A stretch of 64,000 nucleotides of DNA, taken from contig CDMY01000435.1 in assembly GCA_001179505.1 (NCBI GenBank), positions 1-64,000 on the forward strand. The letters are read 5' to 3'. The position numbers were made by a program, and so were the translations under genes. Within the stretch, counting starts at the first letter, position 1, and each line of letters starts with the position of its first letter. This stretch comes from Vitrella brassicaformis CCMP3155 (lineage: Eukaryota; Protista; Chromerida). The notes under the pieces were generated by a model. That model had not been told where the DNA came from. It saw nothing but the letters and a program-made list of their open reading frames with translations, and did not search any database. This document shows positions 1 to 64,000 of this stretch, piece after piece.

Positions 1-394
1 TGACGTCCTGTCCGCCATGGCCTGTCTCATGGAACGGACAAAGACTCAACAGCCGTCCTGTCTCACAGATCAGTGGATCGTCGGTCTATGAACCCTAGAC
101 CCTAAACCCTGGACCGACTTGCACTTCTGACATTTTTTTGTGACGTTTGGATCAATGACCGTCAAACTGATGTACCCTAAAGCGACAAGTTATTGAAAAG
201 CTTGGCCGTCAGGGCGTCTAGGGTGCCTCAACAAACCGTTACTGCAAAGATCGCGCTTCCTTTGCGGAGAAAGTAACGAACAAGGGTATCTCTGGGCGCG
301 AACTTCTTAAAAGATGCATCAACTGACTGAACACACGAAACGCGCCAGTTTGTGGTGGATGGGATGTTTCTCCCTTGTCCGTTCATGCAGCTGG

Positions 395-880
395 TTCAGC
401 TTGGTCTTTCTTGGGTGCCTTTTCGGAGGTCCCTCAGTGCCGCATCGACTTTGTCGAGCTTCTGGCGGTTAACGAAAGAGATCTCGCCGACTATCGTGCA
501 GTGGACTTGGTAGTGGATATGCTGGCAAGACTCCTCTCTGCAAATGCGGTCAGATCTCTGCAAATGCGGTCACCATCGACTGTCTGCTGCTTCCCCGCTT
601 GGCGCCGCAGTCTCTTCTCGTCGCTCTCGGAGTCATCGAAGACGTGCAGCAGCGAATCGACTGTCGAGCCTTCGGTGTTATCTGCGGCCACACCGGTAAG
701 AGCGGACACAGCCAATGTCTGCATTGCAGTTCAGCAGAACAAGCCTTCACGGCATTCATGACGGTCTTGCCGGTGCGGCAATGGCGCGATGTATTTATTG
801 TCCCTCAGGTCGTTGTAGTGGTTCAGCAAGTGGCTGCAGATGATTTGGAACGCCCGCATCTGCTCTTTGTTCAATCGGTG
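395..880 (-). pseudogene. Pif1-family SF1B helicase relic (frameshifted)
   Basis: Minus-strand motifs in canonical Pif1 order across frames: LNKEQMRAFQIICSHL (~877-830), TGKTVMNAVK Walker A (~774-745), LAVSALTGVAADNTEGSTVDSLL motif Ia (~715-650), and CTIVGEISFVNRQKLDKVDAALR, a Walker B with D->G (~500-435). Confidence 0.8.
535..572. repeat. 20-bp-period tandem duplication (TCTCTGCAAATGCGGTCA x2) inside the Pif1 relic
   Basis: Identical 18-mers at 535-552 and 555-572. Confidence 0.95.
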
Positions 881-1712
881 ACGGCCGGCCCACTGAACAG
901 ATCGTCGACCGTCTCAGGCGGCTTGAATGCGGACGCCGGCTGCGCCAGCAGTCAAGTGAGGCTGGCAGCATCCATCGAGTGACCACCGTGTGTGAAGAGA
1001 TTTGACTCGAAGAGAAGCTACTTACTCAGGAGGCTTGCTTCATCTGACGTGCCGCGGCTGTGGCCGATTTCACCTAGCTTGTTGCGTTGCTGCTGCAGGT
1101 CATCGTTGGGCTAATCCTGGCGGCTCCCATTTGATGGACAAGCCGATTGACAGTCATTGAAGGCAGTCTTCAACAGGCGCGCTAGATTCATACATGTCTA
1201 TTGATATCATCGCTGGATATCGATAGGTTGGCATTCAATTGCATCCAGCGATGCATTGATATACTTGGCGAAGCACGTCTTCAGCACGGGCGCAGCAGGC
1301 GCGGCAACATGGGGGGTGTCTTGTGTTCTTGGTGCAGCCCTCTGAGTACTTGCATGTTATCGCCACGTCTGTCTTCACGTCTGCATGTTTTTCAAGCGCC
1401 CGCCATTGTTGTCTGTATGTTTTGAAACTCTCGCCATTGTTGCATGCGTTGGTGTGCGTCTCGCCAGCACTCGTGCTGTGCACGTCTCTGTGACGCTGCA
1501 TTGAACCACCACTTCGCACGCTGTTTTCGATCCCCGCCCAATTCGCGGCCCGGGGTGCCCACGCAGTGGGTGCCCCTTACTCGGAATCATAAAAGAGTTA
1601 AAGAGTTAGGCGAATTCCACCGCACCCCTAAAGCCCCTTTCAGAATTGGATGTCATTGTATCCTTAATGGCGTTCACTCGGCACACAAAAGAGGGCGACG
1701 AATTGGCAAGCC

Positions 1713-4551
1713 TCAGAGCGTTGACCCGGCAGCTCCTGGTGGAGGAGGTGAGTTCTCAGTGCCGCCTTTGTCCGGTGTGAATGTATGGGGGATCTTCAGG
1801 TAGCGAGGAGAGCAAGGAAGGAGGAGGTGTTCGACTCGGCGCACGATGCGGATTTCGCCACCGCTCAGCAGCAGAAAAAGGACCTGCAGGAAAACGGCGC
1901 CGATGAGCTGGCGAGCCTTCGGTCGTCGCAAAATGGCAAGAGCCCTCGAAAGAACCAGGTAAGGTGCGGTCTGTTACGAGTGATTCGTCGGGGGGTCGCT
2001 TCACGATTTCCGTTTCTCTTGACAGCGTTCGCCGAGATCAGGTCAGGGAAGCTGAATGACATCGTGATGCATATATGTCTGTGCGGGTGCCTGTGTGCGC
2101 AGCAGAGGACCGGCTGGTGTTGGACTGCAGTGATGTGAATCCCGTTTGGGCGTTCAAACAATTCGCCGGCAAGCGACTACAGCCCACAGGTTGGTCAAAT
2201 CACAGGGGAACCCCTGGTCGTCGTGACAGTGTTCTTGTGCAGTTGACGTGTACGCCGATCTGAAAGGGCAGGAGGCTGATGAGGGCGATAGTGGCTCCGC
2301 GAGGCCTCTCAGGGCCACTGGGTGGGACGACCGATGCATGCATATTGTATGGGAGAAATGTATATCTTGGTCATCATTGCTTCGAGCAGATCGAGTCAGG
2401 GGACGCGGCTGTACCCCTCCGGTAAGCTTTGAGGTCCTCGTGAAACACTTAGCCTTCCACAATGCTGTCATCCATCGTGATGCCAGGCTTGCCTAGTCGT
2501 CGGTTGCAGTTTGAAACGCCTCTGCAGAGGTAAGAAGGGACAACATGCTGAGGACACATTTATGTCATTGATTGTTGTTGCACTCGGCTTTCTCAGATAT
2601 CAGCGTTTGCGTCGCGAAGTGCCCGAAGCTGTCGAGGCCATCGTACGCGCCACAAGCACATCATTATACACGCCCGCCTCCTTCCAAATCTTCTCTCACT
2701 GTGCGCAGCTTGTGTGGGTGAATGAGCGCCAGAGTGGCGGCGCCGCTGGCGAACAAGGTGATGCGGCCGATAAGGGGGCGATAGGGCTGGTGCAAGACAA
2801 CCTGCAGTTACAGGGTGGCACATAGAAGCAGGCGAAAAGTTCCCAGTAGCGTCAGGGTCTGTTCTTGTGGTTCGTTTGTAAGGTCACGTGCGCAAGCTGG
2901 AGGAAGAGGTACCGAAGCTTTTGCAGGCCTTGCAGAGCACCACTGCTCAAGAACCAGCACTCCCGTCTCCCAAGAGGGAAACTGACGTGAGACACCAACC
3001 AACACGGTACAAGGGGGATCGGAAATGTTCCGCTATTGTGTGAGTAGGGCGTGAGTGCCAGCGAGCGCCTGTTGATCGACTCACTGTGTTGGAGCCAAGC
3101 CACGACAGCCCTCGCTCGAGAGAACCCTCTGAAACTGCTGCAACACCACATCAAGGTGAGTACAAGGGAGGGGGTCACGTGACTTCCCTTGTCGTAACTA
3201 TTTTCCCACCCCATTATTGTTTAGTCACTGGATTCTGCCCCGCTGCAGCCCGACCTGCAGACAGGTACACTATGAACAGATGTAGGATATCTGTATGTCT
3301 GCTCTCTTGTGCAGAAGTGGTGGCGCCGTCTGCCAGCAAGGGACAGGTTACATACGCCGCCGAGGTGAGCGGGCCCACGCGGATGAGTTACAATGACGTT
3401 GTGTGGTGTATCCGGGTATTGGCGTTTCCAGGACGTTTCGAGCGTTTCCAACCTTAATGCTATGGCCCTTGCCCAGAAAATGCAAAGGCTCGAACAGAAA
3501 ATCGCAGGTCCCCCAATGGCAGAACAGAGGGGAATCAATGAAGCGGGCCATTCTACTTCTCTGTTTCTTTTGTACATACCTTTTTTCCAGCCCTTTCTGA
3601 GTGTACAGCGGGCAGCGAAGATGATACGGCAGAGGCGAAGGGCGCGCAACTGGACACCGCCCATAGTGCTGCGAGCATCATCGGTACCTCATGCGAGCAC
3701 AGGAAGGTCGAGCCGCTTGCCGCTATCGTGCTGTGTGAGGCGTATGGTCAGGGGCTGTGAGCGAGTTGGTGTCTCGTGTCCGTCTGTGTGGGGACGAAAA
3801 GGCCTTGAGTGAGCTGGAGTGCTCACTGCATGTAGTCAGCACGGAACTGGACCTCCTCGAGAGCCAAGCTGCACGGGTAGGTAGATTATGTCGGCATGCA
3901 TATCGCACATCTGCCTTTGTTGCCCTCAGGAGCGGCATATGTTCGATTCTCTGCCGGCGAGCATGAACCCCATCAAGAAGGTGAGGGTTGACTTAGGGCA
4001 AACGGGCTGTCTAGATCATCGAGTGGATCTCTTGCGCGTATTCATGCAGTTTGAGAAGCTCTATGACGAGCTGGCGCCCATGGACGCGATAGCTGAGTAC
4101 TGAACACCACCACTACAAGCAACTCATAGCTGTCCACCGCGTTTCTGCCATGGCTGCAGTCGTTTGCAGGGTGTTATCAGCGGACTGCAGGAGGGCTCGA
4201 TTCAAGAGGGGCTTGGAGAGGCCAGCAGCGTCTGCCAGTCGCTGAGACGACAGGAAATACAAAACATGCAACTCAAGGTGGCCAATTGAGGCAGAAGAAC
4301 ATCGGCCAAAATGCCGTGTAAGTTGGCCTGCCCCTGCTTGCTGCCTGCAGGATAGCTTGAAGACCAACAGCGATGCCATAGCCAAGGTGAGATGTGCACA
4401 GACACGACCAGCGCCCGGGGCCACGTGTCTGATCTATTCACGTGTATTCTCTCTTGTGCTGCAGATGCAGCTGACTCTTTCAGAGAATGCCGCTGCAGTG
4501 CATAGAGGCGTGGAAGCGCTCATCAAGAGAAGTCAAGAAGTGAAGAGTTAG
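1713..4551 (+). CDS. Multi-exon hypothetical protein with coiled-coil-like segments
   Basis: Exon-like blocks bounded by GT/AG: VARRARKEEVF...KNQ, NAMALAQKMQRLEQK, ALSELECSLHVVSTELDLLESQAAR, last exon MQLTLSENAAAVHRGVEALIKRSQEVKS*. No family recognised; start uncertain. Confidence 0.4.
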
Positions 4552-4843
4552 AGGCTATGTACTAGGTTAATCCTGAACCGCTTGAATATTGAACACATTT
4601 CTTAATAGACGCCCAACTCGTGATTGACCGTCAACATGAAGGTTCAGGGTTTTAAAACCCTGCAGCATTCGGCAGCCAACGATCTTTGTCCGCAAAACAC
4701 GCGTTTCGCGCCTTGGCGGCACACAAGCATCAGTATGAACCTGTCATTAGTCGCCCGGAAGGCGCTCGAGCTGCTGGCTTCCACGCCTATGTCCAGGGCC
4801 TCGACTCGCCAGATCTGTGCCGGCTGCTGGATATCCGCTTGAA

Positions 4844-7800
4844 ATGAAGAGCCATTTTTTGATGAACCATCGCCTCTCATCTCTGGCCGTGCCCCTGGCG
4901 GACGGGAGCACTGCTGCTCGAATCAAGATCCCTCAGATGACTCATCAAGATACGTCGGGAGGAGTACATCAAGATCTGACCAATCGCCTTATCGATGCCC
5001 GCTCGTCACAGGAGCTGCTGGCTCTCATCGACAAGGACCTTCATCGCTTCAACACTGTCAACCTCGTCACGGGTCTGAGGCGACTCGTGCATTTCGGCTA
5101 TGATGTCAAGCGCGACAGAAAGAACACGGCGAGGTACTGCGGTAATGACGTCGTCAATCGTCTACTGCAGAGAATCGACATGGAGCTGCAATCGGCAACA
5201 GCTCGGGGGAATGCAGTCCCCCAAACAGATTCGACGGGAGGTGGTGAACGACGGAGTCCTTTCTTGACCTACCAGGAGAGCGACGACGGCGGAGTCGGCG
5301 ATCCCTCGAGTCCATCTCATTCCGTCGGATCCGTTCTTCCTTGGAAGTCTTCATTTTCACCTCGCGACTTATCCACGTGCGCGTGGTCCCTGAGCAAACT
5401 CGGTCTGGCATCGCTCTGCCGCCACATGTTCGATATGATAACCTCCGTGTCCCTCTCGAACCTGGCCCACTACACCCCTCAAGATGTCAACATGCAGCTA
5501 TACGGCTACGGCGAGGCACAAGTGGCCGACCCGGTCCTCTTTCGCGAGTTGGGCAATCTAATTTGCCGCCGCGTCGATGACTTCTCTCTGTCGTCCCTTG
5601 CTCTTGTCCTGTGGGCATATGCTACGACCAAGACGGCACACCCAATGCTGTTCGCTGCTGTGAGCGATGCTGTGACCAGGGAGGGGGCGAGGCGGCTGCA
5701 TTATGAGTCAGTTCGCGTGGGGCAGATCGCTATGATTGTGTGGGCGTACAGCGCAATGCAAGAAGTCCACGTGCGGCTCTTCGACGCGATCGCACGGAAA
5801 CTCATCGACGAGCTGAGGACGGACCGGCAGAGCCCTTCACAGTGGCGCATGCAGCTGACCAGCAAGGACGTGGCTAACGTTGCATGGGCTTACGCGCGAC
5901 AGCTACTACTGCTCCAAGAAAGAAGGGCAACGCCGGAGAAGCAAATGACAATTGACAAGCTCCCGCTCCATGCTGAGGACATGGACTTGCAGCTGCCAGC
6001 TGTCAAGGTGCCAGCGAATCGGACCTCGCCTCCTCCCCTCACCCCACTGCATCGGGATCTCTTCGACGTTCTAGCCACAAAGGCTGTCAACCTGCTCCTC
6101 GCCAACCGGTTTCCCTCCCACGATTGCGCCATGCTTCTCTGGGCCCACGGGAAGCTGCGGCTTCACCACGCCTTGCTGGTGGAAACCATGACGTCATACC
6201 TTCTCTCGGCCGACGACGTGAAAGACGCAAAAACTGTGGATGAAGTAGCCTCTGCTGCGCCGGTTCCTCTTCCTGGCGTGACGGACGATGCTGTGCGGAG
6301 TCGAGCCATGACTAAGCCAACTGCAAGAGGAAAGTTAGATCCCCCAAGAGCGCCTCCTTTGTCGCAGAGCCGCCGATTCGACTATCGTGAGGGGAAAGAG
6401 GGTCCCCCCATGCCTACTGGCGGCGATTCTCGGCTAACTCAGTTCGCTTCTCATCATCTCGCTGTCGTGTGCTGGAGCTATGCGGCCCTTCGCGTCCCAT
6501 GCGAGGCTCTCTACACGGAGATAGGCCTGGAGATCGTGAAGAGGTATCAGACCGACAACCTCAAGGAAGGGGCAGATGGGGAGGGGCCTTCAAATCTATC
6601 GCCCCAAAGCCTCGGCATGTTCGCGTGGTCGTTCGCTGTGGCAAACTATCGCGATCGTAAGGCACTGGGTGTCCTGGCGGCCGCAGTACCTCACCTAGTG
6701 AAGAAGGGGCGGTTCAACGCCCAGACCGTGGCCAATTCCGTCTGGTCCTTCGCCGTGTTGCATTTCTTCCACTTCCCGACATTCGCACTTCTCGGCGATG
6801 CGGCCCTGCGCTATGTGGGAAACATGAGTGTGCCGGCCACCTGTGCTCTTCTCTGGGGTTTAGCGATCGCCGGCATCCATCATCGACCCCTGTGTGCGGC
6901 CTTGCTGACGCGGGTGGGTACTGAAATCCAAGTCCATGTATTGTTGTGTTCCCTCTTGCCTGAACTTGTGTCGGTATTTTCAGTTGCCGCAACTATTGAA
7001 GGGAATGGATGCGTCTCAGATCGGGATTGTTGTGTGGGCTCTGGCGTCCGTCGGAGCCCTGCAGTCCTTGATCGTCTACCCACAACTCCGACTGTCGTCT
7101 CAGTGGATGGACTTGCACCGGCAGCGAGAGGAGACAGTCAACAGAGTAGCACACTATATACTCCACGAGAGGGGGCTGGCGACATTCCCTTCCGAGAACC
7201 TCACATCTGTCATGTGGTCTCTCGCTGCTGCTGGACACTTTACGCAACCGGTAAGTGAGCATGAAGGTGTCAGGGAGCGGAATGGATTGAAAGGTGACGC
7301 GGTGTGATGCTCCAGGTAGGGGAACTGTTCAGGCAGGCCTTCCAGCTACCCATGTGGGACGACGCCATTAATCGTATGGACGGTCCCTCCAAGCATCAGG
7401 TGCTGTAGAAGACTGCTCCAGCACCTTCGTCAACGTCTTCTGAATTGATCTTTTGCAGCTCCTCGTTACCCATTGTGTGACGCTATGGATGCTAGCTCAA
7501 CAGGAGGACAATGGGTCACGGTTTCTGTCTTCGGCTGCTCGTCGTTTGTCGCACAGCCTTAGCCCGTCTCCTCCACCCCGTCCGTCTGGGCCCCGCGTCG
7601 GTCCAATCCAGCAGGCCCTCCTCGATGTCGGTGTGTCCCCTGGGCTGTCGGCAAAGGTGATCTGCTGCCTTGAACGTCAGCTTGATGCCGTGAGGAAGAC
7701 AGTACAGACGTCGACAGCCCAGCGCCTTACGGCCAACTCTCTGGCACAGTTGCGGGTGCCCTGTCGTGAAGAGCTGATGACCCCCGAGGGATTCCTGATC

Positions 7801-8284
7801 GATGTGGCTGTCTTGCCCCAAGACTGGAGAGAGGACTCACAGGGAGATGATGAGATTCCGGGAGTGAGAGACTTTGGAAGGCCCATTGCTGTCGAGAACG
7901 ATGGACCGACACACTTTGTTACAGCATAGTAAGTGGACACACAGGAGCCACGCCACTGTGTCAGCCCGCGATTACTCGGATGCTGTGTGAAGTGGCAGTC
8001 CATCATCTTTTCGGCAGCCCGTCCCCTCTTCCCTCACAATGCCTCGGGCAGCTGACGCCCAACTCCAGTACGGCGGAAACGCTCTTCTGAAGCAATGGTG
8101 AGTGATGTTCGACCCTTTTATCCATTTATCACACATCCGGCAACGGACTTCGGCTGACCGTAGGTTGCTTCGGGAGCATGGATGGACTGTGGTGCCGATA
8201 AGTCACCTTGAGCTGTCAGAAGAGACAAACCAGCCCATCGATATCGTGCGCAAGAAACTGAGAGTGGCGGTCACAGAAGGATGA
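4844..8284 (+). CDS. Heptatricopeptide/FASTK-like helical-repeat protein with C-terminal RAP domain (organellar RNA-binding)
   Basis: Repeats FSPRDLSTCAWSLSKLG, FSLSSLALVLWAYAT, FPSHDCAMLLWAHGKL, LSPQSLGMFAWSFAV, FNAQTVANSVWSFAVL. RAP motifs TPEGFLIDVAV, IAVENDGPTHF, RRLLREHGWTVVPI. First exon ~2 kb, then short introns. Confidence 0.9.
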
Positions 8285-8971
8285 GTGTGACCGATGTTCC
8301 ACCAGGGCTGTCGCGATGGCTTCGGGCCGATGTTGCATAGCATCAGCAGAATGAACACCCATGTTCAGACATGCTGATTGTCTACTGAATGCATTGGCGT
8401 CCGGAGTGGGCTCCAGGGATGCGTAGTGTTGGATTGCGCACACCCATCCACAAGCAATAGATGAGCACATGGACACGTGAAGGGGGTACATGGACTCGTG
8501 ATGGCTCCTAACTGAGTCCATGTACCTTGAACTGCGAATCTGAGTTATTTTGTTATCCGTCACGTACTTATTTCTCCTTATCTGTATCTGGAGAGGATCT
8601 TTTCTTTTGCACATTGGCACACATTGAAGTCGCCACATCAGTTCAGTGGAGACACCGACTAATGCCAAGGCGAGGCGAGGCGCGCCGCGCCAAACATGAC
8701 TGTCAGGCTTCCATTCGGTCCTTCAGAAGGCTGGGCCTCGTTGGACACTGTTGTCTTGCCACCACCCCCTTGAAGTCTCCTGGAATGAGGTGGCAAGGCA
8801 ATCCAAAAATGAGGTGCATGCAATCGAAAAATGAGATGCATTATTGGAGTGGTCTCATTAATAGTTGTACAACCATGTCCCTGTCTGTATGCATCGTCTA
8901 TGGACGTACACGTATCCGTGAATCAGGAGAGCAATGAAGCAATTCTTGGCGGCTCGATGAATGGAACATCT

Positions 8972-11858
8972 TCACAACGCAACGTCGTACGTCACAAGGC
9001 GCCACCCTCCGGTACGAGTGTCGCGTACAAAGCGGGGATTGGGCACTAATGTCGCGTCGAGTGTGCTGTTGACGGTGTAGCTCTCGAGCTCGTCTCGGAG
9101 AGCGAAATAACTTTCCTTGGGTCTGTAGTCCTCGTCGAATAGCAGGGGCCCTGAGACACACGTGCAGACAGACAGCACACGCCATCACCGTTCCCACGCT
9201 GTATATTTCTCCCGTCTCTTCTCACAGGCCGGTGCGAACAGATCCCTGTTGAGCCATGAGGTTTTGTCCACAAATCCCCATGTCATGAATCCAGAACAGT
9301 TCGGTTCGCCCAAACAGACGCGCATTAGATGCTTGTAAACTCGCGCCTACGTCAACACTCATACGTCTCAAGGGGTGCACCTTTTCCTTTGACACAGGCA
9401 CATATACCTGCTGATACTCCTTGACCTCGTCCCAGCCTGACCCCTCCGCGTCACAATTTACATACTTACCCTCTGTCCCCCAGTACCCACTGGCGACATC
9501 TATCTCGGTGAACTGACGGCAGCAAGACATTACTAGACGCGTCCAGTGTCTACTCACTCACCTGGACTTGCAGTCCCAACGCACCGAGGCGTCGCATGTT
9601 TTCTCTCATGCCGTCAGCTATTCTTTCCAGTCTCTCCTCGGTCGCCCCTTCACATGACTGGTCAAAGTGGAACGCCGCCCGCCGATTGAGGTGCGATTGA
9701 AACCCAACTCCATGCACATGAATGCCTCTTTGCTTAAAGGACTTCATCATGTTGTAGAGGGCGTCAGCCTTGCCCCTTGCGAAGTCGCCATCCTCGGCTG
9801 TGCTCTCGATAGCATAATCTGAGAGTTTGCGCAGCAGACGAATGTAATGCACCAGCTGTAGAGAAGGTGACAGATGAAAGAGCACCGTTGTAGAAGAGTT
9901 TTATGGGATGAAATGTTGTATTGGAGTGTTTCTTGTCGGCCTCCTGCAGCGCCCTGTAGGCGGTCTGGAACGCCACCTCCACATAGTCCCCGATGGCCGA
10001 CCTTCATGGACATCATGAATATGGCACAAAGAAGCGAGTTCGATGCATGTTTACCAGGTGCAGGGCCGCATCCTCCACCCTCCTGAAAAACATGGGACAC
10101 CACACCAATGGACATTTCTGGCAGAACAGTGGCTTTACCAGCCGCTAGCTCGGCAGGATCTTGATCGTCGTCCAGTGCTGTAGCTCATACATCAGACCGA
10201 CAAATCAGGCAGACGGCCATTCACAGCTAACGAAATTGCGAAGCATCTCTTCTCTGTGCCGTACCTTCATTCGCGACATCCCACACAAACACTGTATCCG
10301 CGTACTTCGGAGCTCTGTAGCGGGCCACCATCTTCTCGATGTGCGTGATCAATTGGTCCCTGATGTCGTCTGGCGACATTTGGGGAAGCCACTCTGCAAG
10401 GTTTCCATACTGTACGTCTTTCTGAGCGCGGTTTCACACAATGAGACATTGAATGGAGGGATAATTGCACACAACAGGGTAAGTGGAAGCTTCACACAAC
10501 CAGGCGCCGCCTACCTCCTGAGGTACATGAGGATACAAGAGACAGTCCAGTGGCAGATGCAGGTCACACACATCTGTCTTCACACACCTACCCAGACAAG
10601 TGCATGGAAGCGCGCCTTTTGCCTGTTTTCCACAGCTAGATCCATTACAAGGTCGCCTGCAAACAGATCGACAGATTCATTACTCATCTCCATGTCTTGT
10701 GCGCATCCATCGACGCGCCTGACGCCTCACAGGGTGTGAAGTCAAAGGTGACAGGATCGGTCCTCGTGAATGACCATTTGCATTCTCGTTCCGGCGCGAT
10801 GAATGAGAAGTCCTGTCGGACAATTTTCTGGAACGCGGGCTCGCCCCCATATGTGCAACGTGGCCTGCCCTTGGCACCAACCTGAATACGCACACACATA
10901 CCTGTGTATTCGCGCTTGCGCACATTGAATAGCCATACCGGAGCCTGGCAGATCGCTGTGCCGACAGACATGTTGGCTGCAATCGCAGCAGCTTTCAACG
11001 AGCCGAGCCATTCTCCGTCCAGCGGCAAGTCCGATGCTGTCCACGTGCTTCCTGCCGCTCGCACGGAGCAAGGGCAGACGCTTTTTCCGTCGACACGTGG
11101 GGCCGCTTCTTTGTGGCCTACCATTTTTGACTACTTCTAGCTCGACCGTGAAGTTAGTCTCCCATGGTGGGCCTTCTCTGACTACTGTGGCCTCGAGTGT
11201 CAGCCGTTCCTCAAACAAGAAGCTGTGATTGCTTTGCGCTGAAGTATCTTCCGTAACGAAGGCACCCATAAAGTGGCGTCCCAGAGCAGTAGCGGCGCTC
11301 GATGCACCGAACAAGGAAAAAGGCATTTCCGTGTCTGTGTGGTTGAAGACTTCTGTCCCATTCGCGGCTCGGATGGTGAACCTCACGTTCTTCACGGGCG
11401 GCTTGGTCAGGTAATGGTCGTCAAGGATGTCGGTCTGAGGGAAGGGGCGTGGCGCGCAGTCTCCCTCTGCGCATTTGTGTCTGCGTACCTCCTCGGGTTC
11501 AGGATGCAGAATGATGGTGATGGCGTGTCCCCTGCCCTCAGGAGAAATGAGCTGGAAGGGGCTGTGAGTGATCGGCATTGAGTTCTGCGCGACCGAGTAT
11601 GTGGGGATCCACACACGTCAGGAGTGAGGGGCAAAAACAGTCGTCGCCTGTGCACCCACGTACCATAAGGTGTCCGTCTTCGTCAATAGCACATACGGCG
11701 AAGACCTGTTTCTCCCGTGGAATCGCCACAGGCTTTGTCTGTAGTTCTCGAACGGCAGCTACAGACAAAGCGTGTACAAGGTGCACAACTACTAGCAACT
11801 CCAGCCTTGCGCCACCCGGAGCGCGGCAAGCGAGACGCGAAGTGCCAAGCTGCCGCAT
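8972..11858 (-). CDS. Glycoside hydrolase family 10 (endo-xylanase-like) with hydrophobic leader and unassigned N-terminal domain
   Basis: GH10 motifs on successive exons: FSFIAPERECKW, RFHALVW, VFVWDVANE (acid/base Glu), KLFYN, VHGVGFQSHL, QVQ|FTEIDV (nucleophile Glu), GPLLFDEDYRPKESY. Confidence 0.9.
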
Positions 11859-12295
11859 GATTAACCTCCGATAGCCTACTCTAACGTCTCGCGAACGTAA
11901 ATAGTGTGCGGGGTAGGCAGAGGCGGATTGAATCCTTGGTCTTTCTGCCAAGTTTAAGTTTCAGCCGAATTTTTCTGCCGTCGCTGTCGATGAAACTAAC
12001 AGACATTTGCTACATGTTACGGGCTGTTGAGCTGGGTTCTTCAGCTTTTATGAGATGGGTGGGTGTCTTGTGAGAGTGTATGAGTGTATGAGATGAGCTG
12101 TACTGTATTCTTACGGTTCACCTCATCGTAAGTCGTACTGTATTTTTACGGTGAGGAGGGTGCATCGACTCTATGCCAGCAAGATTCTTCCTCAATTTTC
12201 CCATACCACACGTTCATGCAAAAATGCATTGAAGCACAAATAGAGTCTCGATGTTGATCAGTGCCCCAAGCCCACGTAATATTTGCTGACCACGG

Positions 12296-12359
12296 ACAGA
12301 CAGACAGACAGACACACACACAAATACGCAGGCTCACAGGCAGACAGACAGACAGACAG
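12296..12359. repeat. (CAGA)n-type microsatellite; similar tracts near 38200, 43700, 51330, 54630 and 55290
   Basis: Directly visible cagacagacaga / tgtctgtctgtc runs. Confidence 0.9.
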
Positions 12360-12794
12360 GTCCGTGTGCACTTACTAGTCAAAGAGTTCCCCCACGCTCT
12401 CCTGAAAGAAACAACATATAGACAAGGCATGGAGCACGCAGGCAGACAGGCAGGTCATCATGTGCGTCTTCTCCACTAACATAGATCCCTTCTCCGCCGG
12501 GCACGGGCGACCCAACTTCGATGTGCGTCTCGCTAGTATGGAGAAGGAAACCTTATCTGTGTACTCTCTCTCTGCAACCTTTTCTGTTTCACGGCATACT
12601 CAGCACCGACGGCAGCAGCGGTTTCAGAACTTCCGCGCTTCCTGTCATCATTCCTCATCCCGTTCGTAAGAACAACACTGCCGCCGGCAAAAGATCTCTC
12701 AGATTCCCCGCTATTTTCTGTCTGTGTCTGTATGTTTGTATTGCAGATCTCTTTCGGCCTCCGTCTCCGTTTCCCCTTCGCCTCTTCCCCTCCG

Positions 12795-15700
12795 ATGTCA
12801 GGCTCATCTTCTGACCCCTTCGACCTGACCATCGAGTCAGAGCACGCGGGCCTCTCAGAGGACGCGTCTCTCCGTTACGCCCGGCTGCTGCAGGAGCAAT
12901 ACGTGATGGAGTCAGGACAGAGCTTGGAGGATGCCTACGCGAGTTATGAAAAGGTGAGGAGATATAAAGGCGTCACCTCAACGCCGACCCGTTTCTTTCT
13001 CGTAGAGGCCCAACAATGAACCGAGCTCTTCGGCCGCCGCCGCCGCTGCTGCTGCGCCTTCCCCTTCCGACAACACCAGGAAGCCATCGATCGCGGTTTC
13101 CCGCAGTTGGCCCAGCAGTCTAAAAAGGAGGCCAAGCGTGGCCGGGACAACCGCAATCAGCCACTCAAGAGGGTGAGTGAGGAGCTATTTAAACCCATCT
13201 CCCATGCGCACTGACCTCATTCTCACTTGCAGAGCATGAGGCGCAAAACACAACCTGGGTCGTCTGCCGCTGCTGCGGCTGCCGCACCACCATCGCCAGA
13301 GGACACGGAGAGTGAAGGGGAGGGGTCTGAGGACGGATGGAAGGACGAACCGGTACTTCTTGCTTAGGAAGGATGATTCTCACGTGAACACACTTCCCTG
13401 TTTCCTCTTGCTACCTTGTGTTTTGCGATGTTTGTCAGGTTATTGGTGACGACAAGCTTCTGATGACACCTGAGGTTTTCGCCGCCACCTTCGAGGGGAT
13501 CACGGATGACGATACCACCGTCCAGCCCGAGGAGGAAGAGGAGGAGCTCGGCGAGCTGTATGAGAACTGCGTCGTGGACCCAGACGAATACATCCATGAG
13601 GAAGACGCGCCGTCCCCTCCCCCACACCCATCGTCTGCGTCCCCCACAACCGCACCAGCGCCCGTCTTCACTTCTCCCAACAACAAGATCCCGCTCCCTC
13701 ACCCCGCCCTGCGCACATTCAGGCCCCGCACCAAGGGCAGGGGCAACGCGTGGATCACGTCAACGGGCCTGCGGGAGGTGAGGCGGAGTGCCAGTGACGC
13801 GGGCAAGGAGGAGAAAGAGCGACTAGAGTCTGGAAGGTCGACGGGAGGTCCGTCGTCGGTGTCGAAAGCGTTGGGTGCTCAGCCGGGCCAGCTCCTGTTC
13901 ATCGTCATTGAGGTGGGCATTCCAGACGCACACAGGGTCCATCCTCTCTCCTGCACGCCCTCTCCCCTTTCTGTGTTGCCTACCTGTGCAGATTTTCCAC
14001 TATTTGTGGAAGCACTCGATGATCAAGGGCAGATGTGTGCCCCACATATGGGGACGGAGTCTCATGAAGGGCGACAAGAACTGGCCCGAGCCGGCACCGT
14101 GGCGGTTTCAGGACTTCCTCTACCAGATGATGGGCCCACACACAGCCGACCACAAGCGACTTGTGAGAAAAGACAACATCAAGAAATCGTATACTGCTTT
14201 CGAGATGTCTGTCCGTGGCCGTGGGTCCATTCAGGTCATCGTTGTTCCCGAGAGCATGACAAAGTGGCACTCTGCGAACCCCTACCAACGAAAACGGCAA
14301 TTCGCCGAACTCTTCGACTCGTTCTCCAATGTAACCTAACGACTCGACTCGCCACTCCCAGCGAATGGATGCTCTCGACTGGCTTGTCTTGTGTGCAGGA
14401 GATGAGAGATCGGCCGGACGTGTCCGTCATCAGACAGACTACCAACAACGGAGGCGTCGTCAAGACGTGTCACGAACTGAGGAAGCTCGGCTATGCTGCC
14501 GAGGCCGCCGATTGTGACCAAGGTGCCGGTCTGCTCGGAGACGTCAACACACACCCGCTGACGGTGAGCCTGAGCATACTTTCACCAAATTCATCGCCCT
14601 GGCCCAAATGGTCGTTCTCTCTTTCCTCTGCAGCAATGGACGCAGTTTGGACGCAACCCTGGAGAGGGCAACCACGAGCGCAACAAGTGGAAGCGGTATT
14701 ACTCGCGAGTCAAGAAAACATGGTCGTTCAAAAGTCCGAAAGGTAGGTATACAGACAGGGAATAATGCAGCACATGCAGGTGCATCCAACCATCGGCTGA
14801 GGTTCTTTGTTCTCGCAGAGGCCCTCCAATTCTACGACGTGTTCTGCTCATTCTCGAACCGCTATCGCCTCCCCGGCCTGCCAATGAGCGTCAAGACCTT
14901 CCTCGGCATGGTGTGGGACCAGTACAGCAAGGACGACCCACAACACGATCTTCCATCGATCGACAAGGTACGTAGCTGAGGCACAACACGAAATGTCTGA
15001 GGGATCTATCCCCTGTTGTGTCTGTGTGGTGTGTGCAGGTCATGAGTTGGTTGATTGTGCCTCCCGGCGTCGACAGGGCCGAGTTGACCCAGGATCTCAA
15101 GAGACTCTGGCTTTACATCCGATGTCAGGGCGTGTACCCCGTCTGCGTCCACCCTGACACCGGCAAGGTAAGAGACGACCCTTCAGACGAATTGCCTTTA
15201 GTTGCTTCTGCTCTCCGATTCAGGTTGTGTCTGACACGTCACGCAAGGTTCCCCTCTCCGACTTCCCTCCTGGCTACTCCGAGGCCGACCTGCTCGAGAT
15301 CCCTCCCCGCGACAAGTATCGCCATCTTCGCGCTCCCCAGGACCCCCACCGCGCTCCGCGCACTCGCATCAGCCTGCTGAGGACCGCCATCCGCAAGACA
15401 GCGAAACAACGGTACGAGGAGTACCAGAAGCGAGAGATCGGCCACGTCGAGAAGGCCATCGAGGAGACCAAGAACGAGTCGGTCAACGTCGACAGCATCA
15501 CCCTTTCCAGGGGGGTTGCCCGTTCCAACTCCCACGGTCAGACGGGAGGATGGTTCTCACGGCATTCGACGTGTCAGCGTCATTTCGGCAATCACCTGCA
15601 CGGCGGAGAGAAGGGGGCGCTGCTGGCGGCCCTGGAGTGCAGGTTGCGGCACCTGCAGGGCCATGGGTGTCCAAAGTGCAATGACGGGGGGTCAGGGTGG

Positions 15701-16363
15701 GAGGAGTTCCAGAAACGGGAGACTCAGAGGCTGAAGGTCGAGCGCATCGACAGTTTCATCCAGGTGGTCGAGGCCGCAATACGTGATGGACGGCAAGAGA
15801 CCCCTCCCCATGGGATTGGAGTTTCCCACGTGCCTCCGTCGACATGGGTACGAACAGAAACACATCACGTGCATTCGTGGAAATCCGACCCATCAGTCGT
15901 ATCATACTGTTTGCGTGCAGCGCATGTCCCACAAGGAGCACGGTCGACCGCGATGTGAGATTCCGTTCACTGCAGGCACGGTCTCCTACCCCACCAGCAT
16001 GGAGGCTCTCCTGCGCAAACGGCAGCACGCAGTCGAGGGCGGGTGCGACGAGTGTGCGCCGTCGGCTCGCATGCATGACAACGAGGAGGCAGGGCCCCAG
16101 CTCACGAAACGGAATCGAAGGATGATGACGAGCATCGACGCTGCACTAGAGGTGATCGACAACGGCGACGTGCCAACGTCTCTCAAGAACACAGGGTGCT
16201 CACTCGATTCGGCCAAAAGGGGCGTCATCATGAAGCACGAGCGCAACAAAAAACGTGCCAAAAGTGGTTTTATTGGGGCACCAGCCGTACTAAGCTGCAA
16301 GCAATTCGGGACGCTCTTCTGCTCAAGAAATACCATCTGCCGGGCACGACGTGTTGTCGATGA
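12795..16363 (+). pseudogene. Multi-exon gene ending in three tandem AP2-like His/Cys repeats; the 3' part carries two apparent frameshifts
   Basis: Spliced exons from MSGSSSDPF (12795). Terminal region has repeats at ~15510-15680, ~15820-16070 and ~16190-16360, with frame breaks near 15790 and 16254. The second break is a 1-nt loss relative to the 59.4-kb paralogue. Confidence 0.55.
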
Positions 16364-16550
16364 GATTAGTCGCTCAATTACTATCTGTGTATGGTGCATT
16401 TCATATGGTGAGGGAATTGAAGGATGTGTCAGTGTGATGGTGGGTCGTTTGGGTACGCAATGAGGGAAATTTCCTGCGTTCTACCCCTTTTTCGATTCTC
16501 TTGGTAGACAAATATATAGATCGACATATGTAGTAGGTCTGACTGACGTG
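16180..16550 (+). repeat. Dispersed repeat family A, copy 1 (last AP2-like repeat plus 3' tail)
   Basis: Clear nucleotide match to 59370-59717. The tail ...atatgtagtaggtct also matches ~29215-29310. Confidence 0.9.
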
Positions 16551-16778
16551 TCGAGTAGCTGACGTGACTGGACGTGACGAGGTGTGGGACGACATACTTT
16601 TGCTTGCTTGGTGCGAACGGGGTTCTATGTATGCGGAGAAGCCAAGAGGAGAGGACCAGGAAGACAAGAGAGGCCACGCAAATTCCTTTTCCTTATCACT
16701 CGAGCGAATTTTTGTTGTCTGTATTTTGTTTCGCGCGTGTACGCCCCGCTTTGTGGCGGTGCTTCCCCGGGGATGCAG

Positions 16779-16893
16779 GATGAATCGAATTGTCACGGTA
16801 TCACGATGCTATTCATCTCGCCGTGCCGTCTGTGCGGGGAGGGCGACGAGCGGGGGGGGACAGCATTGGTGCAGCCGATTCTGCATCTGCTCC
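16779..16893 (+). repeat. ~115-bp dispersed repeat, second copy at 19701-19809
   Basis: Shared blocks gatgaatcgaat, ttcatctcgccg, ccgtctg, cggggaggg, ggtgcagc, ctgcatc.gctcc. Confidence 0.8.
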
Positions 16894-17509
16894 GAACGCC
16901 TCTGTGCCTTCGCATGCCGGGGGCGACAGTCCCGCCATACTTGAGGACGTTTGTATAGCGCGCTTGTGTTTCAGGTGGCGAAAACTCCAAACAGCCTACC
17001 GTCAGCGATTCTAAGCCGTTAGTTACCTGTCCTAAGCAGGTGTTCAATCCCCAATGAGACATAACGGATCAGCACGTGGTTAACAGCAGCGCATTAGCAC
17101 AAGAATTTCATCAAGTGCACAGTGTTTCCATTCTTATCAAATGTTGTGGGTAAAAGCTCCTCCCTTGCACCCACTTGAGTGTGGGTTTATCGATGTCGTC
17201 CCAGGTACCCAATAGCGTCGGGACGAAATGGGAGGTCCATGGGTGATACATCCGAAATGAGTCACGGATGGAGTAGGGAAGCAGTGGACTTCAAATGGCG
17301 CGTTTGATTGGTGATTAACCCACTCTGAGTTCGGAAGGAGGGTCAAGGTCCAGTTTTGACTGGAAAAAAGTCCACTTGAAGGTTGCGAATCCTCTCCATC
17401 AGCAGAGCGACCAGAATGCGCATGGCACTGAAGTCCGCTTGAGGGAAAAAAAGCGTTTCAAGTGGTAACGGTGCCCACAGAAACTCTCGTGTGACGATTT
17501 CTTTCTCAA

Positions 17510-18860
17510 ATGTCGAAACACGACACGTGGGCCAGTAGCATGGTGGCGACTCAAACACACGGCAGGCGTCCAGTGTTCTCTTCGAGCGACGCACTCTCGG
17601 AAGAGTTCGCCAGCAGCAACGACAACAGCGATCATTGCTGCGAGAAGGTTGGATTCAGTCCATGGCCAAGTTTTTTCAGCTTCGCCGCCTGCTGTTGCGT
17701 TGCTGAAGCTTCTTTATATGAGGCGTCACAGCAGTTCACATGCGTACGCAAGCACTGAGGTTTCCCGCTTCACGTGTCTCCATCCTCGTGTACATCTCTT
17801 CCTCAGTTCGAGGCTACAAGTCCTTCATCAAAGGACTGTGATCGTGCTTTGAGGAAAGAGGTAAGTACGCAAAGCACGCGATGATGCCGCAGGATAGAAC
17901 CGCGTCGGTGCGTTGGTGTTGTGTGTATATGTGTGTGTGTCGTTTTTTTTTTATCCAAGCTCCCGCCCGATTATCATGGATGTGTGGTGCCTCCGGGCTG
18001 CTACTTGAAGGAGAACACGGCAGAGAAGATGATGGAGGGAATCAATAGAGATTCGGAAGCAGCCGTGTGGAAGAAGGACAAGAAGAACCACCTGAAAGAA
18101 AGGGTATGCAACAAAGTCAGACAACTATATGCACTATTTTTGGCACATATTCGCGTGAATTGGTGTCTTTGCAGGCGAAGGAGGTGAGGCACAAGACATG
18201 CGATGGGCATCGCTTACTCTTATTGGTTGGTAGTTCGTGACAGCCGCCTTAACTGGTTTGGAGTGTACCGCAGTCGATACAGGTCCGCAGTCGATATGCA
18301 AGGGTCGCTATCTGCGTACTGAGTCCGTCGTTGCGGTTCGATTCAGGCATTTCCCGAAAAGCTCACGCCCACAGCCACAAGCGACGCATCCTTTCCCCCC
18401 ATCATTCCTGTTGACACCCTCTCTGCTATTCTCTTTGCGATTCAGGCATGGGTGTCACCCGAGGTGCTGTTGTCTCACTTGATCGGAATGTCACGGTACG
18501 AAAAAACAAGATGCGGAGGCAAGCCTTCACGCACAAGGATTGCCTTCCTTTCCCAAGAAACTGAGTATTGACTTACGTGACCCACCAGTGTCTCTGTGTG
18601 CCGTCCCCCTTGGGAGTGTCGAATCGGTCAAAAGTATCGACCAGCTCGACCATAAAGTAGGCAAACCCGCCCCTTGAAGTGTCTTTCTCCCTTCCTTTAC
18701 TACATTTTCATTCAGACGCGCCTGGTGTTGGGGAAGTCCCATTTGAACTCCAACGACATGAAAGATCTCATCGTAGTTGAGGTGCGTGACGTGTGCCAGG
18801 CAGAAACAGAAAGCGCGTCTCTAGTCCCCTCGTTACCACACATAGTTTCGCGAACCTGAT
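17510..18860 (+). CDS. Small multi-exon hypothetical gene (or relic)
   Basis: GT-AG bounded blocks such as FEATSPSSKDCDRALRKE and LPPDYHGCVVPPGCYLKENTAEKMMEG. No family recognised. Confidence 0.3.
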
Positions 18861-20059
18861 ACGAGACTGAGGCGATGTATCGGTCTCATTTGTCCTCCCT
18901 TGCACCACTGGGCCCCGTCAGCGGTATCTGTGCAGAAGCTTCCCGTCTCACCATCGGACAAGGGGAGGAACACTCGAAGGTAATGAGGGACGAAATGACA
19001 CATAAGACTCTGTTCTTTCGTTGGTGGATGCTCATCACCTTCGCAAGCGAGGATTCTCCATCCCCAAGCAAGCCGGAGACCATTTCTCTATCAGCAACTG
19101 AATTCAAGAGATCGCTCGCAATTCTCAGGTACTCGCGGAAGCGTACGTTCTCAACTGAAACCTCACATGCTCTTCCTCTTGGTCGAGTGACCCTTCTCAG
19201 TATATATGGACAGAAGACATTCCCTGCCGCCTCCAATGTCCGAAAAGAGTGAAGAGGGATGAAAGTGGCGGATATTTACGTTGCCGCACTCTCGTTAAGC
19301 TATGGACACTCTCGGAGAGTTTGTCGATACACGATGCATGCAGCCAGGTACTGGCGATGGATTTTGTTGCTGTGCCGGACATTCATTTCGCCCGTCTCAC
19401 CATCGGACAAGGGGGTAGACAGAAACCTGAACACCGCGCGCACATCCCACGAACATGAAACTGACACACACACCACACACATATCCCCCCCCTGACACAC
19501 ACACACAATAGCACAACCAGCCAGCCGCCGCCCAGCGGGATAGAAGTTGGGCCGGGCGCTTTCCCCCGCGCTCCTTAAATACGGGAGGGAATGTAAAGGA
19601 GGTGTTGATAGCTGACTTTTTCTAGTTGTGTTTGAGACCGCCCGAACGAAAACATCGCGAGACATGAAGGATTCGATAAGGGAGAGAACACAGCTGGATT
19701 GATGAATCGAATCATCACGATTGATCGCGAATCACGATATTGTTCATCTCGCCGCATCCGTCTGCGGGGAGGGGGACAACATGGGTGCAGCGAATACTGC
19801 ATCAGCTCCTTCCACGCTGAACCGACAACCTTCTCCTTCGAACGCGTTAGCAAGTGGTATAGTGTTCCCGACTTGTTTTGGGTTAGAGAGCCGCACGGAA
19901 TAACACGCCTTGGCTAGCTCGCGTTTGAGAAGGCGAGGAGAGGGGAAAAAAAGCGCAACCAGACAGAAGCTCAGTTGCTATTGGGTGACGACCGGTCTCT
20001 CACTCTCCCCCCTCTTCGATTCCTCTATCACCCCTCTTCCTCTGGTTTCGTCAGACACC

Positions 20060-22618
20060 ATGACGTCGACCTCCGCTCTCCCTTCTCACTCCTCGCCTCC
20101 CCCCGACCCCACTGCCTCTCCTTCTCTGCGTATCGGTGTGGATCCCCATCTCTCGCCGCCAACGGAGGCTCACAGTATCAGCTATCTCCAAGCGTCGCCT
20201 GGTGCCGTGCCTGTCGTCGGTATGGCGGTGTTGACGGCGAGTCACGGGCACCGGCGCACGATGACGCACACGGTGGACTTGGAGGAGGACGGAGTCGTGC
20301 TGGCTCACGTGGAGGTTGAAGGGGAGAGCGGTGGGCAGCAGATCGGGGGAGGCACTGATGATGGACTGGAAAAGGTAAGGGGCAGGCACCACGGCATTCG
20401 GCTTGTGGTTGCAAATTTTGGTCAGTGCTCAAGATGATGCATTGTGTATGTGCTCAGGGGGAAGGGGTGCCTTGTGCTAAGGCAACGAGGACTGGTCGTC
20501 GTGACCCGTTGAATCGCATCGTGTCCATGCTCTTCGGCTCGCAGACGCAGTATGGCAGCGTCTTCCTCATGCTCAACATCTGGACATACGTCTCGCAAGG
20601 TGCGTAAACGAGGCAGAATGAGTGCGATGATGTGGCTGAAGATGTACTGTGTTGCTGGTCGTCCCTTTCAAGGCTTTCGCGGCCCTTCTGAGCAGGCGAT
20701 GGTTTGGACAGCGATGCGTCAGGGTGCCAACCCTGCTGCCGTGCAGGCGGCCATTGGCACCATGATGCTCCCCTGGGTGCTGAAACCTTGCTACGGTAAG
20801 TTTCAGTGCGCGACGCAACGACGGGACGACTCGATGGGCTTGTCGTGGTGCGGTGCAGGTCTGCTGGCGGACACATTCCCGATCTGCCGTCGCCACATAA
20901 AACCGTACTACCTTATGAGTGCCGCCCTTGCCATGACGTGTCTTGCGTGTGTGGCGTCCGAGAGCATCACACCCGACTGGACAAACATGGTCAGCGCCCT
21001 CCTCGCCATGGAAGTCGGTAAGTTAGTTCTCGACAGCCCAAGATGAAGCGTGCCTACAACCAGCCCGTGTGTGAGTTTTCCGTGTGCAGGCGGTGCGTTT
21101 ATGGATGTGTTGGCTGATGCACTGGTGGTTCGCGAGGCCAAGTACAACGACAGTGGCAGTGGAGATGTGCAGTCGATGTCTTGGTTCTGCCTGGCTCTTG
21201 GTGCGATCCTCTCGATGTTCGTCTCAGGTACCCAACCACTCGCACCACCGATTTGGATAACACAGTAAATGCACCTGTCGCCTGTCTGGTTCGTGGTGGT
21301 CCACGCAGGCGTCCTGTTTGATGCCGAGATGCATCGGGTTTTCGTGGCGATCGTGGCAGGGGCCCAGTCCCTCGCCTTCGTGCTGATGATCGCCTACCGG
21401 GAGAGACCCACGCCCACTCCATTTACCTGGAACGTGCTCAAGACGCTCTCCAGCAACCTCTGGGCAGTGCTCAAGACCGTCAGCAAGCCAATTTGCTGGC
21501 GACCGATGATATGGTTCTTCTTTGCACAAGTCGCCTCGTTCTCACTCAGCACACCTCTGCAGTGGATGAGGAAAGAAATCGGGTAAGTCCGCAGACGTAG
21601 ATCGACGGACGGACGGACAAACGGATGGAGAGATGGGTGCATGAGGAGCGCCGAAGAAGCTGTTTACTTTTACGCATCTTCCGTCTTGTGTGTGCGAAGG
21701 TTTTCCGAGGGTCAGATCCAGTACGCCAGTGCGGTGAACTTTTTGTTCCTCATGTTGGGCACGGTTGTGTACGGGCGGTTCCTGCAAAAGGTGACGTTCC
21801 GCAAGATCTGGTTCGGCACCACCCTCATTCTCACCACTCTCATCCTCCCCGACTACATACAGGTCAGGACCATGCAAAATCATGCTCCTCCTGACGTCCT
21901 CTGCATGCGTTCATCCGTATACGTAGGCGAGTCGTCTGAATGTGTCGTGGGGCATCCCGGACTGGCTCTTCCTCTATGGGGCCGACAGTTTTGCCACCTT
22001 TTTCGATCGTATCTACACTATGCCCTTCCTCGTCATGGCCGCGCAGCTGTGCCCGCCAGGACTGGAGGCCCTGCTCTTTGCAGGTACAAGACACAAGATG
22101 GATAGGCATCGAATGACCCCGCGTCCCGTCTTGTGTCAGGTTTGATGTCGTGGAGCAACCTGGCGACCAGCTGCCAGCGTCACCTCGGCGCGGCCGTGCA
22201 GTCGTTGTACGGTGTGACGGAGGACAATTATCTCGAGATGCTCCCGAGCCTGATCCTGATCAAGGCGGGTTGCACTCTGGTGCCCCTCCTCTTTCTATTT
22301 CTGGTGCCCAACACCTGCTCCATCCTCACGGACGCCCAGAAGGAGCTCTACGGCGTCAACTTTGACAACCAGAGCACGAACAAGGCCGACAGGCAGCAGA
22401 CGGAAGAGGCTACCACTGTTATCGAGGAAGATGAGGCAGTTCCGGACGCCGTCAAGGTTCCCCATGGCATCTCTCTTGAGCGCTCCCAATCCACCATCAC
22501 TGGCGTCAGCAGTGTGGCTCAGGCCGACAACGCCAGCAGCGGCGCGCAGGTGGACAGAGATACGAGCGGCACGACCGAGGAAGACCCGCAAGAGGGCCTA
22601 ACAAACCAAGACGAGTGA
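20060..22618 (+). CDS. Folate-biopterin transporter (FBT/BT1 family, MFS)
   Basis: MMLPWVLKPCYG|LLADTFPI, FMDVLADALVV, VQSMSW, IYTMPFLVMAAQLCPPGLEALLFA, LMSWSNL and LVPLLFLFLVP match BT1-family motifs. Multiple hydrophobic segments. Confidence 0.9.
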
Positions 22619-23370
22619 GGTTTTCAGTGGTAAGTCGTCAGTCGTTCATGTACGGGAAAGAAAGAATTTCTTGTAGGAATCAGTGTAATCAGTGTAGTGA
22701 TAGATCTGCGTCTGGGCTCTATGTATAGAGTGTGTGAACGTTTTTCGAATTGCGTGTACACATAGGGAGAGGGAGACATAAGTTTCCTGGGGTGCGACGC
22801 CAGACAACCAGACGTTCCGTCAGTGTGGGCAAGCCCTCTCTGTCTGCCTGTGCTTCTATCTATTTTCTCCACATGACAAGCCTGAAGACAGTGTTCATGC
22901 TGTTTCCGAAGCAAGATCTCTGTAGTGCGAGTGTGCGTTCGCTCACGACTTTTCGTCCTCATGTTTCATGCATGAGATGCGAGTGAATGAATGGATGCGA
23001 TGCACCCTCCCCATGATCGGACTCATGTCAACAGAAGACTGTCAGATCTTTTCTATGTAGCCGATCCAGCTCCGCACGTAGCTCCTGCAGCCTCTCCTCG
23101 CAAGCCTCCACACATCCAACGTACGCGAGCTGACAGAGTAGAACACATGGTAGATGAATACATGTCTCCGCATTTCCAGTAATACGTAAACCCTCAGCGC
23201 GAACCCACATGTGAGGCGAGAAATGAAAAACGGTGCAAAAAGGGCAAGAGCGTAGCAGTCGCAGGGCCACCCACGTACGAAAGCGTTTGACTCCGACCTG
23301 AACCCAAACCGCGAGGCCAGTTGGAGTATCAGCAGGAGCTCGGGGTAACGATTAGGAATGTGACGAACAT

Positions 23371-26300
23371 GTGACGAACCCGAAAGAAGCATTCAGTGAC
23401 GACGGAGGTCTCATGGACACTCAAGCTTGGGTCCACAACCATCGCAAACTCATGACTCGTAGATCTCGCCCGTGTAACTCGGTCTGGGCACAGGAAGGGA
23501 ACCTCAGTCTGGAACCTAGATGCGGCACACGCCACTTTTCGGCCTGGTTGCGTCGGATCTGTCTCCGAACGACCACCCAGACGATCTCAAGACGGCGATG
23601 GAAGCCGAGGAGGAAAATGCGGCTGCCAGTGGCACGGCAGGTGCAGATGCTCAGCAAGGAGCGGAATGTGATGGCTTGCGGGAGCCGTTGGGATGCGAGA
23701 AGCGGGTTGGTGTGGCGTACATCTCTGCAGCTTCATCGCATGTCCGCGTTGAGGGGGAGGAAGAGACCTGCATGGCCAGCCGGGTGCTCACATCATCAAG
23801 TGAGGAAGAGATCACGACCGACGAACGAGGCCTGTGGGAGACCATGGATGCGAATGAAAGGTCAGCAGGGAAAAGGAATGACCTCACGCATATCCTACGT
23901 GAGCTGCCTGTTGCTGATGTATGTTCTGCATCTTACTTATGACACTGGCTGGCTTCAGTTGTGTCTGTTATTCCTCGGGGGCACTGATTCACGTTGTACA
24001 CTTATCTTCGCGCGACAAGAGCACTGAAGGCCACCACGTGACCGGCACAAGTCAAGGAGCCACTGCCTCCCCCACAACCAACGAGCGAGACAAGTCGAGT
24101 GTGACGTATACATTGGACTTTCACACGCCGGCGTCAGGCGACGAGACTGCAGGAAGGGACAACAAGGGCAGGAGGGTGGTTTCTATGTCACTTTCGAGTC
24201 ATGGTTCGGTGTACTTCTTGCTGTCCTGCGACAACATGGGCAGGCTGCTCTGCACCAAACTCGCCAGAGTGGCAAGGAAACCTGCACGGGAGTGTCGCAA
24301 AGTGGACAATATCTATGCTTGCGTTGTCTTTGTGTTTGTCCAGTCCGAGGGTCGCGTGGTACAAGAGGCGGTGAAGTTCGCAGGAGTGCAGTTCGGATCC
24401 GACATGCCGAAAAAGGTACTCCGTCATGATGTTAAGAAACCCCGACATCCACCCACCTGCATGTCCTTCTCTCAGGTTTGCTGGCATCCGACGGATACGA
24501 GCTTGTTCTCTACCGCACATCCATCAGCCATCTACGTGTGGAACATCAGCCAACTCAAACAACAGAACAACCTCAGTCAGGAAGACCTACCAACGGTACA
24601 AAAGGTCGCGACACCTGGAGAGCCCTTCGTACGTACGCGGATGCTGCCATCTCCCCCTCTTGCTTCCGTGGCATATGTCAGATATCTGATGAACTAAAGA
24701 GTCGCTGCAGCACGTCGGTCCCTCTCGAGTCCTATCGCGAACAAATCCTCAGCGAGCCTCACGGAGAAGGAACGGGCACAGTGGAGGTGGCGCTCGTCTG
24801 CTTCGCACCTCACGGACAAGGCATTCTCGGAGCACTGGCGACTGAAGCACGCGGTGCGTACATCGCTGTCTGGTGGACACAGGTATGCCGGAACTCATCA
24901 GGGCGCTAAAGGATTGCCAAATGAGCTTCTTCGTCTCCCTTCTGCACAGAAAGTTGAGGATGGTCTCGTGATGTGCCAGTGCGTCGAGTGTCGGCCTGCG
25001 GGCTTCTCGGGCATCGATGCCGATCCACCACAACAGCAGGGGCGAAGGATCGAGGTATCGGCACTCGAGTGCAACGCCATCTCGCCTCTCCGAGCAACCG
25101 ATGGCCATCCGTCCTCTTTTCCATTCGTCGCCGTCCTGCTCACAGCCACATCTGCCAACCACAGCGACAATAAGAGCCAGCATCAGCAGAATGGTGTCTC
25201 CGATGCGTCAACCAGCAGCAACAGCAGTAGCACTATGGTGCTGACAGAGCTGCAGATCTATGGGTGGGAGCCGTCTGAGTCGTCCAGCCTCCCGACCCTC
25301 TCGGCTGCACCAATGCAAGTCATCGATTTCCGCGTCCCTCTGCTCCCGAAACACCCGTCGGCTTCTTCTTTTGGCATGTTCGGCTCTCCCATCCTGTTGC
25401 TGAGTCCGACCTACCTGACTCTCGCGATACGGCACCAATGCAAGAAAGGCGATGAAGCTTCACAGCAGCTTCAGCAGCAGCTGTGTGACGTCATGCTCTT
25501 CGACCTCAATCATCCGACTGCCAAGGCATCGCATTCCTTCCTCAGGCCTGCACCCGTACAAATGCCCATCGAGAAACTCAAACACGTGAGTACTGGGAGG
25601 GACACAGCTCACAATCCAGAGTCATATCCGCCAGTCGTATCTGCCCGCTTGTGTCCAGATATCATTGCCTTTCGTCGCCGATCTTCGTCTCGTGGTGCGT
25701 GGAATGGACAGCGGTGCACCGTTCCCCGCATCCAAGCGTTCATCAAGCACTTACTTGCTGGCTTTGGAGCAGAAGGCACTCGTGTCCTACGTGCAAGCGG
25801 CAAAAGGAGCAGAGAGCAGCAAGGCCAGCACAGGCGGCACCGGTGTTGCGGAGACACCACAGGCTACTCAGACACAGGTAGCAAACATTGAAAATGTGCC
25901 ATGAACAAATCGAAGCGATGCCACTTCTTCTGGTCGATTCAGGATACCGCAAGAGAGTCGAACGGCGCTTCGCCGCCGGAAGACTCGCCCTCCCCGCCCC
26001 CGATTGCGTCCATTGAGCCGGCACCGTCACCTCCCACCCTCTCCAACGGGATCGACGCTTCCTGCCCTGCGATTTCCACGGATGCCCCTCTCATTCCCAA
26101 GCGCGAGCCAACTGCCATGCCTGTGCCACTTCCGGGCGAGACACAGCTCGGGTCAGCCACCACGGCCGCGGTGTTAGATACCTGCGTCAATCCAGGTGAT
26201 CGTCGCGTCGCCACACAAGAGCCAGGGAGTGCGGAAGCCGGGCGCGCTCCAATTGACCTGTCGGTCGTTGCGGAGCAAGGAGACGAGACAGCCTTCCAGC

Positions 26301-28688
26301 AGACATACCGAGAGATCTACTCAGGGGCCAACCAGCAGACAAAACTGGTGCTAGCAGAGGTACACAGACTCATCAGGATCGGTGTACATGCAATCAGGTC
26401 GCATGTTGCCCCTTGTCGTATTCGTGTGCAGTTCAGTGATGTTGACGGAAGTTTTCAGCGCGCAATTCATTCTGAGGTGTCGGCTATATTGAACCGGCTG
26501 GTCAGCGAGGCTGCTCGGCAGGAGGGCCAGCGTGCTGAGCAGTACCTCGCAAATCTGCGCAACACAGGGGCCGCGCTGCGGAATGCAATCGAAGGAACGG
26601 GGACGTCACAGCCATCCGTCAACCTTGGTAAGAAATGCGAGAAGAAGCCAGGTAAACATGACATAAATCGACGCATAGGTTCGGTGGGCTTTGTGATGAC
26701 ATCAGTGCTGGACAACCTGGAGAAGCGCCTCACGAGCTTGGTCAAGACGGGTCTGCGTGACATGGTGCCCCAGCTGATAGAGCTCATCTACCAAGGCGCC
26801 AGCGCAGGCCCTGCATCGTGGTCGACGGCATTGGACAAAGGCATCGATGACGTTCTGGTCAGCGGGCAGGCAAACGGGTGCAAGGCCAGTGGCCACTGTT
26901 GACTGATTACTGCAGCAATCGGCTGGCGTCACTCTCATGCACGAATTGGGGAAGCTCGATGCGTCGCAACTACTCAAGGACAGGTACGATGATGCCAGCA
27001 TCCATTGGTCACTACTGTCGTTATGGGTTTTGTTCGTGCCTCCGTGCAGCAAGGGCGAAGGCCGGTTGGCGTATGATGTCGAGGAGACGAGCGATGCGAC
27101 TGCCACTTCCGTCAAGACAGTGCTGGCAGCTCTGGAGGCGTCCTTCCGTGAAGACTTCACCAAACAATGCCACGAGCGTCTCATTCCGTGCGTCGTGGCC
27201 TACGTCAATGAACCCACCGCATCGATCCAGAAGAAGCTGAATGTAAGTAAGAAATATACCTTACGAGAGGGCAACCGATCCCCGCTGTGATACTGTGTGC
27301 CCGGGGTTGCAGGAAATCGTGAGAGGCAACGTGGAGATGCTGTGTCGCGAGATGATTGACAAGGCGCGGGAGACGGCGCGGCCTGCGTTGACCTTGCCTG
27401 AGCGGATTTCGTTCGATAGCGATGCGACGGCTCTGGAATGCAGGACCAACCCACAGCAGCGAGCGGACGACATTCGCAGAGGAAGGGGGGATGCGAGCGA
27501 CAATGAAAAAGGGGTACGAAAGCGCGGGCATGCAGGTGACAGAGAAAGGAGGATTCGCGAACTGTGTGTGCGTGTTCAGCTCGTAGGTGAGGCTGACAGG
27601 CTGGAGTCACTGATTTCATTCACTCAGTCGTTGCATAGCACCATGTCGTCAGCGTCGCAGCAGGCTGCACCACCACCAGCACCCTTCTCCTCATCCTCGC
27701 GGGACATCGGCGCACAAATCACACAGCTCATGCAACGTTGCCAATATACCTTGGCGTTCGAGCGGGTTGCCTTGTTCTGTCTGAAGGCTGACGGCAGCCG
27801 GCAGCAAGGTTAGCCCAGTGCAACGAGAACGGACCCCGAGAGAATGCATGTTTGCTCACGTGTATTGTGTTTCAGGTAATGACGATGCGCTCACTGCGCT
27901 GTGTCGCGAGATCGAGAAATGCACCCCTGAATCATTGTGAGATACAAGTGGAGAGAGCATCCAGCGCTTACTGTCTCCTGATTGGTGATTTCTGTTCCAG
28001 CTACGATGAGCTTGCCTCAGCGGCCCCAGCAGATGATCCATTGGATATGCGCAGCCCTGTGTATCACTGTGTGACGGTGCCGCTGATGCTCGCGGGTCAT
28101 CTGCTGGGCCTGGCGCAGAGCATTCTATCGCAGCAAGGCGCCACCAGTGGCACACGTAAGACCGAGGGGATGGCCGCTGCGGAGGCCAGCCAGGCGAGTC
28201 TCATCGAGCTGCTACTCAGATGGATATGGTACGAAATGGCAGCGTTTCCCTTACATGCGTGGATTGCATGCTTTTGCGATTGATTATGCCGCTCTCCGCA
28301 GTGTTGGGGTCCAGCGTATTAATTTGAAGCAGATGCTGACAGGACAGGTCTCTGACAGCCCCGACAAGGCAACCAAGCTCCTTGATAACATCACACAGGT
28401 GGGGAAACGCGCCATTTCAGACACGTCTCATGGCGTTGTACCATCTGCACGTGTCCGTTCAGTGTACGCGCGACATAGTTGTCTTTCTGCGTCGCTTTGA
28501 GGACGCGCTTGGACAGTACCAACAAGCAGACCCGCAATCCAACCAAAGAAGTAAGGCCAGCATTCACTGACATCAGTGACAACTTCGTTTGCCTACTTCT
28601 ATTACTCTTTTACAGTTCTGTCGAGGCTTTCGTCGTGGGCTCAATCTGCCAGGGGTCTCCTCATCAGCTTAGAGGAAGTGACGCCTGA
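23371..28688 (+). CDS. Large WD40-propeller + low-complexity + helical C-terminal protein (EDC4/Ge-1/VARICOSE-like architecture, tentative)
   Basis: VCWHPTDTSLFSTAHPSAIYVWNI and VALVCFAPHG are WD-like. A Pro/Ser linker follows, then helical SFREDFTKQCHERLIP and ITQLMQRCQYTLAFE. Ends uncertain. Confidence 0.5.
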
Positions 28689-29109
28689 GCTTCTCGTATC
28701 ATAGTGTCCACGTGCAGGATCTGTGATGTCGGGGTGTGGACAGACTCATAATGCAACCACGACTGTTCCCGCTCAGGAGCTCTTTCTGCCACTCGTCTGC
28801 GCTATATTATATGCCGTGACGTTCACTCAATCGTTCATTCATTACATTGGAGACCATTAGTCATTCCTTACTCATTCCCGCCCTTTAGGTCAAACTCATT
28901 ACTCATGTCTACATTGCACGAACACACACACATTACCCAGTTCCAAAAACTTCATCGCCTGCTCTCACAGCCTCAGACTCGCTATGCTCGTTTCCTTCAT
29001 TTCTCCCCGTCCCTCTGCTTGGTCTCTCCACACCATCTCTTCCCCCCTGACCGGCAGTCTGTATGTCTGCCACAGCTGGCGCACCACCTCCGTCTTGTTC
29101 GGAACCTCG

Positions 29110-29310
29110 GGAGGGACACCCGTCCCCTTCGCGCGCTCGATGTTCTCAACGAGGGCATTCCGGTAGGCGAGTGCCTCCCAAAAGGTGCGTGCGATGCACG
29201 TGACACTTCTCTACGTAGAGCAATATGTAGATGGACATATGTAGTAGGTCTCTTTCACTGATGGATGACCGAGATTGGATGGACGGGTGGGGAAGGTGTA
29301 GGGCTTACTT
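29110..29310 (+). repeat. Dispersed repeat family A, short copy 2
   Basis: cgtagagcaatatgtagatggacatatgtagtaggtct...actgatggatgac matches the tails at 16.5 kb and 59.7/59.97 kb. Upstream RALDVLNEGIP resembles AALEVIDNGDVP. Confidence 0.75.
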
Positions 29311-29691
29311 CACTTCACACAGAGCAAACAGGAAGCCATGAACGCGAAGTTGCACTTGAGAAGATAGCCACATACACTATTCTGCGGTTCAACCGTCGAA
29401 TGTGGGTTCGATCTGGAACTAGAGTGTCACGACACAATGAATGTAGCCGCGATATATATGAAGCGCTTCTTGCTTTGGTCATCCTGAGACACCAATGCTC
29501 GTGCACGTTCTCTGGAGAAGAGATGACACACTGGATGCCTGGCTGAGCAGCAAGCCAGTCAGCTGTCCATGGAGCTGATGAAGCACAAAACGTTCCGGGG
29601 GCGAGTCGTGCACAACTTGCTGCGGCCGCCAGAGGGCCACGGACGGCCAGCGCGTTTCCCGAGGACTTCGTCAGCCGCGGGCCATATAGGC

Positions 29692-29757
29692 CACACACCA
29701 GCCCGCTCCGGGGCTGTGAGGAGGGGGCACACACCAGCCCGCTCCGGGGCTGTGAGG
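29692..29757. repeat. 30-bp direct repeat with 36-bp period
   Basis: cacacaccagcccgctccggggctgtgagg at 29692-29721 and 29728-29757. Confidence 0.95.
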
Positions 29758-30155
29758 GGGCTGGCTGGATCTGGATGCTGTGTGTGATGTGGTGCATGCC
29801 CTAAGCCTGTTTGCAGTGTTGAGACATTCATTGTATGCAGTCAGAGCGCGCTAGCGTTGTTCACTGGCGTTGACAACGTTGAATACTGATTTATATCCAG
29901 TTTGTATTGCTCCTTTTGCTTGATACGAACTGGTGCCTAGACGAACTTCGTCGCGTGTCCATGTTTTTGCTCAGTGAAACATCATGAATGGTGGAGACAG
30001 CCCCCCAGAATGTCTTTGGTGGTCAAGGAGGACAAACAGATACCACGCGACTGTGATAGTCAGGACCTGGTCTTATGGAACACACATGCATGTACTCACT
30101 TCTCTCTTTGTCTCTCCGTTATGACCACGATCGACATTAATGCAATTTTGCCACT

Positions 30156-33100
30156 CTAGGTCAGCATGCGCTCAATCGCCGACCGCGGGTCAGCATCACG
30201 CAACACAGCCTCAGACAGAATCACCCCGTCGGCACCTGAGAGCAACCAAAAGCAGGCAGACAGATAAGGAGCCATGAATCATGAGCGACATGTTTGCGGA
30301 CCGGCGCTGACGACCGCCCTCAGCTCCTCGGCGGTATCCACCCCTCCTTCAGATAGCACAAAGATCTCTCTGATGAATCAGACAAACACACGGTTGCAGG
30401 AATCGTGGGGGCTGCCGTCGACCCCTGACGCACTCACTTTTCCTTCAGGCGCCTTCTCATTTCGTCTGTGAGCAATCGAGTCGTTCTGAAAGGCAAGCAG
30501 CCCCCGGGGTCCAGCCATGGACTTCTGGTTCGTGTCTTTGCTAAGCACCTGTGTACATCGGGTTGCATATCCCAGAAGTTCAGATTATTAATGGCGACGA
30601 TTTTGCAGCCATCCAGCCGGAGACATCGCTCAAGCTGCTCGCGGGAGCTGACGCTGACGATCGCTTGCACCGATATGCGCTCGCACACTCTGCAAAGACA
30701 CCAGGTGGGCGACATCGTCCCTGTCTGCTTTTGGTGCAGTGCTCATTGCTTACTTCAGGAAGGCTTGCAAGTCACGGTCAGACAAGACAGCAGCAACCAA
30801 CTGCAATAAAATAGAAGGCAGGGAGCGAATGCTAGTGTGTGCAATGCGTTTACTTTGACTGCATCCGCACCAGCGAGCCGCGCACGGACAATCTGAGGAA
30901 CCAACACAACTGACGAAACTCCCTTTCGGTTCGCCCTCCTCCGGTGCTCGTTCGTCCCTTTGCCTACTTGCCAGGCGTATACGAATATGTCACTGGCGAT
31001 GATTGGCACAGTCGATCCTCTTCGTGCCGCACCCAAGTCGTCAAAATTCCCAGCGTAGTACCTAACGCAGTTGAGCATGTGCAGATTCAAGTCCCTTGTT
31101 GCGCATATAAAAGGCTGCCTGCCTGAGTTCTCACTTGTTATCAATGTGAACCGACACTGCGGCCACGCCCCTCCTCTCCCCACCGTCGGCGTATGTGCTT
31201 GCGATGGCCTTTGGGTCGTACTTGGCCTTGAGAATGCCGTGATTAGGAGACGCCTTCATGCACTCCCCCACCAGCGCCACGCCTCTCTCGGCCTTCTGTC
31301 GACATAGCGAGCCGTAGAGATCCCTCGGGCGGTTGGCCGGGCGGAGGTTGTACTCGCCGACTTGGTACATGAGATTTGACATGGGGTATCTGTCCCTCAG
31401 ACGATCCACTTCCATCTCCTTGCTCCAGACCATCTCCTCCAATCTGATGCGGCAGACAAACAGACATGCCAGCTGCTTTCTGCCTGCCACACGTCTGTCC
31501 ACGTGCATCCCACGTTGACGCACCTATGTGAGGGCAGCGGTGCCAGCTCAGGCAGGCTGAATTCGATTGTGCTGATGCTCACAGGACGGGCTACATTCAC
31601 CAGGCGCCGGGGTAGCTGCAACACCACGCAACGCGAGTGGCAGCGCTGTGGAGTGTCCACCCTCTCTGGTACCCACCGTGATATCTGGATCGGGATTGTC
31701 AGGCGAATAGTCGACTTTTGAAGTGAATGGTGACACCATGAAGGAGCCTCCCCGTTGCCTCTTTATCTCTCTCAGTCTCGCACGGGTTGTCTCGTTCATA
31801 GGGGTGGACGCACGCGTCCTGTCGGGGTTCTTCGGACCAATCTCAACAAATAGCGAACAACTCCCGTACTGCATCGAATAGACATGCCAGCCCAATCACG
31901 ACGATTGCCCGTCATACTTTGTGGGTGCCTGTGTGATGACCAGGTAGGTGTTCCCGCCCTTGATCATGGGTCCGATAGCCCCGTCGCCAAAAAAACCCAT
32001 TAAAGGGCCGTCATAGCCCCACTCACGCAGCTTCTCCACCTCATAGTTGCCCTTGCCAAACAGCTTGCGGCCGCGATCTAGACCTTTCAGGACAAACAGG
32101 CCCTCCGGACGAAATGTGGCGTCCTGCCATCCCCAGAAGAGTGACAGACGCCACGTGCCAGCTCATGTTCCGTACGTGTCGACCTCACATGGTGAGTGTA
32201 CCTACTTCATCCAGGTCGTAGGCGAGCCTCTGAAGTGTTTCAGAGAGGTCGACCTGCGCACCGTACATATCTCTCACATAGAAACGCATCGTCTGTCCCT
32301 CCTGTATGGGCTGCTGGATCAGCAGACCGCCTTCACGAAAGCTGGCCTTGGGCAGCTGGTGAGCACACCACACAATCGACCGCGACATCTCATCTCTCGC
32401 GGTATGTGTGTACCTCCTCGACGAGGTATCTGCTCGAAGCGGCTGATGATGCTTGAGACACATCGGAGGGGGACGGTAGCTGCATGGGGACCTGCATATT
32501 ACATGGCCGGTTACTGGTGTCAAGTTCTTGGCAGTCAAGCCGGTTACCTGTTCGACTCCCAGCATGGTTGCCTTCTTGATGAGATTGGCATCGGTGTCGT
32601 CCAACTCATACGTCAGACGCGTATACTCACTCCAGGGACTGAGGCATAACAGACGGAGCACCAAAAACCATATAGGAAACATCTACTCTTCACTTCGTGT
32701 GCTTTCCATGACTCGATCGGCACGGTGTCTGCGGCTCCGACGCCGTCCTCGCTCATTCGTTTTTCAGCGTTCGCCCCCTGTAGAGCGGCGAAGGATTGCG
32801 CAGTCTCGGACAGCTCCTCCAGGTCCACCATCTTCTGTGGTGATGGCGGCTCATCCTTGAAAATCTCCACGATCTTGTGCGGCTCGCACTTGGTAATACG
32901 GAATCGATCACTGACTGGACGGCAACCATGGGCGAGGCGAGTGCGGACCTGACAAACAAGGAGGATATGTGCTTAGGCACCGGTCGTCATGTTTTCCGTG
33001 TGCATACATCTATATCTCCGACGAGCATGAGGCCGATGAGGCCATCCTGTGCGAAGGTGTCGAGCGATATCTCACCAGCAGGAACGTTCTCGGGCCACAA

Positions 33101-34078
33101 TGCTGTCATGTTGAAGTTTGAAGAGGATGACATGGCACTGCAACCATACCGACGCATGGATGAATCAGTGCATGAGGGCGTTGTCCCTGTTACCTCCATG
33201 CAAATATGGCCGGACTGCTGCTGGCGCCAAAGGTGCTTGCCAGGCCACCAACTTTCTTGGACTCCGGGTAGGCCTGATCCAACCCAATGATGACATTGTC
33301 AAGGCCCTGAAGCCGCATGAATCGGGGGGTGCTGTACATGAAGAAGAGGGGCACGTCTGACGGGGGCACACCCAGGTAAGAGATCCAGTCTTCAGCGGGG
33401 TCGAACTTGTCCGGTATCTCAGATGCCAACCTGATACAGCCCACCGAAGCATAAATCATCTCCCTGCACATATGTCCCTCGCCCTTTCAGCGGTTACATC
33501 TGGAAGGGTTTGATGGTGACATCAGGCAGACTGGCCAGCGTGACCGACACAGATGGAACACCCTCTGCCTCCTGTGCTTCCCCTGGTTCCTCCCTCTCCG
33601 CAGATCGTCCGATGTTCCCCCCCGTCGTCGTTCCAATGATCGCCTTGACATCAGGGAGCATGCGCCTCATCTGGGGCACCAGACCGTCCCACTGGAACTT
33701 GCTCGAGTACAGACTGCAAGCATGAACGATGGCAAGATCGGGCGTCACCCCCTGTGGCAGCTGACTCCTTGCTGCCTCCACTGCATCTGCCGTTGCATCT
33801 GTCAGGTTGGCCTTAAGACTGAGGGCCGAAGACCATCTTTGGGGAACCGAGAGGGACTGCGCAGTCGGCACGCTCGCCGGAGGTACAGAGGGCGCAGAGG
33901 AAGGCGATGGACTGACGCAGCTCAGTGAGCGAGACGATGTGACCCGGCACGGTCCACGCAGATGAGCGGATGAGTCGTCATGACGGGGCGCCAGCCTCAG
34001 ATGTGAACCGAGGGGGGAGAACCCGAGGGCAGAACAGATGAAGGCTGAATGCAGGAAAAGAAGAGGTGGGATCTCCAT
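30156..34078 (-). CDS. FIST_N-FIST_C domain protein fused to a degenerate indole-3-glycerol-phosphate synthase (TrpC) fold; bipartite plastid-type leader
   Basis: FIST: PDLAIVHACS, IIGTTTGGNIG, GLDQAYPESKKVGGLAS, AHGCRPV, MRFYVRD, LMGFFGDGAIGP. IGPS fold: LEEMVWSKEMEV, VGECMKASPNHG, PIIASDIFVYAWQ, GADAVK|LVAAVLSD, VAINNLNF, VLSEGGV, GADGVILSEAV...ERMLT*. Confidence 0.8.
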
Positions 34079-34133
34079 GGCGCTCCCTGCTTTGGGGTTT
34101 GACGGCACAGCTGTCCTAAGCTCGAGTGGAGCA

Positions 34134-36128
34134 ATGGAGCCTCTGGACGTGTGCATGGTTGGGACGGGGGAGTACACGACGGGTTACGTGCCTGGTCTTG
34201 AAGCGGCGCCGGATAAACGCGTGGGAGTCGTTGGCCTTGTTTTGTTTGACCTCCGGAGGCGGGGAGTGGTTTCCTCGCTCAGTATGGTGGGTACGAGTGG
34301 AAGGAAGTTCGCCGCGATTCGCGACCACCTCCAGAAAGGAATCGCAGAGCAGTACCGTGACATGGACGTCACATGCGACACGTTCCCGGCTGACGGCATT
34401 GACAGAGATCCGCAGGCCTACAAGGCGGCCATTGACGCGTTAAAGCCAGGTATTTACCCATGGCCACATCGGCGGGAAGGGTCGGGGTCACACATGGGTA
34501 TTACTTGAGTGCAGGGTCAGGCTGCTGCATCTTCACTCCCGATGATACCCACTTCGACATCGCCATGTATGCCGTCGAGCGCAAGTGCCACGTGCTGGGT
34601 AAGCACGCACACGAGGCAGCTGTGTCATGCAGTCCCACAGTTTATTCTTGCAGTAACGAAGCCTGCTGTCATGACGGTGGATGAGCACATCAAGCTGAGG
34701 GATGCGGCGAGAAAGGTGGGATCGACTCGCATGCACCGAGCGGGAGCCTACTGCCCGTCACTTTCGTCTCTCTCTATGTGGTGTGTCCGATCAGTACAGA
34801 GTGTTGGTCCAGATAGAACTTCACAAGAGATGGGACCAAATCTATGCAGACGCGAGAGAACGGATACGCTCATACGGTAGATGTGCCACTGCATACGACT
34901 TCGATAAAGCATGATTGTGCTGGCTCATCAGGCGATTTTACATATTTCAATAGTTACATGAGTCAACCGCAGAGCCAGCTGCAGACGTTCAAGGCATGGG
35001 CAGGAAAGTAGGCAAACGACAACCTACACGAAGCGATTAGAGGCAGAGTTATCGAGCGCGTGCCATACCTGCGCAGGTCATCTGACATCAGCTACTATCT
35101 GAACTCTCACCACATGGACATCCACTGCTGGGCCATGCAGGGCAGAGCCGTGCCGGTCAAAGTGACGGCTTTCGGATCGACGGGAGTGGCGTCGGGAAAA
35201 TACGGTGAGGCGCAGACACCACTTGCCAGATGTCTTTTATTGTTTGATCCTTTGTCTAGGGTGCCCTCCGAATACCGAGGACGTCATCACCGTTCTGTCT
35301 GAGTGGAAGAATATCCCTTCTGGTAAGAAGCTGCGCCGTATGGCATTGTGCTGATCGCAGCTGTTCCTCATGTAGGGAACAAGGGGATTGCAGTGTATAC
35401 TGCTGCGTGGACGGCACCAGACAACGCGGGTAGGTGCACAGACACGGACACGGCAGTGTACGTCTCAAATGCTCCATGCCACGCGCCTTAGAGGTCCACT
35501 CACAGCAGCGCTTTCAGTGTCTCTGCCACAATGGAGAAGTCAGGGTGAGCAGATACACACTAAACAGACAGGGGCAGTGGCTGCGTCGATGGGTGCTGCT
35601 GCAGGCTGACCAAGCTCATCGGGGCTACGAGGTCACAGCTGATCGAAAGTACATGAGCGTCAACCCCATGTACATGAAATACACCAGAGGTCAGCCACTG
35701 CGAAATGTGGTTTGCCTACCAGAGGCTTACCCTGTGCCCATTTCACTTCTCGTCAGACTCTGCTGGCTACTACGCCGGTCAGCGTGGATATGGTTACCTG
35801 TCGATTGAGACATGGGTCAACGCATGCAGGGATCTCAACCATGGAAGTGAGCATGTGCATACACAATGGCAAGATTCACTGCGCCATGTACGGCTTGGCC
35901 GAGCAGAGAAAACGCTCGAAGAATGCCACGCGACCCTGCCAACTCTCGAAACGACACTGGAGGTCAAGAGCAATATCTCTCTGAAACGCGGGATGGCCAC
36001 AATTGTGTGCATGTGCTGCATATCTGTTCGTTCAGCTAACAGCGTTGCTCGAGGCTGGTCGCCGCTCTCTGGACGACAACGGAGCCAGTATCGACGTGCA
36101 GAAACTCATAAAGGGGGAGGAGCGGTAA
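34134..36128 (+). CDS. gaaA: NADPH-dependent D-galacturonate reductase-like oxidoreductase (Gfo/Idh/MocA, GaaA type)
   Basis: LDVCMVGTGEYTTGYV, VGVVGLVLFDLRRRG, IFTPDDTHF, YMSQPQSQLQTFKAWAG, SDISYYLNSHHMD, GQRGYGYLS and ALLEAGRRSLDD match the fungal GaaA family as I recall it. Confidence 0.85.
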
Positions 36129-36859
36129 ACCAGTGGCCTGTGCGTGGCGGAGGGTGGATGGGGATACGATACCTTCTGAAGATGCATAAACTCATAGCGC
36201 AACGGCAGGCAGAGTCTGTCGGTCTCCCTCTTCCTAAATCAAGTACACACAGCCCGACTGGCTCTACGCTGACCTCAAGGTGTTCATTCGGCAATTAGTC
36301 CTCTCTGTGGGGAAGTAGCCTCACGAAACCATCGATAACCGGGACGCACATGCACAACCAAAGGAAGGACACTCATCCACTACAAGACATGGCCATTGAG
36401 AAGACATATTGATTAGTATCCCCACCCAATCAGGGCCATCGAGGCACGCTCAGTGACCCATTCTTCGATCGCGCCATCTTCAATGGCGGCACGTTTGTCG
36501 GCAGCCTGTCGGCTTTCTGAGGAAGGCGGGTCGTCACCTTCTCCATGGACGGGAAAGAGGGACGTTAAGGTGGTGATACGCACCCATGCATGCATAAATG
36601 GGCGGGTCACTGGGGTGGGTGTGGTTGGTCGTTCGCTGTCACGTTGTGCGAATTATTGTGCGATGTGTGAGGTATTTGATATTTGCGGCTGTCCCTTTGC
36701 CTGTTTGATACTAGCTGATGCTTAGACGAGCTTCGTCGCCCTTCATGTAGTCAAAATCTCCTACAGTTGGTAGGTACAGATAACTAATTGACTCTACCAT
36801 AGAACAGAAGAAAGACACACAGAGACGACAACGATAGCGCGCGGGGACGGCAGTGCGAT

Positions 36860-39800
36860 TCAGGACAGCTCGTCATGCTGCAGGCACTCCTTCAGCCCAG
36901 AGACGACACCAGGCACGGAGTGAAGCTCCATCCTTAGCTTTTCTCCATCGAGGTAGTTTGTTTCGTGCACCTCACACTCGCCCGTGTTCTCAAAATAGAA
37001 GAACATTTGGCACATTGCATTGGCCACACATGACTCGGCACACTGTTCGACGGCTGCCATGTCGATAAAAGTGCTCTCACGATTGGCTTTCGGTCTGGCC
37101 AGGTGCTTTCGCAGACCAATGTCGGGCTGGTAGCACCCGCAGAGCACTGGCTGGGATGGAGGGGACAGAGTGACAGCACCACTGCTCTCGTCGCGGGATG
37201 AGACGACCATCGGCACTGGTTCAACATAGACAGAGAGACACAAACAGCATTCTATTCTATGTGTTATGGCAGGCGGCCCACCTTTTAGAGCCTTCGACCC
37301 TCTGAGAAGTTCTCTATCGCCCTTGATGGGCACCACTCGCACATACAAGGCCACGTCGGTCGTATTCCTGTCTGTTGTCAGAGTGACGTTCCTGGCCGCC
37401 ATAGTGTCGATCAGCTCCTGCAGTGATATGATTTCCTCGAAGGCCTTTTTTGTGCGCTCGATCAGGTGCCGGCTGAGAAGAACTTCAATCATGTCAGCTC
37501 CGATGTGCAAGCGCCATTTGGTGATGCCTGGTGGGCAGAGGGACATGTACGCATGTGAGTCTATATGTGTGCACGATTCATCAAAGCACCTGTCACCCCA
37601 TTGAACGAGAAATGGACGGTCCAGCGCTCAAGGCCCTCAGCAGCCAGCGTATTGGCGTCGCTGCAGAGCAACAGCCTCGGCCGCTCAGCCGAGGATCCCT
37701 CCCAGTGGTGCAGGTGGCCTCGTTGGGCTCTAAAGCCCTCGAACTCCCGGACTATGCGGGGCTCCTCTTCGTATGTCACTTCGGTGAAGAATGGCCCCGA
37801 CCAACCCCAGGCAATCAGAACGGTTGGAGGTTCATTTCTGCGATCCGAACAAATCAGAGAGATGCCGTCAATTCCATGAGGACGCCTCAAATCCTACTTC
37901 CCGTTGTCGACCATTTGGACCCCACCACAGCAGGCACTGCTCAGGCTGCAGAATAGAAGCAAGCGCATTCTGTCCTCTTCGCTTCGCGCTGATTACTTAG
38001 TGGGGTGCGTGAAGGACCAGACTTTGGTGGCTGTCATATTCTCGAGGTCCAATTGCAGCTCCAGTGCTCGTGACGGCCTCCCTGTACCGGCGCGAAACAT
38101 ATTACCTACACGGCGCTAGCAATTACCCACCTGCACTGAATGGCCCCTTCCGCCCGTTGTCATACCTACACATTCCTCACAGAAACACACAATTATCTCT
38201 GTCTGTCTGTCTATCTGTCTGTCTGTCTGTCTGTCTACATGAGAATGTTGCCGTTCGGCAGCTGCTGAGCATTGTGTTGTCCCAAGAAGGGCGGATCCAT
38301 GTCTTCGCCGATGAATGTGAAGTCACTGCGATAAATATGCAGACGTACGTGAGTAAATGTTGACCCGCGGACACGAGTACCTTGTTTTGCCACCCATGCG
38401 CCACAAAATCCTGCCCGTCTTCCCGCTCAGCAACACCAGCTGGTTGCAGTTCCGCATTGTGATGAGTATGTTGCCTGCATTCTTCCAAGCGCGATGGACA
38501 GATGCAGTACTGGCCTGCGCTGCTGCGACGTACCGTCTGCCGTCCGCTCAGCGTTGTTCGCGTGATAAAAATCGTTTGGAAGGTCAGTCTCTTCGGGTAT
38601 TGCGGGATCAGCTTCGTCTATAAAGTCATCAATTGTCCTCCACTCCAATAGCACATTTCTGCGACAGCAATTGCAAAACCTTGTATCCTTTCCTCCCGTC
38701 ACATGCAGCAATGCCAACCGGGCAGCATCTAAGACATGCAGCACTGCAGAAAACCCAAAAGAAAGAATGGGCGTGCAGGGTGGCGTTACTCAACGATGTT
38801 TCTCTCACTGACCGTAATGTTGGATCCCATTTATCTCCGTGGGAGACATAAGTATTTTATTGTCGCCGTCAAAGAAGAGAAAATGAAGGTCCACGTGTAG
38901 ATAGCCGTGACCTGCTTGCGCATAATGAATGAGTCTTCATATCATCCGTGGACAGATTCCACGCACCCGGTTCGTGTCTATCGACGATCTGATAGGTCGA
39001 GTTGAGCTCATACACAAAACGGGCGCTGTCGTTTGTCCTCTTGTCCCAAAGCACCACATGGCCACTCGGTGTCGCCCCCAACATGCAGGCCCCGCCGCCA
39101 GACCTCCGAGTCCACCACACCAGATCTCCCTGTACCAGATACACGAGTGTCAGTGTATGTGAAATGTACTTGAGTTTCTGTGTACGTCCATACCTCGCGC
39201 GAAACGATCATAAACTGACCGGTCTCCCCATTCCCCATCTCCCACCCAGTAGTAAACAAGTAGAGCTCTTTACTAGCACCAATTTCCTTGTTTCTCCCGC
39301 CTAAGGCCGCCTTCTCCCCCTCCGATGATGGCCTCCACTTTGCGGCCCATCTGGGCAAAGTGCGGTAGCGATCCATTGGCAACGAGTTTCTGAGCATGTC
39401 CTCTTCATTGTGTTGATCTAAAGGCAGGAGCGATCTCACGGAGTGCCCGAGGCGGCCCGGTGGCCCGGGACGGAGAAAGTCAGACGATAACGTCGACATT
39501 GCTTGTACGCTCGTCGCCACGGACTCCCCTCGCGTAAGAAAGGTCCATTCGTAGGGGCTTGTCTCATGTTCAGTGAGATTCTCAGAGCGCCGAACGAGGA
39601 GGCCGGGACCGAACTTGACACTGACCTTCTCCCCTGGGGCGAATGGCTGATCTGCATGGAACACTAGTGTCTTGTTGTCCCGACCTAATACAGCTCTCCC
39701 CGTCACACGCCCGGTCTTGTCGCCAGTCACGTTGAAGAGGCTGTCCAGGTTGCCCGAGATGACCTCGTCGCCCTCCCTGACGGCAATGGACGTCACCTCC

Positions 39801-39967
39801 GACACGTACAGGGCATTCGGCCGTGGGTGCAAGTATTCATACTGACCATCTCCATACGGCCTAACGGCTCCCTCCACAATGAAGCGCTTCCGATCCAATT
39901 CGATTGAGCTTCGAGAGGAGGCAGCACCGCAGAAGGCGAGCGCAGACAGGAGTGTATACAAGCACAT
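36860..39967 (-). CDS. Secreted arylsulfotransferase (ASST)-like protein with N-terminal Ig-like domain and C-terminal PAN/apple domain (paralogue A)
   Basis: Signal peptide MCLYTLLSALAFCGAAS; Ig-like LVFHADQPFAPGEKVSV; DFYHANN; VLIAWGWSG; HFSFNGVT; PAN-like CAESCVANAMCQMFFYFENTGECEV. Confidence 0.75.
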
Positions 39968-40606
39968 ACTGTCAGTTTGATAAGTGACAGATCCCGAGAT
40001 TAGCGCCGGATTAACATTTCCATTTCTGCACGTTTCACTGGCGGTTTTCTCATGGGGTTGACAAGTCTGGCGATCACTTCTACGTGTGTCACACACCGGT
40101 CGTGAGCGGGTCACGCCACACAAGAACATGCGCAACTTGTTTGTTCGCATCCTGGCTGAGGCAATTGTTCCTTCCAATGTGGAGGTGCCCCTGCACTCGG
40201 CATCATCCCGCCCACCACGCGCACACGGACTCGCACTACGTTACAGCGCACCTGGGTATACGACTTGTCTGCCCACACCTTGGTCCCCTGAGGCACTCAG
40301 TCAGCTAGCCGACACCCTTGCTGAAACGCCACTCATTCCTTGGAAGATCCCCCAGGGGATAAGTGAATGATGACCTTCCGTCCTTATCAATTGCAAGTCT
40401 GTGGCACACCACCCCACCTGCCCTGGCTTCAGATCCACCCCGCGCAACCAAATCCTCCCGAGACACGATTTAAGTTCCGATACACAACTTTGAGAAATGT
40501 ATGGAACTGCTTGCAGGAGATACTTTACACAAAGCGCAACGGCAGTACATAGGGAAGTTGTCCGATACCATGAGACACGATGCATGAGACGAAATAGCGG
40601 ACCCTC

Positions 40607-43600
40607 ATGTTACGTCGGAGAATGACATCTGGTGACTTCGTTGACCTTTGTGTCGTCCTGGTTGTGGTCTCCTTTAGTCGTTCCAAAGCAGCGGGTTCCC
40701 ATCGAGCAGTTGTTGAAAGACGCCTGCTTGACGGCAAACGCTTCATTGCAGAAAATGACACCCGTCCGTACGGCAGCGGCCAGTATGAGTACTTGCACCC
40801 ACGGCCGAATGCACTGCACGTGTCTGAACTCACGTCAATTGCCGTCAGGTAAGCGGTAAGCTTCACAGCAGATCGCACAGACACTGTGAATTCTGTTCTG
40901 TGTGGCTGACGCAGAGAGGGGCGTGGGGTTGTCAACGAGCCCGATGAACTGAGGGATCTTTTCACGGTATGTGACGGGACGATTGATGGAAGGGTGGTAT
41001 TGGCGCTTGACAACAAGACTGTCATCTTCGTCCCGACAAGGCCCTTCCTTCCTGACCAGCGAGTCAACGTGACGTTCCGTGCGGGACTAAGAGTGCGAGT
41101 TGACGCCCTCACAAGCCTTGCAATAGGGGCGTACCAGTGGAGCTTTACGGTACGTGGCCCTTCCGGGGTGCCAATGTCGCTGCCCAACTTGGACAATGAC
41201 GTGCGTGAGAACGCCGCTGGTGATACCACGCAGCGTCCGCGAACGTTGCCTCGCTGGGCAGATGCTGTTGAATGTCACGGAGTCGATGGGGAATGTGCCG
41301 AGGACGGTTTGCACTTTTTTTTCAGCTCCTTTGAAAAAGGTCAGCTACACATCCTTTCGTCGACTGGACATCGTGTTTGGTGGAGTCAAAGGAGGCTCAG
41401 AGCAGTCTCAGACTTTCGGAAGCAGCCGTCCGGTTCATTGACATTTACAATCCGGGATGGCGGCATTTGGATTGCCCAAGAACTCGGACCAGGATACGAA
41501 GAGATCAAGAAATACACAGCGGGTGAGCAGCTCAATTCCTGCCACTGATTACAATTGCACATGCGTGACTCTCAGGGCACGGCTACAGCTTGAACCGACA
41601 CTTCTTCGAGGTCTATGAAGACGGGAGTCATCTGCTTACAATCTATACTCCAATAAATGGCAAGGTTGAGAATGTCTTGCAGCTGAAAGACGCTGACGGT
41701 TAGTGAGCAAGTCTCAACAAAGGCAAGGCATCCTCACATTCAGTGGCTGATTGGCACACCTTCATTGTCTGTAACGCGCTCTCTCTCTCTCTCCCTCCCT
41801 CCATCCCTCCCTCTCTCCAGGGAATGTCCTGCTCGAATGGTAAGTAAGAGTGAAGAGGTATGTGAAAAAGGCATGTTGTGTGTCCTTCCGTTTTCAAGGC
41901 GCTCATGCGATGACTTCGGTACACTATGTTGTGGGTAATCGCTGGCCATTGTGATTATTTATGCAGTGGGAGCATCTGATCCGGCGCTTGCAGACAAAGG
42001 CGATGTAGGTGCTTAGATACGGCTTTTTTCACTGCGTGGATGTTCTCTCTATCTGCCCTTGCAGGTCTATCATACGAATTCAGCGGGTGAGCTCGACAGG
42101 TTCAAATACCCTGCTCTGTTGCCCATATGACCTTTCGATCCTGACAGAGCGGACACCTGATGGTGAGTAGGAAAGGCCACCGAAAATGAACCGGCCAGCA
42201 GCCTGACGATTTCCGAAACACAGGCAATTACATCGTATCCATGAGACATGCGAACCTCGTTTTCCTTGTAAGTGGGAGGACTGGAAGGATCCTATGGCGC
42301 CTGGGCGGCGGAGAAACAAGGTCTAACGTGAAAGAAACGCACATCTGTGGCACGGAAATAGAGGGTATAAACGGTGTACAGCGACTTCACGGTCGTCGAC
42401 AAGAACGTTGAGGACAAGAACTCAAGGGATGACCCGCCCTTCATCGGACAGCACAGGCCATATCAGGTGAGAATGGCGACACGCTTGTCCTTGCTCCTTT
42501 TACGTTGAGTGGGATTTTGTGCAGCTGCCGAATGGGAATATCTTGATGTACGTGCGAAGCTGCTGCACTGAAAAGAGCAAGGACTCACTCATCTGATTGC
42601 ACAATCCATGTCAGGCTTGACAATCAGTGGGTTCCAGGCGAGGGTAAGAGTGACTCTTCAGAGCTCAATACTTGTGGACTCGCCTCACTCACCCTTGCAG
42701 AAGTGAACAACAACTTTACCTCAATGGGAAGCCGGCCGTACGCCCGAGCAGTGGAGTGGGAGCTCGATATCGAGGCAAAGACGGCAGTCAACGTGTGGCA
42801 ATACGCACACCCTGGAAGGAGGTATCTTCCTACTGTTTTCCTCATGCCTATAAAAGCAATTGTCTGCAGGCCTTCCGTCTGCTGTGGAGGGGTCCAGATG
42901 ATAGACCATGAGTAAAAAAGGGGGAAGGCGAAGTGAGAAATACAATGAATGCAATATATACTTCAGGTCTGGCCAACCAAGCGTGTTGATCTCTTGGGGA
43001 ATCGGAGGACCCCTCGCTACGGAAATAACGTACGAGGAGAATGCACGTATCGTCCGTGAATTCACGAGCTTGGATATGAGAGGACATCGGGTGAGGAAAA
43101 GTTGGGACATTTAACATCACGTCGTGTCTGTGTCTGTTTCCCTTTAACGCTCAGACCTTTTTGGTCCCATTCTCGGGCCGCTCGACAAACCCCCCTCGCT
43201 TGCTTCTGTGCAGCGATTATGCAAAGGCCCCGGACACGAGCGCCCAGCTAGAAGACTGGAGTATGCGCAGCAGTGACAGATGGCTGGCAACGGATGCATT
43301 TTCGCTCTGCTTTACTTGCAGCGATACACATGTCGTACAACGGGGTGACAGACATTGCGAAATGGCTTGTGTACGTGAGTACTGCTCGAGATCCAAAACA
43401 ACCAGGCCGCTATGTAATGGACAAGACAAAGAGCGCATTCGAAGAGGTTATCACATTGCGTGAGCTTATCAATGCCATGGCGGCGAAGAATGTCACCGTG
43501 ACTGACGGTGCCGGCGGTTGGACGGTGGGAGATGCAGACATCACCTTCCCCCCTGGTGGTGAAGACGGCTCAACTCAATTGACCATTTACGTGCAAGTGC

Positions 43601-44080
43601 TCCCTGTGACACACGGGGCCGTCGAACTCGACAAGCAGTCAAAACCACTCAAAGGTAGAGAAGCCTATTCGCTTCGCTTTCACGTGGTAGGTAGCGTGGG
43701 TCTGTCTGTCTGTCTGTCTGCCACTAGTTCCATTGAGTGTGGTTAGGACCGAGAACGGCACAGTCGTTCTTAGCCCGCCACCCTATTCGGTGCTGTGCGG
43801 CTGCTATGAACCGGATATTGGGAAGGGTGGAGAAGACCTGGAAGAGGTGATCAAAGACATCAGCCTTCGAGCGCTGCAGCCCACTGGTGTCGTCAACATG
43901 GCAGCTGTGGTCCTTTGCCAAAACCTCTGTGCGGCGGAGGACGAGTGTGACATGTTTTCCTACCTGGAGGAGTCTGAAAGCTGCCAGCTGAGGCGCACTA
44001 GCGAATTCGAGCAAGGTTTCCCATACCCTCGGCGGCGGTCGGTGTCAGGTGTCATTTCTGGTCCTAAGCGATGTACATAG
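40607..44080 (+). CDS. Secreted arylsulfotransferase (ASST)-like protein with Ig-like and PAN/apple domains (paralogue B)
   Basis: RPYGSGQYEYLHPRPNAL is near-identical to paralogue A. Also DVYHTNSA, GQHRP, RAVEWELDIEAKTAVNVWQY, VLISWGIGG, MSYNGVTDIAKW, and PAN-like CQNLCAAEDECDMFSYLEESESCQL. Confidence 0.75.
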
Positions 44081-44179
44081 ATCAGCCACGAATTAGGTGC
44101 TAGCCCCACATACTTCATGTGTACTAGCCCCAGTGGCGCCCGTCGTATCGCTCAGCGGCCGGCGGGGCGCCGCATAGAC

Positions 44180-44227
44180 AGCCGGGCAGAGATGAGGGGA
44201 TGGGGAGCCGGGCAGAGATGAGGGGAT
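44180..44227. repeat. 22-bp direct repeat with 26-bp period
   Basis: agccgggcagagatgaggggat at 44180-44201 and 44206-44227. Confidence 0.9.
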
Positions 44228-44987
44228 TGCCAGAGTGTACATGTCCATATGGTTGACGAGTTGTGCATGACAAGCACCAGTGATGGATAGACAGACATGC
44301 ATGCGCTATTTGTCAACAATCCGCATTTTTGTGTATGGACTTGATCTGTGTTCGTCCGCGATAAAGCATCCTATTGATTGTGAATTTCGCACTGTGGAGG
44401 CAGTCGACCGGCTACAGACATGGATGAGTATGAAAGAGGTCTCGATCGAGACAAAAGCGAGCAAAAACCCGACGAGCGAATGCACTGATTCAATTGGTCA
44501 GTCACGAATCGGTCCATCAATGATCCGTCACAGATTCGTGGTACCCTGACGAGACCGAGCAGCCCTGTGGTGGGGATTTTCACTTCGCAGTCACGGGTGT
44601 GCATGTGCGTTGAGTGCAGCACAAAGGCGAGGTGAGGGACATGATCTACCTGCACAAGAGGAGCAGCTCAACTCCCAACATCGCCCATTTCACCCCGGGG
44701 GCCAAGCAAGTGGCGGACATACGGGCCGCCACAGACAGTGCAGAGGGGCTGCTGCAGGAGAGGGTGAAGCCTGCAGCAGTGTCTGTAGGCCTACGCCCGT
44801 ACTTGATAGGGAGAGGGTGAGTGCATGCTGTGTCTCACAGTATTTAAGAGTGATATAGCAGTCGGTCAGCTGTGCTCGGCACCCTTCGTACTGTGTGAGC
44901 AGACTGAGCACACTACTGGCAACACGACCTCCCTCATTCATGATAGCGGGAGAGGCGACATGGGACAGGGTTTCCGAAGGTTCACGC

Positions 44988-46568
44988 TCAGGGCAATCGG
45001 AGTTCTGTTTGGTTTTTTCTCCACGCACACAAATCAAGCACCACATCCAGTTGCGATTCCCAGTCGAGGTTTCTTCCTGAATTATCTGCGATGTCATAGT
45101 ATCTCTCGAGGTCTCTGAAAATATCCATCTTGTCGAGACCCTCTCCCGAGGAGTTCGGCGACCGTGTACCATGCCGACGGGAGTCCAAGACGTACTGCCA
45201 ATGGACGGGGGAATACTCGAACGCTAGGGTCGCGGGTAGCTCTGTCCTTGTGGCTTTACACAGTGCAAAGAGCTCTCGTATTGCCGCCGGCTCGCAACCC
45301 TGGCAGTCCATCTTGAACAAAGGACACACGCACCGCACTACACGTATTTCCGTGTGCCTGTCCGTCACGCTTACCTTCACGAAATTGAAGGCAGCATTTG
45401 GCTGTTCATTCTTCCCCCGATGAATGTTGAATGACGTAGACATAGCTTTGTTCAAATATTGCTGATCGGTCGATGGGGCGAGAAACCACCGAAGAGGTAG
45501 CGACCAAACATCAAAGGACTGATAGTTTCCTCCGACAACTCCTTCCAGTGGTTGTGCTGCAGCACAATGACTGAAATTGCCCTGAGAGCCACGATGGAGC
45601 CAGCAGTGTCACGCTACCTGTCAAGCTCGATTGCGACTGCTTCGGGTCCGCGTTTGCCTTCGGGACAACCACGGTGTTGCCTGCGTTACCTGCCTGGCAA
45701 TGCGCCACAGATTCCTCAGTGTGGTCGCTGGCAGCAAACGGATAGAGCTGCACCCTCTCCGCCAGCTGCACGCATACGCAGACGGGAGACAGGAACGGCT
45801 AGCTTTCTAACATTTTTCCATCATCGTCGAATAACAAAAAAGACTTACTTGAGGGTTCAGGCGCAGATTTTGCGCAAGCATCGCGAAGTTCTTGGGCAGC
45901 GGCTCGAAGACAGTAACCTCGCAGTCGATGGCAGCGAAGGCCAGGGTGCAGGCTCCGATGTTACCCCCTATCTCAAGGACGCGGGGCCGCGCCGGCAGAG
46001 CAGGGTATCTCTGTCTCATTCTCTCCACGTTGCTCAAGTGAGCGATACAATCACGCCAGAATCCGTCCTGTTTTTGATAACCAGGCCAGGAATGTTGTGG
46101 TATTCATTTTCCCACCCACAAAACCTGGGAAATCGTGGAGCCCACTTCATCTGGCTCACTCCAGATCCTGCACGAAGGAATTCACTCTGAATCAGGACAG
46201 GTCTGAGAGATCGTTCTCACAGAAACGGAAACTCGTGGTTCCATGGTTCGGGCAAGCGGTACATGACTTGTTTGACCTGTGATGTACATGGAGATCACAC
46301 TAGTACGTCGAAAGTATTGATATTGCACCTGCGGAGGGCTCTCGACGACCTTGGAGAAACCCGTGAAGACGTCAGCCCATGCTTCCACAAGCATTCGTTG
46401 TTCGGTGCTACTCGCTTGATTCAATTCTGGCTGACGTTGTCCAGCGGAAGGTCCACGAAGCAGGTTTCTCGAAATGGAAACGATTGAGACCGGGTGGTGG
46501 TATACAACAAGCACGGTACAAACACCGAGCACAAGGAGGAAGACACGTGAAAAATGGAGGCTCTCCAT
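44988..46568 (-). CDS. FkbM-family SAM methyltransferase, type II membrane
   Basis: TM anchor RVFLLVLGVCTVLVVY; VLEIGGNIGACTLAFA, VTVFEPLPKNFAML, YPFAASD, KMDCQGCE. Confidence 0.85.
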
Positions 46569-46949
46569 TTTCTCTGCCGTAAGTGTATGTCGCAGGGACG
46601 AAAAAATGGGACAAAAATGAGAGGGAATAACATCCGTGACATGAAATAAAATCTCAAGTAATGGAATACATGCTTCACCTACTCAGTCGTGGAAGAAGCC
46701 CATGAAATCAACTCAACAGTCAACTCAACAATCAAGTGAAGTTGCGTCGAATAGGTTACACATTGTCGCGCCTATTTTAACTCGGCACCTGATAATGACA
46801 TTGTGCGACCGGCTTGCCTGCGCCGATGAGATTCCTTTGTTGGGCGATTCTCAACCTTTGCAGATGATTAGTCTCAGTACCCAGTCTGCCGCGACTCACC
46901 AGACGAAAGTCGGAACACGAAAAGTCCCCCTCGCCAGCCTCGCATAGTC

Positions 46950-47600
46950 ATGCCCGGAGCAGCCATCGACGCTTTGGGGGATCACTTCTTCCTCTGCAGC
47001 CGCGCGACGGCGGAGCGCGTGGTCAAGCACAACACTCTGCTGGACGTCTTCAAGGCCATCCTTGCGGAGGTGGGCATCACGGCTGTCACAGAAGTGCCCC
47101 TGCGCTCTCTCGACATCACCCCGCCCAAACGCCCAGCCCAACAGCCAGTGCATGGACCCCTTCTTCCCCATCGACGGCCAAGGTATTCTGTGCGACGTCA
47201 CAGTGGTCCACCCGTGTTGGCCCGAGAACTCCACCGCCCACCACACTCAAGTCAACCGTAGCCATGCACGTCGGCCGGGCGGAATCGCAGCCGCGGGGAA
47301 GGAGCGAGAGAAGGACCGCAAGTACGGTGCCAACTGTCGGCAGAAGGGCTACACGTTCGTGCCCTTGCGGCGGAGACGCTCGGCCGTTGGGGTGAGGAGA
47401 CCCTCACTTTGCTTCGCCGCCTCGCGCGACGCCGTGTCCCACCACCCGCCAGCTCTGCAGAGGATCGTGCGTTTTTTCATGAGGGTGTCATGAATCATTG
47501 GGGGCAGTTTTTGTCGGTGGCGTTGATGCGCTGGAATGCTTTTCAAGTGTCCTGCCGCGCAGCCTGCGACTCACGGAAGTTGACTTACAGGAAACCGATC
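46950..47600 (+). mobile_element. Non-LTR retrotransposon relic: CCHC-type remnant plus restriction-like endonuclease (CRE/NeSL-like), frameshifted
   Basis: DALGDHFFLC...KHNTL, ILCDVTVVHP, EREKDRKYG, FVPL/AETLGRWG, WGQFLSVALMRWNA, spread over three frames. Confidence 0.85.
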
Positions 47601-47720
47601 GTTGAATACCTGGGGAAGACTATGTTTTGGAGGCGCTCGTTTATCCTATTCTATATCACGCCACTGAACACAAGATGCACCATTATTGGCATAATTTCCT
47701 CCAATTCGGAAATCATAACT

Positions 47721-47880
47721 CGTCGGTCTGCGCTTCGCGCATCCCTCGCTCCGCCACCCATGAATCACTCAGACGAACTGGCCTGCCGTCGGCGCTCCGG
47801 ACACCTTCGGTGCCCTCCGCATTGAGTCAACTGTGGCCAGTCGTTGCTCGGCTCGGCCCTTCGTCCCTCGCCTTCGCAAG
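47721..47880 (-). repeat. GAA-loop hairpin repeat, copy 1 (copies 2 and 3 at 58560-58721 and 62501-62660 on +)
   Basis: Three ~160-bp homologous segments share gggcacc-GAA-ggtgtcc and gcgc-GAA-gcgc stems. Confidence 0.9.
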
Positions 47881-47990
47881 TGCATCGGTTGCGTCAAATC
47901 CACGTGAGTGACTTATCATCGCGACGAGCATTATTGTTGTTGTTCACCTCTTTTTTTGTTCAGCGGACGAATCGAATTGTTGAGGGGAAC

Positions 47991-48779
47991 ATGATGTCCC
48001 TGATGCCGGTGTTGGCTGCCATTGTGGTCAGAACAATGGCATCGGCCGCGATATATCCGCAATCCTTCCATGACTTTATGGAGGAGATTGTGAAGCCGGA
48101 TGTCGAAGTCCAGCGTAGCGGGCTTCCTGTACGTGGCCACGAAAAGGCGACGAACCTGTGGCGTTCTCTCAGAGGCTTCCTCTCGCAACTGGGGCGTAAT
48201 CTGCCCTCGCGCGTCTCAGGGAAGGGAGATGAAGCAAAGCCAGCTAAAGATCTGTCTCGTGAGCTCGCGTATGGCCTGTTTGCGAATTCCATGAAGATTA
48301 CTGATGCGTGCGAGGAGCTATCAGCACGCCGAAACTGGACACGCTACGAGCCTCTCCGGGGCGCCAAGTACTTCATCGCAATTAACCTCTTCAACAATGA
48401 GCTGACTCTTGCCGATCTCACTCTTCAACTGCTCAAACTCGTTGACTTTCTCGGCCCGGGGAGCGTCTTTCTATCCATCTATGAGAACGGCAGCTCGGAT
48501 CACACCAAGGAGTATCTGATGAATCTAGACATCCTCCTTGGCCTGTATGGTGTGGCGCATCGCATTGTCATGGAGAACCAAAACAGGCCCGGGGGTGTGC
48601 ATCGCATTGAGTACCTTGCTGCAGTGCGAAACAGAGCCCTGGAACCGTTGGCAGACCTGTTGTGTGTGGTGACTGTTGTGTGTGGTGACATGACCTTGAC
48701 AGGCACATTCATGTATGAATTCAAAAGTGCAGGTTCATTTCAAGCCCATTCGGGAAACCGGCGTCACGACCGCCACTGA
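47991..48779 (+). pseudogene. 3'-truncated GT69 (CAP59/CMT1-like) duplicate
   Basis: KYFIAINLFNNE...FLSIYENGSSDHTK...RIEYLAAVRNRALEPL. Homology to the 57-58 kb gene stops at 48655, before the FLNDV (DxD-equivalent) region. Confidence 0.85.
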
Positions 48780-49244
48780 TTCAACGCAGGAGCTGCAGGT
48801 GGAGTTGGCCAGACGGAGGGAGGCCAATGAGCCAATTTGACCTGCGTTGAGTGCGAAATGTCCGTGGATGACATCCACTCTATCCTTCAGTCCAGTGAAC
48901 ACGTGTTGTGAGTACTGTAGTGAGATGATGTACCAAGACCTCGACCATTCAGCGGAATGTATCTACGGCTTTTGTTTGATGATTGTGCCGTCCATCACTG
49001 GCAAAGGCAGCTGCCCACCACACCAAGACACCATTTCGGGGCGCTTTGCGCGAATCAACGGTCCAATTTGGTCAGACGTAAGTTGTTTGTAAATTTTCTA
49101 ACGTTCGGATTTCGCTGCAAGTCGGCACAGGGATGCGTCGGGTGGGATCCAGAAGGTTTCGAGAGGTCCAAAACGTTGGAAGGCGCGGAATGAGGCAATT
49201 TGTGTTTACGATGGAATGAGATGTGTCCAATGTAATTATACAGG

Positions 49245-49745
49245 TCAATGTTTCCCCGCCCCAAATCTTTTCTCAAGCCCTGCAGTATGGTTTTCGGCGG
49301 CTCTGCCGCTCCTCCGCCTGTCCTTTTGATGTCGATGTCCCTGGCTGCAATGGTTGATGGTCATGATGTTCTCCCGGAATGCGGCGAACTCATCGGCGGG
49401 ACTGGAGGGGGGGCGGGGCTTGCGCTTGGCGAACATCTTGAGAAAGTCCATGGTCTTCTTTCCCCATCTGCCGAATGTCTCCGCGGCGAGGCACAAAGCG
49501 GAAGCCAGCTGCTTGGGCGGTTGGACCATACTTGTCGATCTTGTCTTTCTCCGCAAGCTGAGCCGCCTTGCCACCTGGAAGCTGTGCACCACGCCGATTG
49601 ACTGTCCGGTGGAAGGGAATGGGGGAGTTGTCAGGGCGGCAGGGGCGGGCGATGGTGACGTCGAGCAAGTAGTCACTGCCGTCGATCTCACAGTAGATTT
49701 CCATGCGCTGCCCGTTGGGAAACTGCAGTCTCTTGGCGTATGATC
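49245..49745 (-). mobile_element. Second RLE non-LTR retrotransposon relic, same subfamily as 46950-47600
   Basis: YLLDVTIARP, AEKDKIDKYG, FRFVP/AAETFGRWG with a frameshift. The spacer ...VNRRGAQLPGG parallels ...VNRSHARRPGG. Confidence 0.85.
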
Positions 49746-50683
49746 TGCCTGCAACCACACAAACAGAGAGAGAGAGCGACTGATAATGGCTTAAGGGTCT
49801 CCGCCTCTCTTTCAGGTTTCGATTCCCTATCTTGGCTGCTTTTGACCTCTGCGTGCTGCGTACAGAGTGTGCGTGTAAGCACCACCACACAGAGTGTCCG
49901 TGTCGTGTTATTGTCGCTGGTTGGTTGCTTATTGTTGCTTATTGTGCTTGTCGATGTTTTGCTTATTATGTCCAACGACGAGACTTACGCCAATGCATGC
50001 ACACGACTGACGGGATTTCTACCTGAGGGATACATTCGTATTGCCTGAAACGGCTTACGTTGCTGAAGTAGAGGGTGAGTGTCCTCTGTGGGGTAGTATC
50101 GGTTGGTCACAAATAGAGACGGCTGAGCTGACTCACCAATTCGTGTACTGACTACGGTCTTGGCGGATCATTGAGGTCGACTGGTGTGTGCCTCTGCTTT
50201 CCTGGGTCCCTGCCGTCATCCCGGCCGGCGAACATGTGTGCATTTACATACGCGACGTGCATCGACGCCAATCCTGTTGCACAGGTTTCTGCATGACGAC
50301 TTCGCTGTGCGACGCTTGCGTCTTCTGCTTGTGGGAGTGTGATGGCGTCGAAAATGATGGCGTCTCGTCCTCGATTTCATTCCATCCCCTTCCATGGCCC
50401 TTCTTGTTACGATTGATACTGCGTTGTCGGCAAGCGCTCGTCATTGTAAAGATACGAATTGTCAAGGAACAGACTAACAGACTAAGTGCCTGACTGACTG
50501 AAGAGATTGTACTCTGCTTTCTCGGTATGCCGACCGACCGAGAGACACATTCACCCTATCTTATCTAGGCCAGTAGTCTTTGCCTATACCGGAAGCATTC
50601 GGCACGTCTTCATCTCGTCTAAAATATTCATGAGCCTGAGGCACACAGGCCACTCCGAGACGGAAGTCACTGCATAACAGTAG

Positions 50684-52861
50684 CTATATGGGCTTGTCTG
50701 GTGGAATGGGGAGGTTCATTTGGAGGAAGGCAAACTCGACGCAGTTGCCGCCAGCATGCTGCAACCCACGCACACACGGACATACATGTCCAAGAAATGT
50801 ATTCTTCCACCTGGATATTCGGCTCTTTGTGGAACATGACGTATCTGCACCAATAGTATCACACGCGACACCGAGGCACACACATCTATGCACGTCTATG
50901 TTCATTTGTGTGCGTGTGTCTGTGGCCTGACCAACCCGTTGTTCAGAAAGGCGGTGAGCAGCTCCCTGTTCATTTCGACCACCTGCTGTTGGTGGTCGCC
51001 GTACACATGAACTTCTATCAGCACCTGTGGGTGACACATACACACACAGAGAACCGACGTGCACCTGTGTGACGACGCATCTCTATGGGGGTGGTCCTTC
51101 CTTGCCTGGCGTATTGGTGGCCTTTTCCTCCACTCTCCGCTCGTCAGAAGCGGGGTCAGCGACTTGAACCTAGATGAGCACATACACAAAGTACATGGAG
51201 GGATGCGTGTGTGTGTGTGTGTGTGCCATCCTCGTTCTCTTTGAGTCCGCTTGCTCACTCGGCCCCCTCGACATCGATCTTGAATATGTCGATCTCTCGG
51301 CTCTCATGACCCAGAGCACTTGCGACATAGACAGACAGACAGACAGACACTAGCCTTCTGTGTGTGCTGCCCCGCTCTCACGTGATGATCTCGTTCAAGC
51401 CTGCTGTGAGGGGCCCCGGATCGTCGGCCTTCAGGTTGGCCCTGAACACATCAGACACGACACGAAACGGCACAACACAAACACCATTCCTTTGGATGGA
51501 CCATTCCTTTGGATGGAAACGAGAAAGGCGTCCGGTGGCGCTTACCCCTTTCCCGGCTGGTCGATGCCCCATCTATGAAAGTGGACATGCTCGGGCTTGG
51601 CCTCCGGAACCGCCACAGTGTGATCAAACTACGCATGCCCGGACAGATACCAAGGACAGACATCGATGAAGGGCCAGTCTTGTGTGTGTATTCTGTGTGC
51701 ATACGGTGTGGACTTCGCATCCGAGTGTCTTGTGTACGCTGTCCTCGAACGACCACTGAGACACAGGGATGGAACGCACAGCACATGAGGTGGAAAAGGC
51801 CACCCTTATGTACCTCGTTGGACCCACCCACAGAGTACACCAAGCATGGCTCGCCTGATGCGTTGCTGCGCGACCGGATCCTGCGCGCAGATGTGCACCA
51901 CATGTGAAGCCATAAACGAGTATCCGCTGTCTGTCTGCGCGTGTATGCAATGCGCATGTGAGTGCGGGCGGTACCCACCGGTCAGGATCGCAGACCCACT
52001 TTCCACCGTCACCAAGGGTGCCCAATCGCACCTCAAACCTGCCACACGTTAGTGTGTGCACACGTCGACGAGCGTGTGTGTGGCTGCAGCCCTCACTCGC
52101 AGCTCCAATCGGGATCGAAGAACATCTGGTAGAAGGTCTGGCCATTGGCCCCGCTGATCTTGCTAAGCCACTTGGGGTCCATCTGCGGAGAGACACACAT
52201 GAGTACACTCATGAACGTACACAGAATCCTTGTCGTATATCTATGTGCACCTGTCTGTGCCACATGACGGCTCTGTTCTTCTTTCTCAGCTCCCATCTCT
52301 GCGCCTCCGTGTATTGGCTCGAATCGTAGAATCCAAGGGACTCCTGCACACCATCAACATTCGCCTTCCCATTTTCATTACATGTTTGTACCCCAGCCAT
52401 GAGAGCGAAGGCAGCGGGCGATGTGGCAGCACTCTGCTGCTTGGTGATCTGCCGCTGTTGGTCCCTCGACGACGTGACAGACGACCGAAGCCCCGAACCT
52501 GTGTGTCAACCGGGCATCACGTGTGATGGTGTGTCCTGTATTGCACCTCTAAGCAGCTTCTGGACCATCTGCGTGACCTGCCACTCGCCCACAATGCCAT
52601 CGATGCCATCCTGTGTACATATACACATACCAAATTGATAGGCATAAGTCCTGGTCCGTGTGTATACAATGACGAAGGAATGGCGTATAGACATGAGGGC
52701 TTAGCAAGAAGTGTGGCCCCGGTTGGCACGCTTACATCACGTAGGTCACCAAGTTTGCGACGAATGTCCTGCAATGTTCGATGAAGCAAATTCACGTCGA
52801 TTAATACGAAAACAATAGCGGCGAAGAACAGGAAGACAGCTGTTCGCACCTCCACCTCCAT
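50684..52861 (-). CDS. Methyltransf_22 / METTL24-like FkbM-related methyltransferase, type II membrane
   Basis: TM AVFLFFAAIVFVLI; RLGTLGDGGKWVCDP, CLVYSVG, WSFE...LGCEVHT, LGHESREIDIFKIDVEG, VLIEVH, FHKEPN, NCVEFAFL. Confidence 0.85.
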
Positions 52862-53995
52862 TTCTACTGAACTCTATTTATTAGTTACTATTAGCTTCAT
52901 CAATGTACGTTGAAGAGAGTACTATTTTGCCCCTCCTGAGGATCGACCCACCTGCTTGACGGGCTATTCACAAGCAAAATGAACCGCATAAACCAATCAC
53001 TCATCAGCCATCCAAACCGACCATTTCGAATTCATGGCTCAAAATGACTGCAAGACACATGAAGCACCCCTCTTTGAAAGAGCGGACCGATGAAAGAGTG
53101 GATGAACGGAGAAAGACAGACATTTTGATTGTCATCTTCTGAGATGAACCATTCTCGATGGCGATTTGCGACGAAAAAGCGACTTGCGTGACCGAGCTTG
53201 AGCCACGATGACATAAACGGAAGAGCAGCTGGTTCGCGCTTACGATGCAGCAAAGGCCCATTGGTGACTCACAGGAGGGTCAGTTGAGTCATCTGAGGCA
53301 TCTGATGACATTCATCCAGCCCACACGTTTGTGCGGGGCTGATGTCACCGGCCAGTCTCCCTCCCCTGCCTTTCGCTCCCCTCCCCTTACACCCAACGAC
53401 TCACCCACCCACCCATCCATCCACCCATAGCGCGAGCGCTGCGATTTGATGATCATTTCGACTGATGCATTCACGCTGCAGGCGGCGGGGCGGCATGATT
53501 TATGTGAGTTGCTTGCTGTCATGCCTGCTGTTCACGCCTGTTGTGCCGTCATGGACCCACTGGACACCATGTTGATGACTCCTGTTCCATGCAAACCAGC
53601 TTGTGGAGATCAACGGTGAATCAGACTCAGGAGACACTCAGACTCACTGCGAAGGGCCTCGCAGTCACGACAGGCGGATTGAATGAGTGAGTGAATGGCT
53701 GGTTTTTCGTCGTTTCAGAGTGGTTTTGAGCGGGAAAACGGCTCTGGTGAGTCATTCACGGCGAGATCCCCAGCATGAAACAAGGAGAAGATAGACCAAT
53801 CACTCGCTTGCGCGTACAAACCAACCAATCAGCCCTACTGACCGCATTCATGTGTTGCGGGAACACATCTTCATGCGTCTTCGATGAGTTCGATCACATA
53901 GCACAAAAGTCCGTTTCACTCTGAGAAAAAGTCCGTTTGCCAAGAAAGCGAATTACGACGGGCAGGATAGCGGACCTGCCCAGGCATCTGTCGGG

Positions 53996-55688
53996 ATGAC
54001 TGGGGCGGTGGAGGTGGCGAATAGCAGTGCGTTGCGTGGCGCCTTCTCTTCAATCTACAAATACACCCGACGAGCCTGATGGTGTCCCCAACGACCCCAC
54101 CGTCCGCACGGACCTGTTCGTGTCGAGGTTTTGGCCAAGCTGCCGCGAGCTGTCGATCGATTTCTGCGTGACCGACGCTGACGCTCGCTGCAACCAGGGC
54201 AAGACCACCGGCACGATCACCCGCGAGAGGGAGAAGCTCAAGAAGGACCACCATCTTGACGTGTGTCGGCTCAACCGCATGGACTTCACGGCATTCATCG
54301 TGACGTGTGACGGCGTCTATGGGAGGGAGGCCGATCGCTTCATTCGCCGCTTGGCCGAGCTCATCAACAAGAGGGGCGGATGGGACAGATATGGCACTGG
54401 CCGGGTCGAGCAATGGATTCGGGCGCGGCTGTCAGTGTGCCTGGCTCGTTCGGTGTCTGCGTGTCTGCGGCGGCCCAGGAGGAAGGGCCGGTGGCATTGG
54501 CTGTATCAGAGGGGGCGTTGGGGTGATGGGGCTGGGATGTTCGTGCCTGGGGAGCCTCTCATTTTCTGAGGGCGCCCCCCTGTGAGTAGGCGTGTGGGGA
54601 TAGTGTGTGTTGATTGGCCTGGATGCCTGTCTGTCTGGTTGGCTGTCTGTCTATCTGTCTGTCAGTCCGCATGTCTGTCCATTCACGTGTGCTGCTCATG
54701 AGCATTGTTTGTCCATTTGAGTGTCTGTAGCTCGTTATCATTGCATCGCGATCGACTGTTCATGTTTGTTCGTGCCGTGGACCAACGCGTGTGTGGTCCC
54801 CGGCGCATCGTTACACATCAACCATCTACAAATCGGGGGAATGGGGGAGGAACAAGGAGGGGAACGGGCACGCTGGGCCGGGGAGCACCAGGGAAGCAAC
54901 AGACAGCGTTCGCCTATTGCTAGAGGAGTTCTTGCGTGATCGGAATATCCGATCCGTCGTTGACGCAGGATGCGGGGACTGGCAAACTACAGCCGGAGAA
55001 TAGCATCCATGTGTGTGTCTCTGTACGCAGGGAGTGGACAGCTACACTGGTGTGGATGTGGTGCCGGACATTATTGCTCGCAATCAGCAGCTGTATGGAA
55101 GTCACAACCGGACCTTTCGCGCAAGCAGCATGTTGGAGAGAGAAGCCCTCCCTCCCGCAGACGTGAGCGCAGCGAGAAAGAAGACTGTGTCCACAATTCA
55201 CTGCCTCTCTGTTTTCTCTCTTGTAGCTTTGATGACGAAGGATGTAGCCAGCTGCTCCGTCCATGCCTGGCGGTGCATGGCTCATGGGTTTTTCTGTCTG
55301 TCTGTCTGTCTGTCTGTCTGCAGGTGCTGCAGCACCTGCCCACGCCAATGGTGCAGCGATTCCTCGAGTCCCACCTCACTGCTGATAAACGTGTGCACAA
55401 CTACAAGTATGCCCTCCTCACCCACGATAGATGCAACGTCAGTCGGGGGCGGAAGAGGGAATACGCATCTCAGATGGCTGTGCTTTTTGGTCTCCTGCCC
55501 ATTTCCAGGTCACCAAGGTGGATTCCCGCTGCCAAGATAACCAGGACCTGGACATGCCACTGTATCTGTCACCGTTTTCTCTGCCTGGCCGCCATTCTCT
55601 CTTCTACCGCTGGCTAAACCGCCCGGGGGGCGACGATGAGGGCGAGAAGGCCACTTTGCTTATCGATTTCACTTTTCGTACTTTGTGA
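53996..55688 (+). pseudogene. Class I SAM methyltransferase interrupted by a retroelement insertion
   Basis: Removing 54063-54833 gives ALRGAFSSIYKSGEWGRNKEGNGHAGPGS, then VVDAGCGDWQ, YTGVDVVPDIIARN, VLQHLP. Start may lie in an upstream exon. Confidence 0.8.
54063..54823 (+). mobile_element. 5'-truncated RLE non-LTR retrotransposon with 10-bp target-site duplication ATCTACAAAT
   Basis: RTDLFVSRFW, IDFCVTDADA, REKLKK, FIVTCDGVYG, RLSVCLARSVSACLR. Identical 10-mers at 54053-54062 and 54824-54833. Confidence 0.9.
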
Positions 55689-56843
55689 TCGATGTGAGTC
55701 ACCCTAGAGCAAGCTTCTTCTTCGCCGCCCTTGTAAAGAGGATGTGAGGCCTATCGCACAGAAGCTGTTTCGAAAGAAGTGGCATGAAGGGGGAGAATCC
55801 TCATGATTTATGTGAATTTAGCCGGGATCGCTTGTTATCATGCCTCACGCGAAATCGGATGGCGCAAGGGGCCTCTTGCGAAACCCAGGGATAGCCAAGG
55901 GAGACCTTGCTGTGCCGGGCCGTCTCCCTGGTGCCGTTATAATACACACCATCCCGGTGAGCTCCACATGATTTCTTTGAATCATCCAGTCAAGTACGAC
56001 CAGTGCCTCCCTCGACATGTAAACTGTAGCGGGGAACGGGAAGAAGACTTCTGGGTGGCGAGTCCCTTGTGCATCCATCCACGAAGGGTGCGTCTGTGTG
56101 TCTCTATTGCCGATGTGCAACCCAGAAGACGGCTCCTAATGCACGAATCCTGGGGTTTCTCTTGTTCCGCTCGAAATTTGATCCAGCCAGGGACAATGCG
56201 AAGACTCACAACAAAGTATGTACGTACGGAGACTTGGTCTCATTTCTGGATGTACAGGGCCGCTGCTGGCTAGTATGGCCATGACTCAGTGCAGACACTT
56301 ACTTCTGGCAAGGACAGTCAAACATGCAGTCAAAGCCAGGTTTCGTTCCCATTCTTCAGAATGAGCCCCATTCCGCTTGTATTGTACACAGGTCTCGGCC
56401 AGTGGTGAAACTACCCCTACTGCCTGTAATTACCGCCAATGGCGTAGCTCACGTCCCTTTGTTTTCCCGTTGCAATTGCGTGCGGACAAATTCTAGCACG
56501 GAGTGGCTTGGTACTCAACCGAACAGAGGATGAATTGGTGAATGAACAGTATGTATTGGATCAGCGGGTGCTGGCCGTAACATAGTGGATTCGTGGGGTG
56601 GGTGGGTGGGTGTGGGTATCCAGGCCGTGTGCCTGCTCCTTAGCGCCTTTTAGAGCGTGGTGGATAGAATACCTTTATGACGCGGTGGTGGCATTCGTGT
56701 CGAAGGGACGGATGGTAATTCACGACGTCTCACATGACTCGAGCGGACAAACTGTTTCAGAGTCTCTCCATCTCGGCGTAAGCATACGATTACATGCTAC
56801 TATCACTCAGGATGAAGAGTCGAGAAAGCAGCTACAAGCAGAC

Positions 56844-58450
56844 TCACTGCAGATGCCTTGATGGCACGGTACGAAGGTTCAGCCGAATGTCTGGTAAGTC
56901 AGGATGTAGCCGCTCGTATCCCCTCATCCCGTCACATCGAAGAATTCCTTGGGGTACCGTCCAATCGATCGTCCCATCCTGATCTCGAATCCCGAGAATA
57001 TCGTACTCAAAACGCCGGAGCTTCACAATCTCTTCATACGCAATGTTTTTCTCCCCATAGCTTATTTTGACAGCAGGAACTACCATTATTCGGTCCCAAC
57101 CGAGCTCCCAAAAGTCCTTGCAAAGGAGAGTGCACTCACTCCCTGAACATTCGCCGTCCTTCAACTCGCCGCGACGGAAACGGACTCCGTCCTGAAGGAA
57201 AGGTTTTGGGTTCAACACCGCCGCTCCGTTCCAGCAACATGCCACTTGCGCTGGTAGTCCTTCGGAAAAGCGCCGCTTGGTCTCTTCATGCTGTGAGGGG
57301 TTGTATGATGGGTAGAACAACGTGCTGCCATCGATTGATCGAGACACCCACGTATCGTAGAACCAGAACGGCCAACCGTTGCATTTCACGTTGTTTTCCG
57401 GACATGCCGAGTAGTCCAAACCTGAAGACCAACACCCACACCACACACATGCCCACCTAAACCTCCAGTGGCACCAATCACGACTGACCACACGTAATAT
57501 CGGCGTCATGTATGGTGGATTGCCTAAGGAGCTCCAAAATGTCGGTGTCACATATGTAGACGTCGTTGAGAAAGACAATTTTGCTGTTAGACTTCGGTTC
57601 ATCGCCGGAGCTCCATTCTGCCAGCGGTTCCAGGGCTCTGTTTCGCACTGCAGCAAGGTACTCAATGCGATGCACACCCCCGGGCCTGTTTTGGTTCTCC
57701 ATGACAATGCGATGCGCCACACCATACAGGCCAAGGAGGATGTCTAGATTCATCAGATACTCCTTGGTGTGATCCGAGCTGCCGTNNNNNNNNNNNNNNN
57801 NNNNNNNNNNNNNNNNNNNNNNNNNNNNNNNNNNNNNNNNNNNNNNNNNNNNNNNNNNNNNNNNNNNNNNNNNNNNNNNNNNNNNNNNNNNNNNNNNNNN
57901 NNNNNNNNNNNNNNNNNNNNNNNNNNNNNNNNNNNNNNNNNNNNNNNNNNNNNNNNNNNNNNNNNNNNNNNNNNNNNNNNNNNNNNNNNNNNNNNNNNNN
58001 NNNNNNNNNNNNNNNNNNNNNNNNNNNNNNNNNNNNNNNNNNNNNNNNNNNNNNNNNNNNNNNNNNNNNNNNNNNNNNNNNNNNNAGAGGCTCGTAGCGT
58101 GTCCAGTTTCGGCGTGCTGATAGCTCCTCGCACGCATCAGTAATCTTCATGGAATTCGCAAACAGGCCATACGCGAGCTCACGAGACAGATCTTTAGCTG
58201 GCTTTGCTTCATCTCCCTTCCCTGAGACGCGCGAGGGCAGATTACGCCCCAGTTGCGAGAGGAAGCCTCTGAGAGAACGCCACAGGTTCGTCGCCTTTTC
58301 GTGGCCACGTACAGGAAGCCCGCTACGCTGGACTTCGACACCCGGCTTCACAATCTCCTCCATAAAGTCATGGAAGGATTGCGGATATATCGCGGCCGAT
58401 GCCATTGTTCTGACCACAATGGCAGCCAACACCGGCATCAGGGACATCAT
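56844..58450 (-). CDS. GT69 cryptococcal-mannosyltransferase (CAP59/CMT1)-like glycosyltransferase, spanning the assembly gap
   Basis: MMSLMPVLAAIVV leader; RIEYLAAVRNRALEPL, KIVFLNDVY, ADITCG|LDY, FYDTWVSRSIDG, QVACCWNGAAVL, CSGSECTLLCKDFW, RIMVVPAVKISY. Confidence 0.9.
57786..58085. other. Assembly gap (300 N)
   Basis: Run of N in the sequence. Confidence 1.
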
Positions 58451-59219
58451 GTTCCCCTCAACAATTCGATTCGTCCGTTGAACAAAAAAAGGTGAACAAC
58501 AATAATAATGCTCGTCGCGATGATAAGTCACTCACGTGGATTTTTACGCAACCGATGCACTTGCGAAGGCGAGGCCCGAAGGGCCGAGCCGAGCAACGAC
58601 TGGCCACAGTTGACTCAATGCGGAGGGCACCGAAGGTGTCCGGAGCGCCGACGGCAGGCCAGTTCGTCTGAGTGATTCATGGGTGGTGGAGCGAGGGATG
58701 CGCGCGAAGCGCAGACCGACGCGGGGTATGAGTTATGATTTCCGAATTGGAGGAAATTATGCCAATAATGGTGGGGGGACATCCATGCAATAATGGTGCA
58801 TCTTGCCGTTATGCATAATTGCCTTTCAAGATGTGGTTTTCCTGGCCCGTCCAGTCGTGTTGTGACTAAGTAAGATGGCGCCCAAGTACGCACCAGTCGT
58901 GGACGCTGCGGCGCTGCGAGAAGGGGATTCGCCGAAGATGCTGTGGTCCATCATCGGAGCTGGTAAACGGAAAGAACACCATGTGTTTGTGGCGAATTGT
59001 ATGGATCTCTGTGTCAGTGCTGCTGGTGTTTCTGGTAGCAAATTCGGGGCTATTGCTGCTGAGGTGCCAGGAAGACGTATCGCAACTCAAGAAGAGTGTC
59101 GACGCCCTGAGGTAGGGAGATGGGTACATGGGCAGGATGGCAGGCACACACAAAACACATTGCCTTTGTGCACATGTGTTGGTCAGGAATATGCTTCTGC
59201 GACATAGAATGCGATCACT

Positions 59220-60020
59220 CTTCCCTCCCCACCTGCATTCCGGAGACACAAACAACATATTCACGTGCAACATATCACTCCAAGTACCCCATACCCAGTA
59301 TCTCGACATCTTCCTTCATATGTTGTGGCCAGTCCTCCACCAGCGACGCACGCACAGCGCCGGATCGTCTCTCAAGGGCACAGGGTGCTCACTCGAATCG
59401 GCCAATGTGCGCGTCAAGATGGAGCACAAGCACAACAAAAAACAGTGCAGAAAGTATTTTACATGGGGCCTCCACCGTCCTAAGCTGCAAGCAATTCAGG
59501 AAGCTCTTCTGCTCAAAAGACATCATCTGTTGGGCGGGACGTGAGAAATGTCAATGAGATTAGTCGCGGTGCATTTCATATGGTGAGGGAATTGAAGGAT
59601 GTGTCACTGTGATGGTGGGTCGTTTGTGCACGCAATGAGGGAAATTTTCCCCGTTGATACCTTTTTCGATTCTCTTCGTAGACCAATATGTAGATCGACA
59701 TATGTAGTAGGTCTGCTGGGGGAGAAACTTGCATTAACCGTAACACTCGTCTGTGTGTCCGTGATACTCATACAAATACAGTCCCATCAGCACGCAGAGT
59801 CAAACGCTCAAGGGGAGGAGGGATCAATCCCCGCCCCATCAGCACACCCCAGTCCCGCAAACCCTCCCCTCCCTCCCCCACGCAGACAGAAGGTAGTCGC
59901 ACGCGCGAGGGCGATAGACAAGCGAGAGCCAATCCATCCAGACACATGATGATGATGGTAGTAGGTCTGCTTGACTGATGGATGACAGAGGTTGAATGGA
60001 CGAGTGGGTGTAGGGCTTTA
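59220..60020 (+). repeat. Dispersed repeat family A, copy 3 (internally deleted AP2-like repeats plus tail)
   Basis: FPPHLHSGDTNNIFTC resembles repeat 2 at 15.8 kb. SLKGTGCSLESAN...KKQCRKYFTWG...KLQAIQEALLLKRHH is the in-frame version of repeat 3. Confidence 0.85.
59718..59957. mobile_element. 240-bp non-coding insertion with 14-bp TSD and (GAT)n end (SINE-like or truncated retroelement)
   Basis: GTAGTAGGTCTGCT at 59704-59717 and 59958-59971. The paralogous sites at ~16540 and ~29240 lack the insert. Confidence 0.85.
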
Positions 60021-60207
60021 TTCTGTCTGGCTTTTCAAACTGAGATGTGTATGTACTAGAGGAGCCTGCCATTAGTGTCTTAGGTCCGTGCATACCCTAC
60101 GGCACGTGCTTCTTTATGTGTTGCCTCATCAGCCAGGTCGAGGACACTGGTTTGAAATAATTTCGCATGATAACGCCATCGTCAATCAGTTAACCTTGGT
60201 CACGTTG

Positions 60208-61301
60208 ATGTGTCTACGCAAAGCACTCAGCCTCCTCTTCGCTGCGGTCTTATTGATAGTTTTTCTCAGAAGACGCCTCACGGCGGGAACGGGGCCCCCC
60301 TTGCGCCGAATTACGACCAGGGACGATTCTCACACGAGCGAACGTTTGCTCGATGATGGCGCCGTCGTATTCCGCTCGGAAAGTCGTGAACTCAGCCGCG
60401 GACCAACGAATGGCACTGTCTTAGTATTGACCATCGTCAAGGATGGCCAGTCCTGGGGATCCCAGCGGAGCTTTCACGACTACCTGAAGCTCATCTCTAA
60501 CCTCGGAGTCAACAAGGCAGATTTGTCTCTGGGGCTCTTGATCAGCGATGCAAATGAACACCGGGACATCAAGCAGATTCTTGACTCTTCCAACGAGGAT
60601 TTCCGGCGTCTGTGCATCATCCGAGAGCCAGAGACATTCCGTAAGATGGAGGGCGAGAGACGGGATCGGCACAACGAGGATATACAGCGACCTCGGCGCA
60701 AGCTTCTTGCCCGGATTAGGAACTATCTGGTGACGACGGCGCTCCATGATGAGGCCAACGTGCTGTGGATCGATGCAGACATGATCAAGATACCTGATAA
60801 TCTTCTGCCGACGATGATCAAGTCAGGTCACCCCATTTTGGTGCCGTCCACGTTTATTGGCGACCTGTATTACGACCGGTAGGCACGGACGAATCATCCA
60901 AGTGTGGATATACGTAGCGTTGCTGTGTGTTACTTCCCCCTAGGAACACATGGGTGGGTCCCCGCACGGAGCCAACAAAAGAACAGCTGCTTCGCCTTCG
61001 GGAAGGGGACAGCGCTGCTTTCATTCCAGAGCAGGCCCCTGGGAACATGTATCTCGACCAATTTAAAGACAGAGAGGAGGATTTTGTTCCTATAGACGCC
61101 GTTGGCGGAACAGTTCTCTTCGTCAAGGCGACGCTGCATCGCCAAGGAGTCTTATTTCCCCCCTATCATGTGATCGGCGCGGACTGGGGTGGTGAAGGAT
61201 ACGACGGAGTAGAGACCGAGGGACTGTGTTATGTCGCTGCGACAATTGGCGCTGCTTGTCACGGGATGACACACTTCGATGCGATACATTCAGCGGATTA
61301 G
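60208..61301 (+). CDS. GT62 Anp1/Van1/Mnn9-like glycosyltransferase, type II membrane, one intron
   Basis: TM ALSLLFAAVLLIVFL; LSLGLLISD, RDRHNEDIQRPRRKLLARIRNYL, VLWIDAD (DxD), YD|RNTW, IDAVGGTVLFVKA, VETEGLC. Confidence 0.9.
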
Positions 61302-61476
61302 GGCCTTCGATGCACTATGAACTGACATGTCTTTTGTACGTGGACTTTCGATATATATAGAAATATAGGTGAATACATGTGTGAGTATACGTGTACCTAG
61401 TCGTGCACCTACTTTTTGAACAATTCAAGCTGCACACCTATACATCAAATTGAATTGTGTGCACCTGGCAATGTTC

Positions 61477-62223
61477 TCACATCAAATGTCTCTGTATCCA
61501 CAAGACGCCTGCACCACGAGCACTGCCAATGGTGAATTGCGAGTGTCGAATTCCCACCGAAAAACGCTCATCATCTCGCAGTACTTTTGACAGAAGCTTG
61601 CCCTTTTGGGCCCAGAATTGATCAACCGGCAAATGAAAGTCCTCTCCTTGGCATTGTTTTTTCAGGAGATTTATGTGATACGGCAATATCCAAACACTCC
61701 CGAGTGCCGGTTCGCTTCGTAGAGCCTCGTGTACCATGGACGTTATCTCCCGGGGGCCGCCGGTTGTGACAGGATCACGGTTGGCTCCGAACATAAATTC
61801 AAGCTGAACACCTATACAGGAATGATTTGTTTGGAGAGCAGCGGAATTGGCCCTGGAGAGCTCAGTTGCGTCTCGGAGCAAGTCGGCTCAAAATGTCGTC
61901 AACACATCCTTTGACAGCGCCTCCTGCACCATCCACTGCCGTGAAGGCTGTAAGGCCGCTCGCCTTGCGCGTGAACGGCTCACCCTTTGGTCCTCCTTCG
62001 TGGACTCCTTTCCATGCGCGTTCCCAGTCGGGTAAGGAGCAACATGCACGGTGGTTACTAAGGACAGGGTTTCTTTCTTCGCATTCTGTGGCTTTGGTGG
62101 ACACGCTCGGCTTGGCGCTTCGCGCCTGCCTTCGCAGTCGCGTCGTCGCGAATACCCGACGCAGATGTCTGTTCGCGATCGGCTGTCGTGTCTCGTGTAA
62201 GATTCATTCATCGGTTGGTCCAT
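61477..62223 (-). pseudogene. Intronless ORF relic with a single in-frame stop; function unknown
   Basis: ORFs 61888-62223 and 61477-61881 are in the same frame, separated only by one stop codon. Confidence 0.3.
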
Positions 62224-63019
62224 AACATAGCGCGGTGACGGGAGTCCCCCAGTCCCTCATGAATGTGCGCGGAGACAAAGCAGCAGCTCACGATTCCGAT
62301 GACACAACGGCAATGACTGAAAGACATTGACCCCTCGCGAGGGGGGTGGAGGGAGCAGCTAAGCGAGCGGCCAGAAATGTGTTGGTGTGTCGTACGTAAT
62401 GCCGGGGCAATATTCATTGTGCGTAAGCAGATTTTTGTAGTCATATTGTACGTAGTATGGCTCCCCGTCTGTGCCCCGTCTTCGGCCCATAGATATGCGA
62501 TCGCGAAGGCAAGGGACAAAGCGCTGAACCGAGCACCGATTAGCCACAGATTGACCCAATGCGGAGGGCACCGAAGGTGTCCGGAGCGCGGCAGGCAGGC
62601 CAGTTCGTCTGAGCGATTCATGGGTGGTGGAGCGAGGGATGCGCGAAGCGCAGACCGACGCAGAGCGACAGTCGGTCTCCCCTCCCCGCCTCCCCCCCGC
62701 GTGACGAAAGCCACACGGAAGTCTCCCCATACACACACTGACTCAACACTCAACACTGGACACTCGTTCTCAGGATTCTGCAATCGCGCCGCACGTCGCT
62801 CAATGTCGGTCAATCTCGCGCTTCAACCAACCAACTAACCAACCAACCAATCTACCGGTGGCGGTTCACAAAATTTACGTCTCGTACGAAAGCTCGCCGG
62901 GGGTGTTTTTTTCTCCTGGTCCGGGGAAACAGAAAAGTGAGCAGAAAGACCTTGAGCGAAGAACAGATGGGGAGCAATATGCCTATGTGTGCCGCTGTTG
63001 GTCTTCTAGCACCCTCGCC

Positions 63020-64000
63020 ATGGCTCCTCCGGACAACAACAGGACGTCCACTTCAAGGTCGCTCGCAGCCGCGTCCGGAGAGAGCCTGGGGGCAATGAAC
63101 ATTCCACTGGGGCCTCCCAACAAGGGCGGAAAATCCGGGACAACTGACAAAACATCGGAGGGGAGGAGAATGATTCGACACACGCTCAACCCCATCATCA
63201 AACTGCTGTCCCCATCGCCCTCCACATCATGCAGGCAACACGAAACACCTGCATGGATCCATGGGGAGTGAACGTGTGCTATACACTGTGTCACGGCAGG
63301 CGCATTCTCTACCCTATGTCGCTGAGATTTCGCAAGGAAGACCTGGAGACGACCTATGCGCAGCACGTGCAGGTAGGTGCGGGTGGGTGACGGGCAGCAG
63401 CCAGAGGGCAACAACCACCATATGTGCCATTTGAGTGGTTCCATACACACACGGCTCGGCTTTGCAGCGTCAAGCTGCCAAGAATCTGTGGTGGTCGTTG
63501 CTGCTCCTTGTGGGGTGCATTGCCCTCGAGTATTCTGCCACAGCACTTCTGACAGAAGGGTTCCGCCCCAAGCACAAGCCATCCCACTTGGCCTACACTA
63601 TAGGCGTCTTCACCATCGTGTTATCCGGCGTGTTCGTGAGCGGGATGTCCGCTGTCAAGGGATTCTACGCCTACATAGAGGTGAGGAGAGTGACCATATG
63701 TGCAAGCAGGCCAGCTAAGCGTGCAACGATAGACCTGTTGCTCACCAGTTGATCATATCTCTCGGCGGGTCGCTGTTGTGCGGTATCCTGGTGTTTCTGG
63801 TGGACCACTGGCGGGTGGCTCGGCTGCTCGAGGACATCTCACCCAACACCATATGGAAGAGGTATGCAATGCCAGCCAAGGCGGACTGGTGGCTGAGGGG
63901 CGTCTTTGTATTTGTGTCTGTTCGTCTCGAGTAGGGATTACTTTTCCGATGGTCCCTTGCTGTTGGGTCTGATGTCCATTCTGCTATCGATCTGCATCTA
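63020..64000 (+). CDS. 5' part of a polytopic membrane protein with a cyclase/PDE-like juxtamembrane motif (truncated by window edge)
   Basis: Exon RILYPMSLRFRKEDLETTYAQHVQ resembles the LxFxxxxLExxY motif that precedes TM blocks of class III cyclases and apicomplexan PDEs. At least four hydrophobic segments follow; no catalytic domain inside the window. Confidence 0.5.

What the first reader, a model, noticed from the sequence alone, without database searches (positions are those of the whole stretch)
30156..34078. Plastid-type leader + FIST sensor domain fused to a catalytically dead IGP-synthase (pseudo-TrpC) barrel
Seen: complete FIST_N and FIST_C motifs are followed by an open linker (31548-31895). 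Two phase-consistent introns (...PDIT|LPRR...PSHR|LEEMVWSKEMEV) then join it to a full TIM barrel of plant/cyanobacterial IGPS type. Established (S. solfataricus numbering): IGPS needs K53, K110, E159 and R182. Here ExKxxSP reads ECMKASP (K53->M), LRKDF reads IASDIF (K110->S), LVEVH reads IVSVS (E159->S), NNRNL reads NNLNF (R182->L), and the phosphate-binding VGE reads LSE. The leader MEIPPLLFLHSAFICSALG|FSPL is a signal peptide plus Phe, the bipartite red-plastid signature. FIST domains include the haem/NO sensor NosP. Inference: a plastid sensor or scaffold made from a ligand-sensing domain and a pseudoenzyme, possibly regulating tryptophan synthesis. I know of no description of this architecture.
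Basis: partly seen in the sequence, partly recalled or inferred. Interest (0 to 1): 0.88.

Follow-up and report, generated by a model that had tools for sequence, protein, structure and literature searches.

The report
FIST-fused dead IGPS: published gene Vbra_5810
This is one real, expressed 18-exon gene of the alga Vitrella brassicaformis (Vbra_5810) that joins a FIST ligand-binding module to a tryptophan-enzyme-like barrel without its catalytic residues; the dead barrel was published in 2019 as a relative of the malaria plastid-biogenesis factor AMR1, but I found no paper that discusses the FIST half.

Summary
RNA contigs from three runs splice 17 GT..AG introns into one 931-aa ORF on the minus strand (ATG 34078, stop 30156-30158). 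This includes the predicted donor after NTYL, whose intron removes the in-frame stop. The ORF is identical to database protein CEM12188.1 / A0A0G4FH55 of Vitrella brassicaformis.

The claim that nobody has described it is only half right. Cloning primers in Tang et al. 2019 (PLoS Biol) match this gene's start and stop exactly. It is Vbra_5810, one of two Vitrella "IGPS-like" homologues of PfAMR1, an essential apicoplast-biogenesis factor, and it failed to complement E. coli trpC.

New here: the "large N-terminal extension" is a FIST module. The fusion forms one clade across chromerids and ochrophytes with a shared signature (K110 and E159 always lost). Full-length members carry a signal peptide followed by Phe. 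Whether apicomplexan AMR1 hides a FIST module could not be tested. The function remains inferred.

The parts
30156..34078 (-). Coding region of Vbra_5810, ATG to TAG: 18 exons, 931 aa
   Evidence: RNA contigs and joints. The spliced ORF is identical to P0001 = CEM12188.1. The published cloning primers match 34057-34078 (-) and 30156-30176 (+).
29657..34084 (-). Transcript as assembled. Exons in + coordinates: 29657-30235, 30302-30369, 30438-30485, 30549-30689, 30754-30800, 30854-30892, 30968-31061, 31135-31443, 31524-31615, 31677-31868, 31941-32123, 32206-32355, 32414-32491, 32548-32638, 32713-32948, 33008-33137, 33194-33430, 33498-34084
   Evidence: All 17 introns are GT..AG and 53-82 nt long. 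X6 record 7 spans the whole transcript.
33842..34078 (-). Bipartite plastid-type leader, aa 1-79. A hydrophobic signal peptide ends ...CSALG|F (Phe20 at 34019-34021). It is followed by a Ser/Pro-rich, net-basic, disordered stretch.
   Evidence: Kyte-Doolittle maximum 1.9 at aa 6-17, and the same SP+Phe in Chromera and ochrophyte relatives; aa 20-80 have 18 S/T, 10 P, 5 K/R and 2 D/E; pLDDT <50 for residues 1-64.
32862..33709 (-). FIST N domain, aa 124-345, spread over exons 1-4
31968..32613 (-). FIST_C domain, aa 404-553, spread over exons 5-8
   Evidence: Pfam PF10442, E 2.9e-7, above the curated cut-off.
31869..31940 (-). Intron 8 (72 nt). It contains the in-frame stop after ...YDGQSS, and its removal joins the FIST half to the IGPS-like half.
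   Evidence: The joint 31868|31941 occurs in X1, X2 and X6 with 182 nt on the shorter side.
31532..31868 (-). Family-conserved connector, aa 563-654. It holds the last FIST strands, a helix and disordered loops.
   Evidence: Linker HMM E 1e-19 to 1e-32 in all full-length fusion members. Secondary structure.
30168..31442 (-). IGPS-like (beta/alpha)8 barrel, aa 658-928, spread over exons 11-18
31257..31259 (-). Met719 at the position of catalytic/substrate Lys53 (S. solfataricus numbering)
   Evidence: Alignments; codon.
30992..30994 (-). Ser783 at the position of the general acid Lys110
30653..30655 (-). Ser832 at the position of the general base Glu159
30581..30583 (-). Leu856 at the position of Arg182

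Best explanation
The locus is Vbra_5810 of Vitrella brassicaformis. It is one expressed nuclear gene whose 931-aa product has four parts:
- a signal peptide plus Phe and a transit-peptide-like leader for the four-membrane red-type plastid;
- a complete FIST_N/FIST_C module;
- a conserved connector;
- a well-folded IGPS-derived TIM barrel.

The barrel cannot run the IGPS reaction, because the general acid K110, the general base E159, K53 and R182 are all replaced. The protein belongs to a monophyletic FIST-IGPS-like family of chromerids and ochrophytes. This is the same 'IGPS-like' group that Tang et al. 2019 tied to PfAMR1.

Shown: gene structure, expression, domain folds, residue losses, family conservation, and the published failure to complement trpC.

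Inferred: it acts inside the plastid, not in tryptophan synthesis. It probably acts as a metabolite-binding protein in which the FIST module and the barrel's remaining pocket (E51, N180, E210 and the G212 loop are kept) bind small molecules. That binding would feed into plastid biogenesis or maintenance, as AMR1 does in Plasmodium. In the chromerid copy the extra loss of K53 and R182 makes a non-catalytic binder or scaffold more likely than a re-tooled enzyme.
For: - Single spliced transcript and ORF.
- Identity with Vbra_5810: the primer sequences from the supplement of PMC6380595 match the gene's first 22 and last 21 nt uniquely.
- Residue losses.
- Family signature: canonical IGPS reads EKKENRES at E51/K53/K110/E159/N180/R182/E210/S211. 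Most fusion-type proteins read EK[S/T]xSREG, and none keeps K110 or E159. Vitrella reads EMSSNLEG and Chromera QMDKDVEG.
- The fusion-type barrels are one split with 100/100 support.
- The barrel is as conserved as the FIST half: 36% versus 36% identity to Chromera, and 35-37% to ochrophyte members. It is therefore under constraint.
- Leader motif conserved in relatives.
- Literature: the Vitrella IGPS-like genes did not rescue E. coli trpC9800, while canonical Vbra_4894 did (PMC6380595). AMR1 loss causes apicoplast loss and an isoprenoid defect.
Against: - No localisation, ligand or phenotype data exist for the Vitrella protein.
- In the published complementation, protein expression could not be verified.
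- Orthology to PfAMR1 specifically, rather than to the second Vitrella paralogue Vbra_14040, is untested here. I could not fetch any apicomplexan AMR1 sequence.
- Most family members keep E51, K53, R182 and E210. The family as a whole could therefore still be an enzyme with new chemistry, and the chromerid copy could use other residues.
- The relative orientation of the two domains in the model is not validated: the best AFDB full-length match superposes with rmsd 23 Å.
Confidence: 0.8

Rival explanations
1. The barrel is a neofunctionalised enzyme rather than a pseudoenzyme. It catalyses a different reaction on a phosphorylated substrate, and the FIST module regulates it allosterically.
For: Most family members retain E51, K53, R182, E210 and the Gly-rich phosphate loops. 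The barrel is as conserved as the FIST half. Tang et al. propose a new biochemical function for AMR1. The AMR1 knock-down changes MEP-pathway intermediates.
Against: The Vitrella and Chromera copies additionally lose K53 and R182, and Vitrella changes G233 to Ser. Little of the ancestral pocket chemistry is left. No activity has been shown for any member.
Confidence: 0.3
2. It is still an IGP synthase, a sensor-regulated TrpC that uses alternative catalytic residues.
Against: Four essential residues are replaced. Vitrella has a separate canonical IGPS, Vbra_4894, which complements trpC, whereas this gene did not.
Confidence: 0.03
3. The fusion is an artefact: two adjacent genes (FIST and IGPS-like) merged by assembly or read-through.
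For: Contigs alone cannot prove a single molecule. An in-frame stop follows YDGQSS if intron 8 is retained.
Against: Three independent run assemblies splice 31868|31941 in frame with at least 182 nt on each side, and one contig covers the whole mRNA. The same architecture occurs in Chromera, Chrysoparadoxa, Corethron and many metagenomic proteins, and in an atlas cluster of 70 members. The connector itself is conserved.
Confidence: 0.02
4. The FIST module is a NosP-like haem/NO sensor, so the protein is a plastid NO or redox sensor.
For: From general knowledge, NosP is a FIST-family haem protein. The FIST fold is intact here.
Against: Nothing tested here points to haem. The only solved relative found by sequence or fold is FBXO22, a protein-recognition FIST domain. 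No NosP structure or sequence was available to check haem ligands.
Confidence: 0.07

Closest known systems
'IGPS-like proteins' / AMR1 (PfAMR1 = PF3D7_1363700; Tang et al. 2019, PLoS Biol, PMC6380595)
   Same: This very gene, Vbra_5810, is one of the two Vitrella IGPS-like homologues analysed there. It has an IGPS-derived TIM barrel, has lost its catalytic residues and does not rescue trpC. PfAMR1 also has a signal peptide and a long N-terminal extension (790 aa in total, PMC3637116).
   Different: [quoted passage not shown] FIST is never mentioned. Whether PfAMR1's extension is a FIST module, and whether Vbra_5810 or Vbra_14040 is its orthologue, is unknown.
[quoted passage not shown] 6y88, 1pii, 3qja, 1igs)
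   Same: Same fold, including the N-terminal helices (rmsd 1.6 Å over 263 residues). Pfam PF00218 matches at 133 bits. E51, N180 and E210 are retained.
   Different: K53->M, K110->S, E159->S, R182->L, S211->G and G233->S. It is fused behind a FIST module and carries a plastid leader. A separate canonical IGPS exists in the same genome.
FIST domain proteins (PF08495 + PF10442): bacterial signalling inputs, NosP, eukaryotic FBXO22
   Different: The output partner is not a kinase, cyclase or F-box but a catalytically stripped metabolic barrel. The ligand is unknown.
FIST-IGPS-like proteins of ochrophytes and Chromera (Cvel_19631 / A0A0G4G1G1; Chrysoparadoxa CAM9359691.1; Corethron hystrix A0A7S1C009; Pinguiococcus)
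   Same: Same domain order, a conserved connector, the same loss of K110 and E159, and the same SP+Phe leader where the N-terminus is complete.
   Different: Most keep K53 and R182 (signature EK[S/T]xSREG). Only the Vitrella/Chromera pair has lost them as well.

Membership tests
IGPS (TrpC) as a homologous family / fold | (beta/alpha)8 barrel with the IGPS-specific N-terminal helices; PF00218 above its gathering score | tested here: met
IGPS (TrpC) as an enzyme | General acid Lys110 and general base Glu159 (S. solfataricus numbering) | tested here: not met
   Ser783 and Ser832.
IGPS (TrpC) as an enzyme | Substrate-binding Lys53 and Arg182 | tested here: not met
   Met719 and Leu856.
IGPS (TrpC) as an enzyme | Rescues a trpC mutant / converts CdRP to IGP | not testable with these tools
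   The published test was negative for the Vitrella IGPS-like genes, but expression was not verified (PMC6380595).
FIST | FIST_N (PF08495) and FIST_C (PF10442), both above their gathering scores | tested here: met
   49.8 bits against 23.2, and 31.1 bits against 28.5.
FIST | FIST fold | tested here: met
FIST | Binds a small ligand (or haem, as in NosP) | not testable with these tools
   No ligand-site reference was available. The PDB holds only FBXO22 as a relative.
AMR1 / IGPS-like (Tang et al. 2019) | IGPS-homologous barrel lacking the catalytic residues, listed by the authors as a Vitrella IGPS-like gene | tested here: met
   The Vbra_5810 primers match 34057-34078 and 30156-30176 exactly.
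AMR1 / IGPS-like (Tang et al. 2019) | Orthology to PfAMR1 / TgAMR1 and a role in plastid biogenesis | not testable with these tools
   No apicomplexan sequence could be retrieved.
Bipartite leader of complex red plastids (ASAFAP-type) | Signal peptide, Phe at +1 of the predicted cleavage site, then a hydroxylated, net-basic transit peptide | tested here: met
   ...CSALG|FSPL; aa 20-80 have 18 S/T and a net charge of +3 and are disordered. The motif is conserved in relatives. This rests on sequence inspection only; no dedicated predictor was run and there is no import assay.

The most novel reading that the evidence does not exclude
The unexamined N-terminal extension of apicomplexan AMR1 is a diverged FIST module. 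PfAMR1 is 790 aa, with a signal peptide and about 450 residues ahead of the barrel, which is the size of FIST_N+FIST_C. If so, AMR1 and Vbra_5810 belong to one ancient FIST-IGPS-like fusion family restricted to lineages with red-derived complex plastids. In that family a FIST ligand sensor, coupled to a stripped IGPS barrel, controls plastid biogenesis. That would give the first mechanistic handle (a ligand-sensing input) on an essential, parasite-specific apicoplast factor.
Probability: 0.35. Interest if true: 0.7.

Novelty: already known. Interest (0 to 1): 0.42.

Why it matters
AMR1 is essential for apicoplast biogenesis in malaria parasites, and its biochemical function is still unknown. 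Here its free-living algal relatives turn out to be uniform FIST-IGPS-like fusions. They share a defined residue signature (K110 and E159 always lost; E51, E210 and usually K53 and R182 kept) and carry plastid leaders.

This turns "a TIM barrel with an extension" into a two-module ligand-binding protein. It suggests concrete experiments: ligand screens on the FIST module and the barrel pocket, and a FIST test on PfAMR1. It also offers tractable algal and diatom models.

For genome annotation, the automatic name "indole-3-glycerol-phosphate synthase" on this protein and its relatives is wrong as a statement of function.

Tried and rejected
- All three word-indexed homology searches (whole protein, family alignment A1, region 655-931) returned almost only the query. 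They gave no taxon-named relatives and no apicomplexan AMR1.
- The single exhaustive HMMER job, run with the 103-aa barrel exon, found the family but no Plasmodium or Toxoplasma sequence at E<=1e-3.
- The ESM-atlas feature searches, the atlas shape search and AFDB clusters showed no apicomplexan cluster. That means nothing either way, because small clusters are not searched.
- The sequence search of the FIST half against the PDB gave only FBXO22 at E 0.35, so a NosP comparison was impossible.
[quoted passage not shown] The Leucomyxa TrpF-TrpC pseudo-enzyme (PMC11528492) is a different protein.
- I considered a decaying pseudogene and rejected it. The 931-aa ORF is intact across 18 exons, the gene is expressed, and the barrel is as conserved as the FIST half.
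- I considered an alternative 47-nt intron near 33138. It arose from my misreading the ruler; the single intron is 33138-33193.
Full report
**1. What is in the sequence**

The region 30156-34078 encodes a minus-strand gene. Stop-to-stop ORF pieces already give weak FIST, FIST_C and IGPS hits.

Five public runs hold about 55-59% of the sampled words of the locus, as expected for spliced RNA. Three runs hold all of them and are DNA.

Laying contigs of X1, X2, X6 and X8 on 29500-35000 gave eleven explicit joints. The piece coordinates allowed the remaining six to be fixed from record lengths plus CT..AC ends.

- All 17 introns are GT..AG on the minus strand and 53-82 nt long.
- X6 record 7 (3375 nt) covers 29657-34084 in one piece and retains only intron 32639-32712.
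- X1 record 1 and X2 record 4 independently cross the critical joint 31868|31941, with at least 182 nt on each side.
- That intron (31869-31940) contains the in-frame stop after ...YDGQSS.
- The spliced mRNA has one ORF of 931 aa from ATG 34076-34078 to TAG 30156-30158.

**2. Identity**

An exhaustive HMMER search with the 103-aa barrel exon returned a 931-aa protein, P0001. It is identical to my RNA-derived model. It is CEM12188.1 / UniRef100_A0A0G4FH55 of Vitrella brassicaformis CCMP3155. It is auto-named 'indole-3-glycerol-phosphate synthase' and has PF08495, PF10442 and PF00218 precomputed.

A literature search led to Tang et al. 2019 (PMC6380595). A forward screen in P. falciparum identified AMR1 (PF3D7_1363700), an IGPS-like TIM-barrel protein essential for apicoplast biogenesis. 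The paper states that V. brassicaformis has one canonical IGPS (Vbra_4894) and two 'IGPS-like' homologues without the key residues. Only Vbra_4894 rescued E. coli trpC9800.

Their primer table (supplement file 5) lists 'Vbra_5810 Forward' and 'Vbra_5810 Reverse'. The gene-specific parts match the window uniquely at 34057-34078 (-) and 30156-30176 (+), which are this gene's first and last bases. The caveat is that expression could not be verified.

[quoted passage not shown] 'FIST' occurs nowhere in that paper. It also does not occur together with IGPS or the apicoplast in any relevant paper of the searchable library.

**3. Domains and fold**

On the full protein, Pfam gives:

| Domain | Residues | E-value |
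|---|---|---|
| FIST | 124-345 | 4.9e-13 |
| FIST_C | 404-553 | 2.9e-7 |
| IGPS | 658-928 | 1.2e-38 |

All three are above their curated cut-offs.

An AlphaFold2 model built on a 48-sequence alignment has mean pLDDT 80.7 and pTM 0.72. Residues 1-64 are disordered.

- Residues 76-580 match a cyanobacterial FIST+FIST_C cluster (TM 0.87 over 417 residues).
It contains the last FIST strands and a helix.

**4. Catalytic residues**

HMMER alignments to solved IGPS structures and two family alignments agree on the following, in S. solfataricus numbering:

| Position | State in Vbra_5810 |
|---|---|
| E51 | kept (E717) |
| K53 | M719 |
| K110 | S783 |
| E159 | S832 |
| N180 | kept (N854) |
| R182 | L856 |
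| E210 | kept (E890) |
| S211 | G891 |
| G233 | S913 |

**5. It is a family, not a one-off**

Proteins of 675-1026 aa with the same FIST - connector - IGPS-like order are present in several taxa:

- Chromera velia (Cvel_19631);
- the ochrophytes Chrysoparadoxa australica, Corethron hystrix (a diatom) and Pinguiococcus pyrenoidosus;
- many unnamed marine metagenome and transcriptome proteins;
- an ESM-atlas cluster of 70 members (IGPS 100%, FIST 81%) that is mostly Bacillariophyta;
- two full-length AFDB cluster representatives.

In a maximum-likelihood tree of 40 barrels, the fusion-type sequences form one split with 100/100 support. Vitrella and Chromera are sisters with 100/97 support. The root, and hence the donor lineage, is unresolved, so 'plant/cyanobacterial type' is not shown.

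Across all fetched proteins the eight key positions read EKKENRES in canonical IGPS. In most fusion-type members they read EK[S/T]xSREG, and none of them keeps K110 or E159. The chromerid pair is further stripped: EMSSNLEG in Vitrella and QMDKDVEG in Chromera.

The barrel is nevertheless as conserved as the FIST half (36% versus 36% identity to Chromera, and 35-37% to ochrophyte members). This argues against decay.

**6. Targeting**

The N-terminus has a hydrophobic core (aa 6-17) ending ...CSALG, followed by Phe20. Next comes a Ser/Pro-rich, net-basic, disordered stretch up to about aa 80.

The same signal-peptide-plus-Phe arrangement is seen in:

- the full-length Chromera transcript (…CLA|FSPV);
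- Chrysoparadoxa (…AHG|FAMAP);
- P0004 (…GAS|FD);
- P0131 (…VSG|FQSP).

From established knowledge this is the ASAFAP-type bipartite leader of complex red plastids. No predictor or import assay was run, so plastid location is inferred. PfAMR1 likewise has a signal peptide (PMC3637116).

**7. How it most likely works**

Shown: a two-module, folded, conserved, expressed protein with a plastid-type leader and a barrel that cannot perform IGPS chemistry.

Inferred: it works in the plastid outside tryptophan synthesis. Vitrella has a functional Vbra_4894. IGPS-like genes persist in tryptophan-auxotrophic apicomplexans and disappear with the plastid in Cryptosporidium. AMR1 depletion causes apicoplast loss and MEP-pathway imbalance.

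The most economical mechanism is that FIST binds a small ligand while the barrel's residual pocket binds a second metabolite. That pocket keeps E51, N180, E210 and the Gly loop, plus K53 and R182 in most relatives. Binding would then be coupled to a plastid-biogenesis step. For the chromerid copy I favour a non-catalytic binder or scaffold. For the wider family a re-tooled enzyme remains a serious rival.

**8. Novelty and score**

The gene, its dead catalytic site, the failed trpC rescue and the AMR1 link are published. The three-domain architecture already sits in public domain annotations.

This analysis adds four things:
- an RNA-verified gene model;
- the explicit recognition that the 'extension' is a complete FIST module;
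- the family-wide signature and its distribution in chromerids and ochrophytes;
- the conserved leader.

The attractive open question is whether apicomplexan AMR1 (790 aa) hides the same FIST module. It could not be tested, because no apicomplexan sequence was retrievable. I rate the finding as already known in kind, of moderate interest because of that untested extension.

Noticed in passing
window 29689-29760: There is a perfect-register tandem duplication of a 36-nt GC-rich unit (GGCCACACACCAGCCCGCTCCGGGGCTGTGAGGAGG, second copy 94% identical) at the far 3' end of the assembled transcript. RNA contigs show single-C insertions behind 29701 and 29737, and several contigs break here (loose ends at 29704-29786). 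The cause could be a polymorphic or collapsed repeat, or a paralogous sequence.
   Followed up: partly
window 34084-34121: A neighbouring gene lies head-to-head. The Vbra_5810 transcript contigs end at 34081-34087 and the + strand neighbour's contigs begin at 34121, leaving about 36 nt between divergent transcripts. This looks like a very compact bidirectional promoter. The neighbour has GT..AG introns at 34447-34511, 34598-34652, 34714-34792 and 34876-34930 and 3-4 times higher contig depth. Its first exon has no Pfam hit.
   Followed up: partly
window 32639-32712: The X6 contig retains this 74-nt intron, which would break the frame inside the FIST region. X2 splices it out. It is either a minor unspliced isoform or pre-mRNA.
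   Followed up: partly
window 29500-29683: Contig depth is 3-5 times higher here than over the Vbra_5810 body in all runs. This suggests that the 3' end of another, more highly expressed transcript abuts or overlaps the long (~500 nt) 3' UTR.
   Followed up: no
window 15480-16363: Another first-stage note on this window reports three tandem AP2-like repeats with extra His/Cys. That would fit an alveolate (ApiAP2) genome. I did not examine it.
   Followed up: no
P0132 (786 aa, metagenome): This is a GATase-IGPS-PRAI trifunctional protein with the canonical EKKENR signature. It turned up as a distant hit and is an ordinary fungal/protist-type Trp fusion, unrelated to the FIST family.
   Followed up: no

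Follow-up and report, generated by a model that had tools for sequence, protein, structure and literature searches.

Nuclear genes for secretory enzymes are grouped non-randomly, beyond chance, between positions 36860 and 61301 (~24 kb) of the window, that is, the whole 64,000-nt stretch of contig C435 of the coral-associated alga Vitrella brassicaformis that was analysed. Two predicted mannose-adding, three methyl-adding and two sulfate-transfer-type enzymes adjoin each other here, and we tentatively read this lineage-specific grouping, at somewhat short of an even chance, as a Golgi mannan or glycoprotein-glycan module formed by GT62, GT69 and the anchored methyltransferases. That all of the genes serve one decorated sugar coat we only infer. 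The two limits of the interval are the stop codons of its first and last gene, and the following features were recognized:

36860 to 39967, minus strand: ASST-PAN gene A, multi-exon, placed by mapping of P0023 and colinearity with P0027.
About 40607 to 44080, plus strand: ASST-PAN gene B, of the same architecture as gene A and head-to-head with it.
44988 to 46568, minus strand: SAM methyltransferase of putative FkbM type, anchored in the membrane at its N-terminus, with some four exons and an approximate 3' end.
46950 to 47493, plus strand: non-LTR retroelement C-terminal domain fragment, similar to 49393-49890.
47736 to 48655, plus strand: inverted partial duplicate of GT69, comprising 255 nt upstream and codons 1-222 (47991-48656).
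49341 to 49890, minus strand: 5'-truncated non-LTR retroelement tail, a genome-wide repeat.
51258 to 52861, minus strand: Methyltransf_22 (METTL24-like) methyltransferase, multi-exon and anchored at its N-terminus, 3' end approximate.
54000 to 54569, plus strand: non-LTR retroelement tail fragment, directly upstream of the class I methyltransferase.
54818 to 55686, plus strand: putative class I SAM methyltransferase, in which four exons can be recognised, identified via paralogues.
56844 to 58450, minus strand: full-length GT69 (CAP59/Cmt1-type), 456 aa, two exons, from the transcript protein P0003.
57786 to 58085, no strand: assembly gap of 300 N inside the GT69 gene.
58600 to 58710, no strand: short dispersed repeat, about 105 nt long, with copies also at 47736-47840 and 62543-62660.
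60208 to 61301, plus strand: GT62 (Anp1/Mnn9-type), 342 aa in two exons, with a type II anchor, from P0001.

The genes were identified through matches to Pfam and NCBIfam, through annotated proteins and through one transcript. All eight items of the original prediction were found where it had placed them and in the order that it gave (two head-to-head ASST genes, an FkbM-type methyltransferase, a GT69 fragment, a Methyltransf_22 methyltransferase, a class I methyltransferase, GT69 and GT62), with non-LTR retroelement tails and a short repeat between the genes; the PAN/Apple domain that ends each ASST had been missed. A signal peptide or type II anchor had been claimed for every intact member and is visible in the sequence of six of the seven intact-looking genes (both ASSTs, FkbM, Methyltransf_22, GT69 and GT62).

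Random placement of the families, which had been picked after the locus was seen, brought six of them into 25 kb in none of 20,000 trials (maximum three), and in none of 4,000 placements each with family sizes enlarged three- and tenfold; the density therefore exceeds random placement even with tenfold families. Families other than ASST have few loci genome-wide, which counts in favour of non-random grouping: about eight loci for FkbM, about seven for Methyltransf_22, about six for GT69, five for the class I subfamily and a single locus matching PF03452 for GT62. The ASST family, with at least 30 loci in the Vitrella genome, is the one likeliest to be nearby by chance. As a control, 46 long ORFs in roughly 117 kb around 13 methyltransferase paralogue loci yielded mixed housekeeping families only, with no glycosyltransferase among them. 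Since these flanks are ordinary, the families do not cluster as a rule, and the control also shows that Pfam can find genes in the Vitrella genome. A second co-location of GT69 and ASST was observed on contig C484, where the two lie 17 kb apart with no recognisable gene between them (only marginally unexpected, at an estimated 0.08 or so, and hence a point against the module). The cluster itself was not repeated at the four homologous loci inspected, where synteny had been proposed as a check: the three GT62 homologue loci (Pythium and two other contigs) have no GT69, methyltransferase or ASST neighbours, and the one GT69 homologue locus has no GT62, methyltransferase or ASST neighbour.

The GT62 and GT69 genes are the best defined of the group and lie head-to-head, 1.76 kb apart. 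P0001 aligns at 100% with 60208-60879 and 60942-61298 and matches the Anp1 profile (PF03452) over positions 19-262 of 263 (151 bits against a cut-off of 28.8, E 5.4e-44). Its anchor, MCLRKALSLLFAAVLLIVFL, and a WIDAD (DXD-like) motif, a candidate counterpart of the DXD of yeast Mnn9, were read in the sequence, and the predicted activity is that of an alpha-1,6-mannosyltransferase using GDP-mannose. P0003, a complete MMETSP transcript protein, covers all 242 positions of the CAP59 profile (PF11735; 226 bits, E 5.7e-67). As this transcript shows, GT69 is expressed, and it is the only gene of the locus with transcript evidence. The Vitrella pair shares full-length Pfam matches and an N-terminal anchor or signal with the fungal mannan polymerase GT62 proteins (Mnn9/Anp1/Van1) and Cryptococcus Cmt1/Cap59 of GT69. 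Yeast has several GT62 paralogues, which work as hetero-complexes, whereas Vitrella, an alveolate alga, has one gene; the adjacent, divergent arrangement with GT69 is absent at the four homologous loci inspected. The two families, which the original prediction tied to fungal capsule and mannan structures, are not purely fungal: the nearest GT62 relatives (34-49% identity) include Pythium and Physarum besides chytrids, and those of GT69 include Galdieria as well as Blastocladiella and contigs of public read and metagenome assemblies. The GT69 paralogues of Vitrella form one Vitrella-only group (FastTree only, support 89), which points to lineage-specific expansion.

The assembly gap within GT69 can be closed from inside the locus. 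P0003 is 100% identical to the gene to the left and right of the gap and 94% identical in the last exon, the flanks as written are one frame apart, and P0003 residues 123-166 fall in the gap. The inverted copy bridges it with 131 nt (48356-48486), the missing stretch being codons 122-166. Because this near-identical copy and the complete transcript-derived protein agree, the true gap is 131 nt (44 codons) and the GT69 gene is continuous and in frame. The copy itself is not a complete member: 47991-48656 covers only positions 1-108 of the CAP59 profile, is 98.6% identical to P0003 over residues 1-222 and, being truncated inside the catalytic domain, is likely a pseudogene.

Three SAM methyltransferase genes of different families lie within 15 kb of the GT69/GT62 pair, two of them (Methyltransf_22 and FkbM) visibly anchored. 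The FkbM exon at 45810-46103 matched TIGR01444 (fkbM_fam) over profile positions 2-57 only, at E 6e-8 and 33.3 bits against a curated cut-off of 37.7, and also Methyltransf_23 (E 0.0024); neighbouring exons carry the anchor MESLHFSRVFLLVLGVCTVLVV and an FKMDCQGCE motif, read by eye in unjoined exons, and the closest paralogue is on C815. For the Methyltransf_22 gene, the exon ORF 51627-52208 scored 30.8 bits against PF13383 (cut-off 22.4), the anchor is MEVEVRTAVFLFFAAIVFVLI, and the motifs DGGKWVCDP, VHFHRWG and IDIFKIDVEGAE, together with further exons, align with a paralogue on C819. The class I gene has no Pfam match of its own in its window exons, which share 59-76% identity with paralogues on C361, C405 and C254, and the intron-less paralogue L019 matches Methyltransf_11 (22.0 bits, cut-off 21.2). 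Compared with three paralogues, a 28-nt deletion after the conserved splice acceptor shifts its frame; in addition, a donor reads GC in place of GT and no anchor exon is recognisable, and the gene is possibly a decaying or damaged copy. On C254 the class I paralogue lies less than 200 nt from decayed FkbM-like pieces, so that the pairing of the two predates a duplication, which counts in favour of the module.

Retroelement tails and the partial GT69 duplicate do sit among the genes, as the original prediction had it. For the tail at 49393-49890, at least 137 genomic matches were counted, and a full-length relative on C630 carries RVT_1 upstream of the same domain. The fragment at 46950-47493 matches this tail over 47065-47391 (E 2e-14) and also resembles repeats at other loci. 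The piece at 54000-54569, which matched no Pfam family, is 85% identical to a repeat on C361 and similar to one at C819, and the short repeat, with no Rfam or tRNA match, occurs in at least 17 genome copies (77-100% identity). Rapid turnover, which had also been proposed, holds for the GT69 fragment, whose arms are 97-100% identical to 58704-57617 as an inverted repeat, and does not hold for the ASST pair, the N-terminal 270 residues of which share only about 35% identity.

These observations bear on an explanation which is quite possible, if doubtful, namely that the co-located genes share no pathway: a fast-rearranging region would gather lineage-specific, dispensable secretory enzymes with unrelated substrates through segmental duplication and retroelement-mediated rearrangement. 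Within 16 kb there are three retroelement tails, three copies of the short repeat, the inverted partial duplicate and the possibly broken class I methyltransferase, and the size of the ASST family, the apparent GT69 expansion and the unconserved neighbourhood of homologues elsewhere would all be in keeping with such a history. It accounts poorly, however, for six consecutive secretory-bound transferase families, uninterrupted by any recognisable gene of another kind, a density at which random placement fails; nor does the single-copy GT62 come from an expansion, and the flanks of the methyltransferase paralogues elsewhere hold the ordinary mixed genes described above.

The ASST-PAN pair stands at the left edge of the interval and belongs to a large Vitrella family. 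Gene A consists of a signal peptide, an Ig-like (Big_5-type) domain, an arylsulfotransferase propeller and a C-terminal PAN/Apple domain (PAN_1, E 1.2e-6, ORF 36863-37546). The annotated Vitrella protein P0023 maps to it at 39967-38238 and scores 44 bits with PF14269 (cut-off 27, E 2.5e-11) and 30 bits with PF05935 (cut-off 24.2), and P0027, a 664-aa ASST and PAN paralogue, is colinear with the whole gene A arm, to 36881. Gene B is colinear with gene A in tblastx, from 39898/40727 out to 36884/44074, and P0027 maps to it at 40742-44074; its own ASST profile match is weak and confined to one exon (PF14269, 42217-42312, 24.9 bits), and PAN_1 lies at 43733-44077 (E 1.4e-6). Gene A keeps the YHxNS and GQH motifs, and YHTNS and GQH are readable in the exons of gene B. 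The PF05935/PF14269 domains are common to the Vitrella genes and bacterial ASSTs (E. coli AssT and Streptomyces 9KF6), and 9KF6 is the solved structure nearest to the Vitrella family (P0027 against 9KF6, E 3e-25). Two conserved histidine motifs, YHxNS and GQH, align with it in P0027; the bacterial enzymes have three active-site histidines. Unlike the bacterial enzymes, the Vitrella genes are eukaryotic and intron-rich, with a signal peptide and the added N- and C-terminal domains.

The original description of every recognisable gene as a carbohydrate-modifying enzyme was overstated on this account, as ASSTs are PAPS-independent aryl sulfotransferases and not known carbohydrate sulfotransferases. 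No family with the PAPS-binding sulfotransferase fold (PF00685, PF03567 and their kin) came up in Pfam scans of the interval ORFs; the genes that resemble sulfotransferases belong to the ASST type and not to the PAPS-dependent carbohydrate sulfotransferases. The ASST class is held separate from polysaccharide sulfotransferases that use PAPS (PMC11625862).

A division into two unrelated modules may also be considered, with the two ASST-PAN genes and the O-methyltransferases acting on phenolic, small-molecule or wall-polymer substrates and GT69 and GT62 acting separately on glycoprotein mannan; this is rather improbable. The namesake of the FkbM family, a small-molecule O-methyltransferase, would agree with it, as would the nearness of the Vitrella ASST family to the Streptomyces enzyme with its histidine motifs kept. 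Characterised ASSTs move sulfate between phenols (bioRxiv 10.64898/2026.10.08.757629; PMC13426309). Bacterial ASTs can, however, sulfate sugars too, according to one review (PMC13426309), the Methyltransf_22 and class I genes lie nearer to the glycosyltransferases than to the ASSTs, and no phenolic-pathway gene was recognized in the window. Joint gain of the island by horizontal transfer from a fungus or bacterium is highly improbable: fungi are the best-known source of GT62 and GT69, bacterial polysaccharide loci commonly contain FkbM and class I methyltransferases and the ASSTs are bacterial-type, but the genes are split by spliceosomal introns and carry eukaryotic anchors, their nearest relatives differ from gene to gene (for ASST, a Vitrella-wide family), GC content is even with the flanks, and paralogues of each family are scattered over the genome.

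The core of the tentatively preferred Golgi glycan module would be the divergent pair of predicted mannosyltransferase genes, the expressed GT69 and the sole GT62. In the Golgi lumen, GT62 may elongate an alpha-1,6-type mannose chain that the N- or O-glycans of secreted or wall glycoproteins carry, to which GT69 would add alpha-1,3-type branches, and the anchored methyltransferases may O-methylate terminal sugars, as on the oligomannose N-glycans of other microalgae. The secreted ASST-PAN pair might act on the same surface material via a carbohydrate- or protein-binding Apple domain, or be mere neighbours. Duplication and retroelement insertion would have shaped the locus, leaving as traces the old head-to-head ASST pair, the recent inverted partial GT69 copy and the possibly damaged class I methyltransferase.

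Several points weigh against this module. The substrate that FkbM itself methylates is a small molecule, the donors of ASSTs are phenolic and those bacterial ASSTs that have been characterised act mainly on phenols, the copy of the class I gene looks damaged, and GT62 and GT69 homologues elsewhere are without such neighbours. The mannose-rich wall of the original prediction fits poorly with the sister alga Chromera, whose wall (the only chromerid wall analysed) contains about 80% Glc and 3% Man (PMC9293442). Microalgae are known to make O-methylated oligomannose N-glycans (PMC6344472; for the spread of methylation, PMC7773692), and anchored SAM methyltransferases beside mannosyltransferase genes would fit the Golgi O-methyltransferases of Chlorella, Chlamydomonas and Porphyridium N-glycans, although Vitrella, unlike those algae, has no reported methylated glycan. 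A 2019 study asked for the mannose O-methyltransferase to be identified (PMC6344472), and none is named in this microalgal glycan literature (PMC6344472, PMC7773692).

The fullest version of the proposal, a first alveolate glycan biosynthetic cluster in which the Methyltransf_22, FkbM and class I enzymes are Golgi mannose O-methyltransferases on GT62/GT69 chains and ASST-PAN sulfates the same glycan without PAPS, is unlikely. Co-located pathway genes are rare in protists. The co-located fungal exopolysaccharide genes of the Aspergillus galactosaminogalactan cluster offer a possible analogy, with glycan-making and glycan-modifying secretory enzymes side by side in a eukaryote; the Vitrella locus differs in having other enzyme families, with retroelement tails and pseudogene pieces between them.

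The locus supplies concrete candidates for the enzymes that O-methylate microalgal glycans. A further suggestion from it is that chromerids, which are photosynthetic relatives of the malaria parasites, may make a fungal-style mannan-type glycan that is lacking in their parasitic cousins. Should the genes prove functionally unrelated, the locus would be a clean case of duplication and retroelement insertion shuffling secretory enzyme genes.

The grouping of secretory-pathway enzyme genes between 36860 and 61301 is real and non-random, and it was moulded by duplication and retroelement insertion. The inventory given for this interval by the original prediction was confirmed through profile matches, protein mapping and paralogue alignment, as listed below. 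The gene models are those of the mapped proteins P0001 (GT62), P0003 (transcript-derived GT69), P0023 (arylsulfotransferase, ASST, gene A) and P0027 (a Vitrella paralogue with ASST and PAN domains); the FkbM-type, Methyltransf_22 (PF13383, METTL24-like) and class I methyltransferase (MT) genes and ASST gene B were searched exon by exon rather than as spliced models.

Genes of the cluster, with the evidence for each
39967 to 36863, minus strand: ASST gene A (P0023 mapping and P0027 colinearity)
About 40607-44077, plus strand: ASST gene B (colinear with gene A and P0027)
46568 to about 44991, minus strand: FkbM-type MT (TIGR01444 exon match)
47991-48656: GT69 fragment (codons 1-222, with 255 nt of upstream sequence)
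52861 to about 51258, minus strand: Methyltransf_22 gene (Pfam exon match)
54818-55686, plus strand: class I MT (paralogue identity)
58450 to 56847, minus strand: full GT69 (P0003 mapping)
60208-61298, plus strand: GT62 (P0001 mapping)

The cluster ends at 61301, and no related gene lies in the 15 kb that follow on contig C435 (76,464 bases, of which the window is the first 64,000). A telomere or contig-end effect finds no support, as neither a telomere repeat nor a further family member was encountered up to the contig end. GC content across the window is even (0.47-0.58), without a compositional island. Outside the cluster, an ORF at 20552-21043 (plus strand) gave a weak match to the folate/biopterin transporter family BT1 (E 2.4e-4, just below the Pfam cut-off).

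Six-frame family searches of the genome located a single GT62 locus, about six GT69, about seven Methyltransf_22 and about eight FkbM-type loci, five loci of the class I MT subfamily seen in the window and at least 30 ASST loci. When these were placed at random on the 72.7-Mb genome, no 25-kb window held more than three different families in any of 20,000 trials, against the six observed; with family sizes multiplied by ten, five families coincided in 0.1% of trials and six never did. Random placement overstates the significance, since the families were picked after the locus had been seen. A simple class argument gives the same answer, namely a grouping beyond chance: even with 5% of all genes (reportedly about 23,000 in the Vitrella genome paper) encoding secretory transferases, a run of about eight genes would be expected to contain five more independent ones some 0.007 times per genome. 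The 46 long ORFs taken as a control from about 117 kb around 13 MT paralogue loci included no glycosyltransferase and matched only a mixture of housekeeping families (YCF48, GFO/IDH/MocA, DNA polymerase A, ankyrin, TCP-1, RRM and Myb).

Part of the grouping recurs within the genome. On contig C254, decayed and rearranged FkbM-like pieces with internal stops, nearest to the FkbM gene of the window, lie less than 200 nt after a class I MT paralogue (C254:109123-110397; L025:9123-9947 and L026:23-397 in the fetched stretches). This second, decayed pairing indicates that the association of class I MT with FkbM predates a segmental duplication. On contig C361, 15 kb separate a class I MT paralogue (L027, C361:7039-7686) from an FkbM gene of family PF05050 (L004, C361:22642-23106), with an additional FkbM match at C361:50379-50528. 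A candidate second cluster on C484 was rejected: it comprises only a GT69 paralogue and a tandem ASST pair 17 kb apart, the intervening ORFs having no Pfam family, and given 30 ASST loci such proximity is only marginally unexpected.

The GT62 exon retrieved a 342-aa V. brassicaformis CCMP3155 protein that is 100% identical to the window at 60208-60879 and 60942-61298. GT62 and the full GT69 gene are divergently oriented, with 1.76 kb from the GT69 start to GT62. An assembly gap of 300 N (57786-58085) falls within the GT69 gene, and as written it puts the flanking open frames (ORFs 57662-58531 and 57478-58137) off by one position. An inverted, near-identical copy, with arms of 100% (47950-48355 against 58086-58491) and 99% identity (48487-48655 against 57617-57785), spans the gap with 131 nt (48356-48486). 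P0003, a complete 456-aa protein from the MMETSP transcriptome collection, matches both flanks at 100% identity (residues 1-122 at 58450-58085; residues 167-265 at 57783-57487), and its residues 123-166 lie in the gap; 43 whole codons and two split ones again come to 131 nt. Because the inverted copy and P0003 give this length independently, the true GT69 sequence runs through in frame without a break, and the gap as written is 169 nt too large. The fragment is broken off within the catalytic domain. It shares 98.6% identity with P0003 over residues 1-222, including one difference (D in P0003, N in the fragment) in the gap stretch, compared with 100% for the full gene on both gap flanks; the transcript therefore derives from the full GT69, and the fragment is a distinct sequence, not a pure assembly duplicate.

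The two ASST genes stand head-to-head and their exons are colinear one by one. The annotated P0023 (469 aa; PF14269 44 bits, PF05935 30 bits) covers 39967-38238 of gene A, and P0027 (664 aa, ASST and PAN_1) is colinear with the entire gene A arm down to 36881. Both genes open with a hydrophobic signal sequence and carry a C-terminal PAN/Apple domain (E about 1e-6) that the original prediction did not list. Among solved structures, the one closest to this family is 9KF6 (E 3e-25), a Streptomyces ASST (bioRxiv 10.64898/2026.10.08.757629), and the YHxNS and GQH histidine motifs aligned with it are found in both genes. As the two are only about 35% identical over their N-terminal 270 residues, the duplication is old.

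Among the methyltransferases, the FkbM-type gene has an anchor exon and, later, a visible KxDxEG-type motif. Its exon scored just below the cut-off of the NCBIfam profile TIGR01444 (E 6e-8) because it holds only a third of the profile; the genome search with PF05050 missed this gene and TIGR01444 recovered it. The Methyltransf_22 gene has one exon above the Pfam cut-off, other exons that align with a paralogue, and an anchor. Its anchor peptide (52778-52855, minus strand) resembles the one in a class I MT paralogue from contig C405 (L016:2415-2495, minus strand; 52% over 27 residues, E 0.009), which may reflect chance transmembrane similarity or a shuffled first exon. The class I MT exons share 59-76% identity with paralogues on C361, C405 and C254. 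Singly they matched nothing in Pfam or the PDB; an intron-less paralogue passes Methyltransf_11, and the look-alikes picked out by a language model are class I MTs from giant viruses, phages and bacteria. In the window copy 28 nt are deleted just past the conserved splice acceptor, GC takes the place of the GT donor seen in its paralogues, and no anchor exon is recognisable. A retroelement tail lies directly upstream, and the copy may be decaying.

Three intergenic fragments (46950-47493, 49341-49890 and 54000-54569) resemble one another and dispersed repeats, the second having at least 137 genome matches. Since a long copy on contig C630 carries RVT_1 upstream of the shared domain, they are 5'-truncated tails of non-LTR retroelements. 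Together with the inverted partial GT69 copy, these tails bear out the interleaved retroelements and duplications that had been predicted. Another dispersed repeat, some 105 nt long, lies upstream of each of the two GT69 copies and again downstream of GT62 (47736-47840, 58600-58710 and 62543-62660). It has at least 17 genome copies (77-100% identity), matched no Rfam family or tRNA and was rejected as an RNA gene; a short mobile element and a regulatory element common to these sites are both possible explanations. Microsatellites of the (CTGT)n type (54570-54730, 55290-55320 and many introns), also present intergenically and at paralogue loci, read CLSVCLSV and yield spurious hydrophobic ORFs able to mimic membrane anchors.

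Among 1.84 billion representative proteins, a HMMER scan detected 808 GT62 relatives, the nearest named ones being from Pythium oligandrum, Physarum polycephalum, chytrids and Mortierella; GT62 is therefore not confined to higher fungi. For GT69, Galdieria and Blastocladiella are among the relatives, and the four placeable Vitrella GT69 paralogues form one group in a tree built with FastTree only (support 89). A comparable neighbourhood was absent from all four homologous loci inspected (the nearest GT69 homologue, P0004, and GT62 in Pythium and on two other contigs), and word searches surfaced no Chromera homologue. The Pythium oligandrum locus (L044, SPLM01000006.1, 71864-94995) is a tandem array of three GT62 genes with protein kinase genes of the elicitin-domain type in between; the protein of its first GT62 gene has two Anp1 domains. 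Ten long GT62 proteins included no fusion with GT69 or an MT, their only partners being other glycosyltransferase domains or an oxygenase. In a protein of 1193 aa (P0153), a GT32-like DXD region occurs together with GT2, GT4 and GT62 domains.

The common role of the clustered genes would be the building and methylation of a mannan-type glycan. Such a role is reasonable where the GT62/GT69 pair and the MTs with anchors are concerned: O-methylated oligomannose N-glycans are widespread among microalgae (PMC7773692), and a 2019 Chlorella study described the mannose O-methyltransferase as still to be identified (PMC6344472). For the ASST genes the case is weak, because their class is PAPS-independent and kept apart from polysaccharide sulfotransferases (PMC11625862); bacterial members of the class can, according to one review (PMC13426309), sulfate sugars. 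The original prediction holds as an observation, and its reading as a single glycan-making cluster is partly supported. The mannose-rich wall proposed alongside it is a poor fit, since the only chromerid wall analysed, that of Chromera, contains some 80% Glc but 3% Man (PMC9293442); the enzymes are more likely to act on the glycans of glycoproteins. The individual genes belong to known families and eukaryotic glycan gene clusters are a known idea; a search of the published literature found no description of this cluster's gene grouping, which is itself a new version of that idea.
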